NCBI GenBank assembly: GCA_964584165.1
Contig: CAZOYW010000006.1
Coordinates: forward strand, 36,022-100,021
Length of the DNA stretch: 64,000 bases
DNA from: an uncultured bacterium
Lineage (GTDB): Bacteria; Auribacterota; Erginobacteria; Erginobacterales; CAZKCI01
Direction of reading: 5' to 3'
The notes under the pieces were generated by a model that searched no databases, had not been told where the DNA came from, and saw only the letters and a list, made by a program, of their open reading frames with translations. Position numbers and translations under genes: made by a program. Of this stretch, positions 1 through 64,000 are shown in pieces (position 1 is the first letter of the stretch; every line of letters begins with the position of its first letter).

Positions 1-2
1 CC

Positions 3-176
3 GCCTTCCTGAAAAAGAACGGGATCGGGACGGTCGAGTATCTCCTCCCCGACCCCGGGGTCGATCCCAAGGTCGTCCCCTACCTCCGCGCCATGGCCGA
101 AGGCGCGCGCGACGCCGGCGCGGAGCTCCGCCTCCACCTCCTCCCCCCCTTCCCCAGACTGGGGAGGGGGAGATAG
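3..176 (+). CDS. 3' end of an upstream gene (partial, unknown product); frame 3 reads ...AFLKKNGIGTVEYLLPDPGVDPKVVPYLRAMAEGARDAGAELRLHLLPPFPRLGRGR*
   Basis: Open frame running into the window edge and ending at TAG 174-176; plausible amino-acid composition; I recognised no family. Confidence 0.3.
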   Translation, partial: AFLKKNGIGTVEYLLPDPGVDPKVVPYLRAMAEGARDAGAELRLHLLPPFPRLGRGR

Positions 177-178
177 GG

Positions 179-2734
179 TCAGCGCCGTCCCGGAGCGGAC
201 GCGGGCCCCCGGCGACGGAGGGCAGCCCCGACGGAGAGGAGGACGACCGCCGCCCAGGAGGCGAGCGCGACGGCGCCGCCAGAGACCACCGCCGGGGGAA
301 GGAAAGCGAGCTCGACCCGGTGTTTCCCCGCCGCGAGCCAGACCCCCCGCTGGCAGTAGTTGACCCGGTGGAGGTCGGCGGGACGGCCGTCCACCCGCGC
401 CGTCCAGCCGGGGTACCAGACATCGGTGAAGATGAGCATCGCGGGCGAGCTGAAATCGCACTCGGCCACGACGGCGTTGGCCCGGGAGTAATCGATTCGA
501 CTGACAACGGCCTTCTCCTGCAGCTCGCGAAAACGGGCCGCCTCCTCGGCCGAGGCGGTCAGGGCGGTCCAGGCGCCGCAGGAGCGGTAGCTCGCGACCG
601 CCTCTCCCCCCTCGCGCGCCTCGGCCGGAGGCTCGATCATGAAGACCCCCCGCCGGAGATCCCCCCCGACTAGCTCCCGCATCTGCTCATCGGCGCTCGC
701 CTCCACGATCCGGTCCTGGGCGTAGACGCGGGGGAGAGCCTCGGCGTTCTCGTGGAGGTAGAGCGGCGGGCGGGGCTCCAGGGCGAGCGATCGGCCGGAG
801 GCGAAGGGGCCGGAGGGCCGGATGTCCATCAGGTCCCCGACCGAGAAGTGGGAGAGGAAAGGGACGAAGACCGGGCGGGGGTTGGCCCAGTAGATCGGCC
901 AGTCCATCGGCTTCTGGTAGGCGGCCTCGATCGCCCGCTTGAACCTCCGCTCCAGGGGCTTCATGTCGTAGCCCATGAGCGCGGCGGAACCGTCGAGGCG
1001 GGCGAAGTTGTCGTAGAAGGGCTGGTCGGAGCCCCAGCGGGCGGCGGGGGCGAAGCGGCGGCGGGAGAGGGGGTCGAGGACAGTCCGCACCATCGGGTGG
1101 CGTTCCGGCCGGGAAGCCCTCATGTGCTCGGGGCGCGCGAAGCGGCGTTCGAAGGTGCAGAAGTAGAACGCGTTGAAGGCGAAAAAGGCGGACTCGGCCA
1201 GGACGAGCCCCAGGGCCGCGGCGGCGCGGCGCCGGCCGCGGAGGCCGCGCCCGATGAGGACGAGGAGGACCACGGCGAGGCCGTAGTGAGTCACCGGCCC
1301 CAGCCAGAGCCAGGCGCTCTCATGGCGCGCGGCCATCTCCCCCCAGCCCGGGAAAGCCCAGGGCCGGGGCGGCGCTATCACCATCCCGGGGTGCTTCAGG
1401 GTGAGGTCCTGCGGCCAGGCCAGGGCCAGGACCACGACGGTCGCGGAGACGGCGACGAAACCCCAGACCAGGCGGGCGGAGAGGCGCCAGGCGGGCGCCC
1501 GGAAGAGCACCTCCGTCCCCAGACCGGCGAGCCAGGCAGAAGCCGCGCATTGGAGGAGGCGATAGCGGATGGGGAAAGGGAACTGGGAGAGGAAGGGGAC
1601 GGCGCGGAAGATCCAGCGGTAGAAGGGGATATGCCTCCCCAGGACGCAGAGGAGGCTGAAGAGGAAGACGAAGAGGGCGAAGGCGGACCAGAAGCGGAGA
1701 CGGCGGAGGCCGGCGCGGCGGGCGAGCGGACAGAGTCCGACCAGGGCGAGGAACATGAGGAGGAGTCCTCCGGACAGGTTCGCCTCCCAGTAGCGCGCCT
1801 CGCGGACGACGTTGAACCCCCAGATGTGCCTCCCGTCCACCGCGCCGAAGAGGTCGGGGGAAAAGAGCGTGGCCAGGTAGAGGGGGGGGAGCGAACCGTC
1901 GCCCCCGGCGACGCTCGCGTAGGAGAGGTCGATGTGCTGTTCGGTGTAGGACTGCCCCTCCAGGGCGGAGAACCAGTAGACCGCGGAGAGGCAGACGCCG
2001 AGGATGACGGCCGCGGCGAGGAGGAGCGGCGCGCGGAGCGAGGCGGCGTATTCGCCGCGGAGGAGACGGCGGGCGGAGAGGGCCAGGGCGAGGAAGGCGG
2101 CGAGGACGAGGCTGTAGCCGAGGTGGGGGGGCTGGGCGGCGAGCGACATCAGCCCCAGCACGATCCCCCCCCGCGCCACGCCGCCCCAGGAGGGTCGGCG
2201 GTCGAGTTGAACCACCTGGAGAAGGAGGAAGGGGAGCCAGGCCTGCACCGCCACGATCGGGAACCAGACGTAGGAGTAGGAGAAGGCGGGGCTGAAGACG
2301 TAGATCCACCCCCCGGCGAGGGAGGAGAGGGGACGGAGGCGGAGCGCCCGGCGGAGGAAGAGGTACATGCCGGCGCCGGCCAGCAGGTAGTGCAGGAAGA
2401 GGGGGAGGAGGGAGAGGGTCCAGTAGGAGAGGTCGAGATCCCCCGGCCGGGAGAGAAGGTAGAACGGCCAGAGGGGGAAATACCAGGTGTCGGCGTAGTA
2501 GCGGGCGTAGAAGGGGATCGCCCCGCACCAGGTGTGGGGCTCCCAGAAGGGGATCTCGCCCTGCTGGAAATGGACGGCGAGGAAGTAGTGCCAGGGGAAC
2601 TCCGCCATCGCCTGGTCGTCCTGGAAGATCCCCTGCCGGCCGAGGAAGGCGGGGAGAAAGAGGAGCATAACTCCGAGAGACAAAATGAAGAGCGAGCGGG
2701 CGTCGGAACAAAAGCGCCAGAAAGGAGCATTCAT
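179..2734 (-). CDS. YfhO-family GT-C membrane glycosyltransferase (851 aa)
   Basis: Many TM helices; C-terminal signature DVWYPGWTARVDGRPADLHRVNYCQRGVWLAAGKHRVELAF typical of YfhO proteins. Confidence 0.8.
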   Translation of the reverse strand: MNAPFWRFCSDARSLFILSLGVMLLFLPAFLGRQGIFQDDQAMAEFPWHYFLAVHFQQGEIPFWEPHTWCGAIPFYARYYADTWYFPLWPFYLLSRPGDLDLSYWTLSLLPLFLHYLLAGAGMYLFLRRALRLRPLSSLAGGWIYVFSPAFSYSYVWFPIVAVQAWLPFLLLQVVQLDRRPSWGGVARGGIVLGLMSLAAQPPHLGYSLVLAAFLALALSARRLLRGEYAASLRAPLLLAAAVILGVCLSAVYWFSALEGQSYTEQHIDLSYASVAGGDGSLPPLYLATLFSPDLFGAVDGRHIWGFNVVREARYWEANLSGGLLLMFLALVGLCPLARRAGLRRLRFWSAFALFVFLFSLLCVLGRHIPFYRWIFRAVPFLSQFPFPIRYRLLQCAASAWLAGLGTEVLFRAPAWRLSARLVWGFVAVSATVVVLALAWPQDLTLKHPGMVIAPPRPWAFPGWGEMAARHESAWLWLGPVTHYGLAVVLLVLIGRGLRGRRRAAAALGLVLAESAFFAFNAFYFCTFERRFARPEHMRASRPERHPMVRTVLDPLSRRRFAPAARWGSDQPFYDNFARLDGSAALMGYDMKPLERRFKRAIEAAYQKPMDWPIYWANPRPVFVPFLSHFSVGDLMDIRPSGPFASGRSLALEPRPPLYLHENAEALPRVYAQDRIVEASADEQMRELVGGDLRRGVFMIEPPAEAREGGEAVASYRSCGAWTALTASAEEAARFRELQEKAVVSRIDYSRANAVVAECDFSSPAMLIFTDVWYPGWTARVDGRPADLHRVNYCQRGVWLAAGKHRVELAFLPPAVVSGGAVALASWAAVVLLSVGAALRRRGPASAPGRR

Positions 2735-3030
2735 CGTGCCATCTCAGTGATCCCCGAGACCGCTTATAATACCTCTTTCCCGCCTACGTACGCGTATTGA
2801 ATTATTGCCCCAGCGGCCCTATAGTGACACCATTTCGCTGATCGGGCTGGGGCCGACTAACGAATTCACCACCGAGAGCGGCCGCCCGCCCGAGCCGGGG
2901 ACGATTTATCTTCTGCCCCGGAAAGGTGGAAACTAGTATTGCAAACACCCTGGACAAAGGGAGCTGATCGAGCGGGGCCGTCCGGCGTCCCCAGGGCACG
3001 AGGGCGAGCGTTCCCTCTGCGAACCAATCC
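2735..3030. promoter_or_regulatory. Divergent intergenic promoter region between the YfhO gene (-) and the Glf-like operon (+)
   Basis: 296-bp non-coding gap, locally AT-richer (cttataatacc, tattgaattattg, TTGCAAacaccctggacaaaggg); genes diverge on both sides. Confidence 0.35.
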
Positions 3031-4461
3031 ATGAGAGAAAAATGGGACTGTGTCGTGGTGGGGGCGGGTCCGGCGGGCCTGGTGGCGGCGCGGGAACTCG
3101 CGCGGGCGGGACAGCGGGTCGTGGTGCTAGAACAACGGCAGCATGTGGGGGGATTGGCCCGCACGATCGATTTCCGGGGTTGCCGCTTCGATATCGGCCC
3201 CCACCGCTTTTTCACCAAGTCCCAGGAAGTCGAAAGATTATGGGAAAACGCGTTGGGTCCCGACTACACCCGAGTGGATCGCCTGACCCGGATCCTTTAT
3301 CGGGGCCGCTACTTTTATTATCCGCTGAAGATCCTGAACACCCTGGTCGGCCTCGGCCCCTGGGGATCCATAAAGGCCTTTGGGAGCTACCTGGCGCGCC
3401 CCCGCCGGGGCGGGGACACCTACGAGGACTACATCAGTTCCGCCTTCGGCACGGTGCTCTACGAGACATTCTTCAAGTCCTATTCCGAGAAGATCTGGGG
3501 GATCCCCTGCCGACAGATTTCTCCGGATTTCGCCGTCCAGAGGATCCATGGGCTCTCCTTCTGGACGGCGATAAAAAACGCAATGATCGCCAGCCGGCAG
3601 GGGCTCCCCAGCAAGGTCAAGTCCCTGGTCTCCTCATTTCGGTACCCCCGGCAGGGGAGCGGATCCGCTTATGACCAGCTGGCCGATGGGGTCAGGAAGG
3701 CCGGGGGAGAGATCGCCACCGGATGGAAGGTAACCGACTGGAATATCGACCGAGATTCCCAGCGACTGGAATCGGTCCTCGCCGGACGCGGGCAGGAGAG
3801 AAGGATATTCCCCGGGAACAGTTTCATCTCTACCATTCCGATCAACGAGCTGGTCTTTTCGTTCCACCCCGCTCTCCCCCATCCCGCGATCGAGGCCGCC
3901 CGCGCCCTGCGTTTCCGCGACCACATCTCCGTCAACCTGATCTTCCGCGGCCCGCGGCCTTTTCCCGATCAGTGGCTTTACCTCCATGACCCCGGGCTGT
4001 TCGCCGCCCGCCTGACCAACTACTGCAATTTTAGCCGAGAGATGAGCAGCCAGGAGGGCGTCTATCCCTTGACCATGGAATATTTCTGCTTCAAGGACGA
4101 TCGCTTCTGGGCTGAGGATGACGCCTACCTGATCGCACTAGCCACCGCCGAACTGAAGAAGCGCGTCGTGACCGGCCCGGGTGAAATCGTGGATGCGTTT
4201 GTGGTCCGCGAGCCCGACGCCTATCCGGTCTACTTCCTCAAATACCAGCCCTATCTAAAAACCATCCGAGACCATCTGGCCGGTTTCCGCAACCTGCAGC
4301 TGGCCGGGCGCTCCGGGCTCTACCGGTACAACAACATGGACCATTCGATCCTGACCGGCCTCTACGCCGCCCGCAACGTGTTGGGGGAAGCCCATGACAT
4401 CTGGCAGGTGAATGCCGACGAAATTTATCTGGAGCAAGTCCGCGAACAGGACAGCTACTAG
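3031..4461 (+). CDS. FAD-dependent UDP-galactopyranose-mutase-like flavoenzyme (Glf family-like, 476 aa)
   Basis: N-terminal Rossmann VVVGAGPAGLVAARELARAGQRVVVLEQRQHVGG; internal YETFFKSYSEKIWG and C-terminal GRSGLYRYNNMDHSILTGLYAARN resemble Glf motifs (YxxxxKGYTEKQWG; GRLAEYKYYDMHQVI). Confidence 0.6.
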   Translation: MREKWDCVVVGAGPAGLVAARELARAGQRVVVLEQRQHVGGLARTIDFRGCRFDIGPHRFFTKSQEVERLWENALGPDYTRVDRLTRILYRGRYFYYPLKILNTLVGLGPWGSIKAFGSYLARPRRGGDTYEDYISSAFGTVLYETFFKSYSEKIWGIPCRQISPDFAVQRIHGLSFWTAIKNAMIASRQGLPSKVKSLVSSFRYPRQGSGSAYDQLADGVRKAGGEIATGWKVTDWNIDRDSQRLESVLAGRGQERRIFPGNSFISTIPINELVFSFHPALPHPAIEAARALRFRDHISVNLIFRGPRPFPDQWLYLHDPGLFAARLTNYCNFSREMSSQEGVYPLTMEYFCFKDDRFWAEDDAYLIALATAELKKRVVTGPGEIVDAFVVREPDAYPVYFLKYQPYLKTIRDHLAGFRNLQLAGRSGLYRYNNMDHSILTGLYAARNVLGEAHDIWQVNADEIYLEQVREQDSY

Positions 4462-4463
4462 CC

Positions 4464-5978
4464 ATGGGCCCCCCCCGCTTCGTTTCCCTGCTTCGCCGTC
4501 TCCCCCGCCGGTCCGTCTACTGGGCGCTGCTGCTAGCCGTGGCCGCCTACGTGGGTTTCGTGGTCTCGGACTACGATCGCTGCTGGATGTGCGTCGAGGT
4601 CTGGGAGCAGCACATCCCCAATGCGGTGAAAACGGGGCCACGGCTGGTAGCTGCCGATTTTTTGCGGGGATTCGAGAACTCCCCCTATGTCATTCTCACC
4701 GGCGAATTGCGCCTCTCCTTCGTCTCCAACCTCCTCCAGCTGCTCAACGTCAAGTTCCGTCTCTGGCTGTTCCAGCACCTGCCGATCCATCCCAGCCTCT
4801 CCTTAACCTGGGTGCTGGTGGCACTGGTCTCGCCGCTGCTCGCATACCAGCTAGCCAAGGAGCTCTCCGATGCATCGGGAGCCTGGACGACGGTGCTGCT
4901 CTATTGCCTTACCACCGGCTTCCTTTCCGGGCTGACCTACTTTATGAAGCCGAGCAAATACCTGACCAATGTCTTCGCCCTTCTCTGCTTTTATCTCGCC
5001 GCCCGCCTGGTCCGGGTCTCCACCGGCGCACCCTCGTGGGGGCGGCGGCAGTGGATTCTCCTCGCCGCGCTGCTCGGGAGTATTTTTCTGTCCTTCTTCA
5101 GCGACGAGGCCACCTGGTTCGTCTACCTGTGTCTCCCGATCATGTTTCCCGCCCTCTTCTCCCGGCGGGGGAAACGAGGCTTGATCTGGGGGCTCTATTT
5201 ATCGCTGGCGCTCTTCTTCGCCCTGACCGCCGTCTATCTGGCGCCGATCCTGGTCCGGCGTTTCGGGGGGGAGGAGATCAACTTCCTCTCGACGCTGCGA
5301 ACCTATCAGGGGCTGAGAAAGGCCAGCCCCTGGGAGACCTTCCGGTTCCGCTATCTCATCGTCAACACCGTCAACCTCTTGCGCAGCCAGTTTCTGACCG
5401 GGATCCGGGCCCTGGATTACCTGTGGTTCCCGCTCGCCGGCTACCTCGTCTGGTTGGCGGCGCTGATGCCCCCCCCTCGGCGGCGTCTGGCCGGACGGAT
5501 CGTCCTGACCATTGTCCTGTTCATCGTCTTTCAATCCTTTCTCCAGGCGCAGCATCCCGGGGTCCCCAGCCGGATCCTCAACTTCGCGTATTACTACGGA
5601 GTCCTCTTCTCCCTGCTCGCCGCCCTCCTCCTGGGGCTGCTCCTCTCCGGCTCCCCGCCCCGGCCCCTGCGGGCCGTCAACACCGCTGTTCTGGTGCTGT
5701 TGATGGTCGTCTTCGCCGTCAATTTCCTCCGCATCCGTCCGGGCTACGAGACCTGGAACGATCCGGAAGGCCTGGACCGACGCCGGGTCGACCGGGGCAT
5801 GGTGATAACCTGCTGGCGCTACCGCGAGCGGCTGGACGAGCTGGAGAAGGACCACCCCGAGATCGCCCGGTGGCTGGAGGGGGAGACCTGGCTGAAAACG
5901 GAGTTGAGATACATACCCCGGCGTCTCCCCGCTCCGGGGGCCGGGGAGACAGGCGCCCCCGGAGAAGGAACCAAGTGA
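4464..5978 (+). CDS. Polytopic integral membrane protein, putative GT-C-type partner of the downstream GtrB-like GT2 (504 aa)
   Basis: About 12 predicted TM helices; start ATG 3 nt after the upstream stop; its stop overlaps the next start (GTGA). Confidence 0.6.
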   Translation: MGPPRFVSLLRRLPRRSVYWALLLAVAAYVGFVVSDYDRCWMCVEVWEQHIPNAVKTGPRLVAADFLRGFENSPYVILTGELRLSFVSNLLQLLNVKFRLWLFQHLPIHPSLSLTWVLVALVSPLLAYQLAKELSDASGAWTTVLLYCLTTGFLSGLTYFMKPSKYLTNVFALLCFYLAARLVRVSTGAPSWGRRQWILLAALLGSIFLSFFSDEATWFVYLCLPIMFPALFSRRGKRGLIWGLYLSLALFFALTAVYLAPILVRRFGGEEINFLSTLRTYQGLRKASPWETFRFRYLIVNTVNLLRSQFLTGIRALDYLWFPLAGYLVWLAALMPPPRRRLAGRIVLTIVLFIVFQSFLQAQHPGVPSRILNFAYYYGVLFSLLAALLLGLLLSGSPPRPLRAVNTAVLVLLMVVFAVNFLRIRPGYETWNDPEGLDRRRVDRGMVITCWRYRERLDELEKDHPEIARWLEGETWLKTELRYIPRRLPAPGAGETGAPGEGTK

Positions 5979-7021
5979 AATCACGCGACCAGGGGGGGGG
6001 CGGAACCAGGGCAGCCGCCGGCCGCCCCCTTTTCTCGATCGTCATCCCCGTTTACAACGCGGCCGAGACGCTCCCGGAGTGCCTGGCGAGCATCTACGCC
6101 TCCACCTTCGCCGATTTCGAGGTGATCGTCGTCGATGACGCCTCGAGCGACGGATCGGCCGCCGTCGCCCGTTCCTCCCCAGCCGCCCTCGTGAGCCTCC
6201 CCGTTAACCAGGGCCCCTCGCTGGCCCGAAACGCCGGAGCCGAGCGGGCGCGGGGCCGCTTCCTGCTCTTCACCGATGCCGATTGCCTCTTCGAGAAGGA
6301 CCTCCTGGACCGGGCCCGCCGCCGGATCGAGGAGGAGGGGGCGGCCCTGTTCGGGGGCACCTACGACCCCCGTTCCGCCGAAGGAAACTTTTACGGCGAC
6401 TTCCAGGCCCTCTACGATTTCTACCACGAGACGAAAGATCCCTGCGCTAACTACCTGGCCGCGCACCTGCTGGTGATCGAAATGGACCTCTTCCGTCGCG
6501 TGGGGGGATTCCACCGGGGGGAGTTCGTCGGCCGGGACGCCGGCTGCGAGGACCTTGACCTGAGCTATCGGCTCAAGCGCCTGGGGTGCCGACTCTCCGT
6601 CTATCCGGAGCTTAGGGTGAAGCACTACTTCGGGTTCGGCCTCTTTTCCTCCCTGCGGAATGCCGCCAAAAAGAGCTACCTCTGGGCCCAGTTCCTCCTG
6701 GCGGAGAAGCTGCTGTTTTCCGACGCCGGCGTCGGATCCACCGAGCTGAAGGCGAACGCGGCCCTGGCGCTCCTCCTCCTCTTCGGCGCGGGGGCGGGCC
6801 TGGCCGGGCGGGCCGGGGGGTGGGCGGCGGCGGCCGGGCTGTTCGTTCTCATGCTCGCGATCAACCGGCGGTTCCTTTTGTTTGCCCTGAGGCAACGGGG
6901 GGCGCTTTTCGCCCTTCAGACGGCCCTCTACCTCCTAGTCCCCTACGCCCTGAGCGTGGGGGCGGGGGGATTCCTTCTCCTCTGCCAGGTCCCCTTCCGG
7001 CGGAGGCTTTGGAGAAAGTAG
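5975..7021 (+). CDS. GT2 glycosyltransferase with C-terminal TM helices (GtrB/polyprenyl-phosphate sugar synthase-like)
   Basis: LFSIVIPVYNAAETLPECLASIYASTFADFEVIVVDDASSDGS GT-A motif; DxD-like FTDADC; two C-terminal TM helices; GTG start overlapping the upstream TGA. The 869-aa ORF 4412-7021 is a read-through artefact. Confidence 0.8.
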   Translation: MKSRDQGGGGTRAAAGRPLFSIVIPVYNAAETLPECLASIYASTFADFEVIVVDDASSDGSAAVARSSPAALVSLPVNQGPSLARNAGAERARGRFLLFTDADCLFEKDLLDRARRRIEEEGAALFGGTYDPRSAEGNFYGDFQALYDFYHETKDPCANYLAAHLLVIEMDLFRRVGGFHRGEFVGRDAGCEDLDLSYRLKRLGCRLSVYPELRVKHYFGFGLFSSLRNAAKKSYLWAQFLLAEKLLFSDAGVGSTELKANAALALLLLFGAGAGLAGRAGGWAAAAGLFVLMLAINRRFLLFALRQRGALFALQTALYLLVPYALSVGAGGFLLLCQVPFRRRLWRK

Positions 7022-7028
7022 GCGGGCC

Positions 7029-8165
7029 ATGATGTACAGCCCCTTGCGCTTCCTGCCCCGGATCCTGCGGAAGGGGCGAGCGCCATTGCATCTCACCTAT
7101 TTCATCACCTCCCGCTGCAACTCCCGCTGCGGCTTCTGCTTCTACCGGAAAGAGGACCAAGCACCGGGGGTCGAGCTCGGCGCCGGCGAGGCGGAGCGGA
7201 TCGCCCGCGCCTATCCGGGGAACCTCCTCTGGCTCCTCCTCTCCGGCGGGGAGCCCTTCCTCCACCCGGAGATCTCCGCGATCTGCCGGGCCTTTTACCT
7301 CCACACCCGGCCTACCTTCATCGTCATCCCCACCAACTGCCTCCAGCCACGGGTGATCGAAGCAACGGTGGACCGGATCGCCCGGGAGTGTCCGCGCTCG
7401 CAGGTGGTGATCAAGGCCTCGCTCGACGGCTGGGGAGCAGACCATGACCGCCTCCGTGGCGTGGAAGGGAACTTCGAACTGTTTCGGGAGACCGTGGAAC
7501 GGGTCGGGGCGCTAAAGGTCGGGCGGCGGAACCTCTCCCTGGGCGTCAACACGGTCATCCTTCCCCAAAACCTAGATCTCCTCTCCGACCTGCGCCGGGA
7601 GGTCAGGAAATTGCCGCGCGTGGACTACCACAATTTCTCACTGGTAAGGGGCTCTGCGGCAACGGAGGAGTTGAAGGAGATCGATCCGGAGAGCTACCGG
7701 CGCCTGGGCGGGGATCTGGAAGCCGAGGCGCGGAGGGGAGAAGGCGGCAAGGGGAGCTTTTTCGGGGCCCAGCTGAAGGCCGCCCAGGATATCCGGCAGC
7801 GGGAGCTGGTGTACCGGGTGCTGGCGACGGGGAAGCGGCAGATCCCCTGTTACGCCGGCCGCCTGAACCTGGTCCTGAACGAAACGGGCGACATCTATCC
7901 CTGCGAGATGCTCCCCTGGAAGCTCGGCAACGCCAGGGAGGAAGGCTACGACCTCGGCAAAATCCTCTCCGGCCCCCGGACAGCCGAGTGCCTGAGAGCG
8001 ATCGCGGAGGGGAACGCGGTCTGCGACCGCTGCACCAACGAGTGCTACTTCATCACCAACATACTGTTCAACCCGCGCCAGGCCGCCGCCGCCCTGGGCC
8101 TCGCCGCCCGGATCCTCATCGGCGGAGCGGCGCGCGGAGCAAGGCCGCGGACTCGGCAGAGTTGA
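7029..8165 (+). CDS. Radical SAM/SPASM-domain enzyme, anSME-like (378 aa)
   Basis: CNSRCGFCFY CxxxCxxC cluster near the N-terminus; C-terminal Cys-rich SPASM region (GDIYPCEML...CDRCTNECYF). Confidence 0.85.
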   Translation: MMYSPLRFLPRILRKGRAPLHLTYFITSRCNSRCGFCFYRKEDQAPGVELGAGEAERIARAYPGNLLWLLLSGGEPFLHPEISAICRAFYLHTRPTFIVIPTNCLQPRVIEATVDRIARECPRSQVVIKASLDGWGADHDRLRGVEGNFELFRETVERVGALKVGRRNLSLGVNTVILPQNLDLLSDLRREVRKLPRVDYHNFSLVRGSAATEELKEIDPESYRRLGGDLEAEARRGEGGKGSFFGAQLKAAQDIRQRELVYRVLATGKRQIPCYAGRLNLVLNETGDIYPCEMLPWKLGNAREEGYDLGKILSGPRTAECLRAIAEGNAVCDRCTNECYFITNILFNPRQAAAALGLAARILIGGAARGARPRTRQS

Positions 8166-8230
8166 AATCGGGGGGCAGTAAGGCTATATTGTTGAAGTTC
8201 GCAGTGGCGGAGACGCGCCGGACAGCTCCC

Positions 8231-10144
8231 ATGAAATCCAGGCCGAGGATCCGCTCCGAGTGCTTGCTCGCTTTCAGTCTCCTCGCCGCCCTCCTCCCCG
8301 GCTTCGCCTGCCGCCCGAAAGCTCCGCCAGCCGACCGGCCCAATATCTTCATCGCCTTGCTGGACGGGGCGCGGGCCGATCATTTCTCCTCGTACGGTTA
8401 CCCGCTTCCCACCACCCCCCGGATCGACGAGATCGCCCGGAGGGGCGTCCTCTTCCTTGCGGCCTTCGCCCCCGACACCGTGACCCGAACCTCCCTGCCC
8501 CGCATCCTTTCGTCCCGCTATTTCAGCAAGGACATGTTCGGAGTCGACGGGCACCGCTGGGGGATCTGGCGGGAGGACCCCACCACCATCTTCCAGGATT
8601 TCGACCGCGAGGAGATCTCGCTTCCCGAGGTCCTCTCCGCCCAGGGCTACCGAACGATGCTGATCACCAATCACAAGGCGATCACGCCGATGGAGTTCGG
8701 ACGGCTCTTCGACGAGGTCATCGTCGTTCCTTATCCGGAGAACCGGCCCCCGGACGAGGAAACGGCCGCCCGGGCGCTCGCCTGGATCGCGGAAAACCGG
8801 GACCGGCCGTTTTTCGTCCTCTACCACGTCATGTCTCCGCATCATCCCTATCCGGCCAAGGCGGAGGACTCCGAGTTCACGGGCGGGGAGGATCCGGCGC
8901 GGGTCAAATGGGTGAAGACCGAGGCGATCGAGTCCCTGAGCGAGCTTTCCGACGGCTGGACCGCGGACGACCGGCGCATCCTGCGCGGGCTCTACGACGG
9001 GAACCTCCGGCATACCGACAACTGGGTGGGGAAGATTTTCGATCGGCTGGGCGAATGGGGCCTGAAAGACCGGACCATCTTCGTCATCACCGCGGACCAC
9101 GGCATGAACCTCGGCGAGCACCGCCGCATCCACCTGGGCGGCGACGCGTTCCAGTCGATCGCCCACGTCCCCTTGATCATGGCCTGGCCATCGCGCCTTC
9201 CCTCCGGCGTCCGCGTCTCCGGGCTGGTGGAGCTGATCGACCTCATGCCCACCCTCCTGGAACTGGCTGGCCGCGATCTCCCTCGGGGGAAAACGATGGA
9301 CGGCGGCAGCCTCGCGCCTTTCATCCGCAATCCCGACCAGGGGAAGGAGGCGGTCTTCTCGGGAAGGGGGATACGGACGCCGCGCTGGCTCTATTTCCCC
9401 GCGGGGGACGAAGAAGACGAGAGCGAGCTCCTTTTCGATCTCCAAGCCGATCCGGACGAGACCGCCGATCTGGCCGAACGCGACCCGCGGACGGCCGCGA
9501 CCCTGGCCGAGCGCCGGCGGCTTTCCCTCGAACCCTTCCGTAGACGCTTCGAGTCCGCCCGCCGGAAGACCCCCCCCGACTACGCCTTTTACCTCCTCCC
9601 CGAGATGTTCTCCATCACCCCGGAGGGATCTTACGCCGTCTCGGACAAGTGGCGCCGGACCAGGACCGTGCTCGAGAAAGAGGCGCCGACCAAGCCCTGG
9701 CTCCTGCACCGGGAGATGATCCACGGCGGCCTCTTCCGGATCCCTAAAAACGGGGCGGCCACTCCCCTGCGGATGACCGTCGCCGTCCCCAGCGGCGACT
9801 ATCGCGTTTCCCTCCTCCTGGATACTCCGGAGAACCCGCCGGACAATCCCGGGGCGATCGGCCTGCGCTATCGCTTCGATCCTTCCGGAGACTATCTCCT
9901 CCCCGCCGGGATCGAGCCTTTCGGAAGGGGGGAACGCCCCTACTTCTACCTCGACCTGGGCGAAACCTCCGTCCGCGACGATCGTTTCCGGGTCGAGATC
10001 GATTTCGCCCCCCCCGGCGACGAGCCCTACATCATCCGGCACGTCAAGTTCGTCCCCGCCGGGGCGGCGGAAAGCGGCGGCCAGAACGCGGCGCGGGAGG
10101 CGGAAGAGCGGAAGCAGGCGCTGAAGAAGCTCGGCTACGATTGA
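8231..10144 (+). CDS. Secreted/lipoprotein sulfatase-fold enzyme (alkaline-phosphatase superfamily) with degenerate FGly motif
   Basis: Signal peptide MKSRPRIRSECLLAFSLLAALLPGFAC; NIFIALLDGARADH metal-site motif; TTPRIDEIARRG; DHGMNLGEH; the CxPxR position reads T-R-T-S-L. Start taken at the internal ATG (the ORF 7988-10144 is an upstream extension). Confidence 0.8.
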   Translation: MKSRPRIRSECLLAFSLLAALLPGFACRPKAPPADRPNIFIALLDGARADHFSSYGYPLPTTPRIDEIARRGVLFLAAFAPDTVTRTSLPRILSSRYFSKDMFGVDGHRWGIWREDPTTIFQDFDREEISLPEVLSAQGYRTMLITNHKAITPMEFGRLFDEVIVVPYPENRPPDEETAARALAWIAENRDRPFFVLYHVMSPHHPYPAKAEDSEFTGGEDPARVKWVKTEAIESLSELSDGWTADDRRILRGLYDGNLRHTDNWVGKIFDRLGEWGLKDRTIFVITADHGMNLGEHRRIHLGGDAFQSIAHVPLIMAWPSRLPSGVRVSGLVELIDLMPTLLELAGRDLPRGKTMDGGSLAPFIRNPDQGKEAVFSGRGIRTPRWLYFPAGDEEDESELLFDLQADPDETADLAERDPRTAATLAERRRLSLEPFRRRFESARRKTPPDYAFYLLPEMFSITPEGSYAVSDKWRRTRTVLEKEAPTKPWLLHREMIHGGLFRIPKNGAATPLRMTVAVPSGDYRVSLLLDTPENPPDNPGAIGLRYRFDPSGDYLLPAGIEPFGRGERPYFYLDLGETSVRDDRFRVEIDFAPPGDEPYIIRHVKFVPAGAAESGGQNAAREAEERKQALKKLGYD

Positions 10145-10187
10145 GCCGGAGAGGGGATCGGCTTGACGGGCGGAGACCTTCGTCCCC

Positions 10188-13100
10188 CTACTTGTCGTAT
10201 CCCAACGCCTTCAGTTGCTTGAGCAAATGGAGGGACACCGGGGTGGGGGAGGGCGCCGCCGCGGCCCGCGGGACGTCGGAAATGATCCAATCCAAGTACA
10301 TCTTCTTCTCGCCCCTGATCTCCCGGGCCCTTTTCCGCAACCGGTCCGCCGCCTCCGGGCGGGCCGAGACGAGATCGGCCGCCTCGTCCGGGTCCGCCGC
10401 GAGATCGAAAAGGTGCTCCTGCAGCCTCACGTGGCGGGGATCCCACTCCCGGCAGTAGGAGAAGCCTCCCTCCTCCAGGCGGATCCGGCTCAGGTCGATG
10501 GAATAGCTGACCAGGGTCGGCCGGTAGGAGCCCCGGCCGGCGAGCAGGGGAAGAAAGGACACCCCCTGACGGCGGGGAAGAGCGGGCAGGCCCGCCCAGT
10601 CGCAGATTGTGGGGATCAGGTCGATCAGGCGGACGGTTTCGGCGATCTCGCGGCCGGCGAAAAGTCCCCCGGGAAACTTGACGATCAGGGGGACGCGGAG
10701 GTGCTCGATGAAGAGGCGCCCGTGGCAGCGGCTCTGGTGCTCGTAGAACTCCTGCCCGTGGTCGGCCAAGACCGCGATCAGAGCCTTGTCGTATATACCT
10801 TCCTTGGCCAGGAGCTCCCGCAGTCGGCGGAAGAGGTCGTCGGCGACGGCCACGCCGCCATCGTAGAGCTGGAGCGCGTGATCCCGGTGGTCGGGTCGGG
10901 AGAGGTCGATCCCCTTCCAGAAGGACTTGACTATATCCGCCCCGTTCTTGCCTAAGCCCTCCAGGCCGGTCGGAAGGCCGGGGACGGGGCGGCGAAGAAA
11001 GCGCCGGCGGATTTCCGGGGGACCGAAGACATAGGGGTCGTGGCAGTAGTTGTGATGGATAAAGAGGAAGAGTGGCTTTCCGCGGGCGCGGCTCTCCCCG
11101 ATCGCGGCCGCGATGTCGGCGGGCAAGGCCCCGGGGACGAGGCGGAGGTGGTCGAACGAATCCCGGAAAAGATCGAAGCCGCGGGCGAAGCCGAGTGAGC
11201 CGTCGAGCTCGGCCCCGCCGTGCACCGCCGCCGTGAAATATCCGTTGGCCCGGAGAAGCTCGGCATAGGTGGCGATCTTCGCGGGAAGGCTGTTGGCCCG
11301 CTGGCGGATGCCGACGCCCAGGTTTCGCACCAGGTTGACATCGGGCATCAGGGCGGTCAGGAGCGACATGTAGGAGGGAGCGGAGGTCGGACACTGGCTG
11401 AGCACGCGCCGGAAGAGCACGCCCTCTCGGGCGAGCTCGTCGAGGGCGGGGCTGGTCGGGCTCGGATTCCCATAGCAGGAGAGGCGGTCGGGGCGCAGGG
11501 CGTCGATCGAGAGCAGTACGATGTCGGGAAAGCCCGCGGGGGGAGACGAGCCGGCGACCGGGACCGGGGGGGCGGGCGAGGGCGGGCGGACCGGCGCGCC
11601 GTTTTCGGAACAGTGCTTCCAACCGATGTAGGCCCGGACGTCGGAGGGGTCGAGGTCGACCGCCGCGCGGAAGGAGCCGGCGGCGCGGGTCACGTCGCCG
11701 CGGGCGAGATAAATCTCCCCCTCTTCGAGGATCGCCTCCAGGCCGTCGGGTTCCCGCCGGCGGGCTTCCGCCGCCAATCCCGCGGCCCGGTCGAGATTCC
11801 CCCGTTCCCGGAAAAACCGGGAAAGGTGAACAAGGTCGGCGGCGCCGGGCGCGCCGAGCGACAGGAACCGCTCGAAATACCGCTCCGCCTCCTGGAAATG
11901 TTCCATCCCCTCCTCGGAGTAGCCCAAACCGAGCAGGGCGGAGGGGTTCTCGGGATCGGCGGCGAGCACGCGGGAGAACAGCTCGGACGCCGTCTGAAAA
12001 TCGTCGACCTCATAGCAGGCATAGGCCGATTGGATCATCCAGTCGGCTTCGCCGGGGCGGCGGGCCGGACCCGGGAGAACAGCGCCGGCCCGCGGGACGA
12101 GCCGGGCTTCCGGGGGCACCTCTCGGAAGGCGAAATAGCCGTCCCGCCAATCCGTGAAATAGCTCCGGTCCGCCAGCATCTCCAGACCCGCTCCGAAGTA
12201 GTGGTTGAAGATCGCCCGAAAGGTGTTGGCCGGCGTGATCCCGGGGTAGAGGGCCTTCTCTCCGCCGTCGGGCAGATGGTAGGCGTTCAGGATCGAGAGC
12301 CCCTCCCGCACGTTCGACTTCTCGAACTCGCAGAAGACATACTCCGAACGGGGCCCGTGATCGGCCTGCAGGATGATGATGGGCGGCCGGGAAGACCGCC
12401 GGAGAAGCCCGTCCACCATCTCGAGCACCTTCCGGTTCATGAACTTCAGCTGGCGGACGTAGCGCTCCCGGTACTCCTCCCGGCTGATCCCCAGGCGGTC
12501 GAGGAATCCCGCGGCGTCCCCCGACAGGAAATAATCGGCCAGCTGCACCGGCTCGCCGTTCTCGCCGAAGACAAACGGCGGGTGCGGGGCGCCGAGGTGG
12601 GCGAAGACGAAGAGCGGCCCGGGCAGGAGCGCGGTCTCGGGGATCTCCTCCAGGGCGAAAAGGATCCTCTGCCGGTGGCGCCGATATTGGGCGCTCTCCC
12701 CCCCCAGCAAGGCGAGCAGGGGCGGCAGGGGGGTGGCGTTGATCAGTTCGTTCTGGAACTCGGACGGCGACCAGCCGCAGGAGAAGTAGAGGTCGGCGGC
12801 CCGGAGCTCGGTCTTGTCGTAGCCGCTGGAAAAGGCCGCGAAGCGGTAGCCCAGACCCCGGAGCGAGGCCGCCGTCCGGTTGTTGAGGAGCAGAGACCGG
12901 GGATAGCCGATCTTGCTCGCCCGGAACCTTTTTTCATCCAGATACGACCAGTTGAGCGAGGAGGCGAGGCTGATCAGGCTCAGGTCGTAGTTCGACCGGG
13001 CCCGCTCGGCGACATAGAAACCCCGGGACTTCAGGGCGTCCAGGAACTCGGAGTTGTCGAACCCGTAGACCTCCCGGAGGATGTCGCCGCGGGCGTAGGC

Positions 13101-13643
13101 GTCGAGAATGACGTAGTAGACGTTGGGCAACCCTCCACCCCCCTCGGGCGGGCGAAGCGGGACGGGGGGAAGGGCGACGGCGGGACCGGCCCGCTCGGCC
13201 CGGATCGCCTGGCGGGCGATCCCGAGGAGGGGAAGACCGACCAGCACCAAGCCGACGACGGTGAAGACGGCCGTCCAGGAGGAGAGGCGGCCGCGGAAGC
13301 GGCGGCCGGCCAGGAAGAGCGCGGCGAAAACGGCCGCCCAGAGGGGGAGCAGAAAGCGGTGGCCGCCGACCCGGATCCCGGCGACCGTCCATTCCTGGGC
13401 CAGCTCGTGAAAGCGCCCGTAGGAAAAGAAGAGGAGGAGCAGGAGGGAAACCGTCGCCGCGGCGAACGCCCGGTCCTTCAGGATCAGGCGACCGGCCAGG
13501 AAGAGAACGCCGGCCAGGAGCGCGAGGAGAGCGAGCGGAAGCGGCAGTTCGGACGCCTCTATCTCCTGAAAGTTCCGGGAGTAAAGAAAAAGCGCCGGCG
13601 CCCAGGCGAAAAGAAAAGGGTGGAAGATCGGTCTCGGCCTCAT
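10188..13643 (-). CDS. Large membrane-anchored multidomain protein: N-terminal TM segment + AP-superfamily (LtaS/sulfatase-like) domain + TPR repeats + second sulfatase-fold domain (1151 aa)
   Basis: Four N-terminal TM helices; YYVILDAYARGD and ILQADHGP in domain 1; TPR-like FSRVLAADPENPSALLGLGYSEEGMEHFQEAERYFERFL; domain 2 IVLLSIDALRPDRLSCYGNPSPTSPALDELAREGVLF with motif S-A-P-S-Y and DHGQEF. Confidence 0.8.
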   Translation of the reverse strand: MRPRPIFHPFLFAWAPALFLYSRNFQEIEASELPLPLALLALLAGVLFLAGRLILKDRAFAAATVSLLLLLFFSYGRFHELAQEWTVAGIRVGGHRFLLPLWAAVFAALFLAGRRFRGRLSSWTAVFTVVGLVLVGLPLLGIARQAIRAERAGPAVALPPVPLRPPEGGGGLPNVYYVILDAYARGDILREVYGFDNSEFLDALKSRGFYVAERARSNYDLSLISLASSLNWSYLDEKRFRASKIGYPRSLLLNNRTAASLRGLGYRFAAFSSGYDKTELRAADLYFSCGWSPSEFQNELINATPLPPLLALLGGESAQYRRHRQRILFALEEIPETALLPGPLFVFAHLGAPHPPFVFGENGEPVQLADYFLSGDAAGFLDRLGISREEYRERYVRQLKFMNRKVLEMVDGLLRRSSRPPIIILQADHGPRSEYVFCEFEKSNVREGLSILNAYHLPDGGEKALYPGITPANTFRAIFNHYFGAGLEMLADRSYFTDWRDGYFAFREVPPEARLVPRAGAVLPGPARRPGEADWMIQSAYACYEVDDFQTASELFSRVLAADPENPSALLGLGYSEEGMEHFQEAERYFERFLSLGAPGAADLVHLSRFFRERGNLDRAAGLAAEARRREPDGLEAILEEGEIYLARGDVTRAAGSFRAAVDLDPSDVRAYIGWKHCSENGAPVRPPSPAPPVPVAGSSPPAGFPDIVLLSIDALRPDRLSCYGNPSPTSPALDELAREGVLFRRVLSQCPTSAPSYMSLLTALMPDVNLVRNLGVGIRQRANSLPAKIATYAELLRANGYFTAAVHGGAELDGSLGFARGFDLFRDSFDHLRLVPGALPADIAAAIGESRARGKPLFLFIHHNYCHDPYVFGPPEIRRRFLRRPVPGLPTGLEGLGKNGADIVKSFWKGIDLSRPDHRDHALQLYDGGVAVADDLFRRLRELLAKEGIYDKALIAVLADHGQEFYEHQSRCHGRLFIEHLRVPLIVKFPGGLFAGREIAETVRLIDLIPTICDWAGLPALPRRQGVSFLPLLAGRGSYRPTLVSYSIDLSRIRLEEGGFSYCREWDPRHVRLQEHLFDLAADPDEAADLVSARPEAADRLRKRAREIRGEKKMYLDWIISDVPRAAAAPSPTPVSLHLLKQLKALGYDK

Positions 13644-13706
13644 CGCGGATCGGATCGGCCCTGCATCATGTAAATGAGACCGTCCGTCGGATCGGTTGCC
13701 CGCTTC

Positions 13707-15188
13707 TCATCTTCCTTGCCCCGGTTCCTCCGCCCGAGGAATCCCCTTCTCCCGCCCCGGCGATCCGGAGAGGTAGCGCAGGTAGTTCTTGCGCGCGCGC
13801 CAGAAGACCTTCGCCGCCTCCGCCCAGGAGATCGGCTTCTCGGACTTGTAGCGCCAGAGGGAGGATAGCACATAGATCAGGAAAAAGAGCCTTTTGGATC
13901 GGACCCGGACCAGGCGGCGGAAGAGGGGGAGGAGGGCGGGGAAGCGCATCGCCAGGTGCGAGATCTTCTGCACGCGCTCGATCGTCTCGATCCCCGGAAA
14001 GCGGAAGACGCTGTTCAGGTGGATCCCCCGGTACGCCGGGGAGCGGAGGTAGTCGGGATCGAGGATCCCCGCCTTCCGGGCCGACTCCTCGATCGCGGTC
14101 TTGGGGAAGGGAAGGAGGACGTTGGAGGCGAGGAAGTCCGCGCCCAGGCGGAGGTTGAAGCGGATGTTCTCGAAGGCCTCGTCCACGGTCTCGAAGGGGA
14201 GTCCGAACATCACCGTGGTCTGGAGCTTCATCCCCTGCTCCTTGATCAGGCGGGCGGCGGCGAGCATCTCCTCGTTGGTCACGCGCTTGTTCAGGACCTC
14301 GAACCGCTTTCGCTCGCTCGCCGTCTCGACGCCGAAGTTCACGGTGTGGCATCCGCTCTCCTTGAGGAGGCGGGCGATCTCGGGGGTGAAGTTGGGCGGC
14401 GTGATCGCGCAGAAATAGGGGAGGCCGATCTCGCGGCGGTAGAGATCGGTGAAGCGCTTGAGCCAGCCGACGTCCATGATGAAGACGTCGTCGAGGAAAC
14501 AGAGCGAGGAGAGGCCGTAGCGCTTCTTCACCCCGGCGATCTCGGCGATCACCCGCTCCGGCGACTTCCGCCGGACGTAGCGGCCCTTCCCCCGGTAGAG
14601 GCGGCTGTAGACCTGGTGGCAGCAGAAGGCGCAGTCGAAGGGGCAGCCCCGGGAGGCCATGAAGTGCTTGAGCCGCTCGTCCCGGAGCGAGGGATACTTG
14701 CGGTAATAGAGATCGCGGTCCTCCTCGGGGAGCGAGTCGAGGTCGAGGATCGGCTCCGGTTCCCCCCCCCGGACGATCTCCCCACGCCGTTTTACCCAGA
14801 AACCGGGGAGCGGCTCCGGCTTCCCCCCGGCCCGGAGGGCGGCCAGGAAACGGGGGAAGGAGCGGTCCCCCTCGCCGACGCAGACGGCGTCGATACCCTC
14901 CTCCGCGACCATCTCCGGGCAGGCCGTGGCGTGGATGTAGCCGGCGACCACGGTCACGGAGGGATGGAGGGCCTTGACCCTCCGGGCCTGCTCCAGCATC
15001 CAGGCGTATTCCAGCGACATCACCGGGAGGGCGAGTACGTCCGGGCGGAAGGCCGCGGCGGAAGCCGCCGCGTCCCGCTCGAGGTCGCCGATGAAGACCT
15101 CCCGCTCCACCTCCGGAGGCAGTGAGGCGGAGAGGGCCATCACGCCGAAGTAGGGGAAAGGGTATTTCTGGAGAAAGGCGATCCGCAT
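13707..15188 (-). CDS. B12-binding (class B) radical SAM enzyme (493 aa)
   Basis: N-terminal cobalamin-binding-like domain; SRGCPFDCAFCCH radical SAM cluster. Confidence 0.85.
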   Translation of the reverse strand: MRIAFLQKYPFPYFGVMALSASLPPEVEREVFIGDLERDAAASAAAFRPDVLALPVMSLEYAWMLEQARRVKALHPSVTVVAGYIHATACPEMVAEEGIDAVCVGEGDRSFPRFLAALRAGGKPEPLPGFWVKRRGEIVRGGEPEPILDLDSLPEEDRDLYYRKYPSLRDERLKHFMASRGCPFDCAFCCHQVYSRLYRGKGRYVRRKSPERVIAEIAGVKKRYGLSSLCFLDDVFIMDVGWLKRFTDLYRREIGLPYFCAITPPNFTPEIARLLKESGCHTVNFGVETASERKRFEVLNKRVTNEEMLAAARLIKEQGMKLQTTVMFGLPFETVDEAFENIRFNLRLGADFLASNVLLPFPKTAIEESARKAGILDPDYLRSPAYRGIHLNSVFRFPGIETIERVQKISHLAMRFPALLPLFRRLVRVRSKRLFFLIYVLSSLWRYKSEKPISWAEAAKVFWRARKNYLRYLSGSPGREKGIPRAEEPGQGR

Positions 15189-15224
15189 CGGGGATAGGGG
15201 ATGGGGGCTAGAGGTTAGGTTTTT

Positions 15225-15248
15225 GGGTTCAGGGTTCAGGGTTCAGGG
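15225..15248. repeat. Tandem heptamer (GGGTTCA)x3 spanning the stop codon of the YfhO gene
   Basis: gggttcagggttcagggttcagggg read directly; it encodes the C-terminal ...LNPEP* on the - strand. Confidence 0.5.
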
Positions 15249-17517
15249 GCCGGCGGCGGAGGCCGCCGAGGGCGACGACGGCCAGGAAGAGAGCGACGGC
15301 GGAGGAGAAGACGGCGGGGGCAACGAACGCCCAGTGGCGGCCGTTGAAATAGAACAGCACGCGATGGCGCCCGGCGGGGACGGGCGTCCCCATCAGGACG
15401 TGGTAGACCCGGCGAAGAGGCGCTGGCTCGCCGTCCACCTCCGCCCGCCAGGGGAAGAACCAGAACTCGGAGAAGACGAGCCAGGCCGGGGCGGGAAGAT
15501 CGACCAGGGCTTCGATCCGGTCGCGGCGGCGAGCGCTCACCCGGATCGTCCCCTCCTCCGAGACGGCCGCCGGCCGCAGGGCCAGGGACTCGTCGGCGGC
15601 GTTGACATAGGCGATCCGCGCGATATCGGCTTCCCCCTCCCGCAAGCCGCGGAGAAAGTCCCCGTCTCGGACCACGGGCTCGGCGCGGAAACGGAGGAAG
15701 AGCTCCTCCTCCGCCCCCGGGTTGACCCGGAGATGGGCGTCGACCCGGCTCAGGCTCTCCAGCCCCTTCCGGCTGGTGTCCTCGGGGTCCCAGGAGGCGA
15801 AATAGGCGTCGAGGTCGATGAAGTATTTGACGTTGAGCAGTGACCACATCGGGTTCGACCAGTCGGCGAAGATGATCTCCTGGATCTCGCGAACCCGCCG
15901 CAGCTCCTCGTCGAGGAGGAAGTAGGGGAAGATCGGCCGGATTCCGTCGGAGAGGGCGTTGAGGTAGAAGTTGTGGGAGAAGAGGTCGGGGAGGTCCTTC
16001 ACGCCGAAGAAGGCGCGGTAATCCCGGCGGTCGGGCTGGCTGGCGAGCGCCTCCACCCGGGGCTGGGGACGGTAGATCTCGTCGTAGCGGTAGTAGGCGG
16101 TGGGGTCGCCCCGGTTCGCCTCCCCCAGGGTGGAGAAGAGGGCGGTTTTTTCCAGAAAAAAGAGGGGGAAGATCAGCCAGGCCGCGCGGAGGTCGAGGCG
16201 GGTGAAGGCGAGGGTGGCGAGGATCAACCAGGAGAAGGAGCAGGCGACGACGCCGCGGAGGGGTATCCCGCCCGCCCCGCGGAGGTGGAGGAGAAGCACG
16301 GCGGCGGGGAGCAGGACCGTCCCGCCGGCGATCCAGCGAAGGGAGCGCCGAAAGGAGAGGGAGTCGACGGCCAGGGCGACCAGGAAGGCGTAGAGGAAGT
16401 AGAGGAGCATCGCCATCCGGGCCGGGTGGCGGAGACCGAAGACCTTCATGAACCAGCCCTGCAGGGGAGCCAGGGGGGAGTGCTTCCCCAGGATCCAGAG
16501 GAAGCAGAGAAGGAGGGCGGAGAGCCAGAGGAGGCGGTCGGGGCGCCGGAAAAGGCGGAACAGCCCCACGGCCACCAGGGGGAGGAGGACGAGCGAGAAC
16601 TCCAGTGTGTTCTCCCAGGGATAGTCCGGGCGATCGGTGAAGCCGGTGGAGAGCTGGGTGAGGAAGAAGCGGGGGAGGGAGAGCGAATACTCCAGGATCG
16701 AGTCGAGCGGCTCGGCCCCCCTCCCCTGCTCGGGGAGCGAGTAGAGCGTGGGGATGGCTTGGACGGCGAAGACCATCCCGGCGAGAAGAAAGACCGCCAG
16801 GAGAAGCCGGAGGTTCCGCCACGAGAAGGGGCGCTGGCAGAGGGCCATCAGAGCCAGGAAAAGCCCGAAGAAGAAGGTCGGCTTGACGTCGCCGTTGGAG
16901 ACGAGGCCGATCCCGAGGAGGAGGGCGGAGAGGGCCGCCCAGCGGCGGCGGGCGGCGGAGCCGGGAGCGGCCAGGAGCGCGCGGCCAAAGGCCAGCAGAT
17001 AGAGCGGGGCGAAGAGGACGGCGGAGATCCGGTCGTAGCCGTGGCGGATCCCGAAGACATAGGTCTGATGGTTGTAGGCGTAGGCCAGCCCCCCGAGGAG
17101 GGATCCGGCCGGCCCGAGCCCCCGGGAGCGGAGGAAGAGGAACATGGCGAGGGCGCAGAGGACCTGGAGAACTGCCAGCACGGCGAGGAGGGCGGCCAGA
17201 AGGACGGGGCCGGTCAGGGCCGGGAAGAGGCGGTGGGCGGCGAGGAGCGCGAGGGTCACGGGGGAGAAGATCGGAGCCTGGGGAAAACGGGGAAGGTACT
17301 GGAGGTAGACGGGGTCCCAGAAGAGGGCAGCCCCCTCGTCCGCGGAGCGGAAGAGCGCTTCGACCTGGCAGAGCGTGTCCTTCAGCTCGTACCCCAGCAT
17401 CCCGGAGAAGCCGGGACTGAAGTAGGACTTCCCGTAGAAGGAGAGGAAGGCGAGGGCGGAGATCGCGAGGACGAGGGCGATCTGGCGGCCGGTGATCTTG
17501 GAGAATGCGGCATCCAT
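15229..17517 (-). CDS. YfhO-family GT-C membrane glycosyltransferase (762 aa)
   Basis: Polytopic; C-terminal FSEFWFFPWRAEVDGEPAPLRRVYHVLMGTPVPAGRHRVLFYF YfhO signature. Confidence 0.8.
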   Translation of the reverse strand: MDAAFSKITGRQIALVLAISALAFLSFYGKSYFSPGFSGMLGYELKDTLCQVEALFRSADEGAALFWDPVYLQYLPRFPQAPIFSPVTLALLAAHRLFPALTGPVLLAALLAVLAVLQVLCALAMFLFLRSRGLGPAGSLLGGLAYAYNHQTYVFGIRHGYDRISAVLFAPLYLLAFGRALLAAPGSAARRRWAALSALLLGIGLVSNGDVKPTFFFGLFLALMALCQRPFSWRNLRLLLAVFLLAGMVFAVQAIPTLYSLPEQGRGAEPLDSILEYSLSLPRFFLTQLSTGFTDRPDYPWENTLEFSLVLLPLVAVGLFRLFRRPDRLLWLSALLLCFLWILGKHSPLAPLQGWFMKVFGLRHPARMAMLLYFLYAFLVALAVDSLSFRRSLRWIAGGTVLLPAAVLLLHLRGAGGIPLRGVVACSFSWLILATLAFTRLDLRAAWLIFPLFFLEKTALFSTLGEANRGDPTAYYRYDEIYRPQPRVEALASQPDRRDYRAFFGVKDLPDLFSHNFYLNALSDGIRPIFPYFLLDEELRRVREIQEIIFADWSNPMWSLLNVKYFIDLDAYFASWDPEDTSRKGLESLSRVDAHLRVNPGAEEELFLRFRAEPVVRDGDFLRGLREGEADIARIAYVNAADESLALRPAAVSEEGTIRVSARRRDRIEALVDLPAPAWLVFSEFWFFPWRAEVDGEPAPLRRVYHVLMGTPVPAGRHRVLFYFNGRHWAFVAPAVFSSAVALFLAVVALGGLRRRPLNPEP

Positions 17518-17612
17518 GGTCTGCGATCGGTCACGGCGGTTTTTAACCGCGAATTGACGCGAATCTCCGCGAATATATCGGACAACCGATCACTTCTTCT
17601 ATTTGCCGGTTG

Positions 17613-17682
17613 CCTGTGGGAGCGACATTCTTGTCGCGAGCCACGCCCTATGGGATCGGGGCAGGAATGCCCCTCCCACAGG
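17613..17682. repeat. REP-like palindromic intergenic element (CCTGTGGGAGCGACATTCTTGTCGCGAG...GGGGCAGGAATGCCCCTCCCACAGG)
   Basis: 70-bp imperfect palindrome with terminal inverted repeats CCTGTGGGAG/CTCCCACAGG; a second copy lies at 48599-48710. Confidence 0.6.
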
Positions 17683-17714
17683 CTCGCTGAGCTGGGGCAC
17701 ACGCGATCGACCGG

Positions 17715-18767
17715 CTAGAGTTTCTCCCTTTCCCGGCGCCGCGGCCAGAGGTTTCCCAGGATAGTCTGGTAAGCCTCGCAGGGCGTCCAGCACTGGGGGC
17801 AGCGTCCGGAGTGGATCTCCCCCTGCAGGGCGCCGACCACCGGCGACGACCAGAGGCGGCCCAGGGAAAATCCCTCCCCCCGGAGGTTCCCCAACGGGCG
17901 GTCGTAGCCCGCGCAGGGGTAGACGGTCCCGGCGGGGTCGACGAAGCAGGACGCAGAGAGGGAGAGGCAGGGGAGCGGGCATCTCCCCGTGCGCAGATAA
18001 GCGCGGGCGAGCGAGAGGTAGCGCCGCTCCAAATAACTCTCCGGACGGAGCGCTCCCCCCGTCCGGGGGAGAGAAGAGAGGAGATCCTCCGGCTCCTCCG
18101 GGAGGAGGGAGGCTTCGCCCGGGTTATGGTAGAAGAACGAGCGGTGGACGAGGTTGAAATGAAGATCGGAGGGCTTCACCCAGGGGAGATACCGCCTCAC
18201 CGCCGCCAGCGTATCACCGACCGACCGGAAGTTCTCCGCGTGCAGGGTCATCCCCAGGTAGGCCTCCGCCCCAACCTCCCGCCGGAGGCGACCGAACGTC
18301 TCCAGGGCGCGGGCGAAGGATCCCTCCACCCCGCGCAGGCGGTCGTGGAGGGCGGGGGGGCCGTCGAGGCTGACGCTGACGATGAAGCGGGGCGGGCCGG
18401 AAGCGAGCGCCGCCCGCGCGGCGGCGAGAACGCGCTCGACCAGGTAGCCGTTGGTGGGGAAGTGCAGGAGGAGGAGCCGGCGGGAACGGGACGCGATCGC
18501 CCGGATGATCTCCGGCAGGTCTTCGCGCAGGGCGACCTCGCCCCCCGTCAGATCGACCCAGGAGAAGAAGGGATTGCGCTCGAAAAAAGAGTCGATCTCG
18601 CGGAGCGACAGATCGTCGGCGGACGGATGCGCCCAGGTCCGGCAGGCGAGGCAGCGGAGGTTGCAGCGGTAGGTGAGGGCGAAGGTGAGCTTGTATGGGC
18701 TCTGGAGGCGCCGGAAGTTGGAGAGGAGCGCCCGGGCGCCGAGTCGGAGATAGGAAAGGAGAGGCAT
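17715..18767 (-). CDS. Radical SAM/SPASM-domain enzyme, anSME-like paralog (350 aa)
   Basis: CNLRCLAC cluster; SLDGPPALHDRLRGVEGSF shared with the other three SPASM paralogs; C-terminal CPLPC...CPQCWTPCEAY. Confidence 0.85.
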   Translation of the reverse strand: MPLLSYLRLGARALLSNFRRLQSPYKLTFALTYRCNLRCLACRTWAHPSADDLSLREIDSFFERNPFFSWVDLTGGEVALREDLPEIIRAIASRSRRLLLLHFPTNGYLVERVLAAARAALASGPPRFIVSVSLDGPPALHDRLRGVEGSFARALETFGRLRREVGAEAYLGMTLHAENFRSVGDTLAAVRRYLPWVKPSDLHFNLVHRSFFYHNPGEASLLPEEPEDLLSSLPRTGGALRPESYLERRYLSLARAYLRTGRCPLPCLSLSASCFVDPAGTVYPCAGYDRPLGNLRGEGFSLGRLWSSPVVGALQGEIHSGRCPQCWTPCEAYQTILGNLWPRRREREKL

Positions 18768-18777
18768 CGGGGATTAA

Positions 18778-18830
18778 GTGATCAGTAATCAGTAATCAGT
18801 GATCAGTGATCAGTGATCAGTGATCAGTAA
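18778..18830. repeat. Perfect tandem heptamer array (GTGATCA/GTAATCA)x7 in the 123-bp gap upstream of the SPASM gene
   Basis: gtgatcagtaatcagtaatcagtgatcagtgatcagtgatcagtgatcagtaa; followed by gaacc-rich direct repeats (aactgcgaaccgcgaacccgtgaaccgttgaaccctg). Confidence 0.7.
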
Positions 18831-18890
18831 ACTGCGAACCGCGAACCCGTGAACCGTTGAACCCTGTATCCCGCATCCCGGTCCATCCTT

Positions 18891-19652
18891 TCATCCGAGA
18901 AGAAGATATTTCAGCCAGCTATACACGTATCGGCAAGACACCCGGCGGAGGCGGATCTTCGACTCCCCGAAGCGGCGGCTGAATTCGTGGGAGGGGATCT
19001 CGGCGATCCGGAAGCCCTTCCGCAGGGTCTTGATCGTCATCTCCTGCTCGATGGTGGTGATGTTCTCCTTGAGATCGAGGGCGCGAGCGCACTCCGCTGA
19101 GAGCGCCCGGAAGCCGTTCTGCGACTCGCTCAAGCGCACGCCGAAGCGGTAGTTGATCCCGAGCGTGATGATGTCGCTCCCGATCATCCGGAGAAACTTG
19201 TTCAAGTCGCCGTGAAGCTCGTCGGAGCCTCCCCGGGGGCGGGAGCCGACGACGTGGTCGGCCTCTCCCCGGAGGATGGGGAGGACCAGGCGGGGGATGT
19301 CGGCGGGACGGTGGGAGTAGTCGGCGTCGATAAAGACGATGACCTCGCCCGCGGCCTCCCGGATCGCGGTCCGCACGCCATCCCCCTTCCCCTTCCCCCC
19401 GTCCAGGACCACCCGGCAGCCCAAGCCGGAAGCGATCTCGCGGGTCCGGTCGGAGGAATGGCCGTCCACCACCAGGAGCTCGTCGGCGTAGGGGCGGGAG
19501 AAGCGGACGATCTCGCCGATCGACTTCTCCTCGTTCCGGGTCGGGATGACCACCGTGACCTTCTTCGTCCGGCGGCCGTACTCGGCGAGGATCTCCTCGT
19601 CGGAGCCGGCGGGGGCCCAGGGGTCGGCCGAATCGATCGGCGGGCGGTTCAT
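18891..19652 (-). CDS. GT2 polyprenyl-phosphate sugar synthase, DPM1/GtrB-like, soluble (253 aa)
   Basis: VTVVIPTRNEEKSIGEIV...VVDGHSSDRT...FIDADYSH; DPM1-type GT-A catalytic core. Confidence 0.85.
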   Translation of the reverse strand: MNRPPIDSADPWAPAGSDEEILAEYGRRTKKVTVVIPTRNEEKSIGEIVRFSRPYADELLVVDGHSSDRTREIASGLGCRVVLDGGKGKGDGVRTAIREAAGEVIVFIDADYSHRPADIPRLVLPILRGEADHVVGSRPRGGSDELHGDLNKFLRMIGSDIITLGINYRFGVRLSESQNGFRALSAECARALDLKENITTIEQEMTIKTLRKGFRIAEIPSHEFSRRFGESKIRLRRVSCRYVYSWLKYLLLG

Positions 19653-19886
19653 GCGGCCATTATGGGGGAGAGAAACCTTTCTGCCAAGACTTCTTCGGGC
19701 GCAAGAAACGGCTCGTTAGGTTATCGCGCCAAGACGCCAAGTCGCAAAGGGGGGATAGAGGATAGGGGATAGAGTTTAGAGATGGGGGGGCGGTGGCGTC
19801 GACCGAGAGAACGCGGTTTGCCTCCTCTGTAAGGCCTCAGTTACGAGGGGGAAATCCCATGGGAGCGGCGTCTAGCTTGCCCCGCA

Positions 19887-22373
19887 TTACTGAGGCCCTA
19901 CTCCCCGATCAAGCCGATTTCGTCGGCCAGGCAGGGAGAGGACCATGATTACGCCGATCAACCCCGCGGCGGTCCAGGCCAGGCCGGGGCCGAGGGAGGG
20001 GGGGAGGAATTCCATCACGATCTCGCGGCTGCCGGGGCGGCACCAGACCCCCCTCTGGAGGTAATTGACCCGGTGGACGTCCTTGGCGCGTTCGTCCACC
20101 CGGACCTTCCAGCCGGGGTGATGGAGATCGGTGACCACCAGCATCGAGAGCTTTTTCACCTCCATCCGGAAGACCAGCCGGTGGGGGTCCGTCTCGTCGA
20201 CGGAGAGGATGCGGTTGGATTCCTGGAGATCGTCGAAATGGGCCTTCCATTCGGCGTCGGAGAGTGGCGGGGGATGTGGGTAGAGGTGGGCGAAGGGGCG
20301 AACGTGCCAGACCTCCCGCGGGCAGTATCCGGCGGCGCGGAGGTCGAAGTTGAGGAGGGCAAACCTCTCCCGCTCCTCGTCCGCCACCACCCAGCGGTCC
20401 TGGAAATACCAACGCGGGAGGGGTTCCGGGAGAAGGCCGGCGTAGCAGCGCCCCGGCCCGGCGGGGATGGGCTGGGCCGGCGGGGCGAGGGGCGCTGCGG
20501 AAAGGAGGTAGCGGACGGACAGGTTCCGCCAGAAGTTCGACGCCCAGTCCCGGGGGACGAGCTCGCCCCCCGATCGGTCGGCGGCGCCGGAGAAGGCGGT
20601 GGCGGCGCGGCGGCCGACCGGGCCGAGCTCGAAACCAAGCGGGGACGCCGAGCCGAAGGCCCAGGCGAGGTTGTCGAAGGCGGAGCGGAAATATCCCCGG
20701 CGATAACGGTTCTCCAGGTCGGGGAAGGCGGCGGCGAAGGAAGCGGCCGCGCGATAAGCCGGATGGTCGGAAGGGCCTCGGTAGCGCGCGCCGAAGAGGT
20801 CGCCGGGGGGAAAGGCGGGAGCGGCGGAGCGGTAGAACCCACGGTAGGCTCCGAGCGCTATTTCCAGCAGGGCGAGAAGGAGGACGGCGGACGGGCGGAA
20901 ACGAAGGGGGAGGAAGCGGACGGCGGCGAAGAAAGCGCCGGCCGCGGCCAACCCCGCGAAGAGGGCGAGAAGGAGACCGGAAACGGCGACGGCGGCGAGG
21001 CCGCGGAGGCCGGGGAAAACGAGGCCAAGGGCGGACCGGTAGGGCCAGAACAGGGCGAAAAGGACGATCCCGGCGAAGACGGCCAGGATCTTCCCGATCC
21101 GGGAGGGAGACACGGCTTCCGGATGGCCGCGGAGGGACTGAAAAGAGAGGCCAAGGAGGAGCGACCAGGAGAAGGCGAGGAGAACGGGCGGCGAGGAGCC
21201 GAGGATGCGGTCGGGAGCGAGGAAGGCGAGTAAGGCGCCGGCGAGGAAGCAGAATATGGCGACGCCGGCCGCCGCCCCCGGTAGGCCCGCTCCCCCGACT
21301 CTGCTGTTGGATTGTAATATTGGAATGTCGGGGCAAGTGCGAGCGGGCGCGACGGCTCCCCTCCTCCGCCGGATAGAGATGAGCCCGCTAGCGACGAGAA
21401 GGGCGGAGGCGATCCCGCCGGGGAGAGCGACCGACGGCCAGCGGCGGCCCAGGGCGAGGGCCGGCCCCCAGAGGCCATGACCCGTATCGGCCCCAAAGAT
21501 GCCGGGGACGAGGAAACCGGCGAGCGCGGCCGGGGAGAGGGGGAAGACGGGCGGGGGAGGCGCGGCGAGCTCGGCTTCCCGGACGAGGCGCAGCGACTCG
21601 GGGAGGCCGGCCCAGCGGATGCCGGAGAGGCACCCCCCAAGGACGAGCGCGGCGAAGGCGCCCCCGAGAGCGCGCCGGGCGGCGAGGCGGTCGGCGCGCC
21701 GGAGAAAGGCGAGAACGAGCGCCAGGCCGAAAACGGCGATCGAGAGGAAGACGCCGGCGGCCGCGGCGAGGTCGCCCCCCAGGCTGGAAAGGGCGGCGGC
21801 ACCCGCAGCGGCGAGGAGGCGCCCGCGGCCGCCTTCCCGGGAGAAGAGGAGGAGGAAGAGGGCGGCGGCGGGGAGCCAGGCTAGGGAGAAGATCGCCGGC
21901 AACCGCCCGGTCTGGAGGGCGAAGACCGGCGAGAGCGACCAGGAAAGGGAGAGGAGGAGCGCGGGGGCGGGATCGAGGCGGAGCCCCCGGCGGGCGAGGG
22001 CGAAAGCGAAGAGGCAGGAGAGGAGGAGATGGGCGGCGAGCGGGAAGAGGTAGAGGGCCGGATAATCGGCGAAGGCCGATCCGCTCCCCAGGAGGAGAAA
22101 CGGCCAGTTCGGAGGATAGAGGGCGGCATGGGAAAGGCGCACGGACCAATCGACCGCCCCCGCCCCGACCGCCGGGTCAAACCAGGGATAGTGCCCCGCG
22201 CGGAGAAGGCGGGAGAGGAACAACTGCTGCGGATAGGAGAGGAGGGCGGCCTCGCCGGAGAAAGCGCCGGAAACGCCGCAGAGATAAGGGAGGAGAAAGA
22301 TCAGAAGAAGGAGAGGGCCGATGAAGGTCCCGATCCAGCGGAGAGAAGAAGCCGTCGGGGCGCGAGGGGTCAT
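19887..22373 (-). CDS. YfhO-family GT-C membrane glycosyltransferase (828 aa)
   Basis: Polytopic; C-terminal VVTDLHHPGWKVRVDERAKDVHRVNYLQRGVWCRPGSREIVMEF. Confidence 0.8.
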   Translation of the reverse strand: MTPRAPTASSLRWIGTFIGPLLLLIFLLPYLCGVSGAFSGEAALLSYPQQLFLSRLLRAGHYPWFDPAVGAGAVDWSVRLSHAALYPPNWPFLLLGSGSAFADYPALYLFPLAAHLLLSCLFAFALARRGLRLDPAPALLLSLSWSLSPVFALQTGRLPAIFSLAWLPAAALFLLLFSREGGRGRLLAAAGAAALSSLGGDLAAAAGVFLSIAVFGLALVLAFLRRADRLAARRALGGAFAALVLGGCLSGIRWAGLPESLRLVREAELAAPPPPVFPLSPAALAGFLVPGIFGADTGHGLWGPALALGRRWPSVALPGGIASALLVASGLISIRRRRGAVAPARTCPDIPILQSNSRVGGAGLPGAAAGVAIFCFLAGALLAFLAPDRILGSSPPVLLAFSWSLLLGLSFQSLRGHPEAVSPSRIGKILAVFAGIVLFALFWPYRSALGLVFPGLRGLAAVAVSGLLLALFAGLAAAGAFFAAVRFLPLRFRPSAVLLLALLEIALGAYRGFYRSAAPAFPPGDLFGARYRGPSDHPAYRAAASFAAAFPDLENRYRRGYFRSAFDNLAWAFGSASPLGFELGPVGRRAATAFSGAADRSGGELVPRDWASNFWRNLSVRYLLSAAPLAPPAQPIPAGPGRCYAGLLPEPLPRWYFQDRWVVADEERERFALLNFDLRAAGYCPREVWHVRPFAHLYPHPPPLSDAEWKAHFDDLQESNRILSVDETDPHRLVFRMEVKKLSMLVVTDLHHPGWKVRVDERAKDVHRVNYLQRGVWCRPGSREIVMEFLPPSLGPGLAWTAAGLIGVIMVLSLPGRRNRLDRGVGPQ

Positions 22374-22469
22374 GAGCGCTTATCGATCAGAGGCCGTTAT
22401 TCCGCGCCCGGGCGACCGCGGTGGCCGAGATATCCACGCGGCAGACGGGGCGGCGGGCGGAGGCGGGCC

Positions 22470-23966
22470 TCATCGCTGCTCCGATGCGGGCCGGCGCGGG
22501 CGAGGGAGAAAACGCTTCCCCAGGCGGGCCGCCAGCACGCCCGCGAAGACGAGGAAGTAGGGCTCAAGCACGAAGCGGTGGCGCATGTTCTCGCCCATGG
22601 AGAGGAGACAGGTGACCGCCGTCCACCAGGCCGAGGTGTAGAGCATAAAAAGAAGGGTCGCGGCGCCGGGGTCGGGAGCGGCGGGAGGCCGGGAGCGGCG
22701 CAGGCGGCGGGCGGCCTCGACGGCTCCGAAGAAGAAGAGGAGGAGCCAGGCCGCGACGAGCCCCCAGGCGACCCGGTCGTCGGCCCAGCGAGTGCGGAAC
22801 TCCTCCGGTTTCAAATAGAGCCGAGGGGGAGAGAAGCGACCGTAGAAGAGAACGTCGTAGAGGCGCACCGCCGAAGGGATCGGCCAGTTTCCACCTTCGC
22901 TGAAGTAGTCGGCGGCGGGCTGGAAGTATCCCCGGACCGCAAAGGCGACGGAGCGCAGATAGAACTCGGGGCGGGACAGGAGGAGGCGCACCGAGTCGGT
23001 CGTGTAGCGCTTGTTGATGTGGAGATAGGCGATGTGGTTGAAGTTGACGTCCTTCCCGTCCGACTTGAACTCGCGGTCGAGGGCGGGAACGCCGGTCGGC
23101 GGCCAGCTCGTCCAGGCGGGGGGATAGTCCTTGAAGGGCTTCATGGTCGGGATGGGGGGGAGAAGGGATAGTTCCGAGATGGCGCCGCCGGATTCCCGGA
23201 CGAGCTGCTGCCGGATTGCCGCCGGCATGTAGCCCGCGACCACGTGGTAGAGCGTCGTCCCCATCGAGGAACTCGCCGCGGGGGAGCCGAAGAGGACGAG
23301 GTTTTTCGCGTAGAGAACCAGGACCAGGGCGGTGGGGAGGGCGGCGGCGGCGAGGACCCGTTTCCGCCGGGCGGGGAAGCGGAGGAAGAGCCAGAGGACG
23401 ACCAGGAGGTACCAGGCGAGATGGAAGACGTTGCGGGTGAAGACCACGGCGGCGAGGAGGAGATAAAGGACGACGGCGTCGGCGCGGCGGCCGGAAGAGG
23501 CGAAGCGATGGAAAAAGAGGGCGCTGAAGGCCAAAAGGCCGGTGATGAGATAGGTGTCGAAGAGGTAGTTCTCGTAGAGGACGCAGGCAGGGCTCACCAG
23601 AAACCAGGAGACGAGGAGGGCGGAGAGGAGAGAGGAGACCCCGAACCTCCGGAGGAGGGCGAAGACGGCCCACCCCATGCCCAGGCCGAGGAGGCGGTGG
23701 AGAAAGGCGTAGGCTACGACCTCGCGGCCGGGGAAGGCCTTGAGGACCAGACCCAGGTAGAAATTGAACAGGGGAGGCTGGCAGTGGAGATAGACGAGGG
23801 ATTCGCCGAGGCGGTTCCGGAGGAGGTCGGGGTCCAGGAACTGCTCGGCGTACTCGAGCGTCTGGGCGTCGAAGCGGACGCCCAGGCGCGCGTAGACGAC
23901 CCGGGACAGGATGAAGACGGCAACGAGCAGGGTAGGCCAACGGCCGGATTTCAGGGCGGCTCTCAC
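22470..23966 (-). CDS. Polytopic integral membrane protein (~499 aa), function unknown, putative GT-C-like
   Basis: Multiple TM helices. Start placed at the GTG that overlaps the upstream TGA (GTGA), because the longer ORF to 24413 would overlap the sulfatase-fold gene by 450 nt. Confidence 0.55.
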   Translation of the reverse strand: MRAALKSGRWPTLLVAVFILSRVVYARLGVRFDAQTLEYAEQFLDPDLLRNRLGESLVYLHCQPPLFNFYLGLVLKAFPGREVVAYAFLHRLLGLGMGWAVFALLRRFGVSSLLSALLVSWFLVSPACVLYENYLFDTYLITGLLAFSALFFHRFASSGRRADAVVLYLLLAAVVFTRNVFHLAWYLLVVLWLFLRFPARRKRVLAAAALPTALVLVLYAKNLVLFGSPAASSSMGTTLYHVVAGYMPAAIRQQLVRESGGAISELSLLPPIPTMKPFKDYPPAWTSWPPTGVPALDREFKSDGKDVNFNHIAYLHINKRYTTDSVRLLLSRPEFYLRSVAFAVRGYFQPAADYFSEGGNWPIPSAVRLYDVLFYGRFSPPRLYLKPEEFRTRWADDRVAWGLVAAWLLLFFFGAVEAARRLRRSRPPAAPDPGAATLLFMLYTSAWWTAVTCLLSMGENMRHRFVLEPYFLVFAGVLAARLGKRFLPRPRRPASEQR

Positions 23967-25381
23967 TTGAGATAGCCGAGGGCCCTGAGCTTCTCCCGGG
24001 CTTCCGGGGTCCACCGCTGCTCGCGGCGCTGGTAAGAAAAGCGCGGAGTGATCCGAAGCCATTCCTCCAGCGCCCCTTCCAGGGCGGCGGCGCGCTCCGA
24101 GCCGCCGGGCAGGAGGTCGTTCGCCTCGTCCGGGTCCCGCGCGATGTCGAAGAGATGGCGCTCGCCCGCGTTCGACTCCCCTCCCCCGCGAATCAGGCGG
24201 CTCCCGTTCCGGAGGAGGCTCTGGAGACGCGGGGCTTCCTCCTCCTCGAGTTCGCAGGCCAGCGGCCGGGAAGGCCGCGGGGCGGACCCGGAGAGGCGAT
24301 CTAGTTGACTCACGCCCTGCAGCCCGGGCGGCGGGGGGATCTTCAGGCAATCCAGAATGGTGGGGTAGATATCGAGTATGGAGGCCGGATCGCCGACCAC
24401 CTTGCCCGCCCACTCCCCCTGCGGATCGGCCAGGATCAGGGGGATCCGCACCGACTGGGCATAGAGCGTCCTCCCGTGGGCGAGCCGGCCGTGTTCCAGG
24501 AACTCCTCGCCGTGGTCGGCGTGGAGAATGACCAACGTTTCGCCGGAGGGCAGAACCTCGGAGAAGAGCCGGCGGATGAAGTCGTCGGTGTAGGCGATCT
24601 CGCTGTCGTAGAGATCGACGAGCGTCTCCCGGCGGGCGGGGTCGTCACGGACGCCGGACTTCGAACCGTCGATATCGTCGTCGAAGTTGGACGCGTTCAG
24701 GGCCGGGTCGCCGATCAGGGCGGGGTGGCGGGCGTACTCTTCGATCCAGGGGGAGCGAGGGGTGTAGGGGGCGTGGGGGTCATAGTAGAAGATCCAGAGG
24801 AAGAAGGGGCGCTCCCGGCGAAGCCGCTCCCGCAGGGACAGCAGACGGCGGTGGACCGCGTCGGCGTCCATCAGGTCGCCGGTCTCGATGAAGACGTCGA
24901 AGCCCTGGTCGCTTCCCGTCCAGACCCCGGCCTGGGGGTTGGCGGAGACGCCGAAGGCGGCGTAGCCGTTCGCCTTCAGGGTCTCGGCCAGGGTGACGAA
25001 GGAGGGATCGATTTTGATCGGCCAGCGGGTGCCGTCGGTGGCGATCAGGTCGGTGGTGACGACGCCGTGGCTGCGGGGATGGAGGCCGGTGAAGAGGGAG
25101 GCCATCGCCGGGCGGGTCCAGGAGGTCACCGACCAGCAGTCGGTGAAGCGGGCGCCCCGGGCGGCCAGGGAGTCGATGAAGGGTGAGGTCTTCCTCCCAT
25201 AGCCGTAGGCGGAGAGGTGATCCGGACGGAGCGTGTCGACGCTGATCAGGACGACGTTGGGTCGCGGAGGGGTTCGGCCGCAGGAGGCCAGGAACAGGGC
25301 GAAAAGCGGAACCCAGGCGGCCGGTCGCCGGAGGAGCGAGCGCGCGAGCGGAAGGAGAGCAAACCGGGGCGATCGTTGCAT
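23963..25381 (-). CDS. Lipoprotein sulfatase-fold enzyme (AP superfamily) with degenerate FGly motif (472 aa)
   Basis: Lipobox LFALFLASC; [14 protein letters not shown]; motif position reads T-R-P-A-M followed by ASLFTG; HADHGEEF. Confidence 0.8.
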
Positions 25382-25388
25382 GCGAGCC

Positions 25389-25910
25389 TCACTCCCCCGC
25401 CGTACGGTCCCGCTCCGAGAGGATGGGACGCCGCACAGGCCAGTGGATCCCGAAGGCCGGGTCGTCCCAGCGGAAGGTCGCCTGGGCGGCGCGGTCGTAG
25501 TAGCCGGACTGCTTGTAGTGGAAGATGGCCTTGTCGCTCAGGACAAGATGGGCCACGCCGTGGCCGGGCGGGACGAGGACCTGGAGGTGGTTGGCGTCGG
25601 AGAGGGTGAAGGCCTCCCAGAGGCCGAAGTCCGAGCGGGACCGGTCGCAGACGGCCACCACCAGGTAGAACTTCCCGTAGAGGCAGTCGACCAGCTTCCA
25701 GATCCGGGGGTCGGCGTGGATCCCGCGGAGCACGCGGCGGGAGGAGACGGAGATGTCGTCCTGGACGAAACGCGCCGCGACGCCGGCCCGGCGGTAGAGC
25801 TCTTCGTTGTAGGTCTCGACGTAGACCCCCCGGTGGTCCCGGAAGACCGTCGGGGGAACGATCACCTTCACCCCCGGCAGCTCCGTCGGCTTCACGAGTA
25901 GCTCCGCCAT
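25389..25910 (-). CDS. rmlC: dTDP-4-dehydrorhamnose 3,5-epimerase-like cupin (RmlC family)
   Basis: FVQDDISVS, LRGIHAD, KLVDCLYGKFYLVVAV, VPPGHGVAHLVLSDKAIFHYKQSGYY match RmlC motifs. Start at the internal ATG, which has an AGGAGGA RBS; the ORF's first Met (25967) adds 19 aa. Confidence 0.75.
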   Translation of the reverse strand: MAELLVKPTELPGVKVIVPPTVFRDHRGVYVETYNEELYRRAGVAARFVQDDISVSSRRVLRGIHADPRIWKLVDCLYGKFYLVVAVCDRSRSDFGLWEAFTLSDANHLQVLVPPGHGVAHLVLSDKAIFHYKQSGYYDRAAQATFRWDDPAFGIHWPVRRPILSERDRTAGE

Positions 25911-26128
25911 GTCATCCTCCTGCCCGCCCCGGTCCGGGCGGAGCTCGGTTAAGGGCCGCTCAGCCACGGGTCAGCCGCTGGAAAGCCCGAACGGACGGGT
26001 TGGGGCGGACGGGGCAATAGATCGCCACCAGGATGCGCCGGCGGAGGGCAACGAATACCCGCCGGCATTCGGAGTCGATCATGCTTGAGGCTTCTTCCGC
26101 CCCCCCGCGCTCCCGCGCCGCCCGACGA

Positions 26129-27067
26129 TCAGCCCGCCGCCGCGTAGTCCAGGACGGTAGAAACGATCTTCTTCCGGTCCAGGCCGTAGAGGGACTGGAG
26201 GTTGGACCGGCCACCGTACTTGTAGCAGTAGCCCCGGGACATGTCCAAGCCGATCCGGAGGACGGGGAACCCCTTCCCCCCCTCGGCCAGGGCCTCGAGG
26301 ACGGCGCTGCCGAAGCCGCCCGGGAGGGTGTGCTCCTCCAGGGTGACCGCCCGCGGGCAGCCGGCGAGGGCCCGGCGAAGGGCGCCGGGATCGAGGGGGA
26401 GGGCGAAGGCGTCGATCACCCGCGCTGAGATCCCCTTCTTCTCCAGGTCCTCCGCCGCCTCCAGGGCCCGGTGGACCATGTTGCCGGTGGCGACCAGGGC
26501 GATCCCCTTCCCTTCTCGGAGCACGGCCAGTCCGGAGGAGTAGTCGGCGTCCTCCCGGTAGAGCGCGGGGAGGCGCTGGCGGTCGAGGCGAACGTAGTGG
26601 GGGTGCTTCATCTCCCGGGAGAGACCGGCGAAGGCGGCAGCCATCACGCTGTCAGTCATCGTGTAGACCCGCAGGTGGGGGAGGATCCGCATGACCGAGA
26701 TGTCCTCGATCGTGTGGTGGGTGGGGCCGGAGTCGTCGTAGCTCAGCCCCGCCCCCACCCCGACCACCGTCACGGGGAGGTTCATCCCGGCCAGGTAGAT
26801 CTTGATCTGCTCGAAGCAGCGGTAGGTGATGAAGGGGGCGATGGCGTAGGCGTAGACCTTCTTCCCCTCCAGGGCCAGTCCGGCGGCGACCAGGATCGTG
26901 TTCTGCTCCGCGATCCCGACGTTGACGAACTGGGCGGGGAGCTTCCGGCGGAACTGGTCGAGGGCCGGGGCGGCCATGTCGGCGGAGACGATCATCACGT
27001 TTTCGTCGGCCGCGGCCTGCTCGAAGACCCGGTTCCAGAAGGCGTCTCTCTGGGTCGGCGGTTTCAT
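26129..27067 (-). CDS. Transketolase C-terminal subunit (split transketolase, Pyr + C-terminal domains)
   Basis: FVNVGIAEQNTILVAAGLALEGKKVYAYAIAPFITYRCFEQI; GPTHHTIEDISVMRILPHLRVY. Confidence 0.85.
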   Translation of the reverse strand: MKPPTQRDAFWNRVFEQAAADENVMIVSADMAAPALDQFRRKLPAQFVNVGIAEQNTILVAAGLALEGKKVYAYAIAPFITYRCFEQIKIYLAGMNLPVTVVGVGAGLSYDDSGPTHHTIEDISVMRILPHLRVYTMTDSVMAAAFAGLSREMKHPHYVRLDRQRLPALYREDADYSSGLAVLREGKGIALVATGNMVHRALEAAEDLEKKGISARVIDAFALPLDPGALRRALAGCPRAVTLEEHTLPGGFGSAVLEALAEGGKGFPVLRIGLDMSRGYCYKYGGRSNLQSLYGLDRKKIVSTVLDYAAAG

Positions 27068-27898
27068 CTAGGGCTTCCCCTGACCGAGCTCTTCCCGGAC
27101 CCGGGCCGCCTCCGCCACGGTGGGGGCTCGGGAATGCCACATGGGATCATCGCAGATGAAAGGCGCCCCCTTCCCCTTCACGGTGTCGGCGATGACGACC
27201 AGGGGGAAGGCGGAGCGGCGGGAGCGGACGCCTTTCAGGGCGCAGAAGATCTCATCGAAGCTATGGCCGTCGATCCGCTTCACGTTCCACCCGAAGGAGC
27301 GCCACTTGTCGGCGAGGGGCTCGAGGGCGACGATGTTCTCGGTGAACTCGGTGGCGCAGAGAAAGTTGCGGTCCACGATCGCCACCAGGTTGTTCAGCTG
27401 GTAATGGCTGGCGAACATGGCCGTCTCCCAGACCGATCCCTCGTAGCACTCCCCGTCTCCGAGGAGGGCGAAGACCAGGTGGAGCTCGCGGTTCCGCTTG
27501 GCCGCCAGGGCCATCCCGGCGGCGATCCCGAAGCCGTTTCCCAGCGACCCCGAGGTGATCTCGGTGCCGGGGACGTCGTGCTGGAGGTGGACGCCGATCT
27601 TCCCGTCGCACTGGATGAAGCGCTTGAGGTCGTCCTTGGAGAAAAACCCCAGGTCGGCCAGGACGGGGTAGAGGATGACGCTGGCCTGGCCCTTGGAGAG
27701 GATGAAGCGGTCGCGCTCCTTCCAGTGCGGGTTGCCGGGGTCGCAGCGGATGATCCCCCCGTGGAAGAGGGCGACCAGGATCTCGGTGCAGGAGAAGGCG
27801 GAGGTGACGTGGCCGGTCCCGGCCGGCGTGCACATGTCCAGAATCAGGTGGCGGATATACTTCGCCTTGGCTTCCAGGTCGTTGATGGAATTTTTCAC
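27068..27898 (-). CDS. Transketolase N-terminal subunit (TPP-binding)
   Basis: ALLGDGECYEGSVWETAMFASHYQLNNLVAIVDRN; GTG start with a GAGGAG RBS; abuts the C-terminal subunit gene. Confidence 0.85.
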   Translation of the reverse strand: MKNSINDLEAKAKYIRHLILDMCTPAGTGHVTSAFSCTEILVALFHGGIIRCDPGNPHWKERDRFILSKGQASVILYPVLADLGFFSKDDLKRFIQCDGKIGVHLQHDVPGTEITSGSLGNGFGIAAGMALAAKRNRELHLVFALLGDGECYEGSVWETAMFASHYQLNNLVAIVDRNFLCATEFTENIVALEPLADKWRSFGWNVKRIDGHSFDEIFCALKGVRSRRSAFPLVVIADTVKGKGAPFICDDPMWHSRAPTVAEAARVREELGQGKP

Positions 27899-27947
27899 GG
27901 TTACTCCTCGGTCGCCGGTCGTCCCCCCCTCGCGGCGGAGTGAAGGT

Positions 27948-29447
27948 TCAGGCCGGGCGCTCGAGCAGGCGGCGAGGGAGGGAGATTCCCAGCATCTCCA
28001 GTATATGCTGCCGGACCCGAATTCCAAACTTTTTTTCCACGGCGTCGAGGTAACCCTCGTCCTGGAAGTAGCGCCGGAAGGCCTCTTCCCGGAAGCGCAG
28101 GACCTCGGCGGCGGAGAGATGGCGCGTGGGGAGGGGCTGGGCGTCGTAACCGTGCTGGGAGAATCCCTCCCAGCCGGGGGGGAGATGGCCGGGCTCCAGG
28201 CGGGCGCGCTCATAGAGGGGCGAGCCGGGGTAGGCCCGGAGGGTGTAGAAGTTGACGAACTCGCATTTCAGATCCAGGGCCAGGGCCAGGGTCTCCTCCA
28301 GCGTTGCCCGGTCGTCCTCGGGAAGCCCGAAGAGGAAGTTGCCCAGGACCGAGATGCCGCGGTCCTGGATCGCCCGGACCGCCCGGCGGATGTCTCCGGA
28401 GATCGTCTTGTGGACGTCCCGGCGCACGCGGTCGCTGGCGGTCTCGATCCCCAGGCAGATCCAGGTCACCCCGGCCCGCCGCAGGAGGTCGAGGAGGCGG
28501 TCCGGCACGGTGTCCGCCCGCCCGTAGACCCAGAGGTTGAGATCATATCCTCGCTCGATCACCCCGTCGCAGAAACGCTCGACCCGCTCCGGGTCAAGGA
28601 TGAAGAGCTCGTCGTCGAGGCGGATGTTCCTCACCCCGTGCCGCTGGACCAAGCGGTCGATCCAGGAGAGAACCCGGGGGAGCGACCAGTAGCGGACCCC
28701 GCGGCGGCCGGCGAGCGCGTTGATACAGCAGTAGTCGCAGGCGAAGGGGCAGCCGAGCGAGGTGTAGAGGACCGCGTAGGGCGACCGGACGTCCGAGAAG
28801 TCATCCTTCCGGGACCGGGAGAAGTCCTGGAAACAGTGCATGTTGTGAGCCCGATAGCGGCCGAGCTCGGGGAGAAGGTCCCAGGCGTAGTCCGGCAGGA
28901 GGCGGTCGAGGTCCTCGGCCGCCGGAGCCGGGGGGGTCGCTGAGGCGGCGGAACCGGATCGGTACCAGAGTCCGGGGACGCGGGAGAGGTCCCGGGTCCC
29001 GCGCAAGTATTCCACCAGGGCCGGGATGGTGTAAACACCCTCCCCCGCGATGACGTAATCGGCCGCTTCCTCCCGGAGCGTCCGCTCGGGCAGGACCGTG
29101 GGGTGGAGGCCGCCCATCGCCACCGGCAGGTCGGGCGCGCTTTCCTTGAGCGAGCGGGCGATAGCCCCCGCCGCCGGCATGGTCTGGGTCGAGGCGGAGG
29201 GGTGATGGCCGTAGACCATGATCACCGCCAGGCGGGGGCGGTGCTGTTCGAGGAGGGCGGCGGCGGTCTCCTCTCCCCATCCCTCCAGGTTGGCGTCGTA
29301 GACGGCGGGGGCGAAGCCCTTCTCCCGGACGGCCTGGGCGAGGAGGGCGATCCAGACCGGGGGGGCGATCGCGGTCAGCCCGCGGGAGAGGCCCTGGTAG
29401 ATTTTTCGCTGGCCGCCCGGATGGATGAAGAGGACGTCCGCCTTCAT
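27948..29447 (-). CDS. B12-binding (class B) radical SAM enzyme
   Basis: MKADVLFIHPGG...; SLGCPFACDYCCINA. An alternative TTG start at 29471 would overlap the upstream gene by 20 nt. Confidence 0.85.
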   Translation of the reverse strand: MKADVLFIHPGGQRKIYQGLSRGLTAIAPPVWIALLAQAVREKGFAPAVYDANLEGWGEETAAALLEQHRPRLAVIMVYGHHPSASTQTMPAAGAIARSLKESAPDLPVAMGGLHPTVLPERTLREEAADYVIAGEGVYTIPALVEYLRGTRDLSRVPGLWYRSGSAASATPPAPAAEDLDRLLPDYAWDLLPELGRYRAHNMHCFQDFSRSRKDDFSDVRSPYAVLYTSLGCPFACDYCCINALAGRRGVRYWSLPRVLSWIDRLVQRHGVRNIRLDDELFILDPERVERFCDGVIERGYDLNLWVYGRADTVPDRLLDLLRRAGVTWICLGIETASDRVRRDVHKTISGDIRRAVRAIQDRGISVLGNFLFGLPEDDRATLEETLALALDLKCEFVNFYTLRAYPGSPLYERARLEPGHLPPGWEGFSQHGYDAQPLPTRHLSAAEVLRFREEAFRRYFQDEGYLDAVEKKFGIRVRQHILEMLGISLPRRLLERPA

Positions 29448-29451
29448 GGGC

Positions 29452-30438
29452 TCAGGGCCGCGGACGGTCAAGATTGCGAGTGCTGTCGACGATCACCCGC
29501 GGCCGACCGCGGCTCTGCCGGAAGACGCGTCCCAGATACACCCCGACCACTCCTATCGCCAGAAGCTCCAGGCCGGTCGAGAGGGCACCCCCCAGTCCCA
29601 GCCAGCAGACCGCTCCGGGCGGCGCGCCCGCCAGAACGGCGGCGGCGGCGACCAGGACCGCCAGGATGGCCGCGGCGGACAGGGCCAGACCCACGAGGAG
29701 GATCAGCATCAGGGGCATGATCGAATAGGAGGTCAGGCCGCTGACCAGCGTGCCGAGCGGCCCGTGCAGGGTCGAGAGGTCGCGCAGGAAATTGCGGAAG
29801 ATCGGGAAATGGCTCTCGCCGACGGCGCGCGGCTGGCGGTGGTAGGAAACCGGCACCTGCTTGAAGCCGATCCAGGGGATCATCCCGCGGGGATAGGGGT
29901 CGACCTCGGGCAGAGAGAGAAGGTGGGCAAGGACCCGGCGGGAGATCAGCTTGAAATCCCCCGCCTCCACGGCCAGATCGACGTCGGGGGTAAGCGAGTG
30001 AATCAGTCGGTAGGCGAACCGGGTCAGCCGGAGCCGGATGCGGCTCTCGGCCTGGCGGGAGGCCCGGACCGTATAGACGACCTCCGCCCCTTCCTTCCAG
30101 CGCGCGACCAGTTCGGGGATCAGCTCCGGGGGGTCCTGCAGGTCGGCGTCCATGGTGACCACCGCCTGACCGGCGGCGTATTCCATGCCCGCCAGGATGC
30201 ATTCCGCCTGCCCGAAACGGCGGGAGGTGGTGATGATCTTGATCCGGTTGTCCCGGTCGGCATAGGAATCCAGGAGCCGGCGGGATCCGTCGGAGGACGC
30301 GTCGTCGACAAAGATCAGCTCGAAGCCCTCGGCCATTCCGGCCAGGGCCTTCTCCAGGCGATCGATGAGGAGAGGCAGGAGTTCCTTCTCGTTGCGAAAG
30401 GTGAGGACGACGGAGAGAAGGGGGCGGGCAGCGGTCAT
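29452..30438 (-). CDS. GtrB/ArnC-like polyprenyl-phosphate glycosyltransferase (GT2 with two C-terminal TM helices)
   Basis: LSVVLTFRNEKELLPLLIDRL...FVDDASSDGS...TMDADLQDPPELIPELV; two C-terminal TM helices. Confidence 0.85.
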   Translation of the reverse strand: MTAARPLLSVVLTFRNEKELLPLLIDRLEKALAGMAEGFELIFVDDASSDGSRRLLDSYADRDNRIKIITTSRRFGQAECILAGMEYAAGQAVVTMDADLQDPPELIPELVARWKEGAEVVYTVRASRQAESRIRLRLTRFAYRLIHSLTPDVDLAVEAGDFKLISRRVLAHLLSLPEVDPYPRGMIPWIGFKQVPVSYHRQPRAVGESHFPIFRNFLRDLSTLHGPLGTLVSGLTSYSIMPLMLILLVGLALSAAAILAVLVAAAAVLAGAPPGAVCWLGLGGALSTGLELLAIGVVGVYLGRVFRQSRGRPRVIVDSTRNLDRPRP

Positions 30439-30467
30439 GGAGTCTCCCCAATCAGGGCCAAGCTTGT

Positions 30468-32951
30468 TTATCTTACGACAGGTCGCGACTCCGGCGCCAG
30501 ATCATTCGGCCGGCGGCGGGCGGCGGCGAGAGCGGAGAGGATCTCCCGCCGGTTGGAACCGGCCAAGGCCGCCCAACGGTCGACGGTCAGGCCCTCGGAA
30601 TCCCAAGCCGCGGGGTCCGCCCCCGCGGCCAGGAGAAGGGAGAGGATCTCGGCGCGGCCGTAACTCGCCGCGAACATCGCCGGGGTGCGGCCGCGGAGGT
30701 CGGGGACGTCCGGGCCGGCTCCCGCAGCCAGGAGAGCTCTCACGACTCCGATATCGCCGCTCTTCACGGCCAGGATCAGCGGCGGCTCGCCCGGGACCGC
30801 AAAACCCCTCTCGGCGACGTCCGCGCCGGAGGCGATGAGGGCGGCGACCCGTTCGGGACGTTTGAGGTAGACCGCCGAAGCGAGCTCACCCGGACCCGAG
30901 GCCAAGGCGACCGGGGAGGCGAGTCGGCGCAGATACCAGTCCTTGCCCAGATGGACGTCCCCCTCGCCGCGCTGGAGGATCCCTTCGAAGTCGTCGGCCC
31001 AGAGGAGGTACTCCGCCCGAGGCGGGATCGGCTGGAGACCCCGCCAGAAGGAGTTGAGCGGGATGACGGTCCGGGTCAGGCCGCGTCCGAAGAGCGGATA
31101 CTCGTAGGAGTGCCAGTTCAGGCAGGCCGCCACCACGGCGTCGGGGGGGACGAGCTCCTCGAACTTGCGGATCGCGCCCTCGAAGACCGGGCCGTCGCGG
31201 AGGAGCTGACCGAGACGGTCGCGGGCGAAGACGGAATCGGTCCGCGACGGGAGCTGGATCTCCTCCCGCCAGGCGGAGCTGAGGCAGGAGCGGAGCCAGA
31301 CCGCCTGGTCGAAGAGGATCGGCGAGCGCAGCTGGAAGAGGAGGCCGAGGACCGCCGAAACCGCCCCCAGACCGGCGGCGCCGGAGAGGGCGATCCATCC
31401 CAGGGGACGGGAGGGCGGGAAGAGAAAACCCGAGAGAGGGACGGCGAAGACCGTGGCGTAGAGGGTATAGTGCCCCCAGCTCGCCCCGCTGAAGGCGTGG
31501 ACGGCGACGCAGACGACGGCCGAAGCGGCCAGGACGCGGGAAGCGGGCGGGCGGCGGCGGGAGACAAGTCCGAGCAAGACCCCGGGCCAGACCAGGCCGA
31601 AGCCGAGGACCCCCCAGAGGGAGTAGTCGGGATGGCTGACCGGGGGCTTACCCCAGTGCCAGGGCTTGTCGTAGTACCAGTTGTCCGCGGGGTCGGACTC
31701 AAGCTCCAGACCGGCGGCGCGGATAGCGGCGGCGGGGAGGAAATGAAGCGCCTTCTGGGCGGAGACCACCGCCGGGACGGGAGGGAGCCCGTCCAGGGCC
31801 AGGAAGTCGAGGGCCATGGCGAAGAGATGCTTCGTCCCGTTGCGGAGGACCGCCGCGCCCCCCTTCCCCTCCACCAGGTTGATCTCCCGGAAATACCTGT
31901 CCCCCACGGGATGGCCGAAGATCCTCCAGTTTTCGGCGTAGCCGGCGGGGAGGGCGAAGAGGACGAGCGCCGCCGTCGTGGCCGCGGCGAGGCGGGCGGC
32001 GTCGCGGCAGCGCGCGCGGAGCGGGGTCGGGCGGGCGAAGAGGGCGAAGGCCGCGACCAGAAGGAGCGAGGGAGCGGCGAGGAGGACCGAGACCTTGGCC
32101 CCGGCCGCCAGGGCGAAAGCCGCCCCCGCCGTCCAGAGCCAGGCGGCGCGGGAGGTCTCGCGAAAGGCGAGAAGCGAATAGACGGCGGCGCCGAGGAGGG
32201 CGGCGAGGAAAAGGTCGCTGTTCGCGGTGTACGACTGGAGGACGACCTGGGGGAGAAGGGCGAAGACCAGCCCGGCGAAGAGGGCGGCGGGGCGGGCGCA
32301 GCCGAGACGGCGGGTGATCCCGTAGACCAGCGCCAGGCCGACGAGGTAGGAGGCTAACTGGGGAAGGCCGGTCAGGTTTTCGTTGCGGCCGAAGGCCAGG
32401 AAGACCCAGAGCAGGATCAGCTCGTACCCCTTCTGGGCCAGAACCTGGGTGTACATGTTGGCGTCGTAATAGCCGCAATGACCCTGCTGGATCCAGTAGG
32501 CGATCCGGGGGAGGCGCGTGACCATGTTGTCCCAGACGTGGGGGGCGGCGAAGAAGACGAGAGAGAGGGAAAGGAGGGCGGCGGCGAGGACGGCCGCGAG
32601 CATGGCACCGAGCAGGGCCCTCGGGAAGGGAGGGGTCTCCCGCCACCCCGACCACCGGCGCTGACCGAAGGCAGCTCTCCGGAACCACACCCGGCGGCGG
32701 AGGGGGGCGAAGGAGAGCGTCCCGGCCAGGAGCAGGAGGAGGGCCGCGGCCGAGGAGATCGCCCAGGCCCCAAGGCTCCCGAGAAGACCGGCGCGGGAGA
32801 GAAGATAGCCGAGCGACGGGAGAAGGGCGGCGGCGGGGAGGAAGAATGCGATGACCCGGGCGGGCAGCCCCCGGCCGCGGGCCGCCCGGGAGGCCAGGTG
32901 GCAGAAGAGGAGCACCGAGACCAGCGAAACCAATCCGAGCGTTGGCGGCAT
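30468..32951 (-). CDS. GT-C-like polytopic membrane glycosyltransferase (ArnT/PMT-like) fused to a C-terminal ankyrin-repeat domain (~827 aa)
   Basis: Multiple TM helices; C-terminal tandem ankyrin repeats (GEPPLILAVKSGDIGVVRALLAAGAGPDVPDLRGRTPAMFAASYGRAEILSLLLAAGADP). Internal ATG 32951 with an AAGGAGGG RBS was chosen over the ORF's first Met. Confidence 0.7.
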   Translation of the reverse strand: MPPTLGLVSLVSVLLFCHLASRAARGRGLPARVIAFFLPAAALLPSLGYLLSRAGLLGSLGAWAISSAAALLLLLAGTLSFAPLRRRVWFRRAAFGQRRWSGWRETPPFPRALLGAMLAAVLAAALLSLSLVFFAAPHVWDNMVTRLPRIAYWIQQGHCGYYDANMYTQVLAQKGYELILLWVFLAFGRNENLTGLPQLASYLVGLALVYGITRRLGCARPAALFAGLVFALLPQVVLQSYTANSDLFLAALLGAAVYSLLAFRETSRAAWLWTAGAAFALAAGAKVSVLLAAPSLLLVAAFALFARPTPLRARCRDAARLAAATTAALVLFALPAGYAENWRIFGHPVGDRYFREINLVEGKGGAAVLRNGTKHLFAMALDFLALDGLPPVPAVVSAQKALHFLPAAAIRAAGLELESDPADNWYYDKPWHWGKPPVSHPDYSLWGVLGFGLVWPGVLLGLVSRRRPPASRVLAASAVVCVAVHAFSGASWGHYTLYATVFAVPLSGFLFPPSRPLGWIALSGAAGLGAVSAVLGLLFQLRSPILFDQAVWLRSCLSSAWREEIQLPSRTDSVFARDRLGQLLRDGPVFEGAIRKFEELVPPDAVVAACLNWHSYEYPLFGRGLTRTVIPLNSFWRGLQPIPPRAEYLLWADDFEGILQRGEGDVHLGKDWYLRRLASPVALASGPGELASAVYLKRPERVAALIASGADVAERGFAVPGEPPLILAVKSGDIGVVRALLAAGAGPDVPDLRGRTPAMFAASYGRAEILSLLLAAGADPAAWDSEGLTVDRWAALAGSNRREILSALAAARRRPNDLAPESRPVVR

Positions 32952-33001
32952 ATCGTTGACCGGCGCCCTCCTTGGGGGGGAGAGCGCGCGGACGGCGAAG
33001 A

Positions 33002-35230
33002 TTATAGCCCTTTTCGCGGATCGCCGCAGCTGCCGGGAGCGGCCGTGAAGTGGCGGGGGCTCATCACGGCGAAGATCTCCCGCACCTCTCCCCCCCGACC
33101 CGGAAAAGCGATCCATCCCCGCCGGTACTCCCGCCGGAAGACGTCGCGGACCCAGAGCGTGTCGCCGAACTGCATGGCCCAGGGGCGGCTGTCGTCCCCC
33201 GGGCGGTCGGGCCAATCATCGCGGGGGACCTCTTCGCGCCCCCCCTCGCCCGCGAGCTCGACGCGGGCGGCGGCCGCGGCGGACGGACTCCCGCAGACGA
33301 CATAGATATCGCTGCAGAGAAGAGGGTCGAATCGGAAGGAGACCGCCTCGGCGCTCCCCGGACCGAGACGGGCGGAGGTTTCGAGCGACCCGTCGAAGGG
33401 TTCGGCGGGCGAGCCGCCCGCCGGCGCCAGGGCCCCGGAAGCGCGCGGCATCTCCACGAAGAGGTGGCCGGCGAAACCGCGCTCCTCCTGGAACCGGCTC
33501 AGCTCGCGGTAGGCGACCCGGGCGGTCGAGCCGGACCAGTTGAGAAAGGTGAGGGGGAACTGGCGGCGGGCGGCCGCGAAGTTCCCTAGTTTGCGGAAGG
33601 TGATGGAGCGGCCGTGAGCGAGGCCGGACTCGTCCCAGAGGTCGAAGACGACGGTCCGCCAGCGGGAGCGGTAGAACCCCTCCCTCTCCCGCTCGGCGAT
33701 CCAGCGCTTCCCCGACTCGCCGACGGCCGCGATGACGAGCAGGCTGTAGACGGCGAAGGCGGCGGCCGCCGCCGCGGGCAGCCGGCCCGGCGGCGGAAAA
33801 CGGCGGAACCGACGGCCGGCGAGAGCGGCGGCCGCCAGGCAAGCGACGGACGCGGCGGCGACGGCCGCCGCCGCGGGGGCGCCGGCGAACTTCGGATGGA
33901 AGAGAAGATAGGCCCCATCCCGGGCCAGAAGGGGGAGGCGACGGAGAAGCTCGGCGGGGGGGATGAAGGCGCGGGGGGCTTCGTTGGCGAGTACCCGCTC
34001 GCCCCACTGAAAGAAGGGGGCGGAGCCCTTGAAAATCTCGCTGCACTCGCCGAGGTAGCGGGAGAGCGGACCGAGCAAGTTGACTCCCATCCCGGCGATG
34101 AAGACCCCCATCCCGATCGGCATGGGGAGGCGGGAGATGGCGAGCGAGAGGCCGAGAACGGAGAAGGGGAGAAGCAGCATCGGGAAGCGCCCCCCCGCCC
34201 AGCACTGGTTCTCCCAGCCCCGATAGAGGGCCATCTCGAGGAACGAGCCGAGGAGCATGAACCCTCCCCCCAGCGCCACGCCGGGGGATCTCCGGATGAG
34301 CAGGACGGAGAGAAGCACGCCGGTGATGAAAACCGGGCTTTCCAGGAGGCGGGGGGAGAGATGGCGCACGACCTGGAGGATCTCACCCCAGCTCTGGCCG
34401 GTGGACCCGAAGGTGTAGGTCAGGTTCCAGGCCCCGACGTAGTAATGCTGGTAGAGGATGGCGGGGGCGACGCCCAGGGCGAAGCCGGCGATCACCATGA
34501 GAAGGCGAAATGGGGCCCCCCGGCCCTTTTCCCGAAGGGCGAGAATGATCCAGGAAGCGGCCGGTATGCCCAGCGAAACGATCGCCTGGAGGCGAAAGAA
34601 CGCGGCGAGTCCGGAGAAGAGGCCGAGGGCGAACCAAACCCCCGCGCCGCGGGACCCGCCGCGGTCGACCGCCGCCGCCTCGCGGACGAGGAGCGCGAGC
34701 GCGAGCATCAGCGGCCCGTCGGCCCAGCTGTGGTGGACGACCAGGAGCAGGAAGAAGTAGGAGGAGGCGACCGCGAGGGCCGTCCCGGCGAGGGCGGGGA
34801 GTGCGCCGGCCAGGCGGCGGGCGGTCCGGAAGAGAACGGCCAGGGCGAGGAGGGCGGCGAGGAGTCCGGGAAGGTTGAAGGCCGCCCGGTACAGGGGGGT
34901 TCCGGGGCCGAAGGCGGGCGCCGGCAAGCCGAGCGCGCCGCCGGCGGAGAGGGCGAGACGGAAAAGGGCGTAGGCGGGGAGAGCGAGGAGGGAGCGCCCG
35001 ATGGTGTGGTGGAGAGAGAGGTAGCCGGCCGGCGTCATGTAGTTCCCGATCCAGTCGGAGAACTCGGGGACCTCCCAGACCCGAAAGCCGCTCCCGCCGT
35101 CGATCGACTCGGCGATCATCCGGTAGGTGATGTCGGCGTAGCCGACGAAGGGGTTGGACCAGAGGAAGACGGCGGCGGCGAGCGCCGCCCAGGCGAGACC
35201 GGAAGCCATATGTCGCCTGAAACCAATCAT
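33002..35230 (-). CDS. GT-C-like polytopic membrane protein, paralog family A (C-terminal ...REIFAVMSPRH)
   Basis: N-terminal TM helices plus a large C-terminal domain. It shares a C-terminal motif with the genes at 45386-47623 and 53439-55586. Start ATG 35230 with an AGGAAAGAG RBS. Confidence 0.65.
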   Translation of the reverse strand: MIGFRRHMASGLAWAALAAAVFLWSNPFVGYADITYRMIAESIDGGSGFRVWEVPEFSDWIGNYMTPAGYLSLHHTIGRSLLALPAYALFRLALSAGGALGLPAPAFGPGTPLYRAAFNLPGLLAALLALAVLFRTARRLAGALPALAGTALAVASSYFFLLLVVHHSWADGPLMLALALLVREAAAVDRGGSRGAGVWFALGLFSGLAAFFRLQAIVSLGIPAASWIILALREKGRGAPFRLLMVIAGFALGVAPAILYQHYYVGAWNLTYTFGSTGQSWGEILQVVRHLSPRLLESPVFITGVLLSVLLIRRSPGVALGGGFMLLGSFLEMALYRGWENQCWAGGRFPMLLLPFSVLGLSLAISRLPMPIGMGVFIAGMGVNLLGPLSRYLGECSEIFKGSAPFFQWGERVLANEAPRAFIPPAELLRRLPLLARDGAYLLFHPKFAGAPAAAAVAAASVACLAAAALAGRRFRRFPPPGRLPAAAAAAFAVYSLLVIAAVGESGKRWIAEREREGFYRSRWRTVVFDLWDESGLAHGRSITFRKLGNFAAARRQFPLTFLNWSGSTARVAYRELSRFQEERGFAGHLFVEMPRASGALAPAGGSPAEPFDGSLETSARLGPGSAEAVSFRFDPLLCSDIYVVCGSPSAAAAARVELAGEGGREEVPRDDWPDRPGDDSRPWAMQFGDTLWVRDVFRREYRRGWIAFPGRGGEVREIFAVMSPRHFTAAPGSCGDPRKGL

Positions 35231-35326
35231 ATTTTTAGGCTCTTTCCTACTTAAACGGGATGGAAGAGAACCGCGATTTCTCAACAGCGATCAACGACCG
35301 AACACTGCTCGCGGCGGGGAGAGAGA

Positions 35327-35971
35327 TCAAAGTGAGGGCGAAGAGCCGCGGGAGACTCGGCCGACCCCTAGCAGCGTCATCGCGTAGACGTAGTGGACCC
35401 GGACATCCCGCAGGGACGCCCTTTCCATCAGATCCTGGAGCTCGGAGGGGCTGAAGGGGAACTCCTCGGCGAAGAGCCACTGGGAGCCGAGGCACTTCTC
35501 GTAGAGGTTGAGGAGGCCCACCCGGGCCGGGACCACCGCTCCCACCCACCCCCCCTCCTTCGTCACCCGTCTTTTCTCCCGGAGAAGCTCGACCGCCCGC
35601 TCCCGGGAGTAGTGCTCGATCAGCCCGATGCTGTAGACCAGGTCAAACCCCCCCCGGAAGGAGAGGTTCAAGGCATCGCCCATGAAGAACGAGGAGCCCC
35701 GCTCCGTCTCGCGCGCGATCTCGATCGCCACCCGGGAGGAGTCGATCCCGAAACCGGAGAGATCGGGGCGCTGGGCTTTGAGGCAGTGAAGCGTGGCCGC
35801 GGTGCCGCAACCCGCCTCCAGGACACGGGGGCGGACGGAGGACGGAAGAAGCGGGCGGAGGATCCGGGCGTAGGAGCGGGCGAAGACCGGCCGGAGGCGG
35901 CGGATCAGGAACATCGTCAGGTTGAAGGAGTCCGCCTCCTTCGACCAGTACTCGTCGTTGTATTCCCGGGC
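35327..35971 (-). CDS. Class I SAM-dependent methyltransferase
   Basis: VLEAGCGTA motif I, DLVYSIGLIEH. An alternative TTG start at 36034 would add 21 aa. Confidence 0.75.
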   Translation of the reverse strand, partial: AREYNDEYWSKEADSFNLTMFLIRRLRPVFARSYARILRPLLPSSVRPRVLEAGCGTAATLHCLKAQRPDLSGFGIDSSRVAIEIARETERGSSFFMGDALNLSFRGGFDLVYSIGLIEHYSRERAVELLREKRRVTKEGGWVGAVVPARVGLLNLYEKCLGSQWLFAEEFPFSPSELQDLMERASLRDVRVHYVYAMTLLGVGRVSRGSSPSL

Positions 35972-36034
35972 CATAACGCAAGGCGGGCCGACGCCCGCCC
36001 GGACATTATGCCACAACCACAACCGCTCCACCAA

Positions 36035-38470
36035 TCAAGACCGGCAGCGGCCGAGGAGGAGGAGCAGGGCCGCGGCCACAACTCCCCCCGCCGTCATCAG
36101 CCTCCCCCGGAACAGGGCCGCCGGGCGGAAGGCCATCTCCAGGCGGTGGCGCCCCGGCCCGCACCAGACCCCCCGCTGCAGAAAGTTCACCCGCCGGAGG
36201 GCTTCCGGGCGGCCGTCGACCCGGAGCGTCCAGTCGGGATGCCAGACATCGGTCAGCACGAGCATGGCGGGGCGCCAGACCTCCGCCTCGATCACGACGC
36301 GGTTGGGATCGGAGAAGTCGGCCTCGAGGATCCGCCCGCCCTCCCGGCGGGCGGCGGGATCGCCGGCCGGGGACGGGTAAGGCCGGGGGCGCGCTTCCCA
36401 GACCTCGGACGAGCAGACCCCCTCCGGCGCCAGGTCGGAGGAGAGAAGGGCATCCTTCTCCTTCGAAGCGTCCGCCGTTCGCCAGCGGTCCTGGAAATAG
36501 ACCCGGGGGAGGGCGGAGGGGGCTTCGAAGGCGAAATAGCCCCCGGCCCGCCCGAGCGGACGGAAGGAGGGATCTCCGAGCGGCCCGTCCGTCACCAGGT
36601 AGCGGACGGACATGTTCGCCCAGAACGGCTGCTTCCAGTCCCGGGGCCAGAGCTCGTTGGGCAAGCCGTCGGCGACGGCTTCCACCGCCTCCTTGTACCA
36701 GGGGAGAAGCGGCTTGGTATCGAAGCCGAGCGCGGAGAGGGATCCGTTGAGCCAGCCGGCCTGGTCCAGGTAGGAGCGGTGATAGCCGACGCGGTAAAGG
36801 CCGGCGGAGGGGGGAGAAAACTCCGCCGCCAGGCGGTAGAGAGGATGGTCGTGAGTCCCGTAATACCGGTCCGCCGAAAGGTCCTGGTTCCGGTAGTTGA
36901 GGATCCGGTTGTCGTAGAAGGCCGGACCGGCGAAGAGGAGGAGCTCGGCGAGCGCGGTTCCGAGCAGAAGGGGAAGCCGTCGCCGGGCGGGGAGCCGGGC
37001 GATCAGAGCGATCGCCGCCCCCGCCAACAGGAAGGAAAGGAGCGGACCACGGACGAACCAGGCGCCATCGCCGAGGGCGAGAAGGTGGCGAAAGGCCGGA
37101 GAAAAGCGCTGCCCCAGCGCCTGAACGGGGGCGAGCGAGGACGCTCCCAGGGCGAGGGAGGAGAAGGCGAGGAAGGCGGCCGTCCACCTCCCCGTCCAGG
37201 CCCGGCCGAGGAGGCGCGGCCGCCCCCAGAGAACGGAAACGGCCGTCCCGGCGAGGGCGCTCACCGCCCAGCACTCGATCACCCGCCAGCGGAGGGGATA
37301 GGGGAGCTCCCGGAAGACGGGGATGACGGAACGGATGATCCGATGGAGGGGAGTGTAGGATCCCAGGACCACCACCAGGCCGAAGAGGCCCTGGAGGGCG
37401 AAGACGCGGAGCCAGAAGCCGGGGGCGGTCTTCCGCGCCCTCCCCCAGCCGAGGCGGAGGCCGAGCAGGGCCAGGAAGGCGAGAGCCAGCCCCCCGGAGA
37501 GGGCGGCGTCGTTCATGCTGAACTGGATCTCGTAGGGCGGACCCCAGGCGTGGGCGCCGGTGACCGTCCCGAACCAGTCCGGAGCGAGGAGGGTGGCGAG
37601 GAGGGCGGGGTGGAGGCTGTAGGGGCGTCCGACCATCTCTTCGGCGTCGAAGAGGGGCGCCTCCCGGATCGACTCGATCCCGGAGAGGACCCGGGTCCAG
37701 AAGCCGCCGGCGAGGAGAAAGCCGACGAGGACGATCGCCGCCATCCCCCCCGCCAGGCGGAGCGCGCCGCGATACCTTCGGCAAAGGAGGAGGCCGGCCG
37801 TCGCGATCGCGACGGTCGTCCCGGAGACGGTCAGAACCTGGATGACGCCGGTCACCTCGCCGGCGGTGGAGTAGAGGGCGAAGACCGCCGCGCCGGCGGC
37901 GAGGTGAATCGTCCGGCCAAAGCGGGCGAAGAGCAAGACCCAGAGGAGAAGGGCGGGGAGGAGGTTGTAGACGAAGATGCAGGGAGGGAAGGTGACGTAG
38001 TAGACCATCATCGGGGAAAGGAGGTAGGCGGCGGCGAGGGCGATCCCGCCCGGGCGGTTCAGGCGGAGGCCGCAGACGCCCAGGAAGTAGGCCCAGAGCG
38101 CCGCCAGCCAGTAGTGGAGAGCGATCGGGAACTTCAGGATCCAGAAGAGGGCGGCTTTCTCCCGGGCGAGATCGGCGAACTGGAGAAAGGGCCGGAGGAG
38201 CGGGTAGCCGGCGAAGGAATAGAAGCGGGTGTAGAAGAGGCAGCCGCCGGCGTTGGTGTAGGGGTCCCACCAGGCGGGGGAGCCGGACTGGAAAGAGCGG
38301 GCGAGGAAAAGGGCCTGGGGGTAGTAGACGAAGGCGATGTCGTCGTAGAACATCGGCTTCCAGTCGAGGAGGAAGGGGAGGAGGAACCCTCCGACCGCGA
38401 GGAGGAGGGCGAGGGCGACCAAGAGCTCCCTCCGGAAATCGGAACCAAGGCGCTCCGACCGGGGTTTCAT
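36035..38470 (-). CDS. YfhO-family GT-C membrane glycosyltransferase
   Basis: C-terminal LVLTDVWHPDWTLRVDGRPEALRRVNFLQRGVWCGPGRHRLEMAF. The ATG at 38470 forms an ATGA overlap with the upstream stop; the ORF's first codon (GTG 38494) is the alternative. Confidence 0.8.
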   Translation of the reverse strand: MKPRSERLGSDFRRELLVALALLLAVGGFLLPFLLDWKPMFYDDIAFVYYPQALFLARSFQSGSPAWWDPYTNAGGCLFYTRFYSFAGYPLLRPFLQFADLAREKAALFWILKFPIALHYWLAALWAYFLGVCGLRLNRPGGIALAAAYLLSPMMVYYVTFPPCIFVYNLLPALLLWVLLFARFGRTIHLAAGAAVFALYSTAGEVTGVIQVLTVSGTTVAIATAGLLLCRRYRGALRLAGGMAAIVLVGFLLAGGFWTRVLSGIESIREAPLFDAEEMVGRPYSLHPALLATLLAPDWFGTVTGAHAWGPPYEIQFSMNDAALSGGLALAFLALLGLRLGWGRARKTAPGFWLRVFALQGLFGLVVVLGSYTPLHRIIRSVIPVFRELPYPLRWRVIECWAVSALAGTAVSVLWGRPRLLGRAWTGRWTAAFLAFSSLALGASSLAPVQALGQRFSPAFRHLLALGDGAWFVRGPLLSFLLAGAAIALIARLPARRRLPLLLGTALAELLLFAGPAFYDNRILNYRNQDLSADRYYGTHDHPLYRLAAEFSPPSAGLYRVGYHRSYLDQAGWLNGSLSALGFDTKPLLPWYKEAVEAVADGLPNELWPRDWKQPFWANMSVRYLVTDGPLGDPSFRPLGRAGGYFAFEAPSALPRVYFQDRWRTADASKEKDALLSSDLAPEGVCSSEVWEARPRPYPSPAGDPAARREGGRILEADFSDPNRVVIEAEVWRPAMLVLTDVWHPDWTLRVDGRPEALRRVNFLQRGVWCGPGRHRLEMAFRPAALFRGRLMTAGGVVAAALLLLLGRCRS

Positions 38471-40566
38471 CGTCTCACGATTCCCGCGCGGCACCGTTCC
38501 CCGGCCCTTCTCCCTCCGGGCCTAAGAAAGCGCAGAGGGCGGACGCCGCTGGGGGGAAAGGGGGGCGGGGGGCGGCTGATCCAGGGGATCTCTTCCAGGG
38601 CGGCGGCGGGGAGGAGGACGGGGCCGAGGACCTCGGCCTCTCCCTTCCCGTCGATCTCGAGGAGAGAGGCGCCAGGAGGGGAGAGGACGATCTTCCAGGA
38701 CCAGCCGTAATCCCAGCTTTGCCATTCCCCAGCCGCGGCGCCGGAAAAACGATAACGCGCCCCGCCCCGGCAACGGAGCGCCGCCGCCAGGACCGGAGAC
38801 CGGCCCGCAGAAACGCCAACCGCCTCCGCCCTCCAGGAACCTGGGGGGAGCGCGGCCGCCGCGGGGAAGCCCCAGAAACCCGGCCGGGACGCCGCCGCCA
38901 ATCCGCCGGCGCCGGACCAGAGCGGAGAGCGCCCCGCGGCTGAGGCGGCGACGGCCGCGGAGAAGGACTCGAGGTCCCGGGCCTCGCCGGCGACAAGGTC
39001 GCAGTAGGTCCGGGCACGGCCGAGATAGGACACCTCCGGCGTGCCCTTCCAGGGCTTGAACTCGTCGGGGTCGCCGAGGAGGGTCCCCTCCTCGAAAAAG
39101 CGGAGGTAGAGGATCGGGAGGAGGTAGCGGTGGAGGGGCCAGGGAAGGAGATAGCCGCGGTCGAAATCGCTCTTGAACTCTAGCTCGTCCCAGGCGGAGC
39201 GGGACGAATCGGGGAGGCGCGGGTAGGCGAGGTAGACCGGGGATTCGAGCTCCCCGGAGACGAGGCGCGCGCGGAGATCGAGGATCCCGTCCACGCCCAG
39301 GCGGGTCAGGTTGTTCTCGGGGTTGCGGGCGACCTCCCAGGCGCTGAAACGGAGGTTGCCGAGGCCGAAGACGAGGAGGCAGAGAAGGGCGAGGCGGGCG
39401 GGGAGGCGGCGGGAAGAAACGAAGAGGGGGGTGAGCCAGACGCCGAGGGCGGCGAGGAGGAGAGCGACCGGCGGCCGGTTGTAATAAGTATACTGGTACA
39501 GAATGTCCGTCCCAGCCGGGAGAAGGACGACGCCGGCGAGGACGACCAGGAGGAGGGAGAGCGCGGTCGGCTGGCCGGCGCCTTTCCAGCCCCGGACCGA
39601 AAAAACCGAGCCGGCCAGGACAACGAAAGCCGCGATCAGGACCGCCTTCCCTCCCGGCCCCGAGACCCCGAGCCAGCCCAGGCAGCACTTCAGGATGTGG
39701 CGGGAGTTCTCCCACCCGTAGGCCAGGTTGCGCGGGATGAACTCGCGGGCCATCTCGGCGATCTTCCAGGCAACGAAGGGACCCCGCGCCTCGGGCGAGG
39801 CGACATGGGGGAGAACCTTGATGTAGACCGCGGCGGCGAGGAGTCCGGCCGCGGCCAGCCCCCCGATCAGTCCCCAGCGCAGAGGCCGGAGCCGCTTCTC
39901 CAGGAGGATGAGCGCGGCGTAGAGGACCGCCGCCAGGGCCCCGTACTCGTCGCTGAAGAGGCCGGCCAGGAAGACCAGGAGAAAGGCGGCCGCCCGCGGC
40001 CAGGCCCGGCGGAGGGAAAGCCCGCGCAACGAGAGAAGGAGGAGGAGGCCGAGGAGGATCTCGGCGGAGACAAGGCTCTTGGTCGGGCGGACGGGGGCGT
40101 GGTGGCCGACCATCACCTCGGTGGTGATGAGCCAGAAGCCGGCCGCCGACCAGCCCCCTTCCCAGCGGCCGGTCCAGGAGCGGGAGAGGGCGGCGATCAA
40201 AAACCCGATCAGGAGGGTGAGGAGGAGATCGGAAGGGAACCAGAGGAAGGGGCCGAAGCGGCGCATCAGGCGCACGTCCAGGCGGGGGGTGAGAACCTCC
40301 AGGAGCTGGGCGACCGGGCGGGGGCGGTACTCGGTGTCGCCGGCCTTCCAGTCGAAGACCTTGCGCCACTCGAAATCCCTCCAGTCCGAGGAGAGGGAGC
40401 CGAAGCGCAGGCCGCACTGGAGGGCGTCGTACTCCAGCCGCAGCGGCTCCGGCGTGCGGAAGCGGACGGGGAAGGCGGCGAGGAAGCAGGCGAACAGAGC
40501 GGCGGCGGCCAGGAGGAAGAACGCCGCCGCCGGGCGCGGCGAACGGGAGGACGGGGTCTCGGCCAT
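38467..40566 (-). CDS. Membrane protein, paralog family B (N-terminal TM helices + periplasmic domain), unknown function
   Basis: Starts MAETPSSRSPRPAAAFFLLAAAALFACFLAAF. Shares LRLEYDALQCG, RFFEEGTLLGDPDEF and ...VLGPVLLPAA with the gene at 41366-43504. The upstream part of ORF 38467-41019 overlaps the MTase gene, so it was trimmed. Confidence 0.65.
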   Translation of the reverse strand: MAETPSSRSPRPAAAFFLLAAAALFACFLAAFPVRFRTPEPLRLEYDALQCGLRFGSLSSDWRDFEWRKVFDWKAGDTEYRPRPVAQLLEVLTPRLDVRLMRRFGPFLWFPSDLLLTLLIGFLIAALSRSWTGRWEGGWSAAGFWLITTEVMVGHHAPVRPTKSLVSAEILLGLLLLLSLRGLSLRRAWPRAAAFLLVFLAGLFSDEYGALAAVLYAALILLEKRLRPLRWGLIGGLAAAGLLAAAVYIKVLPHVASPEARGPFVAWKIAEMAREFIPRNLAYGWENSRHILKCCLGWLGVSGPGGKAVLIAAFVVLAGSVFSVRGWKGAGQPTALSLLLVVLAGVVLLPAGTDILYQYTYYNRPPVALLLAALGVWLTPLFVSSRRLPARLALLCLLVFGLGNLRFSAWEVARNPENNLTRLGVDGILDLRARLVSGELESPVYLAYPRLPDSSRSAWDELEFKSDFDRGYLLPWPLHRYLLPILYLRFFEEGTLLGDPDEFKPWKGTPEVSYLGRARTYCDLVAGEARDLESFSAAVAASAAGRSPLWSGAGGLAAASRPGFWGFPAAAALPPGSWRAEAVGVSAGRSPVLAAALRCRGGARYRFSGAAAGEWQSWDYGWSWKIVLSPPGASLLEIDGKGEAEVLGPVLLPAAALEEIPWISRPPPPFPPSGVRPLRFLRPGGRRAGERCRAGIVRR

Positions 40567-40589
40567 GGATCTTCCGCCTCTCCTTCCGG

Positions 40590-41369
40590 TCAGGCGCGCT
40601 TGCGGGCGACCACCGCTACCGAGGTCCCCAGGGGGAATTCCCAGCGCTTGAGCCAGAACCGCTCGCAGGCCCCGAGCACGAGGAAAACAAGGTTGAGAAA
40701 GGAGTTGGTGACGGTGAGGTCGGTCTTGTGTTTCTCCAGGCGGGTCCGCTGCAGGCCCCCGACCTGCTGCGCCTTCCGGATGAGCAGCGCGGGGAGGAAG
40801 GCGGTGGGGTGGAGATAGGTGTGGCGGATGATCTCGACCGGGAAGCGCTTCAGGATCGCCGCCAGGCGGGGACGGGTGAAGCGCCGGCAGCCGCCCTCCA
40901 CGTCGTCGTGGGGACCGAAGAGGCAGTCGAAGGCCGGCTCGGAGAGAAGGACGAGACCGCCGGGACGGCAGACCCGGACCAGCTCCCCGACCACCGCCGG
41001 CACGTCCTTCACCGAACACTGGTGCAGGGTGTCGGAGCAGACCACCACGTCGGCGAGGTTCTCGCCCAGGGGGAGGAGCTGGGCGTCGCCCTGAACCTTG
41101 AGGACCGGGCCGCGGATGTAGGAGTCAAGCACCCGAAAGTTGAGATCGACGAAGACCCTCTCCCATCCCCGGGGGAACTGGGAACTGGCACCGCCCGGGC
41201 CGCAGCCCACGTCCAGGAGGAACCTCCCCCGGTCCAGATACGGCTCGACCAGATCGCTCAGGCAGCGGTAGTGGACCCGGAACCACCAATGCCGGTTGCA
41301 GAGGGCCACCATCTCGCGGTAGAGGCGTTCCCGGTCCACCGCGCCCGAGGCGGGGGAGAGGCCTTTCAC
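40590..41369 (-). CDS. Class I SAM-dependent methyltransferase
   Basis: LDVGCGPGG motif I; GTG start overlapping the upstream TGA (GTGA); the ORF's upstream extension is Arg/Pro-rich junk. Confidence 0.75.
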   Translation of the reverse strand: MKGLSPASGAVDRERLYREMVALCNRHWWFRVHYRCLSDLVEPYLDRGRFLLDVGCGPGGASSQFPRGWERVFVDLNFRVLDSYIRGPVLKVQGDAQLLPLGENLADVVVCSDTLHQCSVKDVPAVVGELVRVCRPGGLVLLSEPAFDCLFGPHDDVEGGCRRFTRPRLAAILKRFPVEIIRHTYLHPTAFLPALLIRKAQQVGGLQRTRLEKHKTDLTVTNSFLNLVFLVLGACERFWLKRWEFPLGTSVAVVARKRA

Positions 41370-43504
41370 GACGCCCTCCCCCCCGGCGGGAAAAGGGGCC
41401 GGGGCGAAAGGGCGGCGGGGAGGAGCGCCGGGCCGATCACTTCCACTTCCGCGTCGCCGGCGACCTCGATCTCGACCTCGCCGGCGGCGGCGGGGAGGGG
41501 GACGGCGAAGATTTGGAAGGCCCAGTCGTAGGTCTGCTCGCGGCGCATGAGCTCCTCGCCGGTGTCGAGCCGGCGCGCGACCAGGAGGCACCTCCTCCCG
41601 GTGGTGGGAACCGTGCGCGGGAGGACGTCATCCCCTCCGTCCGGGGTCAGGTCCGCCCGAAGCAGGAACAGGAGGGACCGCTCCGGGCCGCCGGCGGGGA
41701 TGTTCGCCCGCAGGCGCCAGCAGCCCGGCGGGAGGCGGGCGGCGACCTGGAGCCCGAGCAGGGAGAGGCGCGCCTCCGGCGCCACCGGGGCCCGGCCGGA
41801 GGGCGGGCAAGCGCGCCAGTCCCCCGGCGAAACGGCGCCGGCGACGATCGCCTTGCGCCACGACGCCAGGTCGTAGACGGTCCCGGCGGGGAGGTCCAGA
41901 TAGGCGTTCGCCGCCGCAAGGTACCCCCCCTCTTCGACCGCGACGAGGGCGCGGAACTCGTCCGGGTTGCCCAGGAGCGTCCGCTCCTCGAAATGGCGAA
42001 GGTTGAGAACGGGCATCATCATCGCGAAGACCGAGAAGGGATCGTTGTTCCAGACCCGGAGCATCAGATCCCAGCGCTCGGATATCCCCATCCGCCGGGG
42101 GCGGGGATAGGCGGCGTAGGCCGGGATGGGCAAGCTCCGGCCGCGAACCGCCCGGGAGAGTCGGAGCATCCGCTGCACGTAGCACTGGGCCTGATCGCCG
42201 TAGCCAAACCAGGAGGGGTAGCGCCGAGCGGCGATCCCCGCCGTACGGGTGTTGAGAGCGCCGATCAGAAGCAACCCTCCCAGCATTATATACCAGAGAG
42301 CAGGCCGGCGGCGCGAGAAGATATCGGCGCCGAGCGCCGCGACCATGATCATGGCTGAAGCGGCGATCGAGGCGTAGTAATACGTCTCCGCCTGGACCGA
42401 GGTCGGCTCCCGGGGAAAGATGAAGACCGTGATCAGCCAGACGTAGAGCAGCCAGGCGGCCAGGAAGCGCCAGACGCGCCGCCAGGCCAGAAGGCCGGCA
42501 CCCAGGAACAGGAGCAACGACAGTGACCGGGCGGACCAGTCGAGGAGAGGGGGGCCGTAGGGGCTCCCCCCCAGGTTGTACGCCCAGAACCAGCGCAGCC
42601 CGTTGAGGAAGAAATCCCGGGTCCGGGCCAGGAGAACGGCCGGAGAGCCGGCGAAGGGCGCCAGCGCGCCCCCGACGTATCCCAAGGGGGGCGACTCGCC
42701 GGTCACCTTCCACACCGCCCAGCGGGAGATCCCGAGCAGGACCGCGGCATAGACCAGGCCCGGGAGCGCCAGGACCAGCCCGACCAGGCCGGCGTGAGGG
42801 CGGAAGCTGCGCCATTGCAAACCCACCCAGAGGGCGAGCGCGGGAAGGAGGCAGAGGGAAACCTCGTGGGTGTGGCACTGGGCGATCAGGATCAACAGGA
42901 GCAGCAGCGCGGGCCCCCGGGCCCGACCCCGGGGGCGCTCTCTGAGCGCCGCGAGCAGGCAGAAGGAAACGACCGTGAGCAAAGCGACCAAAGGCATGTT
43001 GGACCGGCAGTTGTAGCGAAGGCCGAGCAGGGCCTCGGTCGTCATCAGCCACATCCCGCCGGCGACCAGGCCGGGGGCCCAGGAAGCGAACCAGCGGCGA
43101 CCGATCCAGGCGAGCGCCACCGCGGTGAGGAGGCCGATCAGCATGAAGAACGGCTCGTCGAGGAACGGCCCCCGGATCCGGTAGAGGGCCTGGTCGAGCT
43201 TGGCGACCAGGGCGTCCAGAAGCATCGACGGCTGGCGCGCGTCGTACATCCCGCCGTGGGAGCGCCAGACGAAGGGCTTGAGCAAGTCGGTCCGGGTCAG
43301 GGCGGCGGTCAGGGGGCCCTCCCGGATGCCGTCCTGGAGGGCGTAGTAATGGAGGCGAAGCGTCTCCGGCTGCTGCCAGCGGAGAGGATGGCGGAGCACG
43401 AAGAGGGCGGAGTTGGCGGCGGCCACCGCCGCGAAGACACAGGCGGCCGCAGTCAGCGAGCGCGGGGCGCCGCGGCGCGGTGGATTGGCGGAGGCGACGG
43501 TCAT
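41366..43504 (-). CDS. Membrane protein, paralog family B (second copy)
   Basis: LRLHYYALQDG, RHFEERTLLGNPDEF and EVIGPALLPAA are parallel to the gene at 38467-40566. Confidence 0.65.
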   Translation of the reverse strand: MTVASANPPRRGAPRSLTAAACVFAAVAAANSALFVLRHPLRWQQPETLRLHYYALQDGIREGPLTAALTRTDLLKPFVWRSHGGMYDARQPSMLLDALVAKLDQALYRIRGPFLDEPFFMLIGLLTAVALAWIGRRWFASWAPGLVAGGMWLMTTEALLGLRYNCRSNMPLVALLTVVSFCLLAALRERPRGRARGPALLLLLILIAQCHTHEVSLCLLPALALWVGLQWRSFRPHAGLVGLVLALPGLVYAAVLLGISRWAVWKVTGESPPLGYVGGALAPFAGSPAVLLARTRDFFLNGLRWFWAYNLGGSPYGPPLLDWSARSLSLLLFLGAGLLAWRRVWRFLAAWLLYVWLITVFIFPREPTSVQAETYYYASIAASAMIMVAALGADIFSRRRPALWYIMLGGLLLIGALNTRTAGIAARRYPSWFGYGDQAQCYVQRMLRLSRAVRGRSLPIPAYAAYPRPRRMGISERWDLMLRVWNNDPFSVFAMMMPVLNLRHFEERTLLGNPDEFRALVAVEEGGYLAAANAYLDLPAGTVYDLASWRKAIVAGAVSPGDWRACPPSGRAPVAPEARLSLLGLQVAARLPPGCWRLRANIPAGGPERSLLFLLRADLTPDGGDDVLPRTVPTTGRRCLLVARRLDTGEELMRREQTYDWAFQIFAVPLPAAAGEVEIEVAGDAEVEVIGPALLPAALSPRPLFPPGGRAS

Positions 43505-43547
43505 CGCGGGGTTCGTCTAGTGGAAGCGGCCGGGAAGATCCGCGGCT

Positions 43548-45389
43548 CTATTTTCGCCCGTTTGGGAGCGCGGGGCTACGTTTTTCCGCCAGGTAGAGGT
43601 AGAAGGAGTTGGGGGGCCAGTAGATCGACTGGTGGAGGGCGCGGGGGGCGTTCCCCGGCGTCTCCCGGAGGGTCGTCAGCGTGTAGCCCGGGGGGATCGT
43701 CCGCTCGGGGTCGGGGTAGAAGCGCCGCATCGCCTCCCCTTCGTAACGGGATCCGCGCGAGATGTGCATGTCCACCCAGAGGAAGCGGTCGCCGGCGGGG
43801 AAATAACCCTCCCGGACGCCGTGGACTCGCCACTCCCGCCCCCCCCAGGAAAAAGAGAAAACGGGGAAGGAGGCGGCGAAGTCGGCGTCGAGCGAGTCGG
43901 AGGGACGGGGAAAGGACGGCCAGCGGACCTCGCCGAAGCGGGAGGAACGGGCCAGGGCCATCTCGAGGATCTGGAGGTTCTGCTCGCTCGCGACCAGGCC
44001 GTCGGGGCGGCAGCGCTCGAGCGCGGCGCCGATCGCGTCGAGATCGAGGCGGGAGACCCGGTCGCGGTAGAGGCCGGGGAGCGAGAGAGCGAAAGGGAGG
44101 GCGGGAAGGAGGCAGAGGAGGAAGACGAGGAGTCGGGCGGCGCCGGTCATCCCGGGCCGGCGACCGAGAATCCCTTCGACCAGCCAGCCGTAGAAGAGGG
44201 CGAAGAGGGGAGAGAGGAAGAAGAGCTGGCGGACGCCGCCGAAGGGGACGAGGAAGAGGAGGTTGGCGGCGAAGCAGGCGAGAAGAGTGGAGAGGAGGAG
44301 ACGGGGGACGGGAGAAGCAGTGATCGGTGACCAGCGATCAGTAATCAGTCGGTCTCTCCCCCGATCGATAGCTTGTCCCCCACTGATCACTGATAACTGA
44401 TCACTGACCACTCTCTTTCTCCTCGACCAAAGACCACCGAACCTGCACGCAATCCCCGCAGCCAGAACGAGGAGGAACGGGACGGAGACCCAGTTCCAAC
44501 GGAGGGGGAGATAGACCCTGGGATCGAAGACCAGAGCGAGCTGGTAGTTGAAAAGGTCGTAAAGGCGGACCAGGAGGTAGAGCGGGAGATGGGCCATTCC
44601 TCCCCCCCCTCCCCCGCGCAGGAAGAGGGGGTAGTAGGAGTCCATGTACCAGCGGAAGGACTCGCTCCAGGGGATGATCCGGAGGAGGAGGCGGAGGTGG
44701 ACGGCACAGAGGGCGCCGTAGAGGAGAGCGCCGGGGAGCAGGGCGGTGGGAGGCCGGCGGCGCGACATGGCGCCCAGGCCCTCATAAAGCCCGCAGAGGA
44801 AGATCCCCGCGGTGAGCCAGAGCTGAGTATACATGAAGAGGGCGGAGACAAAGGCGGCGAGCGCGAAGACGACCCAGCCCCGGTAGTCGCCCCGAGGACG
44901 GGCGACAAAGAAATAGGCCGCGAGCTGGAGGGAGGAGGCGAGAAGGGCCGCGGCGTAGACGTCGGCGAACTGGCCGAAGACGACCCCCGGGACGGAGAAG
45001 GCCGCGGAAAAAGCGGCGGCGAACGCCGCCGCGGGGCGGCCCGGGAAGAGCCGGCGCGCGATCGCGAAGACCGCCGCCGCCCCCACCGCCCCTCCCCCGG
45101 CGGCGATCAGCCTCACGGCGACCAGGCTCGTCCCGGTGAAAAGCTGGAGCGCCTCCACCAGGGCCGACCAGGCGACCGTCTGGCCCGAGGCGACGTAATC
45201 CCGGACGTTGGACCAGAACTCCCCCCCCAGGACGAGAAGCGATCCGGACCAGCGAAGAGCGGGGTTGGCGTGCCAGCCGCCCAGCCATTCGTCGAACTGC
45301 ATCTGGACCCGGGAGATGAGGATCAGCCTTAAGCCCAGGGCGAGCAGACCGACGGCCAGGGCCGCGGGCCAGACCGGTCTTTCCTTCAT
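43548..45389 (-). CDS. GT39/GT83-like GT-C membrane glycosyltransferase containing an in-frame repeat-encoded insert
   Basis: N-terminal LRLILISRVQMQFDEW (GT-C DE-type motif) and many TM helices; residues ...VVSDQLSVISGGQAIDRGRDRLITDRWSPIT are encoded by the heptamer arrays at 44318-44412. Confidence 0.6.
   Translation of the reverse strand: MKERPVWPAALAVGLLALGLRLILISRVQMQFDEWLGGWHANPALRWSGSLLVLGGEFWSNVRDYVASGQTVAWSALVEALQLFTGTSLVAVRLIAAGGGAVGAAAVFAIARRLFPGRPAAAFAAAFSAAFSVPGVVFGQFADVYAAALLASSLQLAAYFFVARPRGDYRGWVVFALAAFVSALFMYTQLWLTAGIFLCGLYEGLGAMSRRRPPTALLPGALLYGALCAVHLRLLLRIIPWSESFRWYMDSYYPLFLRGGGGGGMAHLPLYLLVRLYDLFNYQLALVFDPRVYLPLRWNWVSVPFLLVLAAGIACRFGGLWSRRKRVVSDQLSVISGGQAIDRGRDRLITDRWSPITASPVPRLLLSTLLACFAANLLFLVPFGGVRQLFFLSPLFALFYGWLVEGILGRRPGMTGAARLLVFLLCLLPALPFALSLPGLYRDRVSRLDLDAIGAALERCRPDGLVASEQNLQILEMALARSSRFGEVRWPSFPRPSDSLDADFAASFPVFSFSWGGREWRVHGVREGYFPAGDRFLWVDMHISRGSRYEGEAMRRFYPDPERTIPPGYTLTTLRETPGNAPRALHQSIYWPPNSFYLYLAEKRSPALPNGRK
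44318..44412. repeat. Inverted pair of degenerate heptamer arrays (CAGTGAT-like x5 ... CACTGAT-like x4) inside a coding region
   Basis: cagtgatcggtgaccagcgatcagtaatcagtcgg ...tctcccccgatcgatagcttgtcccc... cactgatcactgataactgatcactgaccact; related to the intergenic array at 18778-18830. Confidence 0.6.
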
Positions 45390-47623
45390 GGCTTCACCTC
45401 TTTCCCAAGCGCGGGCCGGCCATGGCGCGGGGACATGATCGCGAAGACCTCGCGCAGAGACGCTTCTTCCGGCCGCCGGAATCCGCTCAGGAGGATGTAG
45501 CGCCAGGGACGCTGGTAGAAATCCCAGATCCAGAGGGTATCACCCCGCGGATCCGCCCGGTAGGGCTTCTCCCAGAGCCGCCGGTCCGCCGACACCAGGA
45601 CCTCCAGGCGTCCCACCGCGTCGGGGCGATCGAAGGCGACCAGGACATCGCTGAAGGGTCCCGACCGGTCGCTGAGGGCGATCTCCAGCTCCGGCCCGGG
45701 AGACAGGAACCTCGCGGCGGGGGCGCAGGAGAGGAGGTTCCCGTCGGTGATCGCCCCCTCCTCCCGGAACTTGACGCCGCCGACGGCCCGGATCGCTCCC
45801 GGGACGCCGTAGGCGGCGCAGATCGCCTGCCAGGGATGACGGACCGCCGCCCGGCGGCGGTATTCCCCGATCAGGCGGAGGCCGAGGTCGACGACCGCTC
45901 CCTCCCGGATCGGCTTGATCGCCATGGAGAGGGCGAGGAGGCGCTCGGCTTCCTGCAGCATCCCCGCCTCCAGGTAGCTCAAGGAGCGGAGCTGGAGGTC
46001 GTCGACCGCGTTCGACCAGTCATAGCGGAGCGTCCGCCAGCGGTCGCGGTAGAACCCAGAGCGCTCCCATTCGCCGGTCATCAGGCGGGCGCCCGCGATC
46101 CCCCGGGCCGTGAGGAGAAGGGTCGCCGCGGTGGCGAGGAGCGCGGCGAGGGCGCCGGCGGTGACGAGCCGGCGGCCGGGGGAACGGGGGAGGGTCTTCA
46201 GCGCCACCCCGAGGAGGACCAGCGGAACGACGGCGGCCGCCGCCATCCAGGCGTGGGGGGAGCGGGGTCCGGAGAGCATCACCTTGAGGACCCGGGGGAG
46301 GAGCGGAAGGGCGAGAACGGCGGCGCGCAAGAGGCCAGCGGGGGTCTCGGAGGCCGGCAGGGCGCGCACCGCCGCGGAGAGATCCGGCGGGAAGAGGCCG
46401 GAGGAGGACCGGCGGAGAAGGCCGACGAAGCCGGCGTAGGCGCAGAGGCAGGCGGCCGAGACAACGAGGAGGCGCCCCCGCCGGGTCCGCCGCCCCGCCC
46501 CGAGCGCGGCCAGGCCGATCATGAAGATCGGGGCGAGGATCAGGCAGTAGCGGGAGCCGAGGTAGGCGTGGAACTCCAGGCCGGAGCGCCGGGAGAAGAT
46601 CAGGAGGAGCTCGGCGGGCACGATCAGGGCCGAGGAGAGAGCGAGGGGGCGGAACGGGCGGGGGGCGAGGATCATGCCGAGTATCCCCAGGAAAGGGACG
46701 AGGCTCAAGGAGATGAACTCGGGGTGCCGGGGAAGGAGACGGACCAGGCTGGCCAGCTTCTCCGCGGCCAGCCCCCCTCCGTAGGGGTCGGTCCAACAGC
46801 TCCCGAACCACTCCCGGAAGATCAAAGCCTGGGGGAGAAGGGCGAGGGCAAAACCCGCGCCGAAGAGCGCGAGGAGGAGAACGGCCGCCCGCCCGACCAC
46901 CTTTCCCTCCCTCCTCCATTTCAGCGCGTAGACCGCCGGAAGGGCGATCCAGACCGCCGCCTGGAGGCGGATGAAAACGAGCCAGCCGAGGAGAAGGCCG
47001 GCGAGGAAGGCGGCGGCGGGAGGAGGAGCGGGTTGCCCGTCCAGGTAAAGGCAGAGGCTGATCAGGAGAGCGACGAAGAGGAGGGCGACCAGCTCCGAGC
47101 CGCCCGGGGTGAGAAAGAGCATCATCCAGATCTCCGTCCCCCAGAAAACCGCCGCCACCGCCAGGGCGGCCGCGGCCGGAGGCGCCAGCCGGCGGCAGAT
47201 CCGGTACATCAGGAGGAGCGCAAGGAGCCCGCAGAAGACGGCGCTGGCGTTGTACCAGAGGAGGCGATAGCCACCGACCGGACCGTAGGCGTCCGAGATC
47301 TGCCAGCGTTCGGAATCGGCCGGCCAGAGCAGGGTCTGGAAGATCTCCCCCAGCCAGAAGAAGGGGTAGGCGACCAGGGCCGCCCCGCCCGTCTGCGGCA
47401 TGGCGAGGTGGCCGGTCACGGTGAGGTGGTACTCGGTCTCCGCGAGCTTGGGCTCGTGGTCGAGGAGGAAGATGTCAGCGTCCCGGAAGAGGCTGGTGGC
47501 CAGCATGCAGTAGGTGGAGTCGACGAAGACGGGGCGATCGCTCGTCCAGAGGTAGAGGCCGCCGAGGATCGCCGCCCCGGCGCCGAGGGCGCCGAGGAGT
47601 GAACGGAGGGGGAAGGGCTTCAC
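45386..47623 (-). CDS. GT-C-like polytopic membrane protein, paralog family A (C-terminal ...REVFAIMSPRHGRPALG)
   Basis: VFVDSTYCMLATSLFRDADIFLLDHEPKLAETEYHLTVTGHLAMP is parallel to the gene at 53439-55586. GTG start overlapping the upstream TGA (GTGA); the ORF's upstream 257 aa is junk overlapping the GT2 gene. Confidence 0.7.
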   Translation of the reverse strand: MKPFPLRSLLGALGAGAAILGGLYLWTSDRPVFVDSTYCMLATSLFRDADIFLLDHEPKLAETEYHLTVTGHLAMPQTGGAALVAYPFFWLGEIFQTLLWPADSERWQISDAYGPVGGYRLLWYNASAVFCGLLALLLMYRICRRLAPPAAAALAVAAVFWGTEIWMMLFLTPGGSELVALLFVALLISLCLYLDGQPAPPPAAAFLAGLLLGWLVFIRLQAAVWIALPAVYALKWRREGKVVGRAAVLLLALFGAGFALALLPQALIFREWFGSCWTDPYGGGLAAEKLASLVRLLPRHPEFISLSLVPFLGILGMILAPRPFRPLALSSALIVPAELLLIFSRRSGLEFHAYLGSRYCLILAPIFMIGLAALGAGRRTRRGRLLVVSAACLCAYAGFVGLLRRSSSGLFPPDLSAAVRALPASETPAGLLRAAVLALPLLPRVLKVMLSGPRSPHAWMAAAAVVPLVLLGVALKTLPRSPGRRLVTAGALAALLATAATLLLTARGIAGARLMTGEWERSGFYRDRWRTLRYDWSNAVDDLQLRSLSYLEAGMLQEAERLLALSMAIKPIREGAVVDLGLRLIGEYRRRAAVRHPWQAICAAYGVPGAIRAVGGVKFREEGAITDGNLLSCAPAARFLSPGPELEIALSDRSGPFSDVLVAFDRPDAVGRLEVLVSADRRLWEKPYRADPRGDTLWIWDFYQRPWRYILLSGFRRPEEASLREVFAIMSPRHGRPALGKEVKP

Positions 47624-48480
47624 GGCGCCGCTTCCCTCCCGGCCGCGCGCCGGCCTCTGACGCGGGGATAGCTGGAGGCCTGGACCCGCCCGAGCAGCCG
47701 GGCTTGAAACCAGGCGGAGAGGATGACCCGGAGCATCCCGAAGCCGGCGCGGACAACCGCGGACGCTGAGCGGTGCATCGATGCCCCCGCCTCCCGGTGA
47801 CGGTAGCGGACCGGGACTTCCCGGAGGGGGTAGCCGCCGGCGAGCGTCCGGATGATCAGCTCGATGTCGAAGGAGAAGCGGTCGTCGTCGAACCAGGTCC
47901 GGAGGAGGTGGCGGCGGTCCCAGGCGTGGAACCCCGCGGTGACGTCGGTGACCCGGGTCCCGGTCAGGGCGGAGACCAGGAGGGAGAGGAAGGAGTTGCC
48001 CAGGTCGCGCAGACGGTCCCTCGCCTCCGGGGACCAATCCCCGCCCCGGAAGCGCGAGGCGTGGGCGAGAACGCACTCCCCCCGCGCCACGGGGTAGAGG
48101 AGGGAGGGGAGGTCCTCGGGGGCGAACTGGAGATCGGCGTCGATCGTCCCCTGGAGGTCGCGCGCGGCGGCGAGGATCCCCACCTTGCTCGCGTGCCCCT
48201 TGCCGTAATCCGGGCGGTTGCGGATCGTCCGGACCAGGCGGTCGGACCGGCCGATCGCCTCGGCGATCTCGGCCGTGCGGTCGTTTCCGCCGTGGACGAC
48301 CAGGATCTCGGCCCGGGGCAGGACGCCCCGGAGGCGCGAGATCAGCTCGGCGATCGTCCCCGCCTCGTTGAAGCAGGCGACGATCACGCTGCACTCGACC
48401 GTCCGGGCGAAGTCCCGCAGGGCGGCGGGGACCTCGGGAACGGCGGAGGAGAACGGCGGATCGCCGGTCGGGCCACTCAT
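47620..48480 (-). CDS. GT2 polyprenyl-phosphate sugar synthase, DPM1-like (286 aa)
   Basis: CSVIVACFNEAGTIAELI...VVHGGNDRTAEIA...TIDADLQF; start ATG 48480 with a GGGGAGG RBS. Confidence 0.8.
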   Translation of the reverse strand: MSGPTGDPPFSSAVPEVPAALRDFARTVECSVIVACFNEAGTIAELISRLRGVLPRAEILVVHGGNDRTAEIAEAIGRSDRLVRTIRNRPDYGKGHASKVGILAAARDLQGTIDADLQFAPEDLPSLLYPVARGECVLAHASRFRGGDWSPEARDRLRDLGNSFLSLLVSALTGTRVTDVTAGFHAWDRRHLLRTWFDDDRFSFDIELIIRTLAGGYPLREVPVRYRHREAGASMHRSASAVVRAGFGMLRVILSAWFQARLLGRVQASSYPRVRGRRAAGREAAP

Positions 48481-48598
48481 GGCGTGGACGCCTCCCCGAT
48501 ATTGGGTTCTCTTCCGTTTCGCGTGGGTTATTTCACGGGGAACGGCAGCCTGCCCTGAGTTTGTCGAAGGGTTTCGCCGCGACCCGGCCCCCGCCGGG

Positions 48599-48710
48599 CC
48601 TGTGGGAGCGACATTCCTGTCGCGATCCGAGCCAGCCGAGCCTGTGGGAGCGCCGTCCCCGGCGCGATCCGAGTTGGCCCGGATCGGGGCAAGAATGCCC
48701 CTCCCACACA
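48599..48710. repeat. REP-like palindromic element, second locus (one and a half units)
   Basis: cctgtgggagcgacattcctgtcgcgatcc... cctgtgggagcgccgtccccggcgcgatccgagttggcccggatcggggcaagaatgcccctcccaca; about 85% identical to 17613-17682. Confidence 0.6.
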
Positions 48711-48756
48711 ATCCGGCGTCTATCGCCAATTTACCCATACATGAGGAAGAGAACCG

Positions 48757-49920
48757 TTAATGGCTTGAGCTGAAGATACCGTTCCAGATGGACAAGCCCT
48801 GGAAAAAGCGGGCGAAGGTCTCCCGGTCCGCCCGGTCCTCGGTTCGTTCGACGAGCTCCCTCCCCGCCGCCGCGAGTTCCCGGCAGCAGGAACAGTAATC
48901 ATTCCCGGCGAGGCGGACGCCCCGGAGAAAGGCGCAAAGGGCATCGGAAAGCCGCATCCCCGCCTGCTCATTCTCGAAGTCGCGGAAGAAGTCGTGGGGA
49001 TTGCGCTCCTGGGCGACCAGGGGGAAGCCGTAGCTCACCCGGTCGCCCAGGTGGTCGGAGATCGCCCTCACCACGTAGGCGGCCCAGATGTCGTCATACC
49101 TACCGATCGCCGGGCTCAGGAAATAGGCCGGGATCACCTCCCGGGCCAGCGCGGTGTTCTGGGAGTTGAAGGGGGCCCAGGTCCCCGGCTCCAGAGCGAA
49201 GTTGGCCTCTCGCGCGTAGCGCTCCACCCTAAGCTCCTTGTAGAGATGGGTCAGGGCGTCGACGTCGGGGACGCCGAGCCAGAGGCCGGCGTTGACCGCG
49301 AGACGCCCCTCGGCCTGCCGCGCGCGATAGTCGCCGTCCTTCCATCTCGCCCCCATCGGGTAGCCTCGGGGATAGAAGGGGAAAGCCGTCCGCTCCTCGA
49401 GAAAGCGGCAGACGTTGAACCAGCCGGAATCGGAGGCGAAGCTCTCGAGCGCGGCCCGACGGCCGACCACGGAGTGCGCCCCCAAATAATCCCCCTCCCG
49501 GACGAAGTTGTCGTCGTCGATGGTGACGATCACCTCCGCCCCCTGCTGGTAGGCGTAGAGCGTCGAAAGGTTCCTCCTCTGGATGACGTTCCAGGGGAGG
49601 TGGGCGAGGAGGTCGCGGTGGGCGGCGAAGGCCTCCTCCTGGCGCGCGGCCGGGAAAAAGATCATCTCCTCCCCGAAACGGCGGCGCAGCCCGGCCAGGA
49701 GATCTTCGACTGCCCGGTCCGGCGTCTTCCGGTCGCCGGCGATCACCCAGAGGACTCCGCGGTGGCCGTAGCGTGCGGCGTTTTCGAGGTACCCCTCGAG
49801 GAGACGGGGGACGTGGATGGTGGTGGTGACCACCGCTGTGGCTCGATCGGTCATGGTCGACGGCATGACTTCCGGAAGCGGCCCCGCCGCAGTTGATGGC
49901 CGCACGCCCGGATTATTCAC
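48757..49920 (-). CDS. RGP (reversibly glycosylated polypeptide)/GT75-family protein, putative UDP-L-arabinopyranose mutase
   Basis: IVTIDDDNFV, FYPRGYPMGARW, AGLWLGVPDVDA and GRYDDIWAAYVVRAISDHLG match plant RGP motifs ([54 protein letters not shown]). The start is uncertain: GTG 49920 lies inside the palindrome, and ATG 49866 and ATG 49854 are alternatives. Confidence 0.65.
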   Translation of the reverse strand: MNNPGVRPSTAAGPLPEVMPSTMTDRATAVVTTTIHVPRLLEGYLENAARYGHRGVLWVIAGDRKTPDRAVEDLLAGLRRRFGEEMIFFPAARQEEAFAAHRDLLAHLPWNVIQRRNLSTLYAYQQGAEVIVTIDDDNFVREGDYLGAHSVVGRRAALESFASDSGWFNVCRFLEERTAFPFYPRGYPMGARWKDGDYRARQAEGRLAVNAGLWLGVPDVDALTHLYKELRVERYAREANFALEPGTWAPFNSQNTALAREVIPAYFLSPAIGRYDDIWAAYVVRAISDHLGDRVSYGFPLVAQERNPHDFFRDFENEQAGMRLSDALCAFLRGVRLAGNDYCSCCRELAAAGRELVERTEDRADRETFARFFQGLSIWNGIFSSSH

Positions 49921-49950
49921 GAAAAACGGCGGTTTTCACGAATAATCCGG
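49908..49950. promoter_or_regulatory. AT-rich palindromic operator-like motif CCGGATTATTCACGAAAAACGGCGGTTTTCACGAATAATCCGG
   Basis: Inverted repeat CCGGATTATTC/GAATAATCCGG flanking two direct TTCACGAA repeats; sits at the 5' end of the RGP-like operon; the same outer motif recurs at 63700-63743. Confidence 0.55.
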
Positions 49951-50109
49951 GAGGATCTTCCCCAAATCAGCTGATAAGAAACGCGCCAGGCCATCTCTAT
50001 CCAGATTGGATCGGGGCGGGACGCCCCTCCTATTCAATCGTCTGTTCTATTTTTTAAGTCGGGCCGACGGCGACAGCGCGCGGTGAGGTGAGAGGCCGCC
50101 GCGCCGGCG

Positions 50110-51153
50110 CTACCGTAACAGAGCCGGCCAGAAGTGCGGGTTACCGATCAGGGCGCAAGTCTGGGCGCAGGACCAGGAGCAGTGGCAGGGCGGATCCGAG
50201 CGGCGGAGCTTCCGGGCAAACTCGCGGGCGGCCGGAGACCGCAGTACCGCCCGGAGATCGTAGCCGTGGTCGCGAACGTTGCCGAGCGAGGCCCAGAGCG
50301 GCTCGCAGGCGAAGACCTCCCCGGCCTCGCTTAAGACCCCCAGCCGCCGGAGGGCTCCGCAGAATCGCCCCAGGTTCCGCTCCGACTCCCAGCGCTCGAC
50401 CAGGCGGTCCTTGGCCTCCTTGAAGCGAACGGCGAGGCGGGAGGAGGGGGCGCGCGCGCCGGCAGCGTTGAGAGCCGAGACGCGGAGGCGCAGTCGGCGG
50501 AAGGCCTCCCCGCCGACGTCCGCGCGCGCCCCCTCCGGGGCGGTTCCGTGGACGCCGGTCAGGATCAAGCGGTGGAAGAAGAAGCCCTCCCCCACCCGAT
50601 CGAGGAACTCCTCGAGGCGGCCGGCGTTCCCGGAGCTGAAGACGGTGACGATCTCGACCCGCAGGTTGGGGAGGCGGGCGGCCGCCGCCGCTAAGAGGCG
50701 GTTCGTCCGGCGGACGCGCTCGAAGAGGCCGGGCCGGCCACGGATCTCGTCGTGGAGATCCCCCCAGCCATCGACCGAGAGCTGGACGCTGAGGAGGGAG
50801 GAAGGGAGGGCGCGGGCGAAGCGCTCGGCCAGGTCGAGGAGGGGCTCGGCGCGCCCGCCGTTGGTCGAGACCTCGACCAGGCGGGGCCGCCGGCCGGCGG
50901 CGGCCAGGACCAGCTCGGGGAGGTCGGGGCGCAGGGTCGGCTCCCCCCCCGTGATCTTGAGGTAGGCGAGCGGCCCGTAGCCCCGGAAGATCCTCCCCGC
51001 CTCGTCCGGCGTAAGCTCAACGGACGGGTCGCTCGCGGCGATCCGGGGGAGATAGAAACACATCCGGCAGCGGCAATCGCAGCGGGCGGTGACGAAGAAG
51101 ACGAGGAGCTGGGGCGTAGAGCGGAAAAGGAAGGCGGGGGCGATCCCGATCAT
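50110..51153 (-). CDS. Radical SAM/SPASM-domain enzyme, anSME-like paralog (347 aa)
   Basis: CDCRCRMCFY; SVDGWGDLHDEIRGRPGLFERV; C-terminal CEPLW...CHCSWSCAQTC. Confidence 0.85.
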   Translation of the reverse strand: MIGIAPAFLFRSTPQLLVFFVTARCDCRCRMCFYLPRIAASDPSVELTPDEAGRIFRGYGPLAYLKITGGEPTLRPDLPELVLAAAGRRPRLVEVSTNGGRAEPLLDLAERFARALPSSLLSVQLSVDGWGDLHDEIRGRPGLFERVRRTNRLLAAAAARLPNLRVEIVTVFSSGNAGRLEEFLDRVGEGFFFHRLILTGVHGTAPEGARADVGGEAFRRLRLRVSALNAAGARAPSSRLAVRFKEAKDRLVERWESERNLGRFCGALRRLGVLSEAGEVFACEPLWASLGNVRDHGYDLRAVLRSPAAREFARKLRRSDPPCHCSWSCAQTCALIGNPHFWPALLR

Positions 51154-51210
51154 GGCGACAACCCAGCGGACCGGACGGGCCAGAACCCGTCCCGGGACGA
51201 TTTCACGGCT

Positions 51211-53442
51211 TCAATAAAGCGCCAGCTCCGCCAGCGTCGAGAAACGGAACGGCGTCTCCCCGGTCCCGTGCCCGGAGTAGATGACGAGCTTATAATAGCG
51301 GAAAGGCCCCCGCTCGGGCAAATCCCAGAAACGCCACTCCCCGCCCGAGATCGGTTCGCCCTGGACGATCGGGGCGATCTCCTCCCAGTCCTGGCCGTCC
51401 CGGCTCCCCTGGAGGAGGGCGCAGTTGAGGAAACCCTCCGGGCATTCCCGGCACGACTGGGCGGCCAGGACCCGCGCCGCCGCCGGCCGGCCGGGGCCCA
51501 AATCCGCCAGCACCCAGTCCGGGGGCCCGGGCGGATGCGGGGACAGACGCCAGCAGGTCTCCGGGCGGCCATCCGCCAGGACGGCCGCGTCGAACTCGGC
51601 AGCGCGGCGGGAGGATCCGGAGATGGCCGCCCCGGCCAGGAGGTTCTTGCGCCGGGGGAGGACGATGCTCCGCCCCTCCCCCGGCGGCGGGGGCGACGGC
51701 GGAAAAGCCGTCTCCGGGAACGCGCGCAGTATTTCCGTGATGTCCATCGTCCAGGCCGTCCCGGCGCGGCGGAAATCCGCCCCCACCTCCGTTGGGCACC
51801 GGCTCCGGAGCTCCTCCAGAACCGCTTCGAGCCGAGCCGGTGACCGGGCCAGGACGACGGCCCGGAAGGGAGCGTCCCGCCGGGCCAGCCGCCAGAGGGA
51901 GAGGGCGTCCGTCACCAGCATCCCCCGGTTCGGAAAGGTCAAGACCGGCGCGTCGGCGTAGTACTCGATCTCCGGCGAGATCTGGGGGACGTTGGGAGCG
52001 TGCTCGCGGTCCGCGTAGCTCCGGAAGAAACCGTAATCGAAGTACACCGTCTCCTCCCGGCGTTCCCGGAGGAGGGCGCGGGCGGCGCGGAGGTCATCCT
52101 CGGCGATGGGGAGGGAGGCGGCGGAGGCGACCTGGAGGCTCGTCAGCAGGTTGACCGTGACCAGGACGACGGCGGCGGCGAAGACCGCGAGTGAGGCGGC
52201 CAGGGACACGGCCCGCCGGAGAAAGGAGCCTCCGCCGGCGCCGGGGGGGGCGGTCATTCCCCGCGCGGCGCCGACGAGGGCAGCGGCCACGAGGAGGGAA
52301 CGGAAGGGGCCGATCTGCCGGGTCTGGTAGGCCATCGCCCCGGAGACGGGGACGAGAAGGGGGAAGAGGAGGCCGCCGGCGAGGAGGAGGAGGAGGACGG
52401 GCAGGCCGGCCGGGGAGAGAAGGCGGCGGCGCCAGGACCAGATAGCGCCGGCCGCAGAGGCCGCCCAGGCGGCCCCGAGGAGAACGGGGGGGAGAAGATA
52501 GCGGGGGACGTTGCGGACGTAGATCGCCTGCTCGTCGAAAACGAAGCGGAGCGTGCTCGGGATCAGGCGGAACTGGGAAGTCCCGGCCCGGGAGCGGCTG
52601 AGGAAGGTCTCCCGGACGTCGAGCCAGGCGTCGGCCCAGCCGAGGTACCAGGCGTTCTGGCAGAACTGCAGGCCGTAGGCGAGAAGGGGGGCGGCCGCCA
52701 TCAAGGCCCAGCGGCGCCAGCGCCGCCGGCCCGCGATGAGGTCGAAGCCGACGATCCAGAAGAAGGAGAAGAGGACGGCGTCGAAGCCGTGGGCGGCCAC
52801 GGCGAAGAGCAGAAGCCAGGTGAGAAGGGCGCGGCGGCGGGACGGCCTCTCCCGCTCCCAGACCGTCGCCGCCATCACGGCGAAGCGGAGGAGGTCGTCC
52901 CCGGGCATCTGGGCGAGACTTAAGGCGTAGCGGAGGAAGCCGCGGCTCGTGAGGTAGTAGAGACAGGCGAGGAGGGCGACCGTCCCGCCGCAGAGGCGCC
53001 GGAGGGCGAAGAAGAACAGGGCCACGGAGCTTAAGGAGAGGAGGAGCGCGTACTTGGAGAGGAGAGGATAGGTGGCGAGCCCCAGCTTCCAGAGGAGGGC
53101 GGGAAGGACCAGGTAGCCGCTGGGGTAGTGGGTGTAGTAGAGGCGGGGGCCGACCAGGGGAGAGACCGCCCAGTCCGTCCCGTGGGCGAGATGGCGGAGA
53201 GGGGGCTCGTCGAGGAACCGGACGGCCCGCGCGTAGCCGTGGGCGATGAAGAGGAACCGGTGGCGGAGGAAGCCGTCCCGCCCCCAGAACCGGCAGGTGA
53301 GGAGCGTCTGGGCGTCGCCGAAGGACCAGTCGCTCCAGCCGGCGTCGCGGGCGGACTCCACCGCGAGGTAGCCACCGGACGCGAGCAGGGCGGCGACGAG
53401 AAGGATCCAGGCCAGGCGGTCGCCGGATGCGGTGCCTTTCAT
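51211..53442 (-). CDS. Polytopic membrane protein with a C-terminal discoidin/F5-8-type-C-like domain (743 aa)
   Basis: TM-rich N-terminal 450 aa; C-terminal ...WRLSPHPPGPPDWVLADLGPG...YYKLVIYSGHGTGETPFRFSTLAELALY, which I judge (tentatively) to resemble a carbohydrate-binding module. ATG 53442 forms an ATGA overlap with the upstream stop. Confidence 0.55.
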   Translation of the reverse strand: MKGTASGDRLAWILLVAALLASGGYLAVESARDAGWSDWSFGDAQTLLTCRFWGRDGFLRHRFLFIAHGYARAVRFLDEPPLRHLAHGTDWAVSPLVGPRLYYTHYPSGYLVLPALLWKLGLATYPLLSKYALLLSLSSVALFFFALRRLCGGTVALLACLYYLTSRGFLRYALSLAQMPGDDLLRFAVMAATVWERERPSRRRALLTWLLLFAVAAHGFDAVLFSFFWIVGFDLIAGRRRWRRWALMAAAPLLAYGLQFCQNAWYLGWADAWLDVRETFLSRSRAGTSQFRLIPSTLRFVFDEQAIYVRNVPRYLLPPVLLGAAWAASAAGAIWSWRRRLLSPAGLPVLLLLLAGGLLFPLLVPVSGAMAYQTRQIGPFRSLLVAAALVGAARGMTAPPGAGGGSFLRRAVSLAASLAVFAAAVVLVTVNLLTSLQVASAASLPIAEDDLRAARALLRERREETVYFDYGFFRSYADREHAPNVPQISPEIEYYADAPVLTFPNRGMLVTDALSLWRLARRDAPFRAVVLARSPARLEAVLEELRSRCPTEVGADFRRAGTAWTMDITEILRAFPETAFPPSPPPPGEGRSIVLPRRKNLLAGAAISGSSRRAAEFDAAVLADGRPETCWRLSPHPPGPPDWVLADLGPGRPAAARVLAAQSCRECPEGFLNCALLQGSRDGQDWEEIAPIVQGEPISGGEWRFWDLPERGPFRYYKLVIYSGHGTGETPFRFSTLAELALY

Positions 53443-55586
53443 CTCGCGGACCGGCCGTGACGGGGGGACATGATCGCGAAGACCTCCCGGGGGGACGTCC
53501 CGGCGGATGGGGGGAGGCCGAGAATCCGGACCGAGTTCCAAGGACGCTCATAGAAGTCCCAGACCCAGAGCGCGTCCTCCCACCGCTCCATCCGCAGGGG
53601 CGCCTCCCAGGAGATCCCGTCCGACGAGACCTCGACCACGGGCGTCTCCGCGAGGGCGGTCGGGAAGACCACGATCAGGTCGCTGAAGGGCCCCCCGGAG
53701 CGGTCGAGGAGGATTTCGAGTCCGCCCCCGCTCCTCTCCCGCGCCCCCTTGACCGCACCCGGGACTCCGTAGCGGGAGCGAAGCTCCTCCCAGAGGCGCG
53801 GCCCGAGGACGGGATGGCGCCGGAGCTGGAGGAGGAGGTCCGGGACCTCCCCCTCCGGGATCGGCTTGACCGCGGCGGCGGCCAGCCCCATCCGGAGCGC
53901 TTCCTCATCCTGGCCGTCCCTCAGGTAGAGGCGGGCGCGCATCTGCAGGTCGTCGACGCAGTTGGACCAGTCGAAGGGGAGCGTCCGCCAGCAGCCGGCG
54001 TAGCGCCCCGCGCGCTCCCAGCGTTCGACCGCGGCGGCGGTCCGGCGGAGAGCGGCGGCGACCGCGGCCAGATTGGCGGCGGCCAGGGCGGCGAGGGCAA
54101 ACGCCGCCAGGCGGAAGCGGGCGGGGCGGGAGAGGCGGCGGCGGAGCGCCGCGACCGCGGCGGCGAGGGGCACCCCGGGGAAGAGGACAAGGAGACTCCA
54201 CCAGTAGTCCGAACGGGGGACCTGGAGAAGGGGAGAAAGGAGAGCGCCGGCGCGGGGGAGCACCCGGAGGGCGGCGCGGACCGCCGCGATCGGGTTCTCC
54301 GGCGAAGCGATCTCCCGGGCGGCGGACGGGAGAAGCGGGGCCGTCCGGTACCACCAGGGGAGATACCAGAGAGAAAGCTTGACGAAGGTGACGTAGGCGA
54401 GGAAGAGCGCGGCCGCCGCCCACGCCGCGCCCGCCCAGCGCCGGCGGAAGAGAAAGGTCAGCCCCAGCACGAAAGCCGGCGCCAGGGAAAGGCTGTAGCG
54501 GGAGCTGAGATAGAGCTGCGCCTCGATATGGCCCCGCCGGAAGAGGCTGATGGCGAAGGCCAGCGCGATCACCCCCCAGAGCGGAAGAACGACCGGGCGA
54601 AAGCGGCGGGGCGCGAGAAACAAACCGGCGAGGCCGAGCAGCGGGACGATGCTCAGGGTCAGGAAATCGGGCTGGCGGAGGAGAAGACGAGCGACCTGGG
54701 AGAGCGACTCCCGGGCCACCGCCGCCCCGTAGAGGTCCGGGTTCCAGGACCCGAACCAAGCCCGGAAGACGAGGGCCTGGGGCAGAACCGCCAGGGCGAA
54801 GCCGGCCGCTCCCTGGATCCACGCCGCCAGGAGGGAGAGGCCCCGGAGCCGCCCCGACCTCCACCAGCCGATCCCGGCCGTGGCCAGGAAAATCCCCCAG
54901 AAGGCCGACTGGATCCGGACCAGGGCGGCCATCCCCAGGAGGAGGCCGAGGAGGAGACCCCAGAAGCGGGGAAAGGAGGGCGAGAAATGGAGGGAGAGGA
55001 CGAGGTGGAGGAGGAGACCGATCAGGAGAAGCGCGATCAGCTCCGATCCCCCCTGTTTGAAGAAGAGGAGCCACCACCACTCGGTGCTGAAGAGGACCGC
55101 CGCCAGCGCCATGAGCGCCGGCGCGCAACCGGAGCCGAGACGGCGGCAGAGGCGGTAGAGGACGAGGAGGGCGGCGAACCCGCAGAAGACCGCGGTGGCG
55201 TTGTACCAGAAGAGGCGGAAGCGGTCGACCGGCCCGGAGGCGGGGGAGGCGGACCAGTCTCCTTCGACCGGAAGGCGCGCCAGTCTCGCCGCCGCCCGGC
55301 CGGCGAAGAGGAAGGGGCAGGAGAGGAGGGCGCTCCCCACCGTGTGCGGGACGGCGAGATGGCCGGTGACGGTCAGGTGCCGCTCGGTTTGGGGGATCTT
55401 GGCCTCCTGGTCGTAAAGGAAGAGGTCGCCGTCCCGGCAGAGGCTGGCGGCCATCAGGAAATAGGAGGAATCGACGAAGACGGCCTTTCCCCTCGTCCAG
55501 AGGGCGGTCGCCAGAAGAAGGGCCGCGCCGCCGAGCGCTACTCGGCGGACAAGGCGGCCGGACGGGATCGGTGCTTCCGCAGCCAT
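53439..55586 (-). CDS. GT-C-like polytopic membrane protein, paralog family A (C-terminal ...REVFAIMSPRHGRSAR)
   Basis: VFVDSSYFLMAASLCRDGDLFLYDQEAKIPQTERHLTVTGHLAVP. Start ATG 55586 lies 43 nt after the rSAM stop, with a GAGAGG RBS. The upstream 500 aa of the 1217-aa ORF is an alternate frame of the rSAM gene. Confidence 0.7.
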   Translation of the reverse strand: MAAEAPIPSGRLVRRVALGGAALLLATALWTRGKAVFVDSSYFLMAASLCRDGDLFLYDQEAKIPQTERHLTVTGHLAVPHTVGSALLSCPFLFAGRAAARLARLPVEGDWSASPASGPVDRFRLFWYNATAVFCGFAALLVLYRLCRRLGSGCAPALMALAAVLFSTEWWWLLFFKQGGSELIALLLIGLLLHLVLSLHFSPSFPRFWGLLLGLLLGMAALVRIQSAFWGIFLATAGIGWWRSGRLRGLSLLAAWIQGAAGFALAVLPQALVFRAWFGSWNPDLYGAAVARESLSQVARLLLRQPDFLTLSIVPLLGLAGLFLAPRRFRPVVLPLWGVIALAFAISLFRRGHIEAQLYLSSRYSLSLAPAFVLGLTFLFRRRWAGAAWAAAALFLAYVTFVKLSLWYLPWWYRTAPLLPSAAREIASPENPIAAVRAALRVLPRAGALLSPLLQVPRSDYWWSLLVLFPGVPLAAAVAALRRRLSRPARFRLAAFALAALAAANLAAVAAALRRTAAAVERWERAGRYAGCWRTLPFDWSNCVDDLQMRARLYLRDGQDEEALRMGLAAAAVKPIPEGEVPDLLLQLRRHPVLGPRLWEELRSRYGVPGAVKGARERSGGGLEILLDRSGGPFSDLIVVFPTALAETPVVEVSSDGISWEAPLRMERWEDALWVWDFYERPWNSVRILGLPPSAGTSPREVFAIMSPRHGRSAR

Positions 55587-57052
55587 CGCCTCTCGATCCG
55601 GGAGGAGAGCGCCGGCCAGAACTCCGGGCTGATCAGAGCGTAGCCGAAGGCGCTGAGTATGGAATTGGACCACTGGACCCCCCGGAAGAGCCGGGAGATT
55701 ATCCGGGGGAGGAAGATCATCGGGTTGGCGAGGAAGGTCATCCAGACCAGGCGGCCGCCGAAGACGAGGTAGGTCTTCAGGATCATCCGGGGGACGAAGG
55801 AGGGCGGCACGCCGGGGTTCTTCGCCCCCCGGCTGTAATGGAACGAGTACATCGTCTGGGCGTCGGCGGACTCGTTCATCTCCGCCGCCCGGGTGGCGAG
55901 ATCGGTGCCCGGCAGCGGCGTATAGGAGAAGAAAAGCGGCACGTGCAATTCCATGCGCCGGGCCAGATTGTAGGTGGCCCGGATCGTCCGCTTGGTGTCC
56001 CCGGGAATCCCGAAGATGGCGTAGGTCTTGACGATGATGCCGCGCCGGTTGCAGCTGTCGACGATTTCGGGGAAGACGCTCCCCGAGCTCCCCTTTTTCC
56101 GGAGCACCGTTTCCCGGATCGCGTCGTCGCCCGACTCCATCCCGATCCGCACCTGCACGCAGCCGCTCTCTTTCATCAGGTCGAGCTTCTCCTCGGAGGC
56201 GTTGTGCCGGTCCGCCTTGAGAAAGGCCGAGTAGGGGAGCGCGCGGTCGAGGCCGAGGGAGCGGTACTCGTCCGCCCAGGCCTTGAGCCAGTCGAGATCG
56301 AAGCTGAAGACGGAGTCGTAGAGGTGGGCCGCCTTCATCCCCCGGTGCCGGTAGCGGTCGTAGAGGACCTTGATCTCGCGGACGTAGCGGCGGGGGTCGC
56401 GCAGGCGGAAGCGCCGGCCCGGGCAGACGCCCTTGAGCATCGACTCGGCGCAGAAGGCGCAGTCGTAGGGGCAGCCCCGGCTGCCGATGACGTAAAGGCG
56501 CTGGAGGAAGTAGAGGTACTTGTCGATGTCGGCGAAGAGGTCGTAGTCGGGGACGGGGAGGGAATCGAGGTCGGGGTTGTGCGGCCGGGGCTCGTTCCGG
56601 ACGATCTCCCCGCCCCGGCGGTACCAGATCCCCCTGACCCCGGAGAGATCCCGCTTCCCCTCGAGCGCTTGGAGCCACTCCGCCAGGGCCTCCTCGCCGT
56701 CGCCGATGCAGAGGGCGTCGAACTCCGGGACCCGCATCGTCTCCTCGGGGGCCATCATCGCCTGGAAACCCCCGACGATCATCGGGACCGGCCGGATCCG
56801 CTTGATCCGCCGGGCGATTTCCCGGGCGTAGTCGAAGTAGAGGGAGACGACCGAGATCCCGACCGCGTCGGGTTGGAAGCGGCGGATTTCGCCCTCGATG
56901 TAGGACCGCCAGTCGCGGCGGCGGAAGGTGGGGTCGATGATCCGCACCTGGTGCCCCGTGCGCTCCTTGAGGTAGGTGGCGAGGTAGGCCACCCCCATGT
57001 CCAGGCTGGGGACGGTGCCGTCGAGGTTGGGGTAGACGATGGCGACTTTCAT
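55538..57052 (-). CDS. B12-binding (class B) radical SAM enzyme
   Basis: MKVAIVYPNLDG...; SRGCPYDCAFCAES. An alternative TTG start at 57094 is possible. Confidence 0.85.
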   Translation of the reverse strand: MKVAIVYPNLDGTVPSLDMGVAYLATYLKERTGHQVRIIDPTFRRRDWRSYIEGEIRRFQPDAVGISVVSLYFDYAREIARRIKRIRPVPMIVGGFQAMMAPEETMRVPEFDALCIGDGEEALAEWLQALEGKRDLSGVRGIWYRRGGEIVRNEPRPHNPDLDSLPVPDYDLFADIDKYLYFLQRLYVIGSRGCPYDCAFCAESMLKGVCPGRRFRLRDPRRYVREIKVLYDRYRHRGMKAAHLYDSVFSFDLDWLKAWADEYRSLGLDRALPYSAFLKADRHNASEEKLDLMKESGCVQVRIGMESGDDAIRETVLRKKGSSGSVFPEIVDSCNRRGIIVKTYAIFGIPGDTKRTIRATYNLARRMELHVPLFFSYTPLPGTDLATRAAEMNESADAQTMYSFHYSRGAKNPGVPPSFVPRMILKTYLVFGGRLVWMTFLANPMIFLPRIISRLFRGVQWSNSILSAFGYALISPEFWPALSSRIERRWLRKHRSRPAALSAE

Positions 57053-57128
57053 GGCGGAGGCGGCCGGGCGCGGCTGCCGGGGATTGTAGCACAACCCTCC
57101 GCCGCCTGCCGAGGGGATGCTGCCCGCT

Positions 57129-58517
57129 TTAGGTCCGGGGGGAGAAGAGGGAGCGGACCAGGTCCGGCCGGCGCAGGAGCGCCCGCCAGGCCATCGGGTC
57201 CTTGAGCTTCCTCGCCCAGTAGGACGGGCGGCGGTAGAAGGCGGCGAAGGCGCGGCGGAGCCAGGATTCCAGGTCGGGGACGAGGTAGGGGAGGCGGTCG
57301 GAACGGAGGCCCAGCGTGTATTGGCGCCAGTAGTCCGGGTCGATCAGCCCCTCCCGGACCGCGTCCTCGTGGAGGAGGGTGCCGGGGAGCGGGACCGCGG
57401 GGTAGAACATCACGTAGTCGGGTGCGAGCGAGCGGGCGAGGCGGATCGTCGCCGCCATCGTCTCGGGCGTCTCCCCGGCGTAGCCCAGGATGAAGTAGGC
57501 GCCGGTCTTCAGGCCGGCCGCCCGGGCCCCGGCGAAGGCGGCCTTTGCCTGGGCGATTGTGATCCCCTTCTCCATCCGGTCGAGGATCGCCTGGGAGCCC
57601 GACTCCACTCCGAACTTGAGCTGCCGGCAGCCCGACTCCCTCATCAGCTTCATCAAGTCGGCCGAAACGATGTCCACGCGGGTCGCGCCCTGCCAGCGGA
57701 GGCGCAGCCCCCGGCGCCGGATCGAGCGGCAGAGGGACTCGATCTGGGCGGCGTTGACGGTGAGCATGTCGTTGCAGAAGATGATCTCCCTCACCCCCTC
57801 GTCGACGGCGAGGCGCTCCATCTCCTCCGCGACCAGCTCGGGCGAGCGGTGCCTCACCCGCCGCTGCTCCGGCGGGCGGTGGCAGAAGCCGCAGCGGAAA
57901 GGGCAGCCCCGGGTGGAGATCATCGTCGCCATCGGGGAACGGGCGTCGGCCCGGCCGTACCGGCGGGGGGGGATGAGGTCGCGGGCGGGGAGCGGGATCC
58001 CGTCCAGGTCCTCGACCACGGCGGAGGGGTTGCAGACCGTCTCCCCCCCCCTCCTCCAGACCAGTCCGGGGACCCCGGCTAAGTCGCCCCCTCCCCGCAG
58101 GGCGTCGAGGAGGACGAGCAGCGCCTCCTCGCCCTCCCCGGCGACGGCGAAGTCGAAACAGCGGTGGGAGAGGGTCTCGCGGGGGAGGAGCGAGACGTGG
58201 GGGCCGCCAACCACCACCCGGGGGGCGCATTCCCGCGCCTGCGAAGCGGCCTCCACCGCCCCCTGGATCTCCGGCGTGGTGGCGGTGATCCCCACGAGGT
58301 CGGGGCGCCAGCGCTCGAGGGCGCGCCGGAGGTCGTCCGCCCCCCACCCTTCCCGGACGCAGTCGAAGAGGGCGGCCTCGTGGCCGGTGGCCCGCAGCGC
58401 CCCTCCCAGGTAGGCGAGACCGAGCGGCGGCCAGACGCCCATCCGGTCGACCACCGAGGGGAGCTCCCGGGTGTTGACCATCGCCCGGTCGTGATAGCGG
58501 ACGAGCGCCACCCTCAT
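57129..58517 (-). CDS. B12-binding (class B) radical SAM enzyme (463 aa)
   Basis: MRVALVRYHDRAMVN...; TRGCPFRCGFCH. ATG 58517 forms an ATGA overlap with the upstream stop; the 851-aa ORF extension is junk. Confidence 0.85.
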   Translation of the reverse strand: MRVALVRYHDRAMVNTRELPSVVDRMGVWPPLGLAYLGGALRATGHEAALFDCVREGWGADDLRRALERWRPDLVGITATTPEIQGAVEAASQARECAPRVVVGGPHVSLLPRETLSHRCFDFAVAGEGEEALLVLLDALRGGGDLAGVPGLVWRRGGETVCNPSAVVEDLDGIPLPARDLIPPRRYGRADARSPMATMISTRGCPFRCGFCHRPPEQRRVRHRSPELVAEEMERLAVDEGVREIIFCNDMLTVNAAQIESLCRSIRRRGLRLRWQGATRVDIVSADLMKLMRESGCRQLKFGVESGSQAILDRMEKGITIAQAKAAFAGARAAGLKTGAYFILGYAGETPETMAATIRLARSLAPDYVMFYPAVPLPGTLLHEDAVREGLIDPDYWRQYTLGLRSDRLPYLVPDLESWLRRAFAAFYRRPSYWARKLKDPMAWRALLRRPDLVRSLFSPRT

Positions 58518-59944
58518 CGCGTCCCCTCCCCCGTCTCGAAGATCTCCCGGAGCACCCGCCCGGCCGAGCGGGCGGGCGGGCGGAGGCCGAGGATGGCCGC
58601 CGCCGTCGCCCCGATGTCCATGATCGTCCCGGAGGCTTCGACCCGGGCGCCCCGCCGGATCATCGGCCCGCGGGCGATGAAGGGGACGATCCGCTCGGAG
58701 GGGGCGAGGAGGTAGGAGTGGTCGATCCCGGCGATCCCGTGGTCGGAGCAGACGATCACCGCCGTCTCCGCCTCCAGCCCCTCTCGGCGGAGCCAGCCGA
58801 AGAAGCGGCCGAGGCGCTCGTCGGTCCGCTCCAGCGACTCCCGGTAGAGCGCGGAAGCGGAGCCATAGGCGTGGCCGACGAAATCCGCCTCGCTGATGTC
58901 GAAGACGAAGAGCCGGACCTCGGGGCGGCCGAGCAGGTCGCGCTGGAGCTCCGCCAGCGCGAGCTCGTCGATCCGCCAGCAGGAGACGGCGGCGATCGGG
59001 ACGACCTTCACCTCCCACTCCGGCTTGGAGAAGTGGCGCACGTGCATCGATCCGTAGAGGACCGTCGGCGTGAGGTCGGGCAGCCCCTCGACCCGGATCC
59101 GCTGGCCGAGGTTGTTGTTGAGGACGCCGTGGACCCGGGGCGGCGCGCCGGTGAGGATGCTGGCGAAGGCCGGGTTGGTCAGGGCCCGGTAGACCGTCCG
59201 GAGCCCCGGGAGGATCTCCGTCCCCTCCCCCGCGAAGGACCGGAGCGACGGTCGGGCGATCCGGTCGAAGACGTCCCGCCGAACGCCGTCGATGTTGAGG
59301 ATGATCAGGCGGCGGGCGGGGGCGAGAGCGGGGAGGGCGGGGCCGGACGCCGGGTCCGAGAGGATGCGGGGGAGGAGCTTGCGCACCGCCGCCGCCCAGA
59401 GAAGGAGGAGAGGGAAGGGAGCGGCGGCCGTTAAACTCCCCCGGGCGGCGGCGAGAAGAGAGAGCGTCAGGAAGCCGGAAAAGGCGACCGACATCGAGAG
59501 GCTGACCGTGGTCGGGGCGACCGTCCAGCAGGAGTTCCAGAGCATCCGGAAGGGGACCGAGCCGTCGCGGCTGACCAGGCCGTTGGGGATGCCCATGAAG
59601 AGGAGCTGGACCGCGGCGAAGACCGCGATCTGGAGGAGGAGCGCGGCGGCGAGCGTCCCCGGCGCCAGGACGCCCATGAGCCACCAGTAAGCGGCCGCCG
59701 CCGGGACGGCCAGGGAGAGCCAGGGGTGAAAGTCGCCGATCCGGCAGATCGCGTAGACCGCCCCCGCCGCCGGGAGGGCCCAGAGGGTCGCGGCCGACCA
59801 GGGAGGGGAGAGGAGGAGGAAGACCCCGATCCCGGCGATCGCGTAGTAGGTGTCGATGCTGTTGAAGAAGTAGAGGACGCGGACCGCGACGTCCTCCACC
59901 CCGGCGAGGAGGTCGGAGAGGGCCGAGCGCAGGGAGCGGTTCAT
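58514..59944 (-). CDS. Membrane-anchored alkaline-phosphatase-superfamily enzyme, NPP/type I phosphodiesterase-like (476 aa)
   Basis: Six N-terminal TM helices; ILNIDGVRRDVF, LTGAPPRVHGV, VCSDHGI. ATG 59944 forms an ATGA overlap with the upstream stop. Confidence 0.75.
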   Translation of the reverse strand: MNRSLRSALSDLLAGVEDVAVRVLYFFNSIDTYYAIAGIGVFLLLSPPWSAATLWALPAAGAVYAICRIGDFHPWLSLAVPAAAAYWWLMGVLAPGTLAAALLLQIAVFAAVQLLFMGIPNGLVSRDGSVPFRMLWNSCWTVAPTTVSLSMSVAFSGFLTLSLLAAARGSLTAAAPFPLLLLWAAAVRKLLPRILSDPASGPALPALAPARRLIILNIDGVRRDVFDRIARPSLRSFAGEGTEILPGLRTVYRALTNPAFASILTGAPPRVHGVLNNNLGQRIRVEGLPDLTPTVLYGSMHVRHFSKPEWEVKVVPIAAVSCWRIDELALAELQRDLLGRPEVRLFVFDISEADFVGHAYGSASALYRESLERTDERLGRFFGWLRREGLEAETAVIVCSDHGIAGIDHSYLLAPSERIVPFIARGPMIRRGARVEASGTIMDIGATAAAILGLRPPARSAGRVLREIFETGEGTR

Positions 59945-60996
59945 CTTCGGTGGCGGAGGAGGTTGCCCGGCGGAAAACTCAAGCGGGTCTCGAGGTAGCA
60001 GACGTAGCAGGTGGTCCGGCAGCGGGCGCAACCGGCCAGGGAAGCGAGCGTCCGCCGGTATTCCGGAGTCGCCATGACTCCGGGCCAGTCCCGGAGCCGG
60101 AAGGGGGACCGCCAGCCCATCCCCTCGAGGCAGGGGAAGACCGTCCCGTCCGGCCAGACCTCCAGGTGATGATAGCCGAAAAGGCAGGGCCGGGAAGCGA
60201 AAACGTCCGTCCGGCCCCGGACGAGGAACTCGGCGGCGGCCCGGAGGAAACGGTCGGAGTTGATCACCCGCCGCGAGCGGGCGAGCTCCCGGAAGACCGC
60301 CTCGATCCGCGCCGGGTCCGGCGGGGGGGCGGACCGCTCCCCGGCGGCGCCGTCGAAGGCCGGGTGGGAGTTGCGCGGCTGGATCTTCATCTTCACCCCC
60401 GCCTCCCCGGCCAGGCGGAGGACGCTTAAGGCCTCCTCCGGCCGGTCGGGCATGACCACGGCGTTCAGGACCACCGCCGTCGCCGGGGCGGCGGCGCGGA
60501 GCGCCTCCACCGCCTGGAGCGCCCCGACGTGCGCGCCCGGCTTTCCCCGGATGGCGTCGTGGAACGCGGGCGAGCCGTCGATGCTGATCGAGACCTCGTC
60601 CACGCCGGCGGCCCGGAGGGAGGCCGCCCGCGAACGGTCGAGAAGGGAGCCGTTGGTCACCAGGTGCGTGTAGAGGACGCCCCCGGCGCGCGCCGCCGCG
60701 AGCGCCTCCTCGGCGTAGGGGAGGAGGAGCGGCTCGCCGCCGCTGATGCTGAAGTAGGCGCAGGAGAGGTTCCCCAGCTCCCGGGCCAACCTCAGGATCT
60801 CCTCGCGCCCGAGGGTCGGGGACCCCGGGTGCTTCCTGATCTCGCAGAAGGAGCAGGCAAAATTGCAGCGGGTGGTGATGTAGCAGCCGCAGGCCATCGG
60901 ACGGGGGCGGGAGCGCAGGTAGGACGCGTACCAGCGGGCGGTCCGAAAGAGGAGCGGAAGGGCCCGGCGGGGCTTGAGGAGGAGGGGATGCCTCAC
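59941..60996 (-). CDS. Radical SAM/SPASM-domain enzyme, anSME-like paralog (351 aa)
   Basis: CNFACSFCEIRK; SIDGSPAFHDAIRGKPGAH; C-terminal CLFGYHHLEVWPDGTVFPC...CARCRTTCYVCY. Confidence 0.85.
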   Translation of the reverse strand: MRHPLLLKPRRALPLLFRTARWYASYLRSRPRPMACGCYITTRCNFACSFCEIRKHPGSPTLGREEILRLARELGNLSCAYFSISGGEPLLLPYAEEALAAARAGGVLYTHLVTNGSLLDRSRAASLRAAGVDEVSISIDGSPAFHDAIRGKPGAHVGALQAVEALRAAAPATAVVLNAVVMPDRPEEALSVLRLAGEAGVKMKIQPRNSHPAFDGAAGERSAPPPDPARIEAVFRELARSRRVINSDRFLRAAAEFLVRGRTDVFASRPCLFGYHHLEVWPDGTVFPCLEGMGWRSPFRLRDWPGVMATPEYRRTLASLAGCARCRTTCYVCYLETRLSFPPGNLLRHRR

Positions 60997-62147
60997 CGCT
61001 TCACCTCCGGGCGGGCGGCAAGGAGGCGGAGGGCGGCCGCGACCACCTCCTCGGTCCCGATCGCCTGGAGGCAGCGGTTGTCCCGGCAGTTGGCCATCTT
61101 GTAGCGGTAGACGTTGAGGCAGGGGCTGCAGTGGCGGCGGGAGTAGAGGACCTCGTGGCGCTCGGGCGGGAGCGGGCCGTAGAGGCGGGGGGTTTCCGGC
61201 CCGAAAAGGGCGACGCAGGGCGTCCCCAGCGTGGCGGCGAGATGCATCGGGCCGCTGTCGTTCCCGATGTAGAGGGCGGCCCGGCGGAGAAGTCCGGCGA
61301 GCTCGGCGAGGGTGAGCGTCCCGACCAGGGGGATCAGGCGCTCCTCCTTCCGGAAGGCCTCGACCAGGGGAGCCATGTACTCGCGGTCGGCGGGGCCGCC
61401 GATGGCGGCGACGGCGAGGTCGGTCCGGTCCAGGAGCCCCCGGATCGCGGCGATGTACCGGTCCCGGGGCCAGCGGCGCTGGAGGGAGAGGTCGCCCGCG
61501 TTGGGGTTGACCACGGCGAAGGGGCGGGAGAGGAAGGGGAAGCGGGCCGCGTCCAGGGCCGCGGGGCCGGTGGCCACCCGGGGCTCGCTCGCCTCCGCGC
61601 AGCCCAGGAAGGCGGCGATCCGGCCAAAGCAGTCCCGAGCATGGAGGGAGTGGTCGAAGACGACCCCGACGTCGTAGAGGGCGTCCCGCTCCGGCTTCAG
61701 GGAGGTGAAGCCGATCGAGGGTGAGCCGGACGAGAAGGCGACCAGGGCGGTAAAGTTGGAGGAGAACTCGAAGTCGATCACCAGGTCATAGCGCGCGGCG
61801 CGGACCGCGGCGAAGAGCTTGAGGACGGCGAGGGGGAAGGACGGCCGGCGGAGATCGACCGTGACCACCCGGTCGATCTCCGGGATCAGGCGGCAGGCCT
61901 CCGCCGTCTCCGGAAGGGTGAGGAAATCGATCCAGGCCCGGGGCCAGCGCCCCTTGATGGCCCGGAGGGTGGGCGAGATCAGAAGGATCGATCCGATCCC
62001 CCAGCATTTGACGCAGAGGATGCGGGGCGACGAACCCGGGGCCGGGGCCACGTTTCCCCTCCGCCGGCGACGAAAAAGGCCGGCCAGGCGGCCCAGGAAG
62101 AAGCCGGCCGAGGCGTCAACGCGGCGGAGGAAATTGATCGAGTACAT
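60993..62147 (-). CDS. GT9-family glycosyltransferase (ADP-heptose:LPS heptosyltransferase-like)
   Basis: ILCVKCWGIGSILLISPTLRAIKGRWP...; GNDSGPMHLAATLGTPCVALFGP; ATGA overlap with the upstream start. Confidence 0.8.
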   Translation of the reverse strand: MYSINFLRRVDASAGFFLGRLAGLFRRRRRGNVAPAPGSSPRILCVKCWGIGSILLISPTLRAIKGRWPRAWIDFLTLPETAEACRLIPEIDRVVTVDLRRPSFPLAVLKLFAAVRAARYDLVIDFEFSSNFTALVAFSSGSPSIGFTSLKPERDALYDVGVVFDHSLHARDCFGRIAAFLGCAEASEPRVATGPAALDAARFPFLSRPFAVVNPNAGDLSLQRRWPRDRYIAAIRGLLDRTDLAVAAIGGPADREYMAPLVEAFRKEERLIPLVGTLTLAELAGLLRRAALYIGNDSGPMHLAATLGTPCVALFGPETPRLYGPLPPERHEVLYSRRHCSPCLNVYRYKMANCRDNRCLQAIGTEEVVAAALRLLAARPEVKR

Positions 62148-62201
62148 TTTATTCCATTATACCCCATCCGCGGCCGTCCCCAGCCAGGGGGGCCGCCGAC
62201 C

Positions 62202-63620
62202 TCAGCGGGACCGCCGGAAGCGCCAGAAGTAGCGGATCGCCTCGCCATAGCCCATCCGTTTCCAGTTCTTGAACCAGAAAAACAATCCCGCGTAGCGGAC
62301 CCCCCGCAAAGGGAAAGGCAGGCGAGCGAGCCAGCGGAAGCGGCGGTAAAAACCCGGAAAGCGGACGAAGAAGTAGAAGAGGTATTGGACGTTCTCGATC
62401 GTCCGGCGGTCGGGAATGGCGCAGACCGAGCGGGTGAAGTAGTTCCCCGGGAGGTCCTCGGCTTTGAAATCGGGGGGGATGCACCCCGCCCGGACCGCCG
62501 CGTCGAAGATCCGGGTGTCGGGGTAGGGGAAGAGGAAGCTGGAGAAGGGGTGGTCCACCTTGAGCTCGTGGTAGAGCTCGACCGTGCGGAAGGCGTCGGC
62601 GACGGTCTCGCCGGGGAAGACGAACATGGAGGGGGCGTAGACCTCGATCCCCCGCTCCTTGACCAGGCCGATCTGGCGGCGGAACTCGGCGTCGGTGAAG
62701 GCCTTCTTGTTGAAGACTCCCCGGCGCTTTTCCTCGCTCCCGGTCTCGATCCCGAACTCGACGCTGGCGCAGCCGGTATCCCGGAGGAGGTCGGCGACCT
62801 CGGCGTCGATCGTCCCCGGCCCGGCCGAGCAGATGTAGGGGAGGCCGATCTCCTTCCGATAGCGGGGGAGGAAGCTTTTGAGCCAGTCCCGGTCGAGGAG
62901 GAAGAGGTCGTCGATGAAGAAAACCGTCTCCGCTTTCCGATAGCGGTCCCGGAGCCGGATGAGCTCCCCGAGTGCGAACTCGGGCGACTGGCGGCGCTGC
63001 ACCGGCCCCAGCCCCTTGAAAAGCCGGTTGAGCGTCTCGTTGACGCAGAAGGAGCAGGGGAAGGGGCAGCCCCGGGAGGAGAGGTACTGGAGGAGGGTGT
63101 CGTCGGCGAGCCGCGGGTAGCGGCGGAAGTAGACCTCGCGGTCCTCCGGGTAGGCGTCGAGGTCGGCGATGAGCGGGCGCAAGGGGTTCCGGTAGATCTT
63201 CCCCTGGCGGCGGACATGGAGGTTCCGGATACCAGTGATCACTGCTTTGTTCGCCTTCCCCAGCGCCGCCAGGAGTTCGACCACCGCCTCCTCCCCCTCC
63301 CCCACGCAGATCGCGTCGAGCTCCTTCGTCTCCTCGAGGAGCGCGGGGTGGATGGTGGGGTGGATGCCCCCGGCGAGGAGGAAGGCCGCCGGCGCCGCCC
63401 GCCGGATCGCGGGGACGACCGCCCGGAACCAGTTGAGGTCGCTGGAGCAGAGCGTGATCCCGACCGCGTCGGGTCCGAAGGCGGCGATCTCCCGCGGGAG
63501 GTCCTTCTCGGCGTTCTCCATCAGGACCAGGCACGTGTGACCGGCCCGGGCGGAGGCGGCGGCGAGGGAGGCGATCCCGGGGAGGGCGAAGACCTGGCGC
63601 TGGACGAAGAGGATCTTCAT
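62202..63620 (-). CDS. B12-binding (class B) radical SAM enzyme
   Basis: MKILFVQRQVFALPGIAS...; SRGCPFPCSFCVNE. An alternative TTG start at 63641 is possible. Confidence 0.85.
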   Translation of the reverse strand: MKILFVQRQVFALPGIASLAAASARAGHTCLVLMENAEKDLPREIAAFGPDAVGITLCSSDLNWFRAVVPAIRRAAPAAFLLAGGIHPTIHPALLEETKELDAICVGEGEEAVVELLAALGKANKAVITGIRNLHVRRQGKIYRNPLRPLIADLDAYPEDREVYFRRYPRLADDTLLQYLSSRGCPFPCSFCVNETLNRLFKGLGPVQRRQSPEFALGELIRLRDRYRKAETVFFIDDLFLLDRDWLKSFLPRYRKEIGLPYICSAGPGTIDAEVADLLRDTGCASVEFGIETGSEEKRRGVFNKKAFTDAEFRRQIGLVKERGIEVYAPSMFVFPGETVADAFRTVELYHELKVDHPFSSFLFPYPDTRIFDAAVRAGCIPPDFKAEDLPGNYFTRSVCAIPDRRTIENVQYLFYFFVRFPGFYRRFRWLARLPFPLRGVRYAGLFFWFKNWKRMGYGEAIRYFWRFRRSR

Positions 63621-63699
63621 CGGGACTCGGGAGCTAAACAAGCGATCAACCGGCCCAAACCACGCGGAGGCGCCGGCGGTTACAGCTCAAGGCACTATT

Positions 63700-63743
63700 C
63701 CGGATTATTCATGGCGATCGAAAGATCGCCATGAATAATCCGG
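63700..63743. promoter_or_regulatory. Perfect 20-bp-arm palindrome CCGGATTATTCATGGCGATC-GAAA-GATCGCCATGAATAATCCGG in a divergent promoter region
   Basis: Exact inverted repeat read directly; it shares the outer CCGGATTATTCA/TGAATAATCCGG with 49908-49950; it lies between the - strand rSAM operon start and a + strand gene. Confidence 0.6.
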
Positions 63744-63848
63744 AACAGTATACCCTAAAACGGCCGAACGCCAGATACTGCTTGAGGGGGGGCTCGCTTC
63801 GGTATATTTTCCTCTTCGATGGCCGCCACCGCGGCCTGCAGGGAGAAA

Positions 63849-64000
63849 ATGACCGGACCCCTCGTCATCGCCCTGGGAACCGCTTCTTTCCTCGTCGCCT
63901 TTTTCCTCCACGCCGCCCTCTGGCGGAGGGGGCGGCCAGAGCGGGAGATGACCCGCCTCTTCGTCATCTTCGCCGCCCTCCCCCTCCCCTTCTACCTGGC
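63849..64000 (+). CDS. 5' end of a + strand membrane protein gene (partial), divergent from the island
   Basis: GGGAGAAA RBS followed by ATG; MTGPLVIALGTASFLVAFFLHAALWRRG... is a hydrophobic TM start; runs off the window. Confidence 0.35.
   Translation, partial: MTGPLVIALGTASFLVAFFLHAALWRRGRPEREMTRLFVIFAALPLPFYL

Follow-up and report, generated by a model that had tools for sequence, protein, structure and literature searches.

Five B12-type radical SAM genes in a putative surface-glycan island of an uncultured bacterium: candidate enzymes for the tailoring of activated sugars

The 64-kb stretch of DNA analysed here (the window) comes from an uncultured and probably anaerobic bacterium, and contains an island of about 38 genes whose left arm spans positions 179..10144. 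Nine of these genes encode radical SAM proteins, a density that appears to be far above any genomic background, and five of the nine are of the B12-binding type (rSAM1 to rSAM5, Table 1). We consider it somewhat probable that these five are soluble cytoplasmic enzymes, representing five uncharacterised subfamilies, which tailor activated sugars for a surface-glycan island, most likely by C-methylation. If this is true, the island makes unusual, perhaps C-methylated, sugars that are so far uncharacterised. The gene modules to which the five belong are conserved across several phyla. We found no literature on these modules, and no biochemical datum for any of the five subfamilies.

Table 1. Features of the island, by position in the window
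Feature	Position	Strand	Remarks
YfhO-like_A	179..2734	-	Left arm
FAD oxidoreductase, PRK07208 family	3031..4461	+	Left arm
8-TM protein	4464..5978	+	Left arm
SPASM rSAM	7029..8165	+	Left arm
Sulfatase-fold protein	7988..10144	+	Left arm
4-TM + TPR + sulfatase-fold protein	10188..13643	-	Downstream of rSAM1; without C/SxPxR formylglycine motif
rSAM1 (B12rSAM_1)	13707..15188	-	493 aa; class-B-architecture radical SAM
YfhO-like GT-C membrane protein	15229..17517	-	Directly upstream of rSAM1
SPASM-domain radical SAM	17715..18767	-	No B12 domain; Pfam Radical_SAM + SPASM; no NCBIfam equivalog
GT2_a, AglJ / dolichyl-P-hexose-synthase-like	18891..19652	-	
mem828, YfhO-family paralogue	19887..22373	-	43% identity to mem819, 32% to YfhO-like_A; YfhO match sub-threshold
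Sulfatase-fold protein	23963..25381	-	Without C/SxPxR motif; kept after RmlC in L097, L105
RmlC-like cupin sugar 3,5-epimerase	25389..25967	-	PF00908 E 9e-43
Transketolase C-terminal subunit	26129..27067	-	Pfam Transket_pyr + Transketolase_C
Transketolase N-terminal subunit (TPP-binding)	27068..27898	-	Start probably GTG 27898; Pfam Transketolase_N
rSAM2 (B12rSAM_2)	27948..29447	-	499 aa; large conserved family, partner split transketolase
GT2_b, GtrB/ArnC/PgfS-like polyprenyl-phosphate glycosyltransferase	29452..30438	-	C-terminal TM helices
GT-C (PMT_2/PMT) membrane glycosyltransferase	30468..33215	-	Fused to C-terminal ankyrin repeats
Membrane-protein run with two class I SAM methyltransferases	33002..47620	-	mem760, MT_a (35327-36034), mem819 (YfhO-like), mem850, MT_b (40590-~41380), mem712, mem613, mem1002
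GT2_c, dolichyl-P-hexose-transferase-like	47620..48480	-	Extent trimmed by GC3
RGP-like (PF03214) protein	48757..49920	-	58% identity orthologue adjoins GT2 in L087
rSAM_x, radical SAM without B12 domain	50110..51153	-	Paralogue of SPASM_1, a SPASM radical SAM of the island
Polytopic membrane protein	51211..53442	-	743-aa call; weak C-terminal F5/8 type C match
mem715, divergent PMT_2-type GT-C	53439..55586	-	11 TM helices; start overlaps rSAM3 stop
rSAM3 (B12rSAM_3)	55538..57052	-	504 aa; Pfam B12-binding + Radical_SAM
rSAM4 (B12rSAM_4)	57129..58517	-	462 aa; Pfam B12-binding + Radical_SAM
AlkP-superfamily / NPP-like enzyme	58514..59944	-	Membrane-anchored (5 TM); 476-aa call; PF01663 92 bits
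rSAM_y, radical SAM without B12 domain	59941..60996	-	PF04055 90 bits; no NCBIfam equivalog
GT9 (heptosyltransferase-family) glycosyltransferase	60993..62147	-	PF01075 97 bits
rSAM5 (B12rSAM_5)	62202..63620	-	472 aa; closest paralogue rSAM1, 36% identity

Architecture and family placement of the five enzymes

The earlier note had described five paralogous genes with an N-terminal cobalamin-binding-like domain and a radical SAM cluster motif, and the description of coordinates, domains and motif holds for all of them. In each protein, Pfam recognises a B12-binding domain (PF02310, 45-80 bits; gathering score 32.1) N-terminal to a Radical_SAM core (PF04055, 51-88 bits; gathering score 29.5), and the single CxxxCxxC motif fits [ST][RL]GCP[FY]xCx[FY]C exactly (SRGCPFDCAFC, SLGCPFACDYC, SRGCPYDCAFC, TRGCPFRCGFC and SRGCPFPCSFC from rSAM1 to rSAM5, with CPFDCAFC of rSAM1 at residue 182). 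The reading frames are backed by a GC3 periodicity of 0.89-0.92, their lengths agree with the gene calls on the same contig in public assemblies, and no TM helices are predicted in any of the five proteins. The word "paralogous" applies in a deep sense only: homology can be traced between all five (BLASTP E 1e-14 to 7e-88), at an identity of 24-36% that makes them ancient paralogues and not recent copies, each with a separate orthologue group.

None of the five attains any curated NCBIfam cut-off (BchE, HemN-like, HpnJ/R, ladderane, PhpK, AprD4, MgmA, RiPP methylases) and therefore the placement with BchE or HemN, which the earlier note had named as refuting its proposal, fails. Many homologues carry the JGI label "anaerobic Mg-protoporphyrin IX monomethyl ester cyclase", and BchE is the top NCBIfam partial match for rSAM2 and rSAM4, as would be expected of tetrapyrrole enzymes of the BchE cyclase or HemN-type coproporphyrinogen dehydrogenase kind. 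Nevertheless, BchE scores reach 69-198 bits where the cut-off is 481, and HemW/HemN-related scores at most 29 bits against 205, HemN matches the rSAM2 model in the core domain only (TMq 0.32, rank 31), and the neighbourhood contains no genes for photosynthesis or haem. Such an identity, effectively refuted by the NCBIfam scores and the fold ranking, is hardly credible.

The nearest folds to the AF2 model of rSAM2 (pLDDT 94.2) are TsrM, AprD4, MgmA, CysS, OxsB and TokK (TM 0.59-0.68). AprD4 is the Cbl-free radical SAM 1,2-diol dehydratase of apramycin, whose substrate is a sugar. Its structure (PDB 6fd2) ranks second by fold (TMq 0.67), as near to the rSAM2 model as that of TsrM, and for each of the three enzymes tested it comes first or second among the solved relatives by sequence (E 6e-15 to 6e-21, about 19-20% identity). 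Class B architecture, in which a Rossmann "B12-binding" domain is joined to a TIM-barrel core with [4Fe-4S] and SAM, is thus not proof of cobalamin use, since a Cbl-free enzyme lies no farther from the five than true methylases do; no cobalamin riboswitch, transport or synthesis gene lies within the 64-kb window.

A second relative to mention is HpnJ, a hopanoid-associated B12 radical SAM enzyme that acts on a lipid-linked amino sugar. It resembles the five in its class B type, its role in envelope biogenesis and its lipid-bound sugar would agree with what is proposed for them, and it is among the top NCBIfam partial matches (78-155 bits), although the cut-off is 578 bits and nearby genes include none of the hopanoid set (hpnH, shc and others). 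Both relatives speak for an alternative that we regard as possible although doubtful, namely that the enzymes act on sugars by non-methylating or cobalamin-independent radical chemistry, be it AprD4-like 1,2-diol dehydration (deoxygenation), HpnJ/OxsB-like ring contraction or rearrangement, epimerisation, or formation of C-C bonds that build higher-carbon sugars. Five distinct subfamilies in one island also suggest several distinct reactions, and the two class I methyltransferases already present in the window could account for any glycan methylation. Against this, methylases make up the majority of the class B enzymes characterised so far (PMC12931638). The AprD4 (42-98 bits, cut-off 500), HpnJ and OxsB-like models score far under their cut-offs, and an AprD3-like partner reductase was not identified beside the genes.

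Conserved neighbourhoods of the radical SAM genes

The reading that we prefer, the tailoring of activated sugars, draws on the gene neighbourhoods, above all on that of rSAM2, whose family comprises more than 120 clusters at 55-64% identity. In at least six lineages its orthologues (43-64% identity) are housed in a nucleotide-sugar cassette with an NAD epimerase/dehydratase, an HddA-like GHMP kinase, an HddC-like NTP transferase and a DegT aminotransferase, as observed in the related loci L035, L055, L062, L092, L093, L094 and L106. A two-subunit TPP enzyme adjoins the orthologue in 11 of the 11 loci with flanks, and the cassette together with this split transketolase is found in Brocadiaceae, Nitrospirae, Deltaproteobacteria, Planctomycetota and Omnitrophica. 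The transketolase subunits of the window correspond to these genes: the N-terminal one (245 bits with the NCBIfam transketolase model) shares 58-70% identity with genes adjoining rSAM2 orthologues, and the C-terminal one 50-65% with those in L092-L094 and L097. Furthermore, the order GT2 - rSAM2 - transketolase - RmlC - sulfatase seen in the window recurs in L097 and L105, with the RmlC-like epimerase (rmlC model 134.6 bits, cut-off 155.75) in the equivalent position. The GHMP kinase and the nucleotidyltransferase of the cassette are absent from the window itself; two DegT genes and one epimerase lie just beyond its end on the contig.

HddA, HddC and the cupin C3/C5 epimerases of Campylobacter capsules belong to GDP-heptose synthesis and tailoring. 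The kinase and nucleotidyltransferase of the cassette have HddA and HddC/ManC as closest matches, under the equivalog cut-offs (146 against 600 and 128 against 300), and an RmlC-like epimerase and a GT9 co-occur with them; the transketolase could be a source of sedoheptulose-7-P. In contrast with the GDP-heptose pathway, neither GmhA nor GmhB is present in the rSAM2 cassette, and we know of no heptose pathway that includes a radical SAM enzyme or has a transketolase of its own. Heptosylation of S-layers has been described in Aneurinibacillus and Ca. Kuenenia (bioRxiv 10.1101/2020.12.03.409086).

The other enzymes also keep their neighbours. The module GT9 - rSAM - AlkP - rSAM4 - rSAM3 is conserved in L087 and L089 at 36-74% identity, rSAM4 and rSAM3 retaining the GT9 and the AlkP-fold membrane enzyme at 47-74%. 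Orthologues of rSAM3 (74% in L087, 59% in L089) follow that of rSAM4 (47-73%) directly or one gene later; those of the AlkP-fold enzyme, whose nearest PDB entry is the Xanthomonas NPP 2gsn (E 3.5e-15), show 43-63% identity in the same two loci, and those of rSAM_y 48-60% in the equivalent module. The GT9 (heptosyltransferase III model 107 bits, cut-off 170) recurs in L087, L089, L093, L094, L107 and L108. The start of rSAM4 and the stop of the AlkP-fold gene overlap by 4 nt, and homologues of rSAM4 occur as fusions with Alg14 (P0045) and with a class I methyltransferase (P0060). rSAM1 belongs to a small family (55 hits, orthologues at 62-88% identity), and the succession of a YfhO-like gene and an rSAM1-type gene is kept in L107 and in L108 of Omnitrophica. 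Orthologues of rSAM5 (59-72% identity) adjoin MT_b-, mem712-, mem613-, unk504- and FAD-oxidase-like genes.

Proposed tailoring of activated sugars

By analogy with established class B chemistry (GenK, Fom3, TokK, Mmp10), the reduced [4Fe-4S] cluster would split SAM to give a 5'-deoxyadenosyl radical, which would take a hydrogen off an activated sugar at an unactivated sp3 carbon; the methyl group of methylcobalamin would then pass to the substrate radical, and a second SAM would restore methylcobalamin. The substrates may be NDP-sugars or polyprenyl-phosphate-linked sugars. rSAM2, the split transketolase and the RmlC-like epimerase, with the HddA/HddC-like, dehydratase/epimerase and DegT enzymes of other genomes, could produce a modified sugar nucleotide, putatively a higher-carbon (heptose-like) or branched amino sugar nucleotide. 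The GtrB/ArnC/AglJ-like GT2 enzymes would charge polyprenyl phosphate with the sugars, and the YfhO-like and PMT_2-like GT-C proteins and the GT9 would pass them to the final acceptor.

Sugar-modifying class B methylases are already known: GenK and GenD1 (gentamicin), Fom3 (fosfomycin, with a CMP-activated substrate) and MoeK5. The five enzymes are likened to them by the two-domain architecture, the cluster motif and the setting amid sugar-nucleotide and glycosyltransferase genes, the known substrates being activated, sugar-like small molecules. Those methylases, however, serve actinomycete antibiotic pathways. The genes described here have a transketolase and GT-C, GtrB-like and GT9 genes as partners, in an island for the primary envelope or surface glycan of uncultured, probably anaerobic bacteria.

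The earlier note had proposed radical-modified envelope sugars or lipid carriers. The part on sugars, free or lipid-linked, has gained comparative support from the rSAM2 cassette and from the GT9/AlkP and YfhO neighbours, while the HpnP/GrsA-like lipid options find no support in the neighbourhood. A modification of membrane lipids or of the polyprenyl carrier (methylation, cyclisation or coupling of hopanoid, ladderane or membrane-spanning-lipid type) would agree with the partial NCBIfam matches to a ladderane-associated B12 rSAM, HpnJ and HpnR, with that of rSAM_x to the tetraether synthase Tes, and with a CrtI/HpnE-like FAD oxidoreductase in the window and beside rSAM5 orthologues. We consider it improbable, because the scores fall well short of what the models require (no more than 159 against 360 and 155 against 578), the window and related loci have no squalene/hopene cyclase, polyprenyl synthase, fatty-acid or ether-lipid gene, and the conserved neighbours encode sugar-nucleotide enzymes and glycosyltransferases. 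Quite improbable, too, is that the five are RiPP-like or MgmA-like C-methyltransferases of a surface protein or ribosomal peptide, with the SPASM enzymes as peptide maturases. ApyD, the RiPP C-methyltransferase model TIGR03975 and MgmA do appear among the partial matches, and the four SPASM or plain radical SAM paralogues show a low-level likeness to peptide maturases; but no score attains its cut-off, and neither in the window nor in related loci was a precursor peptide, protease, cyclodehydratase or export ABC transporter found. Moreover, translational coupling ties the genes to glycosyltransferases, and rSAM2 sits in a nucleotide-sugar cassette.

Glycosyltransferases and membrane proteins of the island

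Besides the five genes, the window encodes four further radical SAM proteins, at least 13 polytopic membrane proteins (for several of the big ones no family was detectable), GtrB/ArnC-like and dolichyl-P-hexose-synthase-like GT2 enzymes, YfhO- and PMT_2-type GT-C proteins and one GT9. Three-component glycosylation systems consist of a GT2 (GtrB/CsbB/PgfS), a flippase and a GT-C such as GtrV, YfhO or ArnT. GT2_b, whose stop lies 4 nt before the start of rSAM2, is a full-length homologue of GtrB/ArnC/PgfS (E 1e-51 with Synechocystis GtrB, 1e-33 with ArnC), and YfhO-like and PMT_2-type GT-C genes are adjacent. To our knowledge, such systems lack radical SAM proteins and usually contain a single GT-C, whereas here radical SAM genes stand between the GT2 and GT-C genes among many polytopic membrane proteins; no GtrA-like flippase was seen.

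The interleaving of the radical SAM genes with GtrB-like and GT-C genes, as first noticed, is borne out by the GT2_b match and by GT-C assignments above or near the gathering score. The protein upstream of rSAM1 (11 TM helices) matches YfhO (PF09586) with 29.7 bits (gathering score 28.5), and the ankyrin-repeat fusion (12 predicted TM helices, Pfam Ank domains) matches PMT_2 with 36.7 bits (26.1) and PMT with 28 bits (22.7). mem715 was assigned through its homologues: its family counts just 21 representatives in a set of 1.84 billion proteins, and PMT_2 is matched by 10 of 19 members (best E 2.8e-13).

Sequence and family placement of the five B12-type radical SAM genes

The earlier note had claimed five B12-binding radical SAM genes, and all five ORFs (rSAM1 to rSAM5) were found at their positions (see table) with the B12 domain and the cluster motif. 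Their third-position GC periodicity is 0.89-0.92, and their lengths are the same as those of the gene calls on public assemblies of this contig. In each of the five proteins, Pfam detected an N-terminal, Rossmann-type B12-binding domain (PF02310, 45-80 bits; gathering score 32.1) and a Radical_SAM domain (PF04055, 51-88 bits, above the gathering score). A single CxxxCxxC [4Fe-4S] motif, in the form [ST][RL]GCP[FY]xCx[FY]C put forward in that note, was present per protein, and TM helices were predicted in none of the five. All are homologous, with pairwise identities of 24-36% (rSAM1 and rSAM5 are the closest pair), and for each of them the orthologues from other metagenomes form a separate group. 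Given this divergence and the separate groups, they represent five old subfamilies in one island and not recent duplicates.

None of the five reached a curated NCBIfam cut-off. The models scored were BchE, HpnJ, HpnR, ladderane-associated, PhpK, BzaD, AprD4, MgmA, ApyD, RiPP C-methylase, TsrM-like and HemW/HemN-related. For BchE (TIGR02026), rSAM1 to rSAM5 scored 69, 139, 108, 198 and 88 bits against a cut-off of 481, and no photosynthesis genes lie near them. The HemN-related model (hemN_rel) gave at most 29 bits against 205 for these B12-domain proteins, and the HemN structure matched only the core of the rSAM2 model (TMq 0.32). HpnJ and HpnR remained at or below 155 and 126 bits (cut-offs 578 and 650), the ladderane-associated B12 radical SAM family (TIGR04072) at 71-159 bits (360), and the PhpK-type P-methyltransferases (TIGR04479) at or below 139 bits (600); the window contains no PEP mutase. 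The RiPP and protein C-methyltransferase models TIGR03975, ApyD (NF050148) and MgmA (TIGR04014) gave at most 84, 173 and 128 bits against 282, 750 and 360, and the AprD4 family diol dehydratase (NF033070) 42-98 bits against 500. Readings in which these enzymes serve tetrapyrrole metabolism, modify lipids or methylate peptides or proteins thus failed at the model cut-offs, and the gene neighbourhoods lend them little or no support.

The nearest solved structures by sequence were MgmA (9ccb), AprD4, TsrM, TokK and CysS, all of them weak matches. An AF2 model was built for rSAM2, the sole one of the five modelled (pLDDT 94.2), and its Foldseek neighbours were TsrM (2e-24), AprD4, MgmA, CysS, OxsB and TokK, with TM values of 0.59-0.68; the predicted structure therefore matches the class B fold. 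Taken together, the sub-cut-off NCBIfam scores and these fold neighbours speak against placing all five proteins in the BchE or HemN clades, the outcome that the earlier note had named as contrary to its view. A family-specific insertion (residues ~195-225, window ~28770-28865) separates the B12 domain of rSAM2 from its radical SAM core. The insertion has the highly conserved consensus YRAHNMHCFQDF..S...DFSDVR, and the other four paralogues lack it. In the model it forms a helix, and it might act as a substrate lid or provide an additional metal site.

It should be noted that AprD4 is cobalamin-free, and we know of no universal sequence motif for cobalamin use. In the model, AprD4 is as close to rSAM2 as the cobalamin users are, and the predicted architecture does not separate the two. 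No cobalamin riboswitch or other RNA was found in the window. Non-methylating sugar chemistry like that of AprD4, HpnJ or OxsB is a serious rival to methylation. By analogy with the established chemistry of the family (reviewed in PMC12931638), canonical class B methylation would be the best-supported mechanism.

Gene content of the glycan island

The window (G+C 65-71%) is one continuous glycan-assembly island. Virtually all genes between 10 and 64 kb are on the minus strand, where the GC skew is persistently positive, and many gene pairs overlap by at least 4 nt, pointing to a small number of very long operons. All large ORFs were scanned against Pfam and NCBIfam. A tRNA-Ser(CGA) called by ARAGORN (39217-39303, plus strand) is a probable false positive, since it falls inside a strongly coding minus-strand ORF and has no Rfam tRNA match.

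Positions of the features discussed, in order along the window
Feature	Position	Strand	Remarks
FAD oxidoreductase	3031-4461	+	NCBIfam PRK07208.1-4, 496 bits, above cut-off
8-TM protein after FAD oxidoreductase	4464-5978	+	
Radical SAM without B12 domain	7029-8165	+	
Pfam 'Sulfatase' protein	7988-10144	+	
Pfam 'Sulfatase' protein	10188-13643	-	
rSAM1	13707-15188	-	orthologues 62-88% identical
YfhO-like GT-C	15229-17517	-	YfhO 29.7 bits vs 28.5
Radical SAM without B12 domain	17715-18767	-	
Pfam 'Sulfatase' protein	23963-25381	-	
RmlC-like epimerase	25389-25967		
Split transketolase, TK_C	26129-27067		
Split transketolase, TK_N	27068-27898		
rSAM2	27948-29447	-	orthologues 55-64% identical
GT2_b	29452-30438		
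GT-C with C-terminal ankyrin repeats	30468-33215	-	PMT_2/PMT; PMT_2 36.7 bits vs 26.1
mem715 paralogue	33002-35284	-	
MT_b, class I methyltransferase	40590-~41380		
mem715 paralogue	45386-47620	-	
RGP-like protein	48757-49920	-	PF03214
Radical SAM without B12 domain	50110-51153	-	
mem715	53439-55586	-	
rSAM3	55538-57052	-	orthologues 59-74% identical
rSAM4	57129-58517	-	orthologues 47-73% identical
5-TM N-terminal anchor with NPP/alkaline-phosphatase-like domain	58514-59944	-	LtaS/EptA-like architecture
Radical SAM without B12 domain (rSAM_y)	59941-60996	-	
rSAM5	62202-63620	-	orthologues 59-72% identical

Three GT2 enzymes are encoded, one GtrB/ArnC/PgfS-like and two similar to AglJ and dolichyl-P-hexose synthases. 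GT2_b shows full-length similarity to GtrB (5ekp, E 1e-51, residues 8-319) and also matches ArnC (1e-33), and it has three predicted C-terminal TM helices. There are also one GT9 enzyme of the heptosyltransferase family, four YfhO-family paralogues and, besides the RGP-like protein, the RmlC-like epimerase and the split transketolase, two class I methyltransferases. The RGP-like protein belongs to PF03214, the family of plant UDP-arabinopyranose mutases and reversibly glycosylated polypeptides; it is kept together with the adjoining GT2 in locus L087 (58-60% identity), which is unusual in bacteria. Immediately past the end of the window, the contig continues with genes for two DegT aminotransferases and one epimerase/dehydratase.

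The window encodes at least 13 polytopic membrane proteins, 500-850 aa in length. The group of mem715, mem1002 and mem760 has no Pfam match of its own, and an exhaustive search among 1.84 billion clustered proteins returned only 21 representatives of the mem715 family (E<=1e-3). When the search matches were scanned with Pfam, 10 of 19 family members matched PMT_2, so the group is regarded as a divergent GT-C. This lineage-restricted, PMT_2-like family is always found downstream of an rSAM3 orthologue. An AF2 model of mem715 from a 3-sequence alignment had a pLDDT of 43.6, too low to be of use. No significant match to GT-C family models was obtained for mem850/mem712, mem613 and mem776, and neither PDB profile searches with the unannotated membrane proteins nor hhalign between their shallow paralogue profiles found anything.

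The four radical SAM genes without a B12 domain are mutual paralogues (26-34% identity), two of them with SPASM domains, and match no NCBIfam equivalog. SPASM homologues recur beside B12 radical SAM genes in other genomes and metagenomes (loci L024, L093, L094, L105, L107 and L108). The three Pfam 'Sulfatase' proteins, two of which are membrane-anchored (one also with TPR), all lack the C/S-x-P-x-R formylglycine motif and are probably other AlkP-superfamily transferases or hydrolases, not true sulfatases. The absence of this motif argues that the adjoining SPASM genes are not anaerobic sulfatase maturases (anSME), and no anSME model matched them.

Conserved modules in other genomes and proposed function

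The arrangement around rSAM2 is found in several phyla. Members of the rSAM2 family are present in Brocadiaceae (anammox bacteria), Nitrospirae, Omnitrophica, Deltaproteobacteria, Planctomycetota and further groups. The rSAM2 orthologue is followed by both transketolase subunits in Brocadiaceae (L092), Nitrospirae (L093, with fliD/fliS beside it), a JGI metagenome (L094), Deltaproteobacteria (L035 and L037) and a Logan assembly (L106); the position of the transketolase is occupied by a PDH-E1 alpha/beta-like pair in L055 (Planctomycetota) and L062 (Omnitrophica). A TPP enzyme lies within 3 kb of the rSAM2 orthologue in all 11 loci with usable flanks, and in seven of these loci rSAM2 and its TPP partner stand among genes for an NAD epimerase/dehydratase, a GHMP kinase, an NTP transferase and, usually, a DegT aminotransferase. 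The best matches of these cassette proteins were HddA for the kinase, ManC/HddC for the transferase and RfbH/PseC for the aminotransferase, all below equivalog cut-offs. The window has a shorter form, GT2_b - rSAM2 - TK_N - TK_C - RmlC - sulfatase-fold, and the identical order is seen in L097 and L105. In L105, a free-standing ankyrin protein was also observed between two B12 radical SAM genes.

The other paralogues also have recurrent partners. The run GT9 - rSAM_y - 5-TM AlkP/NPP-like gene - rSAM4 - rSAM3 - GT-C is kept in L087 and L089 (36-74% identity); there, as in the window, the 5-TM gene stands with rSAM_y and rSAM4, to both of which it is translationally coupled here. The nearest PDB entry to its product is Xanthomonas NPP. 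A YfhO-like GT-C with an rSAM1-type gene directly after it is shared by the window, L107 (67% identity) and Omnitrophica L108 (38%), the latter two with GT9, SPASM radical SAM and GT2 genes nearby, plus further B12 radical SAM genes (L107) or E1-like TPP enzymes (L108). Orthologues of rSAM5 adjoin homologues of MT_b, mem712, mem613, unk504 and the FAD oxidoreductase. The N-terminus of this oxidoreductase resembles UDP-Galp mutase and CrtI, and its PRK07208.1-4 family is uncharacterised; homologues adjoin rSAM5-type genes in L095, L097, L103 and L105, and lie near B12 radical SAM genes in Caldilineales (L054, L056, L065 and L068). Furthermore, rSAM4-like proteins occur fused to a class I SAM methyltransferase (P0060, 721 aa) and to a domain (P0045, 641 aa) like Alg14, which is a subunit of a lipid-linked-oligosaccharide glycosyltransferase. 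In other, distant genomes (L086 from Desulfovibrionaceae, L007 and L011 from archaea including Helarchaeota, and L008), 20 kb of sequence contains three to five B12-type radical SAM genes along with AglJ/DPM-synthase-like GT2 genes. Multi-copy clusters of this kind therefore seem to be widely distributed among anaerobic bacteria and archaea.

The five enzymes most likely act at the cytoplasmic stage of surface-glycan synthesis, rSAM2 most likely in a nucleotide-sugar pathway that resembles the GDP-heptose route and is distinct from it. Under canonical class B methylation, SAM would be cleaved at the [4Fe-4S] cluster, an unactivated carbon of the sugar would lose a hydrogen, and methylcobalamin would donate a methyl group to the sugar; the products would then pass to polyprenyl phosphate through the GT2 enzymes and to the final acceptor through GT-C and GT9. 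As a tentative proposal, to which we give less than an even chance, rSAM2 together with its dedicated split transketolase (or E1-like TPP enzyme), the HddA-like kinase, the HddC-like nucleotidyltransferase, the dehydratase and the aminotransferase would form an anaerobic pathway, hitherto undescribed, whose product is an amino sugar nucleotide with a C-methylated or branched higher-carbon sugar. On a wider view, class B radical SAM enzymes would then recur as integral parts of the 'three-component' (GtrB/GT-C) glycosylation of anaerobe surfaces, a layer of envelope chemistry without a characterised example.

Relation to known surface glycans

Antibiotic, cofactor and lipid pathways are the settings in which class B radical SAM enzymes are best known. 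In the searchable literature, we found no description of a routine role for them in assembling cell-surface glycans, and no paper describing B12 radical SAM genes in polysaccharide clusters or cassettes of radical SAM, transketolase and GHMP-kinase genes. The proteins belong to a known superfamily, and no characterised precedent was found for the subfamilies of rSAM1 to rSAM5, for the partnership with a dedicated transketolase or for the integration with GtrB, GT-C and GT9. To our knowledge, class B enzymes are uncharacterised by the tens of thousands, and rSAM1 to rSAM5 are therefore no categorical surprise.

Anammox bacteria, Nitrospirae and Omnitrophica have S-layer and flagellar glycans with methylated and unidentified sugars. 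In Ca. Kuenenia, a methylated HexNAc occurs in the O-glycans of the S-layer together with an unidentified 174-Da 'dimethyl-deoxyhexose', with methyl positions that could not be located by mass spectrometry (PMC5088730). These O-glycans also include oligo-heptose chains, and the cells have pools of GDP- and ADP-heptose (bioRxiv 10.1101/2020.12.03.409086). In Brocadiaceae, the rSAM2 orthologues are situated inside the HddA/HddC-like cassette. These data are compatible with the proposed route and are no test of it.

The window and the modules of several anaerobic phyla offer testable candidates for a new chemistry of sugars, for instance C-methyl, deoxy or branched heptose-like ones. In addition, the labels 'BchE-like anaerobic cyclase' and 'YgiQ', assigned by pipelines to thousands of these proteins, are wrong.

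Follow-up and report, generated by a model that had tools for sequence, protein, structure and literature searches.

Ankyrin repeats as the tail of a GT-C glycosyltransferase in a bacterial glycan-building island

GT-C enzymes modify bacterial envelopes at the outer side of the membrane, and the way in which they locate their acceptors is little understood. One gene in a DNA stretch of an uncultured bacterium (the window, meaning the whole 64-kb stretch that was analyzed) encodes a protein of this type whose C-terminus consists of ankyrin repeats. This arrangement raises the question of what such repeats contribute to the enzyme. An earlier note, made from the sequence alone, took them as a possible sign that the acceptor is a protein and that the enzyme resembles O-mannosyltransferases. 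The features on which the following analysis relies are listed by their positions in the window.

30468-32951, minus strand: whole gene, GT-C glycosyltransferase plus ankyrin repeats, 827 aa (ORF, translation, Pfam PMT_2 and Ank)
32637-32951, minus strand: N-terminal extension, aa 1-105, with three extra TM helices at 3-23, 29-53 and 60-80 (AF2, K/R counts, alignment)
31338-32630, minus strand: GT-C membrane core, aa 108-538, 11 TM helices (AF2, Foldseek)
32529-32531, minus strand: Asp141 codon ('HVWDN'), where the first predicted extracytoplasmic loop starts (invariance in alignments)
31962-32405, minus strand: PMT_2 (PF13231) match, aa 183-330 (Pfam)
31614-31943, minus strand: large predicted extracytoplasmic loop, aa 337-446 (alignment, AF2)
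30924-31307, minus strand: C-terminal α/β domain, aa 549-676 (alignment, 150 best representatives, Foldseek to ArnT)
30888-30923, minus strand: flexible linker and fusion junction, aa 677-688 (alignment, AF2)
30513-30887, minus strand: four ankyrin repeats, aa 689-813 (Pfam, PDB sequence search, AF2, Foldseek)
30606-30986, minus strand: variable cassette, aa ~656-782, covering the end of the α/β domain, the linker and ankyrin repeats 1-3 (alignment of the window with L062)
29452-30438, minus strand: GT2, 328 aa, two C-terminal TM helices (Pfam Glycos_transf_2, NCBIfam, TM peaks)
27948-29447, minus strand: B12-binding radical SAM enzyme, 499 aa in the gene calls of public contigs (conserved beside the GT2)
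33002-35209, minus strand: upstream polytopic paralogue, 735 aa as called (weak PMT_2, Pfam 18.5 bits, below cut-off)
51211-53541, minus strand: second island fusion, a membrane protein of 776 aa in which hydropathy shows six TM peaks (BLASTP, Pfam)

The fused protein and its relatives

The 827-aa product is read from an uninterrupted frame that ends in a TAA stop codon at 30468-30470. Its ATG start at 32951 is backed by N-terminal alignment with eight of eight orthologues and lies 50 nucleotides past the upstream gene's stop (33002). The fusion is real and not an assembly artifact, because several independent samples yielded the identical protein, on 13 contigs in all, and because other samples and separate assemblies carry further fused variants that are 88% and 71% identical. 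The 71% homologue is labeled 'ArnT-like' by JGI. The frame is likewise intact in the second most common fused variant, which is present on six contigs from independent samples.

The description of the protein in the earlier note as a polytopic, ArnT/PMT-like GT-C enzyme is borne out both by Pfam and by the closest solved fold. The PMT_2 family (PF13231) is matched at aa 183-330 with 36.9 bits, above its gathering score of 26.1 (E 5e-9). The PMT family (PF02366) is matched with 28.2 bits, where 22.7 are required, but only over profile positions 97-230 of 245. In Foldseek, the full-length AF2 model was swamped by matches to designed ankyrins (DARPins), and aa 1-677 were therefore re-modeled alone (pLDDT 88.5, pTM 0.92). 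Every match to this model with E below 0.09 is a GT-C enzyme. The best is ArnT (5f15/5ezm, E 3e-6, 637 of 677 columns), below which come STT3/PglB, ALG3/9, Pmt4, PimE, Pmt1/2, Emb and AftD. Pmt1/2 align over only 249-262 columns, whereas Pmt4 (rank 15, E 2.5e-3) aligns over 514 columns and a second Pmt4 entry over 258. Judged from this model, ArnT is the first structural relative and Pmt1/2/4 are not the closest ones.

Sequence comparisons with solved structures are silent on the membrane part. A PDB search with the family profile of the GT-C part gave no match at E <= 1, and the 60 best matches of the full-length query include only ankyrins and DARPins and no GT-C enzyme. Pfam matches at E <= 0.1 for the 827-aa protein include no MIR domain, and no TPR family is matched on it. 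There is no ArnT model among the NCBIfam matches and no ArnT-specific family among those from Pfam.

The N-terminal extension is conserved family-wide and, besides its helices, includes an Arg-rich loop (aa 86-107, 7 K/R) that is predicted to be cytoplasmic. Asp141, which sits six residues beyond the TM helix at 108-134, is invariant in a 9-sequence alignment and in a 14-sequence alignment that reaches 22% identity. Its position makes it a candidate for the catalytic acid. Other invariant family residues lie in the loop at aa 337-446, including Y338, N341, G346, H347, P348 and D387. The α/β domain is common to the whole family, and most members terminate there ('GKDWYLRKL'). With a profile match above threshold, a fold that superposes on GT-C enzymes and a conserved acidic residue, the protein is a PMT_2-type member of the GT-C superfamily.

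The C-terminal segment had been read as three to four canonical ankyrin repeats, and there are four. The AF2 model shows four helix-turn-helix repeats (helix pairs 689-707, 724-742, 757-775 and 790-813), with extra residues inserted in the loop that joins repeats 1 and 2, and it contains no TM helix in this segment. Five Ank families in Pfam exceed their cut-offs, including PF00023 (E 1.6e-11) and Ank_2, PF12796, the family named in the earlier note, at aa 693-781 (42.3 bits against 27.3, E 1e-10). Residues 690-818 match DARPins and ankyrin-1 in the PDB sequence search with E down to 1e-39, and the repeats superpose on DARPins at 1.4-1.6 Å over ~122 columns in Foldseek. The repeats are joined to the enzyme by a linker whose pLDDT is below 50 at 679-685. 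Ankyrins were also said to be uncommon in bacteria, which is overstated, since 51% of 1912 bacterial strains carry at least one ankyrin-encoding gene (PMC3932732).

The combination with a GT-C enzyme is much rarer. Among 5.8 billion proteins, with 8000 word-sharing candidates scored, the fusion was found in three clusters at 90% identity; with this candidate filter, neither a count of three clusters nor the designation of a closest relative is exhaustive. The family itself has 614 representatives at E <= 1e-30. Orthologues that are 36-59% identical stop at aa ~677 and lack the repeats. The same holds, with few exceptions, for the 150 representatives with the best scores, and these proteins retain the same core including its invariant residues. 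In a scan of GTDB genomes, no relative found exceeded 40% identity or matched beyond aa 688, and no ankyrin was found in 784 kb around 47 loci of more distant family members. When metagenomes were scanned with the ankyrin alignment and the pattern GADP.A.D, the matches listed were all unrelated ankyrins whose identity did not exceed 56%. The tie to ankyrin repeats is thus confined to one clade and may be dispensable.

Other additions to the family core occur at the same end of the protein. Family member P0065 carries TPR at the same C-terminal position. Two others (P0138 and P0163) have C-terminal extensions of ~390 aa with no Pfam match at E <= 1. These extensions were considered as discoidin-like carbohydrate-binding domains, and the idea was dropped given the lack of a Pfam match and of BLAST similarity to the F5/8C protein of the island described below. 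The metagenome scan also brought up L065, a different polytopic protein with a C-terminal ankyrin domain that looks spermidine-synthase-like by eye. The earlier note's impression that ankyrin repeats had not been described on GT-C enzymes agrees with our literature searches, which found nothing relevant on ankyrin together with GT-C or PMT_2. GT-C enzymes with extracytoplasmic TPR or carbohydrate-binding modules (CBM) as accessory domains are already known, and the ankyrin tail is a new addition to this set.

Orientation of the repeats in the membrane

Whether the repeats lie in the periplasm or in the cytoplasm was left open in the earlier note, and the topology analysis that it suggested points to the outside. 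We infer that the α/β domain and the ankyrin module are both extracytoplasmic because three independent, indirect lines of evidence agree. First, ten TM helices, an even number, separate the Asp141 loop from the C-terminal domain, and the charge distribution of the short loops agrees with the positive-inside rule: those predicted to be cytoplasmic carry 2-7 K/R each, whereas the short outer loops carry only K286. Second, the Foldseek alignment with ArnT takes in the C-terminal domain, which is periplasmic in ArnT (5EZM/5F15). Third, signal-peptide-like N-termini are present on three of three stand-alone orthologues of the ankyrin module (MSRLMTISTAAVALAAVCSAPL, MKLFLTLSLISSILIRGWA and MRGLLISTLLSLLSSFLL), and clear signal peptides are present in 8 of the 14 closest small ankyrin relatives.

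Were the ankyrin domain cytoplasmic, it could link the enzyme with a regulator in the cytoplasm or with the GT2 that makes its donor. The majority of characterized ankyrin proteins do work in the cytoplasm, and DARPins are described in one source as poorly exported through the post-translational Sec route (PMC9594773). However, each of the three lines above, from helix parity and loop charge to the ArnT counterpart and the signal peptides, runs against this placement, and we consider it very improbable. An exported bacterial ankyrin is also on record. Bd3460 of Bdellovibrio bacteriovorus is a periplasmic ankyrin self-protection protein that binds cell-wall enzymes (PMC4686830). The stand-alone ankyrins considered next share its layout, being small proteins with a signal peptide followed by repeats. 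Bd3460 differs in that it is an inhibitor, is not fused to an enzyme and has no link to glycosylation. The present case documents ankyrin repeats that appear to lie outside the cytoplasm in free-living uncultured bacteria.

Stand-alone ankyrins in the glycan island and the origin of the fusion

The fused gene is part of a glycan-building island of ~60 kb, which includes ~14 polytopic paralogues, nine radical SAM genes and, in every version of the island, several sulfatase-family proteins. The upstream paralogue has a weak precomputed PMT_2 match in L054 and L056 too. The GT2 gene lies 29 nucleotides downstream of the fused gene and follows the GT-C gene in three examined lineages, among which the GT-C enzyme occurs both with and without ankyrin repeats. 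The GT2 matches two NCBIfam models over its full length, PgfS with 190 bits and ArnC with 127 bits, both far below the equivalog cut-offs of 500 and 529. From these similarities, it is predicted to be a polyprenyl-phosphate sugar synthase that makes a lipid-linked donor.

In three related lineages, the ankyrin module is encoded in the same type of glycan island as a separate protein of 175-220 aa, with a signal peptide and then about five repeats. In a sister lineage, an ankyrin gene (204-208 aa) lies 6 kb downstream of the GT-C gene and is followed by genes for a radical SAM enzyme, a GT2 (53% identical to that of the window) and another radical SAM enzyme (63% identical to that of the window). 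The order ankyrin, B12 radical SAM and GT2 is seen again at L142. At L143, the ankyrin gene is again found in the same island type, where the gene directly upstream codes for an F5/8C lectin-like lipoprotein and is translationally coupled to it.

The database search with the ankyrin domain alone, again limited to 8000 word-sharing candidates, did not return the stand-alone ankyrin of the island. This demonstrates that the filter is not exhaustive, and scores were therefore compared locally. In a BLAST comparison of the fused domain with 437 collected proteins, the stand-alone trio are the top three non-fused matches with 86, 81 and 79 bits, and the next match has 71. By best single-domain phmmer score, just one of the three is clearly above unrelated ankyrins. 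The stand-alone proteins and the fused domain also have idiosyncratic motifs in common (RG[FY]AV..[ED].PL[IL]LAVK.G and EGL.V[DE].W.AL). The fused gene joins two components of the island as a Rosetta-stone fusion, which marks the GT-C enzyme and the ankyrin protein as partners and singles out, among the ~14 polytopic enzymes of the island, the one with which the ankyrin works. Envelope-glycan islands of this type regularly include a small exported ankyrin protein, and the tail would be a copy of it that the enzyme has captured. In the window lineage, the two genes would have been joined and the signal peptide and first repeats of the ankyrin lost.

Part of the tail is exchanged between strains. 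Strains that share ~99.7% identity elsewhere have exchanged a ~480-bp cassette over repeats 1-3, such that a 60%-identical allele takes its place in the other strain. The window and L062 are 98.06% identical over 14.5 kb, with mismatches concentrated in the cassette. Such an exchange would alter the partner of the repeats or follow changes in it, and the two natural alleles offer a direct handle for a search for the partner or acceptor.

These observations also bear on whether the fusion has any functional meaning. A neutral accident, or an artifact of assembly or gene calling, would fit with the very small clade in which the fusion occurs and with the low confidence of the modeled linker. Several other island genes are fused in the window lineage as well, and a general loss of intergenic stops might explain them all. 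Against this, the frame is open on the 13 and 6 contigs that carry the two most common variants in independent samples and more variants exist in separate assemblies, the fusion is kept with canonical ankyrin framework residues intact across lineages that are 71-100% identical, the signal peptide and first repeats were removed cleanly, and both cassette types stay in frame. We therefore give this explanation hardly any credence.

Possible roles of the ankyrin tail

The explanation that we favor, and regard as probable when taken as a whole, combines an outer-face GT-C enzyme, a donor loaded by the GT2 and a captured exported ankyrin that serves as a docking module. The enzyme would act at the outer face of the cytoplasmic membrane, where it would receive a single sugar on polyprenyl-phosphate, loaded on the cytoplasmic side by the downstream GT2, and pass it to an envelope acceptor. 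Protein-protein docking is the most likely function of the repeats: they would keep a further exported protein of the island close to the active site or, with lower probability, a protein that accepts the sugar. The architecture, the fold, the rarity, the separate ankyrin genes of relatives and the mosaic of the cassette are observed, whereas the type of donor, catalysis by Asp141 and the docking role are inferred.

Resemblances to three kinds of known system help to define this proposal. ArnT (GT83), the lipid A 4-amino-4-deoxy-L-arabinose transferase, is the top structural match (TM-score 0.56 normalized to ArnT). It shares the polytopic GT-C core, the outer-face α/β C-terminal domain and, as predicted here, a polyprenyl-phosphate monosaccharide donor from a neighboring ArnC-like GT2. 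However, sequence identity is just 13-14%, and ArnT lacks both the three additional N-terminal TM helices and the ankyrin repeats. Moreover, the GT2 falls well short of the ArnC cut-off, and no ArnA/B/D-type match was found nearby in family scans of the large ORFs of the island.

The second kind comprises the Gtr systems (GtrA/B/C), GT136 ORF12 and PgfS/PgfM1/PgfM2, in which a GT2 polyprenyl-phosphate sugar synthase, as predicted here, is paired with a GT-C enzyme that acts outside (PMC11127046, PMC5856776). As in Gtr systems, a GtrB-like GT2 adjoins the GT-C gene, but the 64-kb window has no GtrA-like flippase or other small multi-TM ORF (80-300 aa with at least three hydrophobic helices). 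The gene is also one among many polytopic paralogues and radical SAM genes rather than part of a three-gene module. Citrobacter GT136 ORF12 has a C-terminal CBM to which a part in substrate binding is ascribed (PMC11127046), whereas the accessory domain here is of a protein-binding type.

The third kind is eukaryotic, and it has a bearing on the acceptor. The TPR of TMTC and TMEM260 proteins are C-terminal and luminal. Within the GT-C/PMT clan, the O-mannosyltransferases TMTC1-4 and TMEM260 are tied to tetratricopeptide repeats (PMC7801869, PMC10214176), and they share with the window protein a GT-C membrane domain followed by non-cytoplasmic α-helical repeats that are thought to give acceptor or partner selectivity. 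They differ in that the tail here is ankyrin and not TPR, in that the system is bacterial with nothing pointing to mannose, and in that this type of repeat module is also a free exported protein in relatives.

These eukaryotic enzymes are protein-specific, and they lend some weight to the idea that the tail recruits a protein acceptor, which would make the enzyme a protein O-glycosyltransferase like PMT, Pgf or TMTC. Ankyrin repeats bind proteins, the PMT profile is matched above its cut-off, the best NCBIfam match of the GT2 is PgfS of streptococcal surface-protein glycosylation (PMC5856776, PMC12041528), and variation of the cassette could follow a variable acceptor protein. Nearly all family members, however, keep the core but lack ankyrin repeats, and P0065 carries TPR at the same C-terminus. 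The PMT match is partial and most Pmt1/2/4 alignments cover ~250 columns against 637 for ArnT, there is no MIR domain, the PgfS score is far below 500 bits and the genomic context is a glycan-building island. Because three lineages encode the ankyrin in the island as a protein of its own with a signal peptide, it counts as a partner subunit, which need not serve as a handle for an acceptor. The repeats thus do not imply the protein acceptor that the earlier note suggested, and we regard this role as possible but rather unlikely.

Alternatively, the ankyrin might be an inhibitor or immunity-like cap that masks an exported hydrolase of the island, such as a sulfatase-family protein, with the fusion serving merely as a membrane anchor that has no part in transfer. 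Bd3460 blocks DD-endopeptidases (PMC4686830), sulfatase-family proteins accompany all island versions, and a fast-exchanging cassette is typical for inhibitor-target pairs. But the ankyrin gene has no conserved hydrolase beside it: radical SAM and GT2 genes lie downstream in two of three lineages, and the upstream neighbor at L143 codes for the lectin-like F5/8C protein. In addition, stable fusion to one GT-C enzyme across 71-100% identity argues for a link to that enzyme. We consider a capping role improbable.

A bolder version of the docking role that we favor is that the ankyrin is an exchangeable specificity adaptor, which would hold a defined exported protein (the acceptor or an F5/8C component) on the GT-C active site and re-target the enzyme whenever the cassette is swapped. 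This version is speculative and unlikely to hold in full. If true, bacteria would have an equivalent of the TPR-guided TMTC/TMEM260 enzymes, though one with a modular, recombining recognition domain.

The F5/8C protein takes part in a second fusion of the island. The C-terminal residues 631-758 of the 776-aa membrane protein of the window match the stand-alone F5/8-type-C lipoprotein of L143 by BLASTP (35% over 130 aa, 77 bits), and the Pfam family F5_F8_type_C is matched weakly in the window protein and strongly in that of L143.

Architecture and topology of the fused protein

The gene at window 30468-32951 (minus strand) runs for 827 codons without interruption. Starting it at a TTG would extend it to position 33215 and into the upstream gene, whose end lies at 33002. 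The protein read from the ATG at 32951 (MPPTLGL...) aligns residue for residue at its N-terminus with all eight orthologues recovered, and thus the coordinates proposed in the earlier note are right.

Pfam searches reveal a PMT_2 match (PF13231, aa 183-330, 36.9 bits, with the gathering cut-off at 26.1), a partial match to PMT (PF02366, 28.2 versus 22.7), and matches to five ankyrin (Ank) families, including Ank_2 (PF12796) at aa 693-781 with an E-value of 1e-10. Among PDB sequences, both designed and natural ankyrins match aa 690-818, with E-values down to 1e-39. These results confirm a GT-C glycosyltransferase with C-terminal ankyrin repeats, and none of the predicted transmembrane (TM) helices lies in the repeat segment. 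Our literature search found no published description of such a protein and thus nothing to contradict the claim that ankyrins had not been described on GT-C enzymes. However, the accompanying claim that ankyrin domains are uncommon in bacteria was overstated, as 51% of bacterial strains encode at least one (PMC3932732).

For the whole protein, an AlphaFold2 model based on nine aligned sequences has a pLDDT of 80 and a pTM of 0.76, and a model of aa 1-677 alone (14 sequences) reaches 88.5 and 0.92. The Ank part and DARPins superimpose to within 1.4-1.6 Å across about 122 columns. When the membrane part is searched with Foldseek, every match with an E-value below 0.09 is a GT-C enzyme. The best is ArnT (5f15/5ezm; E-value 3e-6, alignment over 637 columns, TM-score 0.56 when normalised to ArnT), followed in order by STT3/PglB, ALG3, Pmt4, PimE, ALG9, Pmt1/2, EmbA/B/C and AftD.

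Features of the fused protein, from N- to C-terminus (the first three helices, the linker and the repeats as seen in the AlphaFold2 model)
aa 3-23, 29-53 and 60-80: three family-specific N-terminal TM helices
aa 86-107: Arg-rich loop with 7 K/R
aa 108-134: TM helix preceding the Asp141 loop
after aa 134: outer loop that opens with the invariant Asp141 (HVWDN)
between the Asp141 loop and aa 337: six TM helices
aa 337-446: conserved outer loop of 110 residues
aa 447-538: four TM helices
aa 549-676: α/β domain, followed by the linker and Ank repeats
aa 679-685: low-confidence part of the linker
aa 689-707, 724-742, 757-775 and 790-813: four helix-turn-helix Ank repeats

Each short loop predicted to be cytoplasmic has 2-7 K/R, and the only such residue in the short loops of the other side is the invariant K286. 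This positive-inside pattern and the even number of TM helices after the Asp141 loop both predict an extracytoplasmic location for the C-terminal domain and for the Ank repeats. The C-terminal domain of ArnT is likewise periplasmic.

Rarity of the fusion and free ankyrin relatives

The Ank module is a very recent and clade-restricted addition to this GT-C family. A search of a 5.8-billion-protein collection found PMT_2 and Ank together, among the matches listed, only in P0001 (identical to the window protein), P0002 (88% identity) and P0003 (71%). The P0001 cluster also contains P0043 (835 aa), which is likewise fused. The next relatives (P0004 to P0009; 36-59% identity, 657-675 aa) all end at the sequence ...GKDWYLRKL, equivalent to aa 677 of the fused protein. 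A family profile searched against 1.84 billion representative proteins recovered 7694 relatives, 614 of them with E-values of 1e-30 or lower, and the best 150 of the 7694 are nearly all 650-680 aa long and end at the profile end. Among the relatives in 47 GTDB genomes, no match extends past aa 688, and the 784 kb of sequence flanking them contains no ankyrin gene.

A few relatives carry other C-terminal additions. P0065 has two TPR repeats (682-739), P0197 has an additional 138 aa, and P0138 (aa 676-1070) and P0163 (aa 673-1063) have unclassified extensions of about 390 aa, each composed of two tandem repeats of about 190 aa with the motif NLALKQNGG...LNDGT..WG...REILISE. Neither extension matches a Pfam family or shows similarity to the F5/8-type-C (F5/8C) domain encoded in the island surrounding the fused gene. 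The C-terminus therefore serves in this family as a recurrent attachment point for accessory domains.

In a sister lineage (L052, L053, L060 and L061, including three NCBI assemblies), the GT-C protein is 53-60% identical to the window protein and lacks Ank repeats. A free ankyrin protein of 204-208 aa is encoded in the same island, 6 kb downstream of the GT-C gene. The two are separated by four genes, the three largest of which correspond to the block at window 13707-18767 (45-63% identity). Directly 3' of the free Ank gene are genes for a B12-radical SAM protein, a GT2 protein 53% identical to that of window 29452-30438, and a second B12-radical SAM protein 63% identical to the product of window 27948-29471. 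The window genes run GT-C::Ank, GT2, radical SAM. The free protein and the fused domain are colinear, with 43% identity over 138 aa (E-value 3e-26), and have non-canonical features in common, among them the insertion RG[FY]AV..[ED].PL[IL]LAVK.G and the cap D.EGL.V[DE].W.AL.

Free Ank proteins are found in three related lineages (P0318 in the sister lineage, P0319 and P0321). In L142, the P0319 gene is followed by a B12-radical SAM gene and then a GT2 gene, and P0321 lies in loci (L143 and L144) whose other island genes are 54-73% identical to window genes. Among 437 collected proteins, these three are the top non-fused BLAST matches of the fused domain (86, 81 and 79 bits; the next scores 71). 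By best single-domain phmmer score, P0318 is clearly first (76 versus 62) and the other two are within the top five.

All three free Anks have signal-peptide-like N-termini: MSRLMTISTAAVALAAVCSAPL, whose start overlaps the stop of the upstream gene (ATGA); MKLFLTLSLISSILIRGWA|D; and MRGLLISTLLSLLSSFLL, which is in frame upstream of the called start. These provide a third, independent argument that the Ank module works outside the cytoplasm, such that three concordant but indirect lines point to an outward orientation of the C-terminal domain and its repeats. The counterpart of free-Ank residues 1-69, comprising the signal peptide and first repeats, is missing from the fused domain. The fused and free forms also stand in a Rosetta-stone relationship, which shows that the Ank protein and the GT-C enzyme belong to one system. 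We infer that the joining of a free gene is a more parsimonious origin than fission, because the free protein possesses an intact signal peptide plus one additional repeat, and because the vast majority of the GT-C family lacks Ank.

Exchange of the ankyrin cassette between strains

Over 14.5 kb, locus L062 (GCA_016294955.1) and the window share 98.06% identity. The 247 mismatches lie almost entirely within nucleotides ~1921-2400 of the fused gene, where identity in 60-nucleotide windows drops to 18-77% versus 97-100% in the flanks; outside this patch, identity is about 99.7%. The replaced cassette (window 30606-30986, aa ~656-782, compared with L062:6001-8508) carries the linker and Ank repeats 1-3 and is 60% identical at the protein level.

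Protein identity between fused enzymes by segment (body aa 1-655; cassette aa 656-782; tail aa 783-827)
P0001 versus P0043: body 99.2%, cassette 60.3%, tail 97.8%
P0043 versus P0003: body 75.0%, cassette 82.2%, tail 75.8%
P0001 versus P0002: body 86.6%, cassette 92.9%, tail 95.6%

The L062 cassette shares 82% identity with that of another lineage, although the enzyme bodies of the two match at only 75%. This mosaic pattern indicates that two cassette types cross lineage boundaries by recombination, which is confined to the ankyrin repeats, with the linker and repeats 1-3 as the exchanged piece. Circulation of the cassette argues for a functional Ank module, and for an Ank surface that either co-varies with a variable partner or is under diversifying selection. 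In the P0002 lineage (L054:2525-5041), the fused gene extends for 11 more codons ('...KSTSLALIGETP'), with a 4-nucleotide overlap at the start of the GT2 gene. Unlike this arrangement, the TAA stop in the window (30438-30470) leaves a 29-nucleotide spacer.

Genomic context and possible roles of the ankyrin module

Window 179-63217, almost the full 64 kb, is one envelope-glycan island, mostly on the minus strand, with a G+C content of about 69%. Its genes were counted from ORFs picked out of the ORF list and from family scans.

Main components of the island
about 14 polytopic proteins, 610-1220 aa long, that form several paralogue groups; some of them match YfhO or PMT_2
four GT2-type genes
nine radical SAM genes, either B12-binding or of the SPASM type
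three sulfatase-family genes
at least two methyltransferase genes: 35327-36034, and one near 40.6-41.4 kb (from the public annotation of L001, the identical contig)
26129-28213 (minus strand): split transketolase, with N-terminal and pyrimidine-binding/C-terminal subunits
25382-26128: dTDP-sugar isomerase (public gene calls on L001)
48757-49920 (minus strand): RGP-like protein, resembling UDP-arabinopyranose mutase

The transketolase pair, the dTDP-sugar isomerase and the RGP-like protein hint at an unusual sugar donor. The GT2 protein encoded 29 nucleotides downstream of the fused gene has two C-terminal TM helices. It can be aligned over its full length with PgfS (190 bits) and ArnC (127 bits), although these scores fall well short of the equivalog cut-offs. 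Thus, it is best read as a polyprenyl-phosphate sugar synthase. The GT-C and GT2 pair is kept without Ank in the P0004 lineage, where the transketolase pair still adjoins it. No GtrA-like small membrane ORF is present in the window.

From knowledge of these families, the donor would be a polyprenyl-phosphate sugar made by the adjacent GT2 protein, and catalysis would involve Asp141. The Ank module might dock another exported protein beside the enzyme; candidates for this partner are the lectin-like F5/8C component, one of the other enzymes of the island and a protein acceptor. Among the precedents are Bd3460, a periplasmic Ank protein that binds cell-wall enzymes (PMC4686830), a GT136 GT-C enzyme whose C-terminal CBM is described as involved in substrate binding (PMC11127046), and the TPR-bearing O-mannosyltransferases TMTC and TMEM260 (PMC7801869, PMC10214176). 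The earlier note took the Ank tail to argue for a protein acceptor. This does not follow, given that Ank is restricted to one clade of the family, that relatives have a free exported Ank, and that the genes lie in a glycan island; a protein acceptor is possible but unlikely. The protein is a GT-C enzyme with an extracytoplasmic accessory domain, which is a known kind of architecture, and the new element is an ankyrin module captured from a free partner. One might speculate that fusion aids export, as DARPins are reported in one source to export poorly by the post-translational route (PMC9594773), and a co-translationally inserted membrane protein would carry fast-folding repeats across. The natural pair of fused and free Anks, together with two cassette alleles, makes the question of the partner directly testable. 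The fusion is of moderate interest, chiefly to specialists, and the very large uncharacterised island around it adds to this interest.

Comparison of the island with L143 reveals similar events. At L143:9438-10004, a free 188-aa F5/8C protein is encoded by a gene whose stop overlaps the start of the free Ank gene, and its N-terminus (...LLVSAAGC) can be read as a lipobox, which would make it a lipoprotein. It matches aa 631-758 of a 776-aa polytopic protein encoded at window 51211-53541 (minus strand), with 35% identity, 77 bits and Pfam support. This protein is a second fusion, parallel to that of Ank, which prompts the idea that the Ank and F5/8C modules are candidate interactors. The first 510 aa of a 1151-aa TPR-sulfatase protein (window 10188-13643, minus strand) match a separate 523-aa protein of L143; TPR and a sulfatase domain come after this N-terminal part. 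An 851-aa protein (window 57129-59684, minus strand) has an N-terminal part of about 415 aa followed by a B12-radical SAM domain, and this C-terminal half matches a 463-aa B12-radical SAM protein of L143; the separate gene, coding for 463-489 aa, is present in both L143 and L060. In the window lineage, several small exported or soluble island components have been turned into C-terminal domains of larger proteins. An unrelated metagenomic protein of 986 aa (L065:1004-3964) is also polytopic with an ankyrin tail of about six repeats; one region of it resembles, by eye, a spermidine synthase, it has several TM helices, and it does not look like a GT-C enzyme.

Follow-up and report, generated by a model that had tools for sequence, protein, structure and literature searches.

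Inverted heptanucleotide repeat arrays in the coding sequence of a predicted GT-C-like membrane protein: length variation in steps of 21 nt and no evidence of an ON/OFF switch

The window, i.e. the whole stretch of 64 kb analysed here, comes from an uncultured bacterium with 69% GC; the relatives of the gene under study are labelled as PVC group. On the minus strand, positions 43548–45389 hold a continuous open reading frame (ORF) for a polytopic membrane protein of 613 aa with a C-terminal alpha/beta domain and a predicted GT-C-like fold, the translation of which includes ...VVSDQLSVISGGQAIDRGRDRLITDRWSPITAS... and which hosts the repeat element. Gene calls on 11 contigs give an identical 613 aa protein. 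Five loci of different assemblies were also inspected, and the frame is continuous in independent assemblies as well. The gene is part of a glycan-type cluster that also contains GT2, RGP, radical-SAM and methyltransferase genes. No paralog of the protein was detected in the window by tblastn.

An AlphaFold model of the host protein was obtained with a pLDDT of 73.6 and a pTM of 0.77. When it was compared to the PDB by Foldseek, nearly all of the top ~20 matches were GT-C enzymes (Pmt4, ALG9, AglB/PglB/STT3, ArnT, AftB); the E-value for Pmt4 was 2.8e-4, but TM-scores across the matches were only 0.3–0.47. Pfam gave no match for the host gene or either neighbour, and the host family profile had none among the PDB chain sequences. 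A remote homolog, P0016, matches PMT_2 at E = 8e-4, which is below the curated cut-off. We use the GT-C label of the original prediction in a narrower sense, as a resemblance in fold of the predicted model, to which the Pfam and PDB-chain profile searches added nothing. A motif (Q/K)FD(E/D)W follows TM1 in the first extracytoplasmic loop (QFDEW with D33-E34 in the window protein) and is kept throughout the alignment in all members that possess the N-terminus; it may have a catalytic role. The residues encoded by the repeat element, approximately 326–358, have a pLDDT of 36–45 and are placed by the model between the helices 300–336 and 360–377. The GC3 of this insert is 0.45 versus 0.87 in the remaining gene, and no 33-codon window of the gene has a lower value. 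The arrays are thus translated in frame and predicted to form an unstructured loop between two transmembrane helices, which is probably cytoplasmic.

The element itself is 95 bases long (44318–44412) and consists of two inverted, degenerate arrays of a 7 nt unit, GTGATCA (equivalent to TCACTGA). Such an inverted pair had been proposed for this site, and sequence, TRF and the complementarity of the arms all confirm it. On the coding strand, the 5' arm (44379–44412, minus strand) shows the 'reverse' orientation of TCACTGA and is composed of the units GTGGTCA, GTGATCA, GTTATCA and GTGATCA followed by GTG and further bases; it is translated as VVSDQLSVIS, and in its third unit TTA stands at the place of the consensus in-frame TGA. 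The spacer, or hairpin loop (44353–44378, minus strand), codes for GGQAIDRGRD. The 3' arm (44319–44352, minus strand) has the 'forward' orientation with the units CTGATTA, CTGATCG, CTGGTCA and CCGATCA and a final CTG; it is translated as LITDRWSPIT, and here TGG replaces the consensus in-frame TGA. According to a repeat search the arms measure 34 nt each, are 79% complementary and lie 26 nt apart. TRF calls CACTGAT x4.6 with 88% matches at 44381–44412 but not the partner array, which is more degenerate. Both tracts are interrupted and the longest perfect run is two units. As RNA, the element folds with -49.5 kcal/mol, compared to -29.7 +/- 3.4 kcal/mol for shuffled sequences (z = -5.9). It should be kept in mind that TGATCA is a palindrome and that 6/7 of the unit is self-complementary; part of the appearance as an inverted pair is therefore intrinsic to the unit.

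The same unit occurs elsewhere in the window. A 12-mer of it, with up to two mismatches allowed, has 24 matches versus 1.9 expected (0/100 shuffles), and all but two of these are located within 18779–18832 or 44321–44410. The former region belongs to an intergenic array, (AGTGATC) x7.4 followed by (GAACCGY) x3.7 (18777–18863, minus strand), which fills the spacer between the stop of a GT2 gene at 18891 and the ATG of a radical-SAM/SPASM gene at 18767. It ends 9 nt upstream of this ATG and is in 'forward' orientation. A relation to this array had been postulated and holds with regard to the unit, but the array is not perfect as originally described: TRF reports 7.4 copies with 95% matches at 18777–18828, including two units AGTAATC. 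A second intergenic pair, GGGGATA x4.3 and GGGTTCA x3.4 (15190–15248, minus strand), directly borders the start codon (ATG, 15188) of a gene for a B12-binding radical-SAM protein, and it overlaps the stop of a YfhO-like gene. Altogether there are ~7 clear period-7 arrays at four places in the 64 kb. A location upstream of start codons in 'forward' orientation is the pattern for 18777–18863, for 15190–15248 and for the arrays flanking the gene in the ortholog L010. The element at 44318–44412 departs from this mostly intergenic placement by lying inside a gene.

Heptamer arrays are present between the same loop boundaries in orthologs down to 36% identity and in both major clades. These boundaries can be described as lying after a basic cluster R-K-K-R on one side and, on the other, 3–4 residues ahead of the (V/I)P in the following helix. 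Arrays in this loop were found in L008, L009, L011, L013, L014, L015, L016, L017, L020, L031 and L032. The short-loop members L028–L030 and L033 lack them, as do P0007 and the outgroups P0016 and P0017. In nine out of 11 tabulated sequences, it is the second detected unit of the 5' arm that lies in frame; hence, the start phase is conserved too. For L008 and L014, TRF finds no period-7 arrays in ~22 kb other than those of the loop; beyond the loop arrays, L011 has one weak array and L009 has two in a region of this size. L010 shows the converse: its loop has no array, but ~20 occur in the flanks. Of 13 array-bearing loops, eight have folding energies well under those of shuffled sequences, with z between -3.1 and -8.2. 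RNA folding yields no hairpin for the array-bearing loops of L008, L013, L016, L017 and L020, and therefore the architecture is not uniform.

Among close strains, allele length was determined as the stretch between the fixed flanks GGTCTTTGGTCGAGGAG and CTTCTCCCGTCCCCCGTCTCC. Three alleles, of 59, 101 and 164 nt, exist within ~97% nucleotide identity. The 101 nt allele represents the window lineage and is unchanged across strains that are 99.4–100% identical, the 164 nt allele belongs to L006/L007 and the 59 nt allele to L021–L024. The flanks of the 59 nt and the 164 nt strains are 99.3–99.8% identical, and both are ~97.2% identical to the window. The differences between the alleles amount to 42, 63 and 105 nt, that is 2, 3 and 5 times 21. 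No out-of-frame allele was found in ~20 contigs, nor in the array-bearing orthologs examined (12 tabulated), in a survey of consensus assemblies in which minor out-of-frame subpopulations would escape detection. P0129 and P0130, two C-terminal fragments starting inside the element, were considered as OFF alleles and rejected, because the contig ends 46–82 nt upstream of the call. The 59 nt allele lacks the spacer and most of both arms, and still the gene is intact. This allele is unlikely to result from a de Bruijn-graph collapse, since exact complementarity between the arms does not exceed ~13 nt and four runs show the same junction.

The original prediction had interpreted the arrays as a candidate slipped-strand switch with the classic architecture of phase-variable genes. 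At a true contingency locus, slippage by a single unit would reversibly switch the glycosyltransferase OFF and ON within populations. Several points speak for this. With 7 nt, the unit length is not divisible by 3, so that adding or losing a single unit inside the ORF would shift the frame, and the retained out-of-frame TGAs would stop translation directly after such a shift. The tract length is indeed polymorphic among close strains, the gene lies in a glycan-type cluster, some orthologs carry perfect tracts of 4.6–6.3 units, and with neuO there is a precedent for a heptamer repeat as a switch. Nevertheless, we consider such a locus very improbable here. The tracts of the window are inverted, interrupted and situated in the middle of the gene instead of near its 5' end, one allele persists across the strains that are 99.4–100% identical, and all three alleles are apart by multiples of 21 nt; whereas neuO is OFF in 65.6% of 64 genomes (PMC13001214), not one out-of-frame allele was seen. 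Orthologs with the same insert had been named in advance as an observation against a switch, and to a large extent this is what we found, with heptamer arrays between the same loop boundaries in orthologs at 36–61% identity. Of the proposed switch, the change in unit number between strains is thus retained, but not its ON/OFF reading: with similar repeats at the same spot in related species and close strains differing by steps of 21 bases only, nothing was found in this genome that would indicate an ON/OFF switch.

The distribution of alleles and arrays also bears on a second proposal, a MITE that happened to stay in frame. According to this, a MITE- or REPIN-like mobile hairpin would have inserted recently or recurrently, and the gene would accept insertions nowhere but in this loop. 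The architecture of arm, spacer and arm, the size of ~95 nt and the long hairpin would fit, as would a composition foreign to the gene, with a GC of 0.53 and the GC3 of 0.45. Furthermore, the unit is common to intergenic arrays of the same genome, the distribution among orthologs is patchy, and the spacer cannot be aligned between the window and a strain that is 97% identical. However, no second copy of the spacer exists in the 64 kb, and inspection of the element ends revealed neither terminal repeats apart from the arrays nor a target-site duplication. No empty site was detected either, all strains at 97–100% identity being occupied, and boundaries and start phase are alike in both clades. 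Moreover, arrays sit in the loop where the ~22 kb flank has none, and L010 has its flank arrays with none in the loop. A mobile hairpin therefore appears improbable to us, if slightly less so than a switch.

The sequences of the units themselves are informative. Wherever a TNA is in frame, N is T or C in 19/19 units and never the consensus purine, while in out-of-frame units N is A or G in 39/46 (85%; Fisher p = 5e-11 versus in-frame). Arrays of a unit that is free of stops in every phase are mostly perfect, whereas stop-containing units reach only 69–88% matches. Among the stop-free arrays, the right arm of L008, the left arms of L009 and L011 and the right arm of L014 have 100% matches; imperfect are the right arms of L009 (92%) and L011 (only 70%). 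The unit sequence varies by species, and yet the two arms co-vary. In the covariation alignment, which was registered by hand to maximise pairing, 86% of the cells are paired, compared to 14–46% in slid registers. Changes on both sides were counted in 26 cells versus 9.1 +/- 2.4 in shuffles (0/500 shuffles reach 26), where the three units per arm are not independent of each other. The purine consensus of the out-of-frame units, together with the fact that the unit is common to intergenic arrays, suggests a force on the unit sequence itself, for instance a binding factor, gene conversion or mobility.

These observations lead to a further possibility, namely that the element is cis-acting and selected, with the heptamer hairpin kept for an action on mRNA or DNA. 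It might bind a factor that recognises the heptamers of the start-codon arrays, cause a translational pause, mark a processing site between N- and C-terminal parts, or tune the enzyme via the length of the loop. In support of this, members of both major clades have arrays in this loop but not in the flanks, the arms show compensatory changes across species, the majority of the array-bearing loops fold stably as given above, and the purine consensus is kept in out-of-frame units. In addition, the same unit stands 9 nt upstream of the start codon in the array at 18777, a placement for which translational regulation was proposed by MacGregor 2015 (PMC4679880), and the length of the repeat region raises the catalytic activity of NeuO according to earlier work as it is cited in PMC13001214. 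Against it speak the five array-bearing loops without a hairpin, the complete loss of the arrays in several orthologs and the natural 59 nt allele, in which the gene is intact without spacer and most of both arms. Rfam over the whole window gave nothing at the gathering threshold, and in E-value mode over the element only a chance match to a plant miRNA precursor (E = 0.26). Templated repair between the arms could also produce covariation without selection. One specific variant, internal translation initiation driven by the 'forward' 3' arm, was rejected because no in-frame ATG, GTG or TTG follows this arm. Overall, a selected cis-acting element appears rather unlikely, albeit the most serious of the alternatives. 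Still somewhat less likely is an extension of this idea, in which one putative TNACTGA factor would be shared with the arrays in 5' leaders, the hairpin would govern access to the 'forward' arm by hiding or exposing it, and the length quantised at 21 nt would act as a graded heritable rheostat and not as an ON/OFF device.

Taking these results together, we lean, with a little better than even confidence, towards the view that the element is an old TNACTGA (TAACTGA/STRR-like) heptanucleotide repeat locus within the coding sequence of a disordered loop in a protein of GT-C fold. Its arrays would turn over by replication slippage and by deletions and duplications promoted through the hairpin and microhomology of the TGATCA core. 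Such turnover would continually regenerate regular arrays and homogenise units and arms, while purifying selection on the enzyme would remove in-frame stops as well as all changes that are not a multiple of three units. The survivors would be quantised at 21 nt, i.e. seven codons, and the outcome would be a loop of variable length. A function of the element at the level of RNA or DNA is possible.

Some features fit less easily. It would be unusual for a neutral microsatellite to persist down to 36% protein identity, which could indicate that the array or the hairpin is under selection. A spacer that is unalignable at 97% identity is easier to explain by replacement through recombination or by re-insertion than by slippage. 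The non-uniform hairpin, and the purine consensus of out-of-frame units in combination with a unit common to intergenic arrays, also stand against the turnover reading.

Arrays of TAACTGA/STRR-like heptanucleotides are widespread, and the locus constitutes a natural experiment on how they work. Here, a reading-frame constraint acts on an array that occupies the same orthologous position throughout a protein family, with three natural alleles in a single species-level group. What the repeat process conserves can be seen in the 7 nt period, the purine at unit position 3 and the complementarity of the arms; what translation imposes is seen in the 21 nt steps and in T or C at the in-frame positions. 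Since the two kinds of constraint can be separated in this way, the maintenance of such arrays becomes directly testable. A more general caution is that a non-triplet repeat in a glycan gene is by itself not evidence of phase variation.

With regard to known systems, neuO, which codes for the capsule O-acetyltransferase of E. coli K1, contains the heptanucleotide repeat 5'-AAGACTC-3' in its coding region as one long regular tract of 3–53 units at the 5' end, and full-length protein is made only if the number of units is divisible by three; cultures hold variants shifted by one unit (PMC13001214). The element described here likewise is a heptamer repeat within the ORF of a putative enzyme modifying surface glycans, GT-C-like by its predicted fold. 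Unlike in neuO, these are short and interrupted arrays in an inverted arrangement at mid-gene, and all alleles seen are in frame. Palindromic elements occurring in frame within protein-coding genes are also known from Rickettsia (RPE), and REPINs and MITEs are hairpin elements as well. Similar to an RPE, a palindromic element of ~100 nt is translated here and gives the protein, which remains functional, an additional surface or loop segment. RPEs and REPINs, however, are dispersed, multi-copy elements conserved over their full length, whereas in this case only the 7 nt unit is common to other loci, the spacer is unique and changes occur by whole repeat units.

STRR heptamers reportedly were described from cyanobacteria by Mazel et al. 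in 1990, and in 1997 Vioque is said to have found such arrays in heterocystous cyanobacteria, within their gene for RNase P RNA. There, too, a conserved gene contains heptamer arrays at a permissive site, where they build an extended hairpin and vary between strains without loss of function, but the host is a structured RNA, free of the constraints of reading frame and stop codons. According to MacGregor 2015 (PMC4679880), direct heptamer repeats of the TAACTGA type exist in Beggiatoaceae, Cyanobacteria and Bacteroidetes. Table 3 of this paper lists TCACTGA with the translations SLITDH-/SVISDQ-, and 'reverse' arrays can be translated inside ORFs, the intragenic cases being found at the ends of proteins or within small hypothetical ORFs. 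The repeats of the window have the same unit length of 7 nt, with TCACTGA one base away from TAACTGA, and form short tandem runs, here of 4–7 units. As with the BOGUAY arrays, their intergenic copies are found directly upstream of starts in 'forward' orientation or overlapping an upstream stop. In contrast, the host belongs to none of the reported phyla, the arrays are arranged as an inverted pair in the central part of a conserved enzyme and recur at this site in orthologs throughout the family, and the 'forward' arm is held open by point changes at the in-frame stops.

The heptamer arrays at 44318–44412 are a real feature and more structured than the original prediction could see. Read directly, the element consists of cagtgatcggtgaccagcgatcagtaatcagtcgg, a 26-nt spacer and cccactgatcactgataactgatcactgaccact. 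Its arms of 34 nt each (5' arm of the coding strand at 44379–44412, 3' arm at 44319–44352) were found to be 79% complementary in an inverted-repeat search, and TRF describes 44381–44412 as 4.6 copies of CACTGAT with 88% matches. The unit GTGATCA (TCACTGA on the other strand) is self-complementary in 6 of its 7 positions, because TGATCA is palindromic. With up to 2 mismatches, the unit 12-mer has 24 matches in the window versus 1.9 expected, essentially only at the element and at 18779–18832. The latter array (18777–18828) has the same unit; it is 95% regular and not perfect, as had been stated. The element RNA folds with -49.5 kcal/mol versus -29.7 ± 3.4 kcal/mol for dinucleotide shuffles (z = -5.9). 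Within the 613-aa ORF 43548–45389(-) it is translated as VVSDQLSVISGGQAIDRGRDRLITDRWSPITAS.

No Pfam match was found for this host gene or its neighbours, and a profile of the host-protein family found none among PDB chain sequences. An AlphaFold model using 14 homologs (pLDDT 73.6, pTM 0.77) predicts about 12 membrane helices and a C-terminal alpha/beta domain. When it was compared to the PDB by Foldseek, GT-C glycosyltransferases, including Pmt4, ALG9, AglB/PglB/STT3, ArnT and AftB, made up nearly all of the top ~20 matches, at modest TM-scores of 0.3–0.47. A (Q/K)FD(E/D)W motif is conserved behind TM1, and a remote homolog matches PMT_2 below the curated threshold. Since these fold matches come without a sequence-level family match, the earlier GT-C label is supported for the predicted fold and not for family membership. 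The insert (residues ~326–358) has a pLDDT of 36–45 between the modelled helices 300–336 and 360–377. Because it directly follows an RRKR cluster, the loop is probably cytoplasmic according to the positive-inside rule.

The genes around the host code for GT2, RGP, radical-SAM and methyltransferase proteins and for several large membrane proteins without Pfam match. They belong to a long co-directional cluster (33548–55389, locus L001), in which at least six membrane proteins of 600–800 aa, none with any Pfam match, are interleaved with GT2, RGP (PF03214), radical-SAM and class I methyltransferase genes; it may represent a large, uncharacterised glycan-assembly locus. A 42-nt tandem duplication (48593–48673; 1.9 copies, 84% matches, TRF score 120), given as inside ORF 45386–48394(-), lies just upstream of the 745-aa gene preceding the host. 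Elsewhere, a 762-aa protein at 15229–17517 touches YfhO.

The host family is small: a word-indexed search gave 14 proteins, and of 1.84 billion, 12 representatives fall below 1e-30. Further loci (L009–L015, L025–L033) were added from genome and metagenome scans, two of them labelled 'PVC group bacterium'. Loop DNA was delimited by two invariant anchors, NWVxxPF and FGGxRQ. Many family members carry heptamer arrays in this same loop, with different units: GTAATCA x4 and CACGGAT x6.3 in L008, AACCGTC x4.7 and CGGTTCA x4.7 in L009, CAGTCAG x4.6 and a CTTACTG-like unit in L011, GGTAATC x4.6 and CACCGAT x3.7 in L014, CAGTGAG-like and GCTCACT-like units in L015, GTAAGCR and YGCTTAC in L031 and L032, CAGTTAT x3.6 with a decayed partner in L017, CGGTTCA x7 only in L020, and three to four direct blocks in L013 and L016. 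In other sequences such arrays are missing: the loop is short and free of repeats in L028–L030, L033, P0007 and the outgroup proteins P0016 and P0017, and longer without clear arrays in L010, L018 and L027.

In a neighbour-joining tree, array carriers appear in both major clades. Across clades the arrays start right behind the basic cluster and end 3–4 residues ahead of the (V/I)P of the next helix, and the second detected unit is the in-frame unit in 9 of 11 tabulated sequences. In L008 and L014 the loop arrays are the sole period-7 arrays which TRF reports in ~22 kb; L011 has one additional weak array and L009 two. L010 lacks loop arrays but has about 20 in the flanking DNA. Shared boundaries, start phase and array-poor flanks therefore make random independent insertion fail as an explanation, and with the same loop boundaries occupied in both clades, there is no sign of the fresh MITE considered originally. 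Judged from these sequences, one ancient origin followed by losses is the most economical reading.

Some loops have a deviating architecture. In L016 (1270–1600) and L013 (8560–8700), two distant orthologs, each direct block contains 3–4 heptamers, and short spacers lie between the blocks; these are multi-level repeat expansions within the ORF and form no hairpin. In L016 a higher-order repeat encodes SNQLSVISNQSLEA twice, and another heptamer, (GCAACCA) x4, comes after it. In L020 (1–420) the ortholog P0008 begins at the equivalent of family residue ~227, 147 nt from the contig start, retains the 3'-arm array only and may have undergone truncation or rearrangement.

The loops of the window (z = -5.9), L006 (-8.2), L009 (-4.8), L014 (-4.1), L011 (-3.1), L015 (-3.2), L031 (-5.4) and L032 (-6.0) fold well below their shuffles; those of L008 (+0.6), L017 (-0.6), L016 (+1.2) and L020 (+1.3) do not, and L013, with direct arrays only, also lacks a strong fold. 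In alignment A3, for which arm segments of 21 nt from nine loci were registered by hand, 86% of cells are paired and 26 show changes on both sides versus 9.1 ± 2.4 after shuffling (0 of 500 shuffles reach 26), the register having been picked for the highest pairing, units of one arm being non-independent and the sequences related. In slid registers pairing drops to 14–46%. Within the unit, positions 5 and 7 covary with the partner; position 3, the site of stop avoidance, is mostly unpaired. In this alignment the two arms clearly track each other. Selection for pairing could explain this, as could templated correction of one arm by the other. A selected function of the hairpin or arrays at the RNA or DNA level, to which the covariation and the strong folds might point, seems rather unlikely to us, given also the array-bearing loops that fold no better than shuffles.

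Among close strains, the identical 613-aa protein is called on 11 contigs, and L001–L005 are 99.4–100% identical to the window with an identical element. Two further alleles were found via the 90% identity cluster and one close homolog. Between the anchors GGTCTTTGGTCGAGGAG and CTTCTCCCGTCCCCCGTCTCC the window allele measures 101 nt (L001–L005, L034), the long allele 164 nt (L006, L007) and the short allele 59 nt (L021–L024, four Logan runs). Long- and short-allele strains are 99.3–99.8% identical to each other and each ~97.2% identical to the window. The alleles differ in length by 63, 42 and 105 nt; each value is divisible by 21, the least common multiple of 7 and 3. The spacers of the window and long alleles are unalignable, with BLAST alignments breaking exactly there; in the short allele the spacer and most of both arms are gone, and the ORF is still intact. 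No out-of-frame allele was found among the alleles compared, and this genome gives no sign of the slipped-strand frameshift switch that had been proposed. Two fragment proteins starting inside the element were rejected as OFF alleles, both being contig ends. In the long-allele strain the C-terminal domain is truncated (P0002, 591 aa) by a 1-nt indel within the 3' part of the gene (L006 ~1980–2050 and L007; ~1606 of the gene as aligned). This indel, seen in two records that maybe come from one low-coverage sample (2.2x), may stem from misassembly or mark a pseudogene; in the latter case constraint on the gene holding the long array would be relaxed.

Units of the form GT-N-A in the 5' arm were split by whether TNA is a codon. 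The 19 in-frame units have T (15) or C (4) as N, giving TTA or TCA, not TAA or TGA; among the 46 out-of-frame units, 39 have A or G there (Fisher p = 5e-11 versus in-frame units). The window element is degenerate precisely where an in-frame TGA would otherwise stand: its 5' arm has TTA there and its 3' arm TGG. Arrays whose unit is stop-free in every phase are mostly perfect (except the right arm of L011, 70% matches), and those with stop-containing units are 69–88% regular. GC3 is 0.45 in the insert versus 0.87 in the remaining gene; therefore the repeat process, not codon usage, holds the insert sequence. On balance we incline to regard the element as an ancient TNACTGA-type heptamer repeat, arranged as an inverted pair, whose arrays would turn over quickly in a permissive loop of a GT-C-fold protein, with selection restricting surviving changes to 21-nt steps without stops.

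In MacGregor 2015 (PMC4679880), TAACTGA direct repeats are mostly intergenic, just 5' of start codons; 'forward' arrays have stops in all frames, 'reverse' ones encode LSVISYQ, and the variant TCACTGA is tabulated with SLITDH- and SVISDQ-, the peptides seen in the window element. The intergenic arrays of the window behave likewise. The array at 18777 ends 9 nt 5' of the ATG of a radical-SAM/SPASM gene, that at 15190 adjoins the ATG of a B12-binding radical-SAM gene, and 15225–15248 overlaps and supplies the stop codon of the YfhO-like gene upstream. Minus-strand arrays of (GGGGATA)n, (GGGTTCA)n, (AGTGATC)n, (GAACCGY)n and (GGATAGA)n fill spacers of a gene string (15189–15248, 18768–18863, 19753–19774); two stop 1–9 nt before a start codon in the context ...ATCCCCG-ATG, in which no Shine-Dalgarno-like sequence was found. 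The flanks of L010, whose ortholog loop is array-free, are similar in array placement: about 20 period-7 arrays (CGGATTA/ACGGATT, AGGCTGA, AGCATAG, TTTCGGA and others; 1–6000, 16400–18050) occupy nearly every intergenic spacer, several just 5' of start codons. The spacer pattern of the window matches the TAACTGA one reported for Beggiatoaceae, but the host here is an uncultured bacterium with 69% GC, and relatives of its genes bear the label PVC group.

The known neuO coding-region switch (PMC13001214) has 3–53 heptamers at the 5' end, is OFF in 65.6% of 64 genomes, and shows one-unit-shifted variants within cultures; Haemophilus heptamer tracts with phase-variation potential mostly have 13–38 units. 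The host-gene locus differs from both in the features that mark them as switches.
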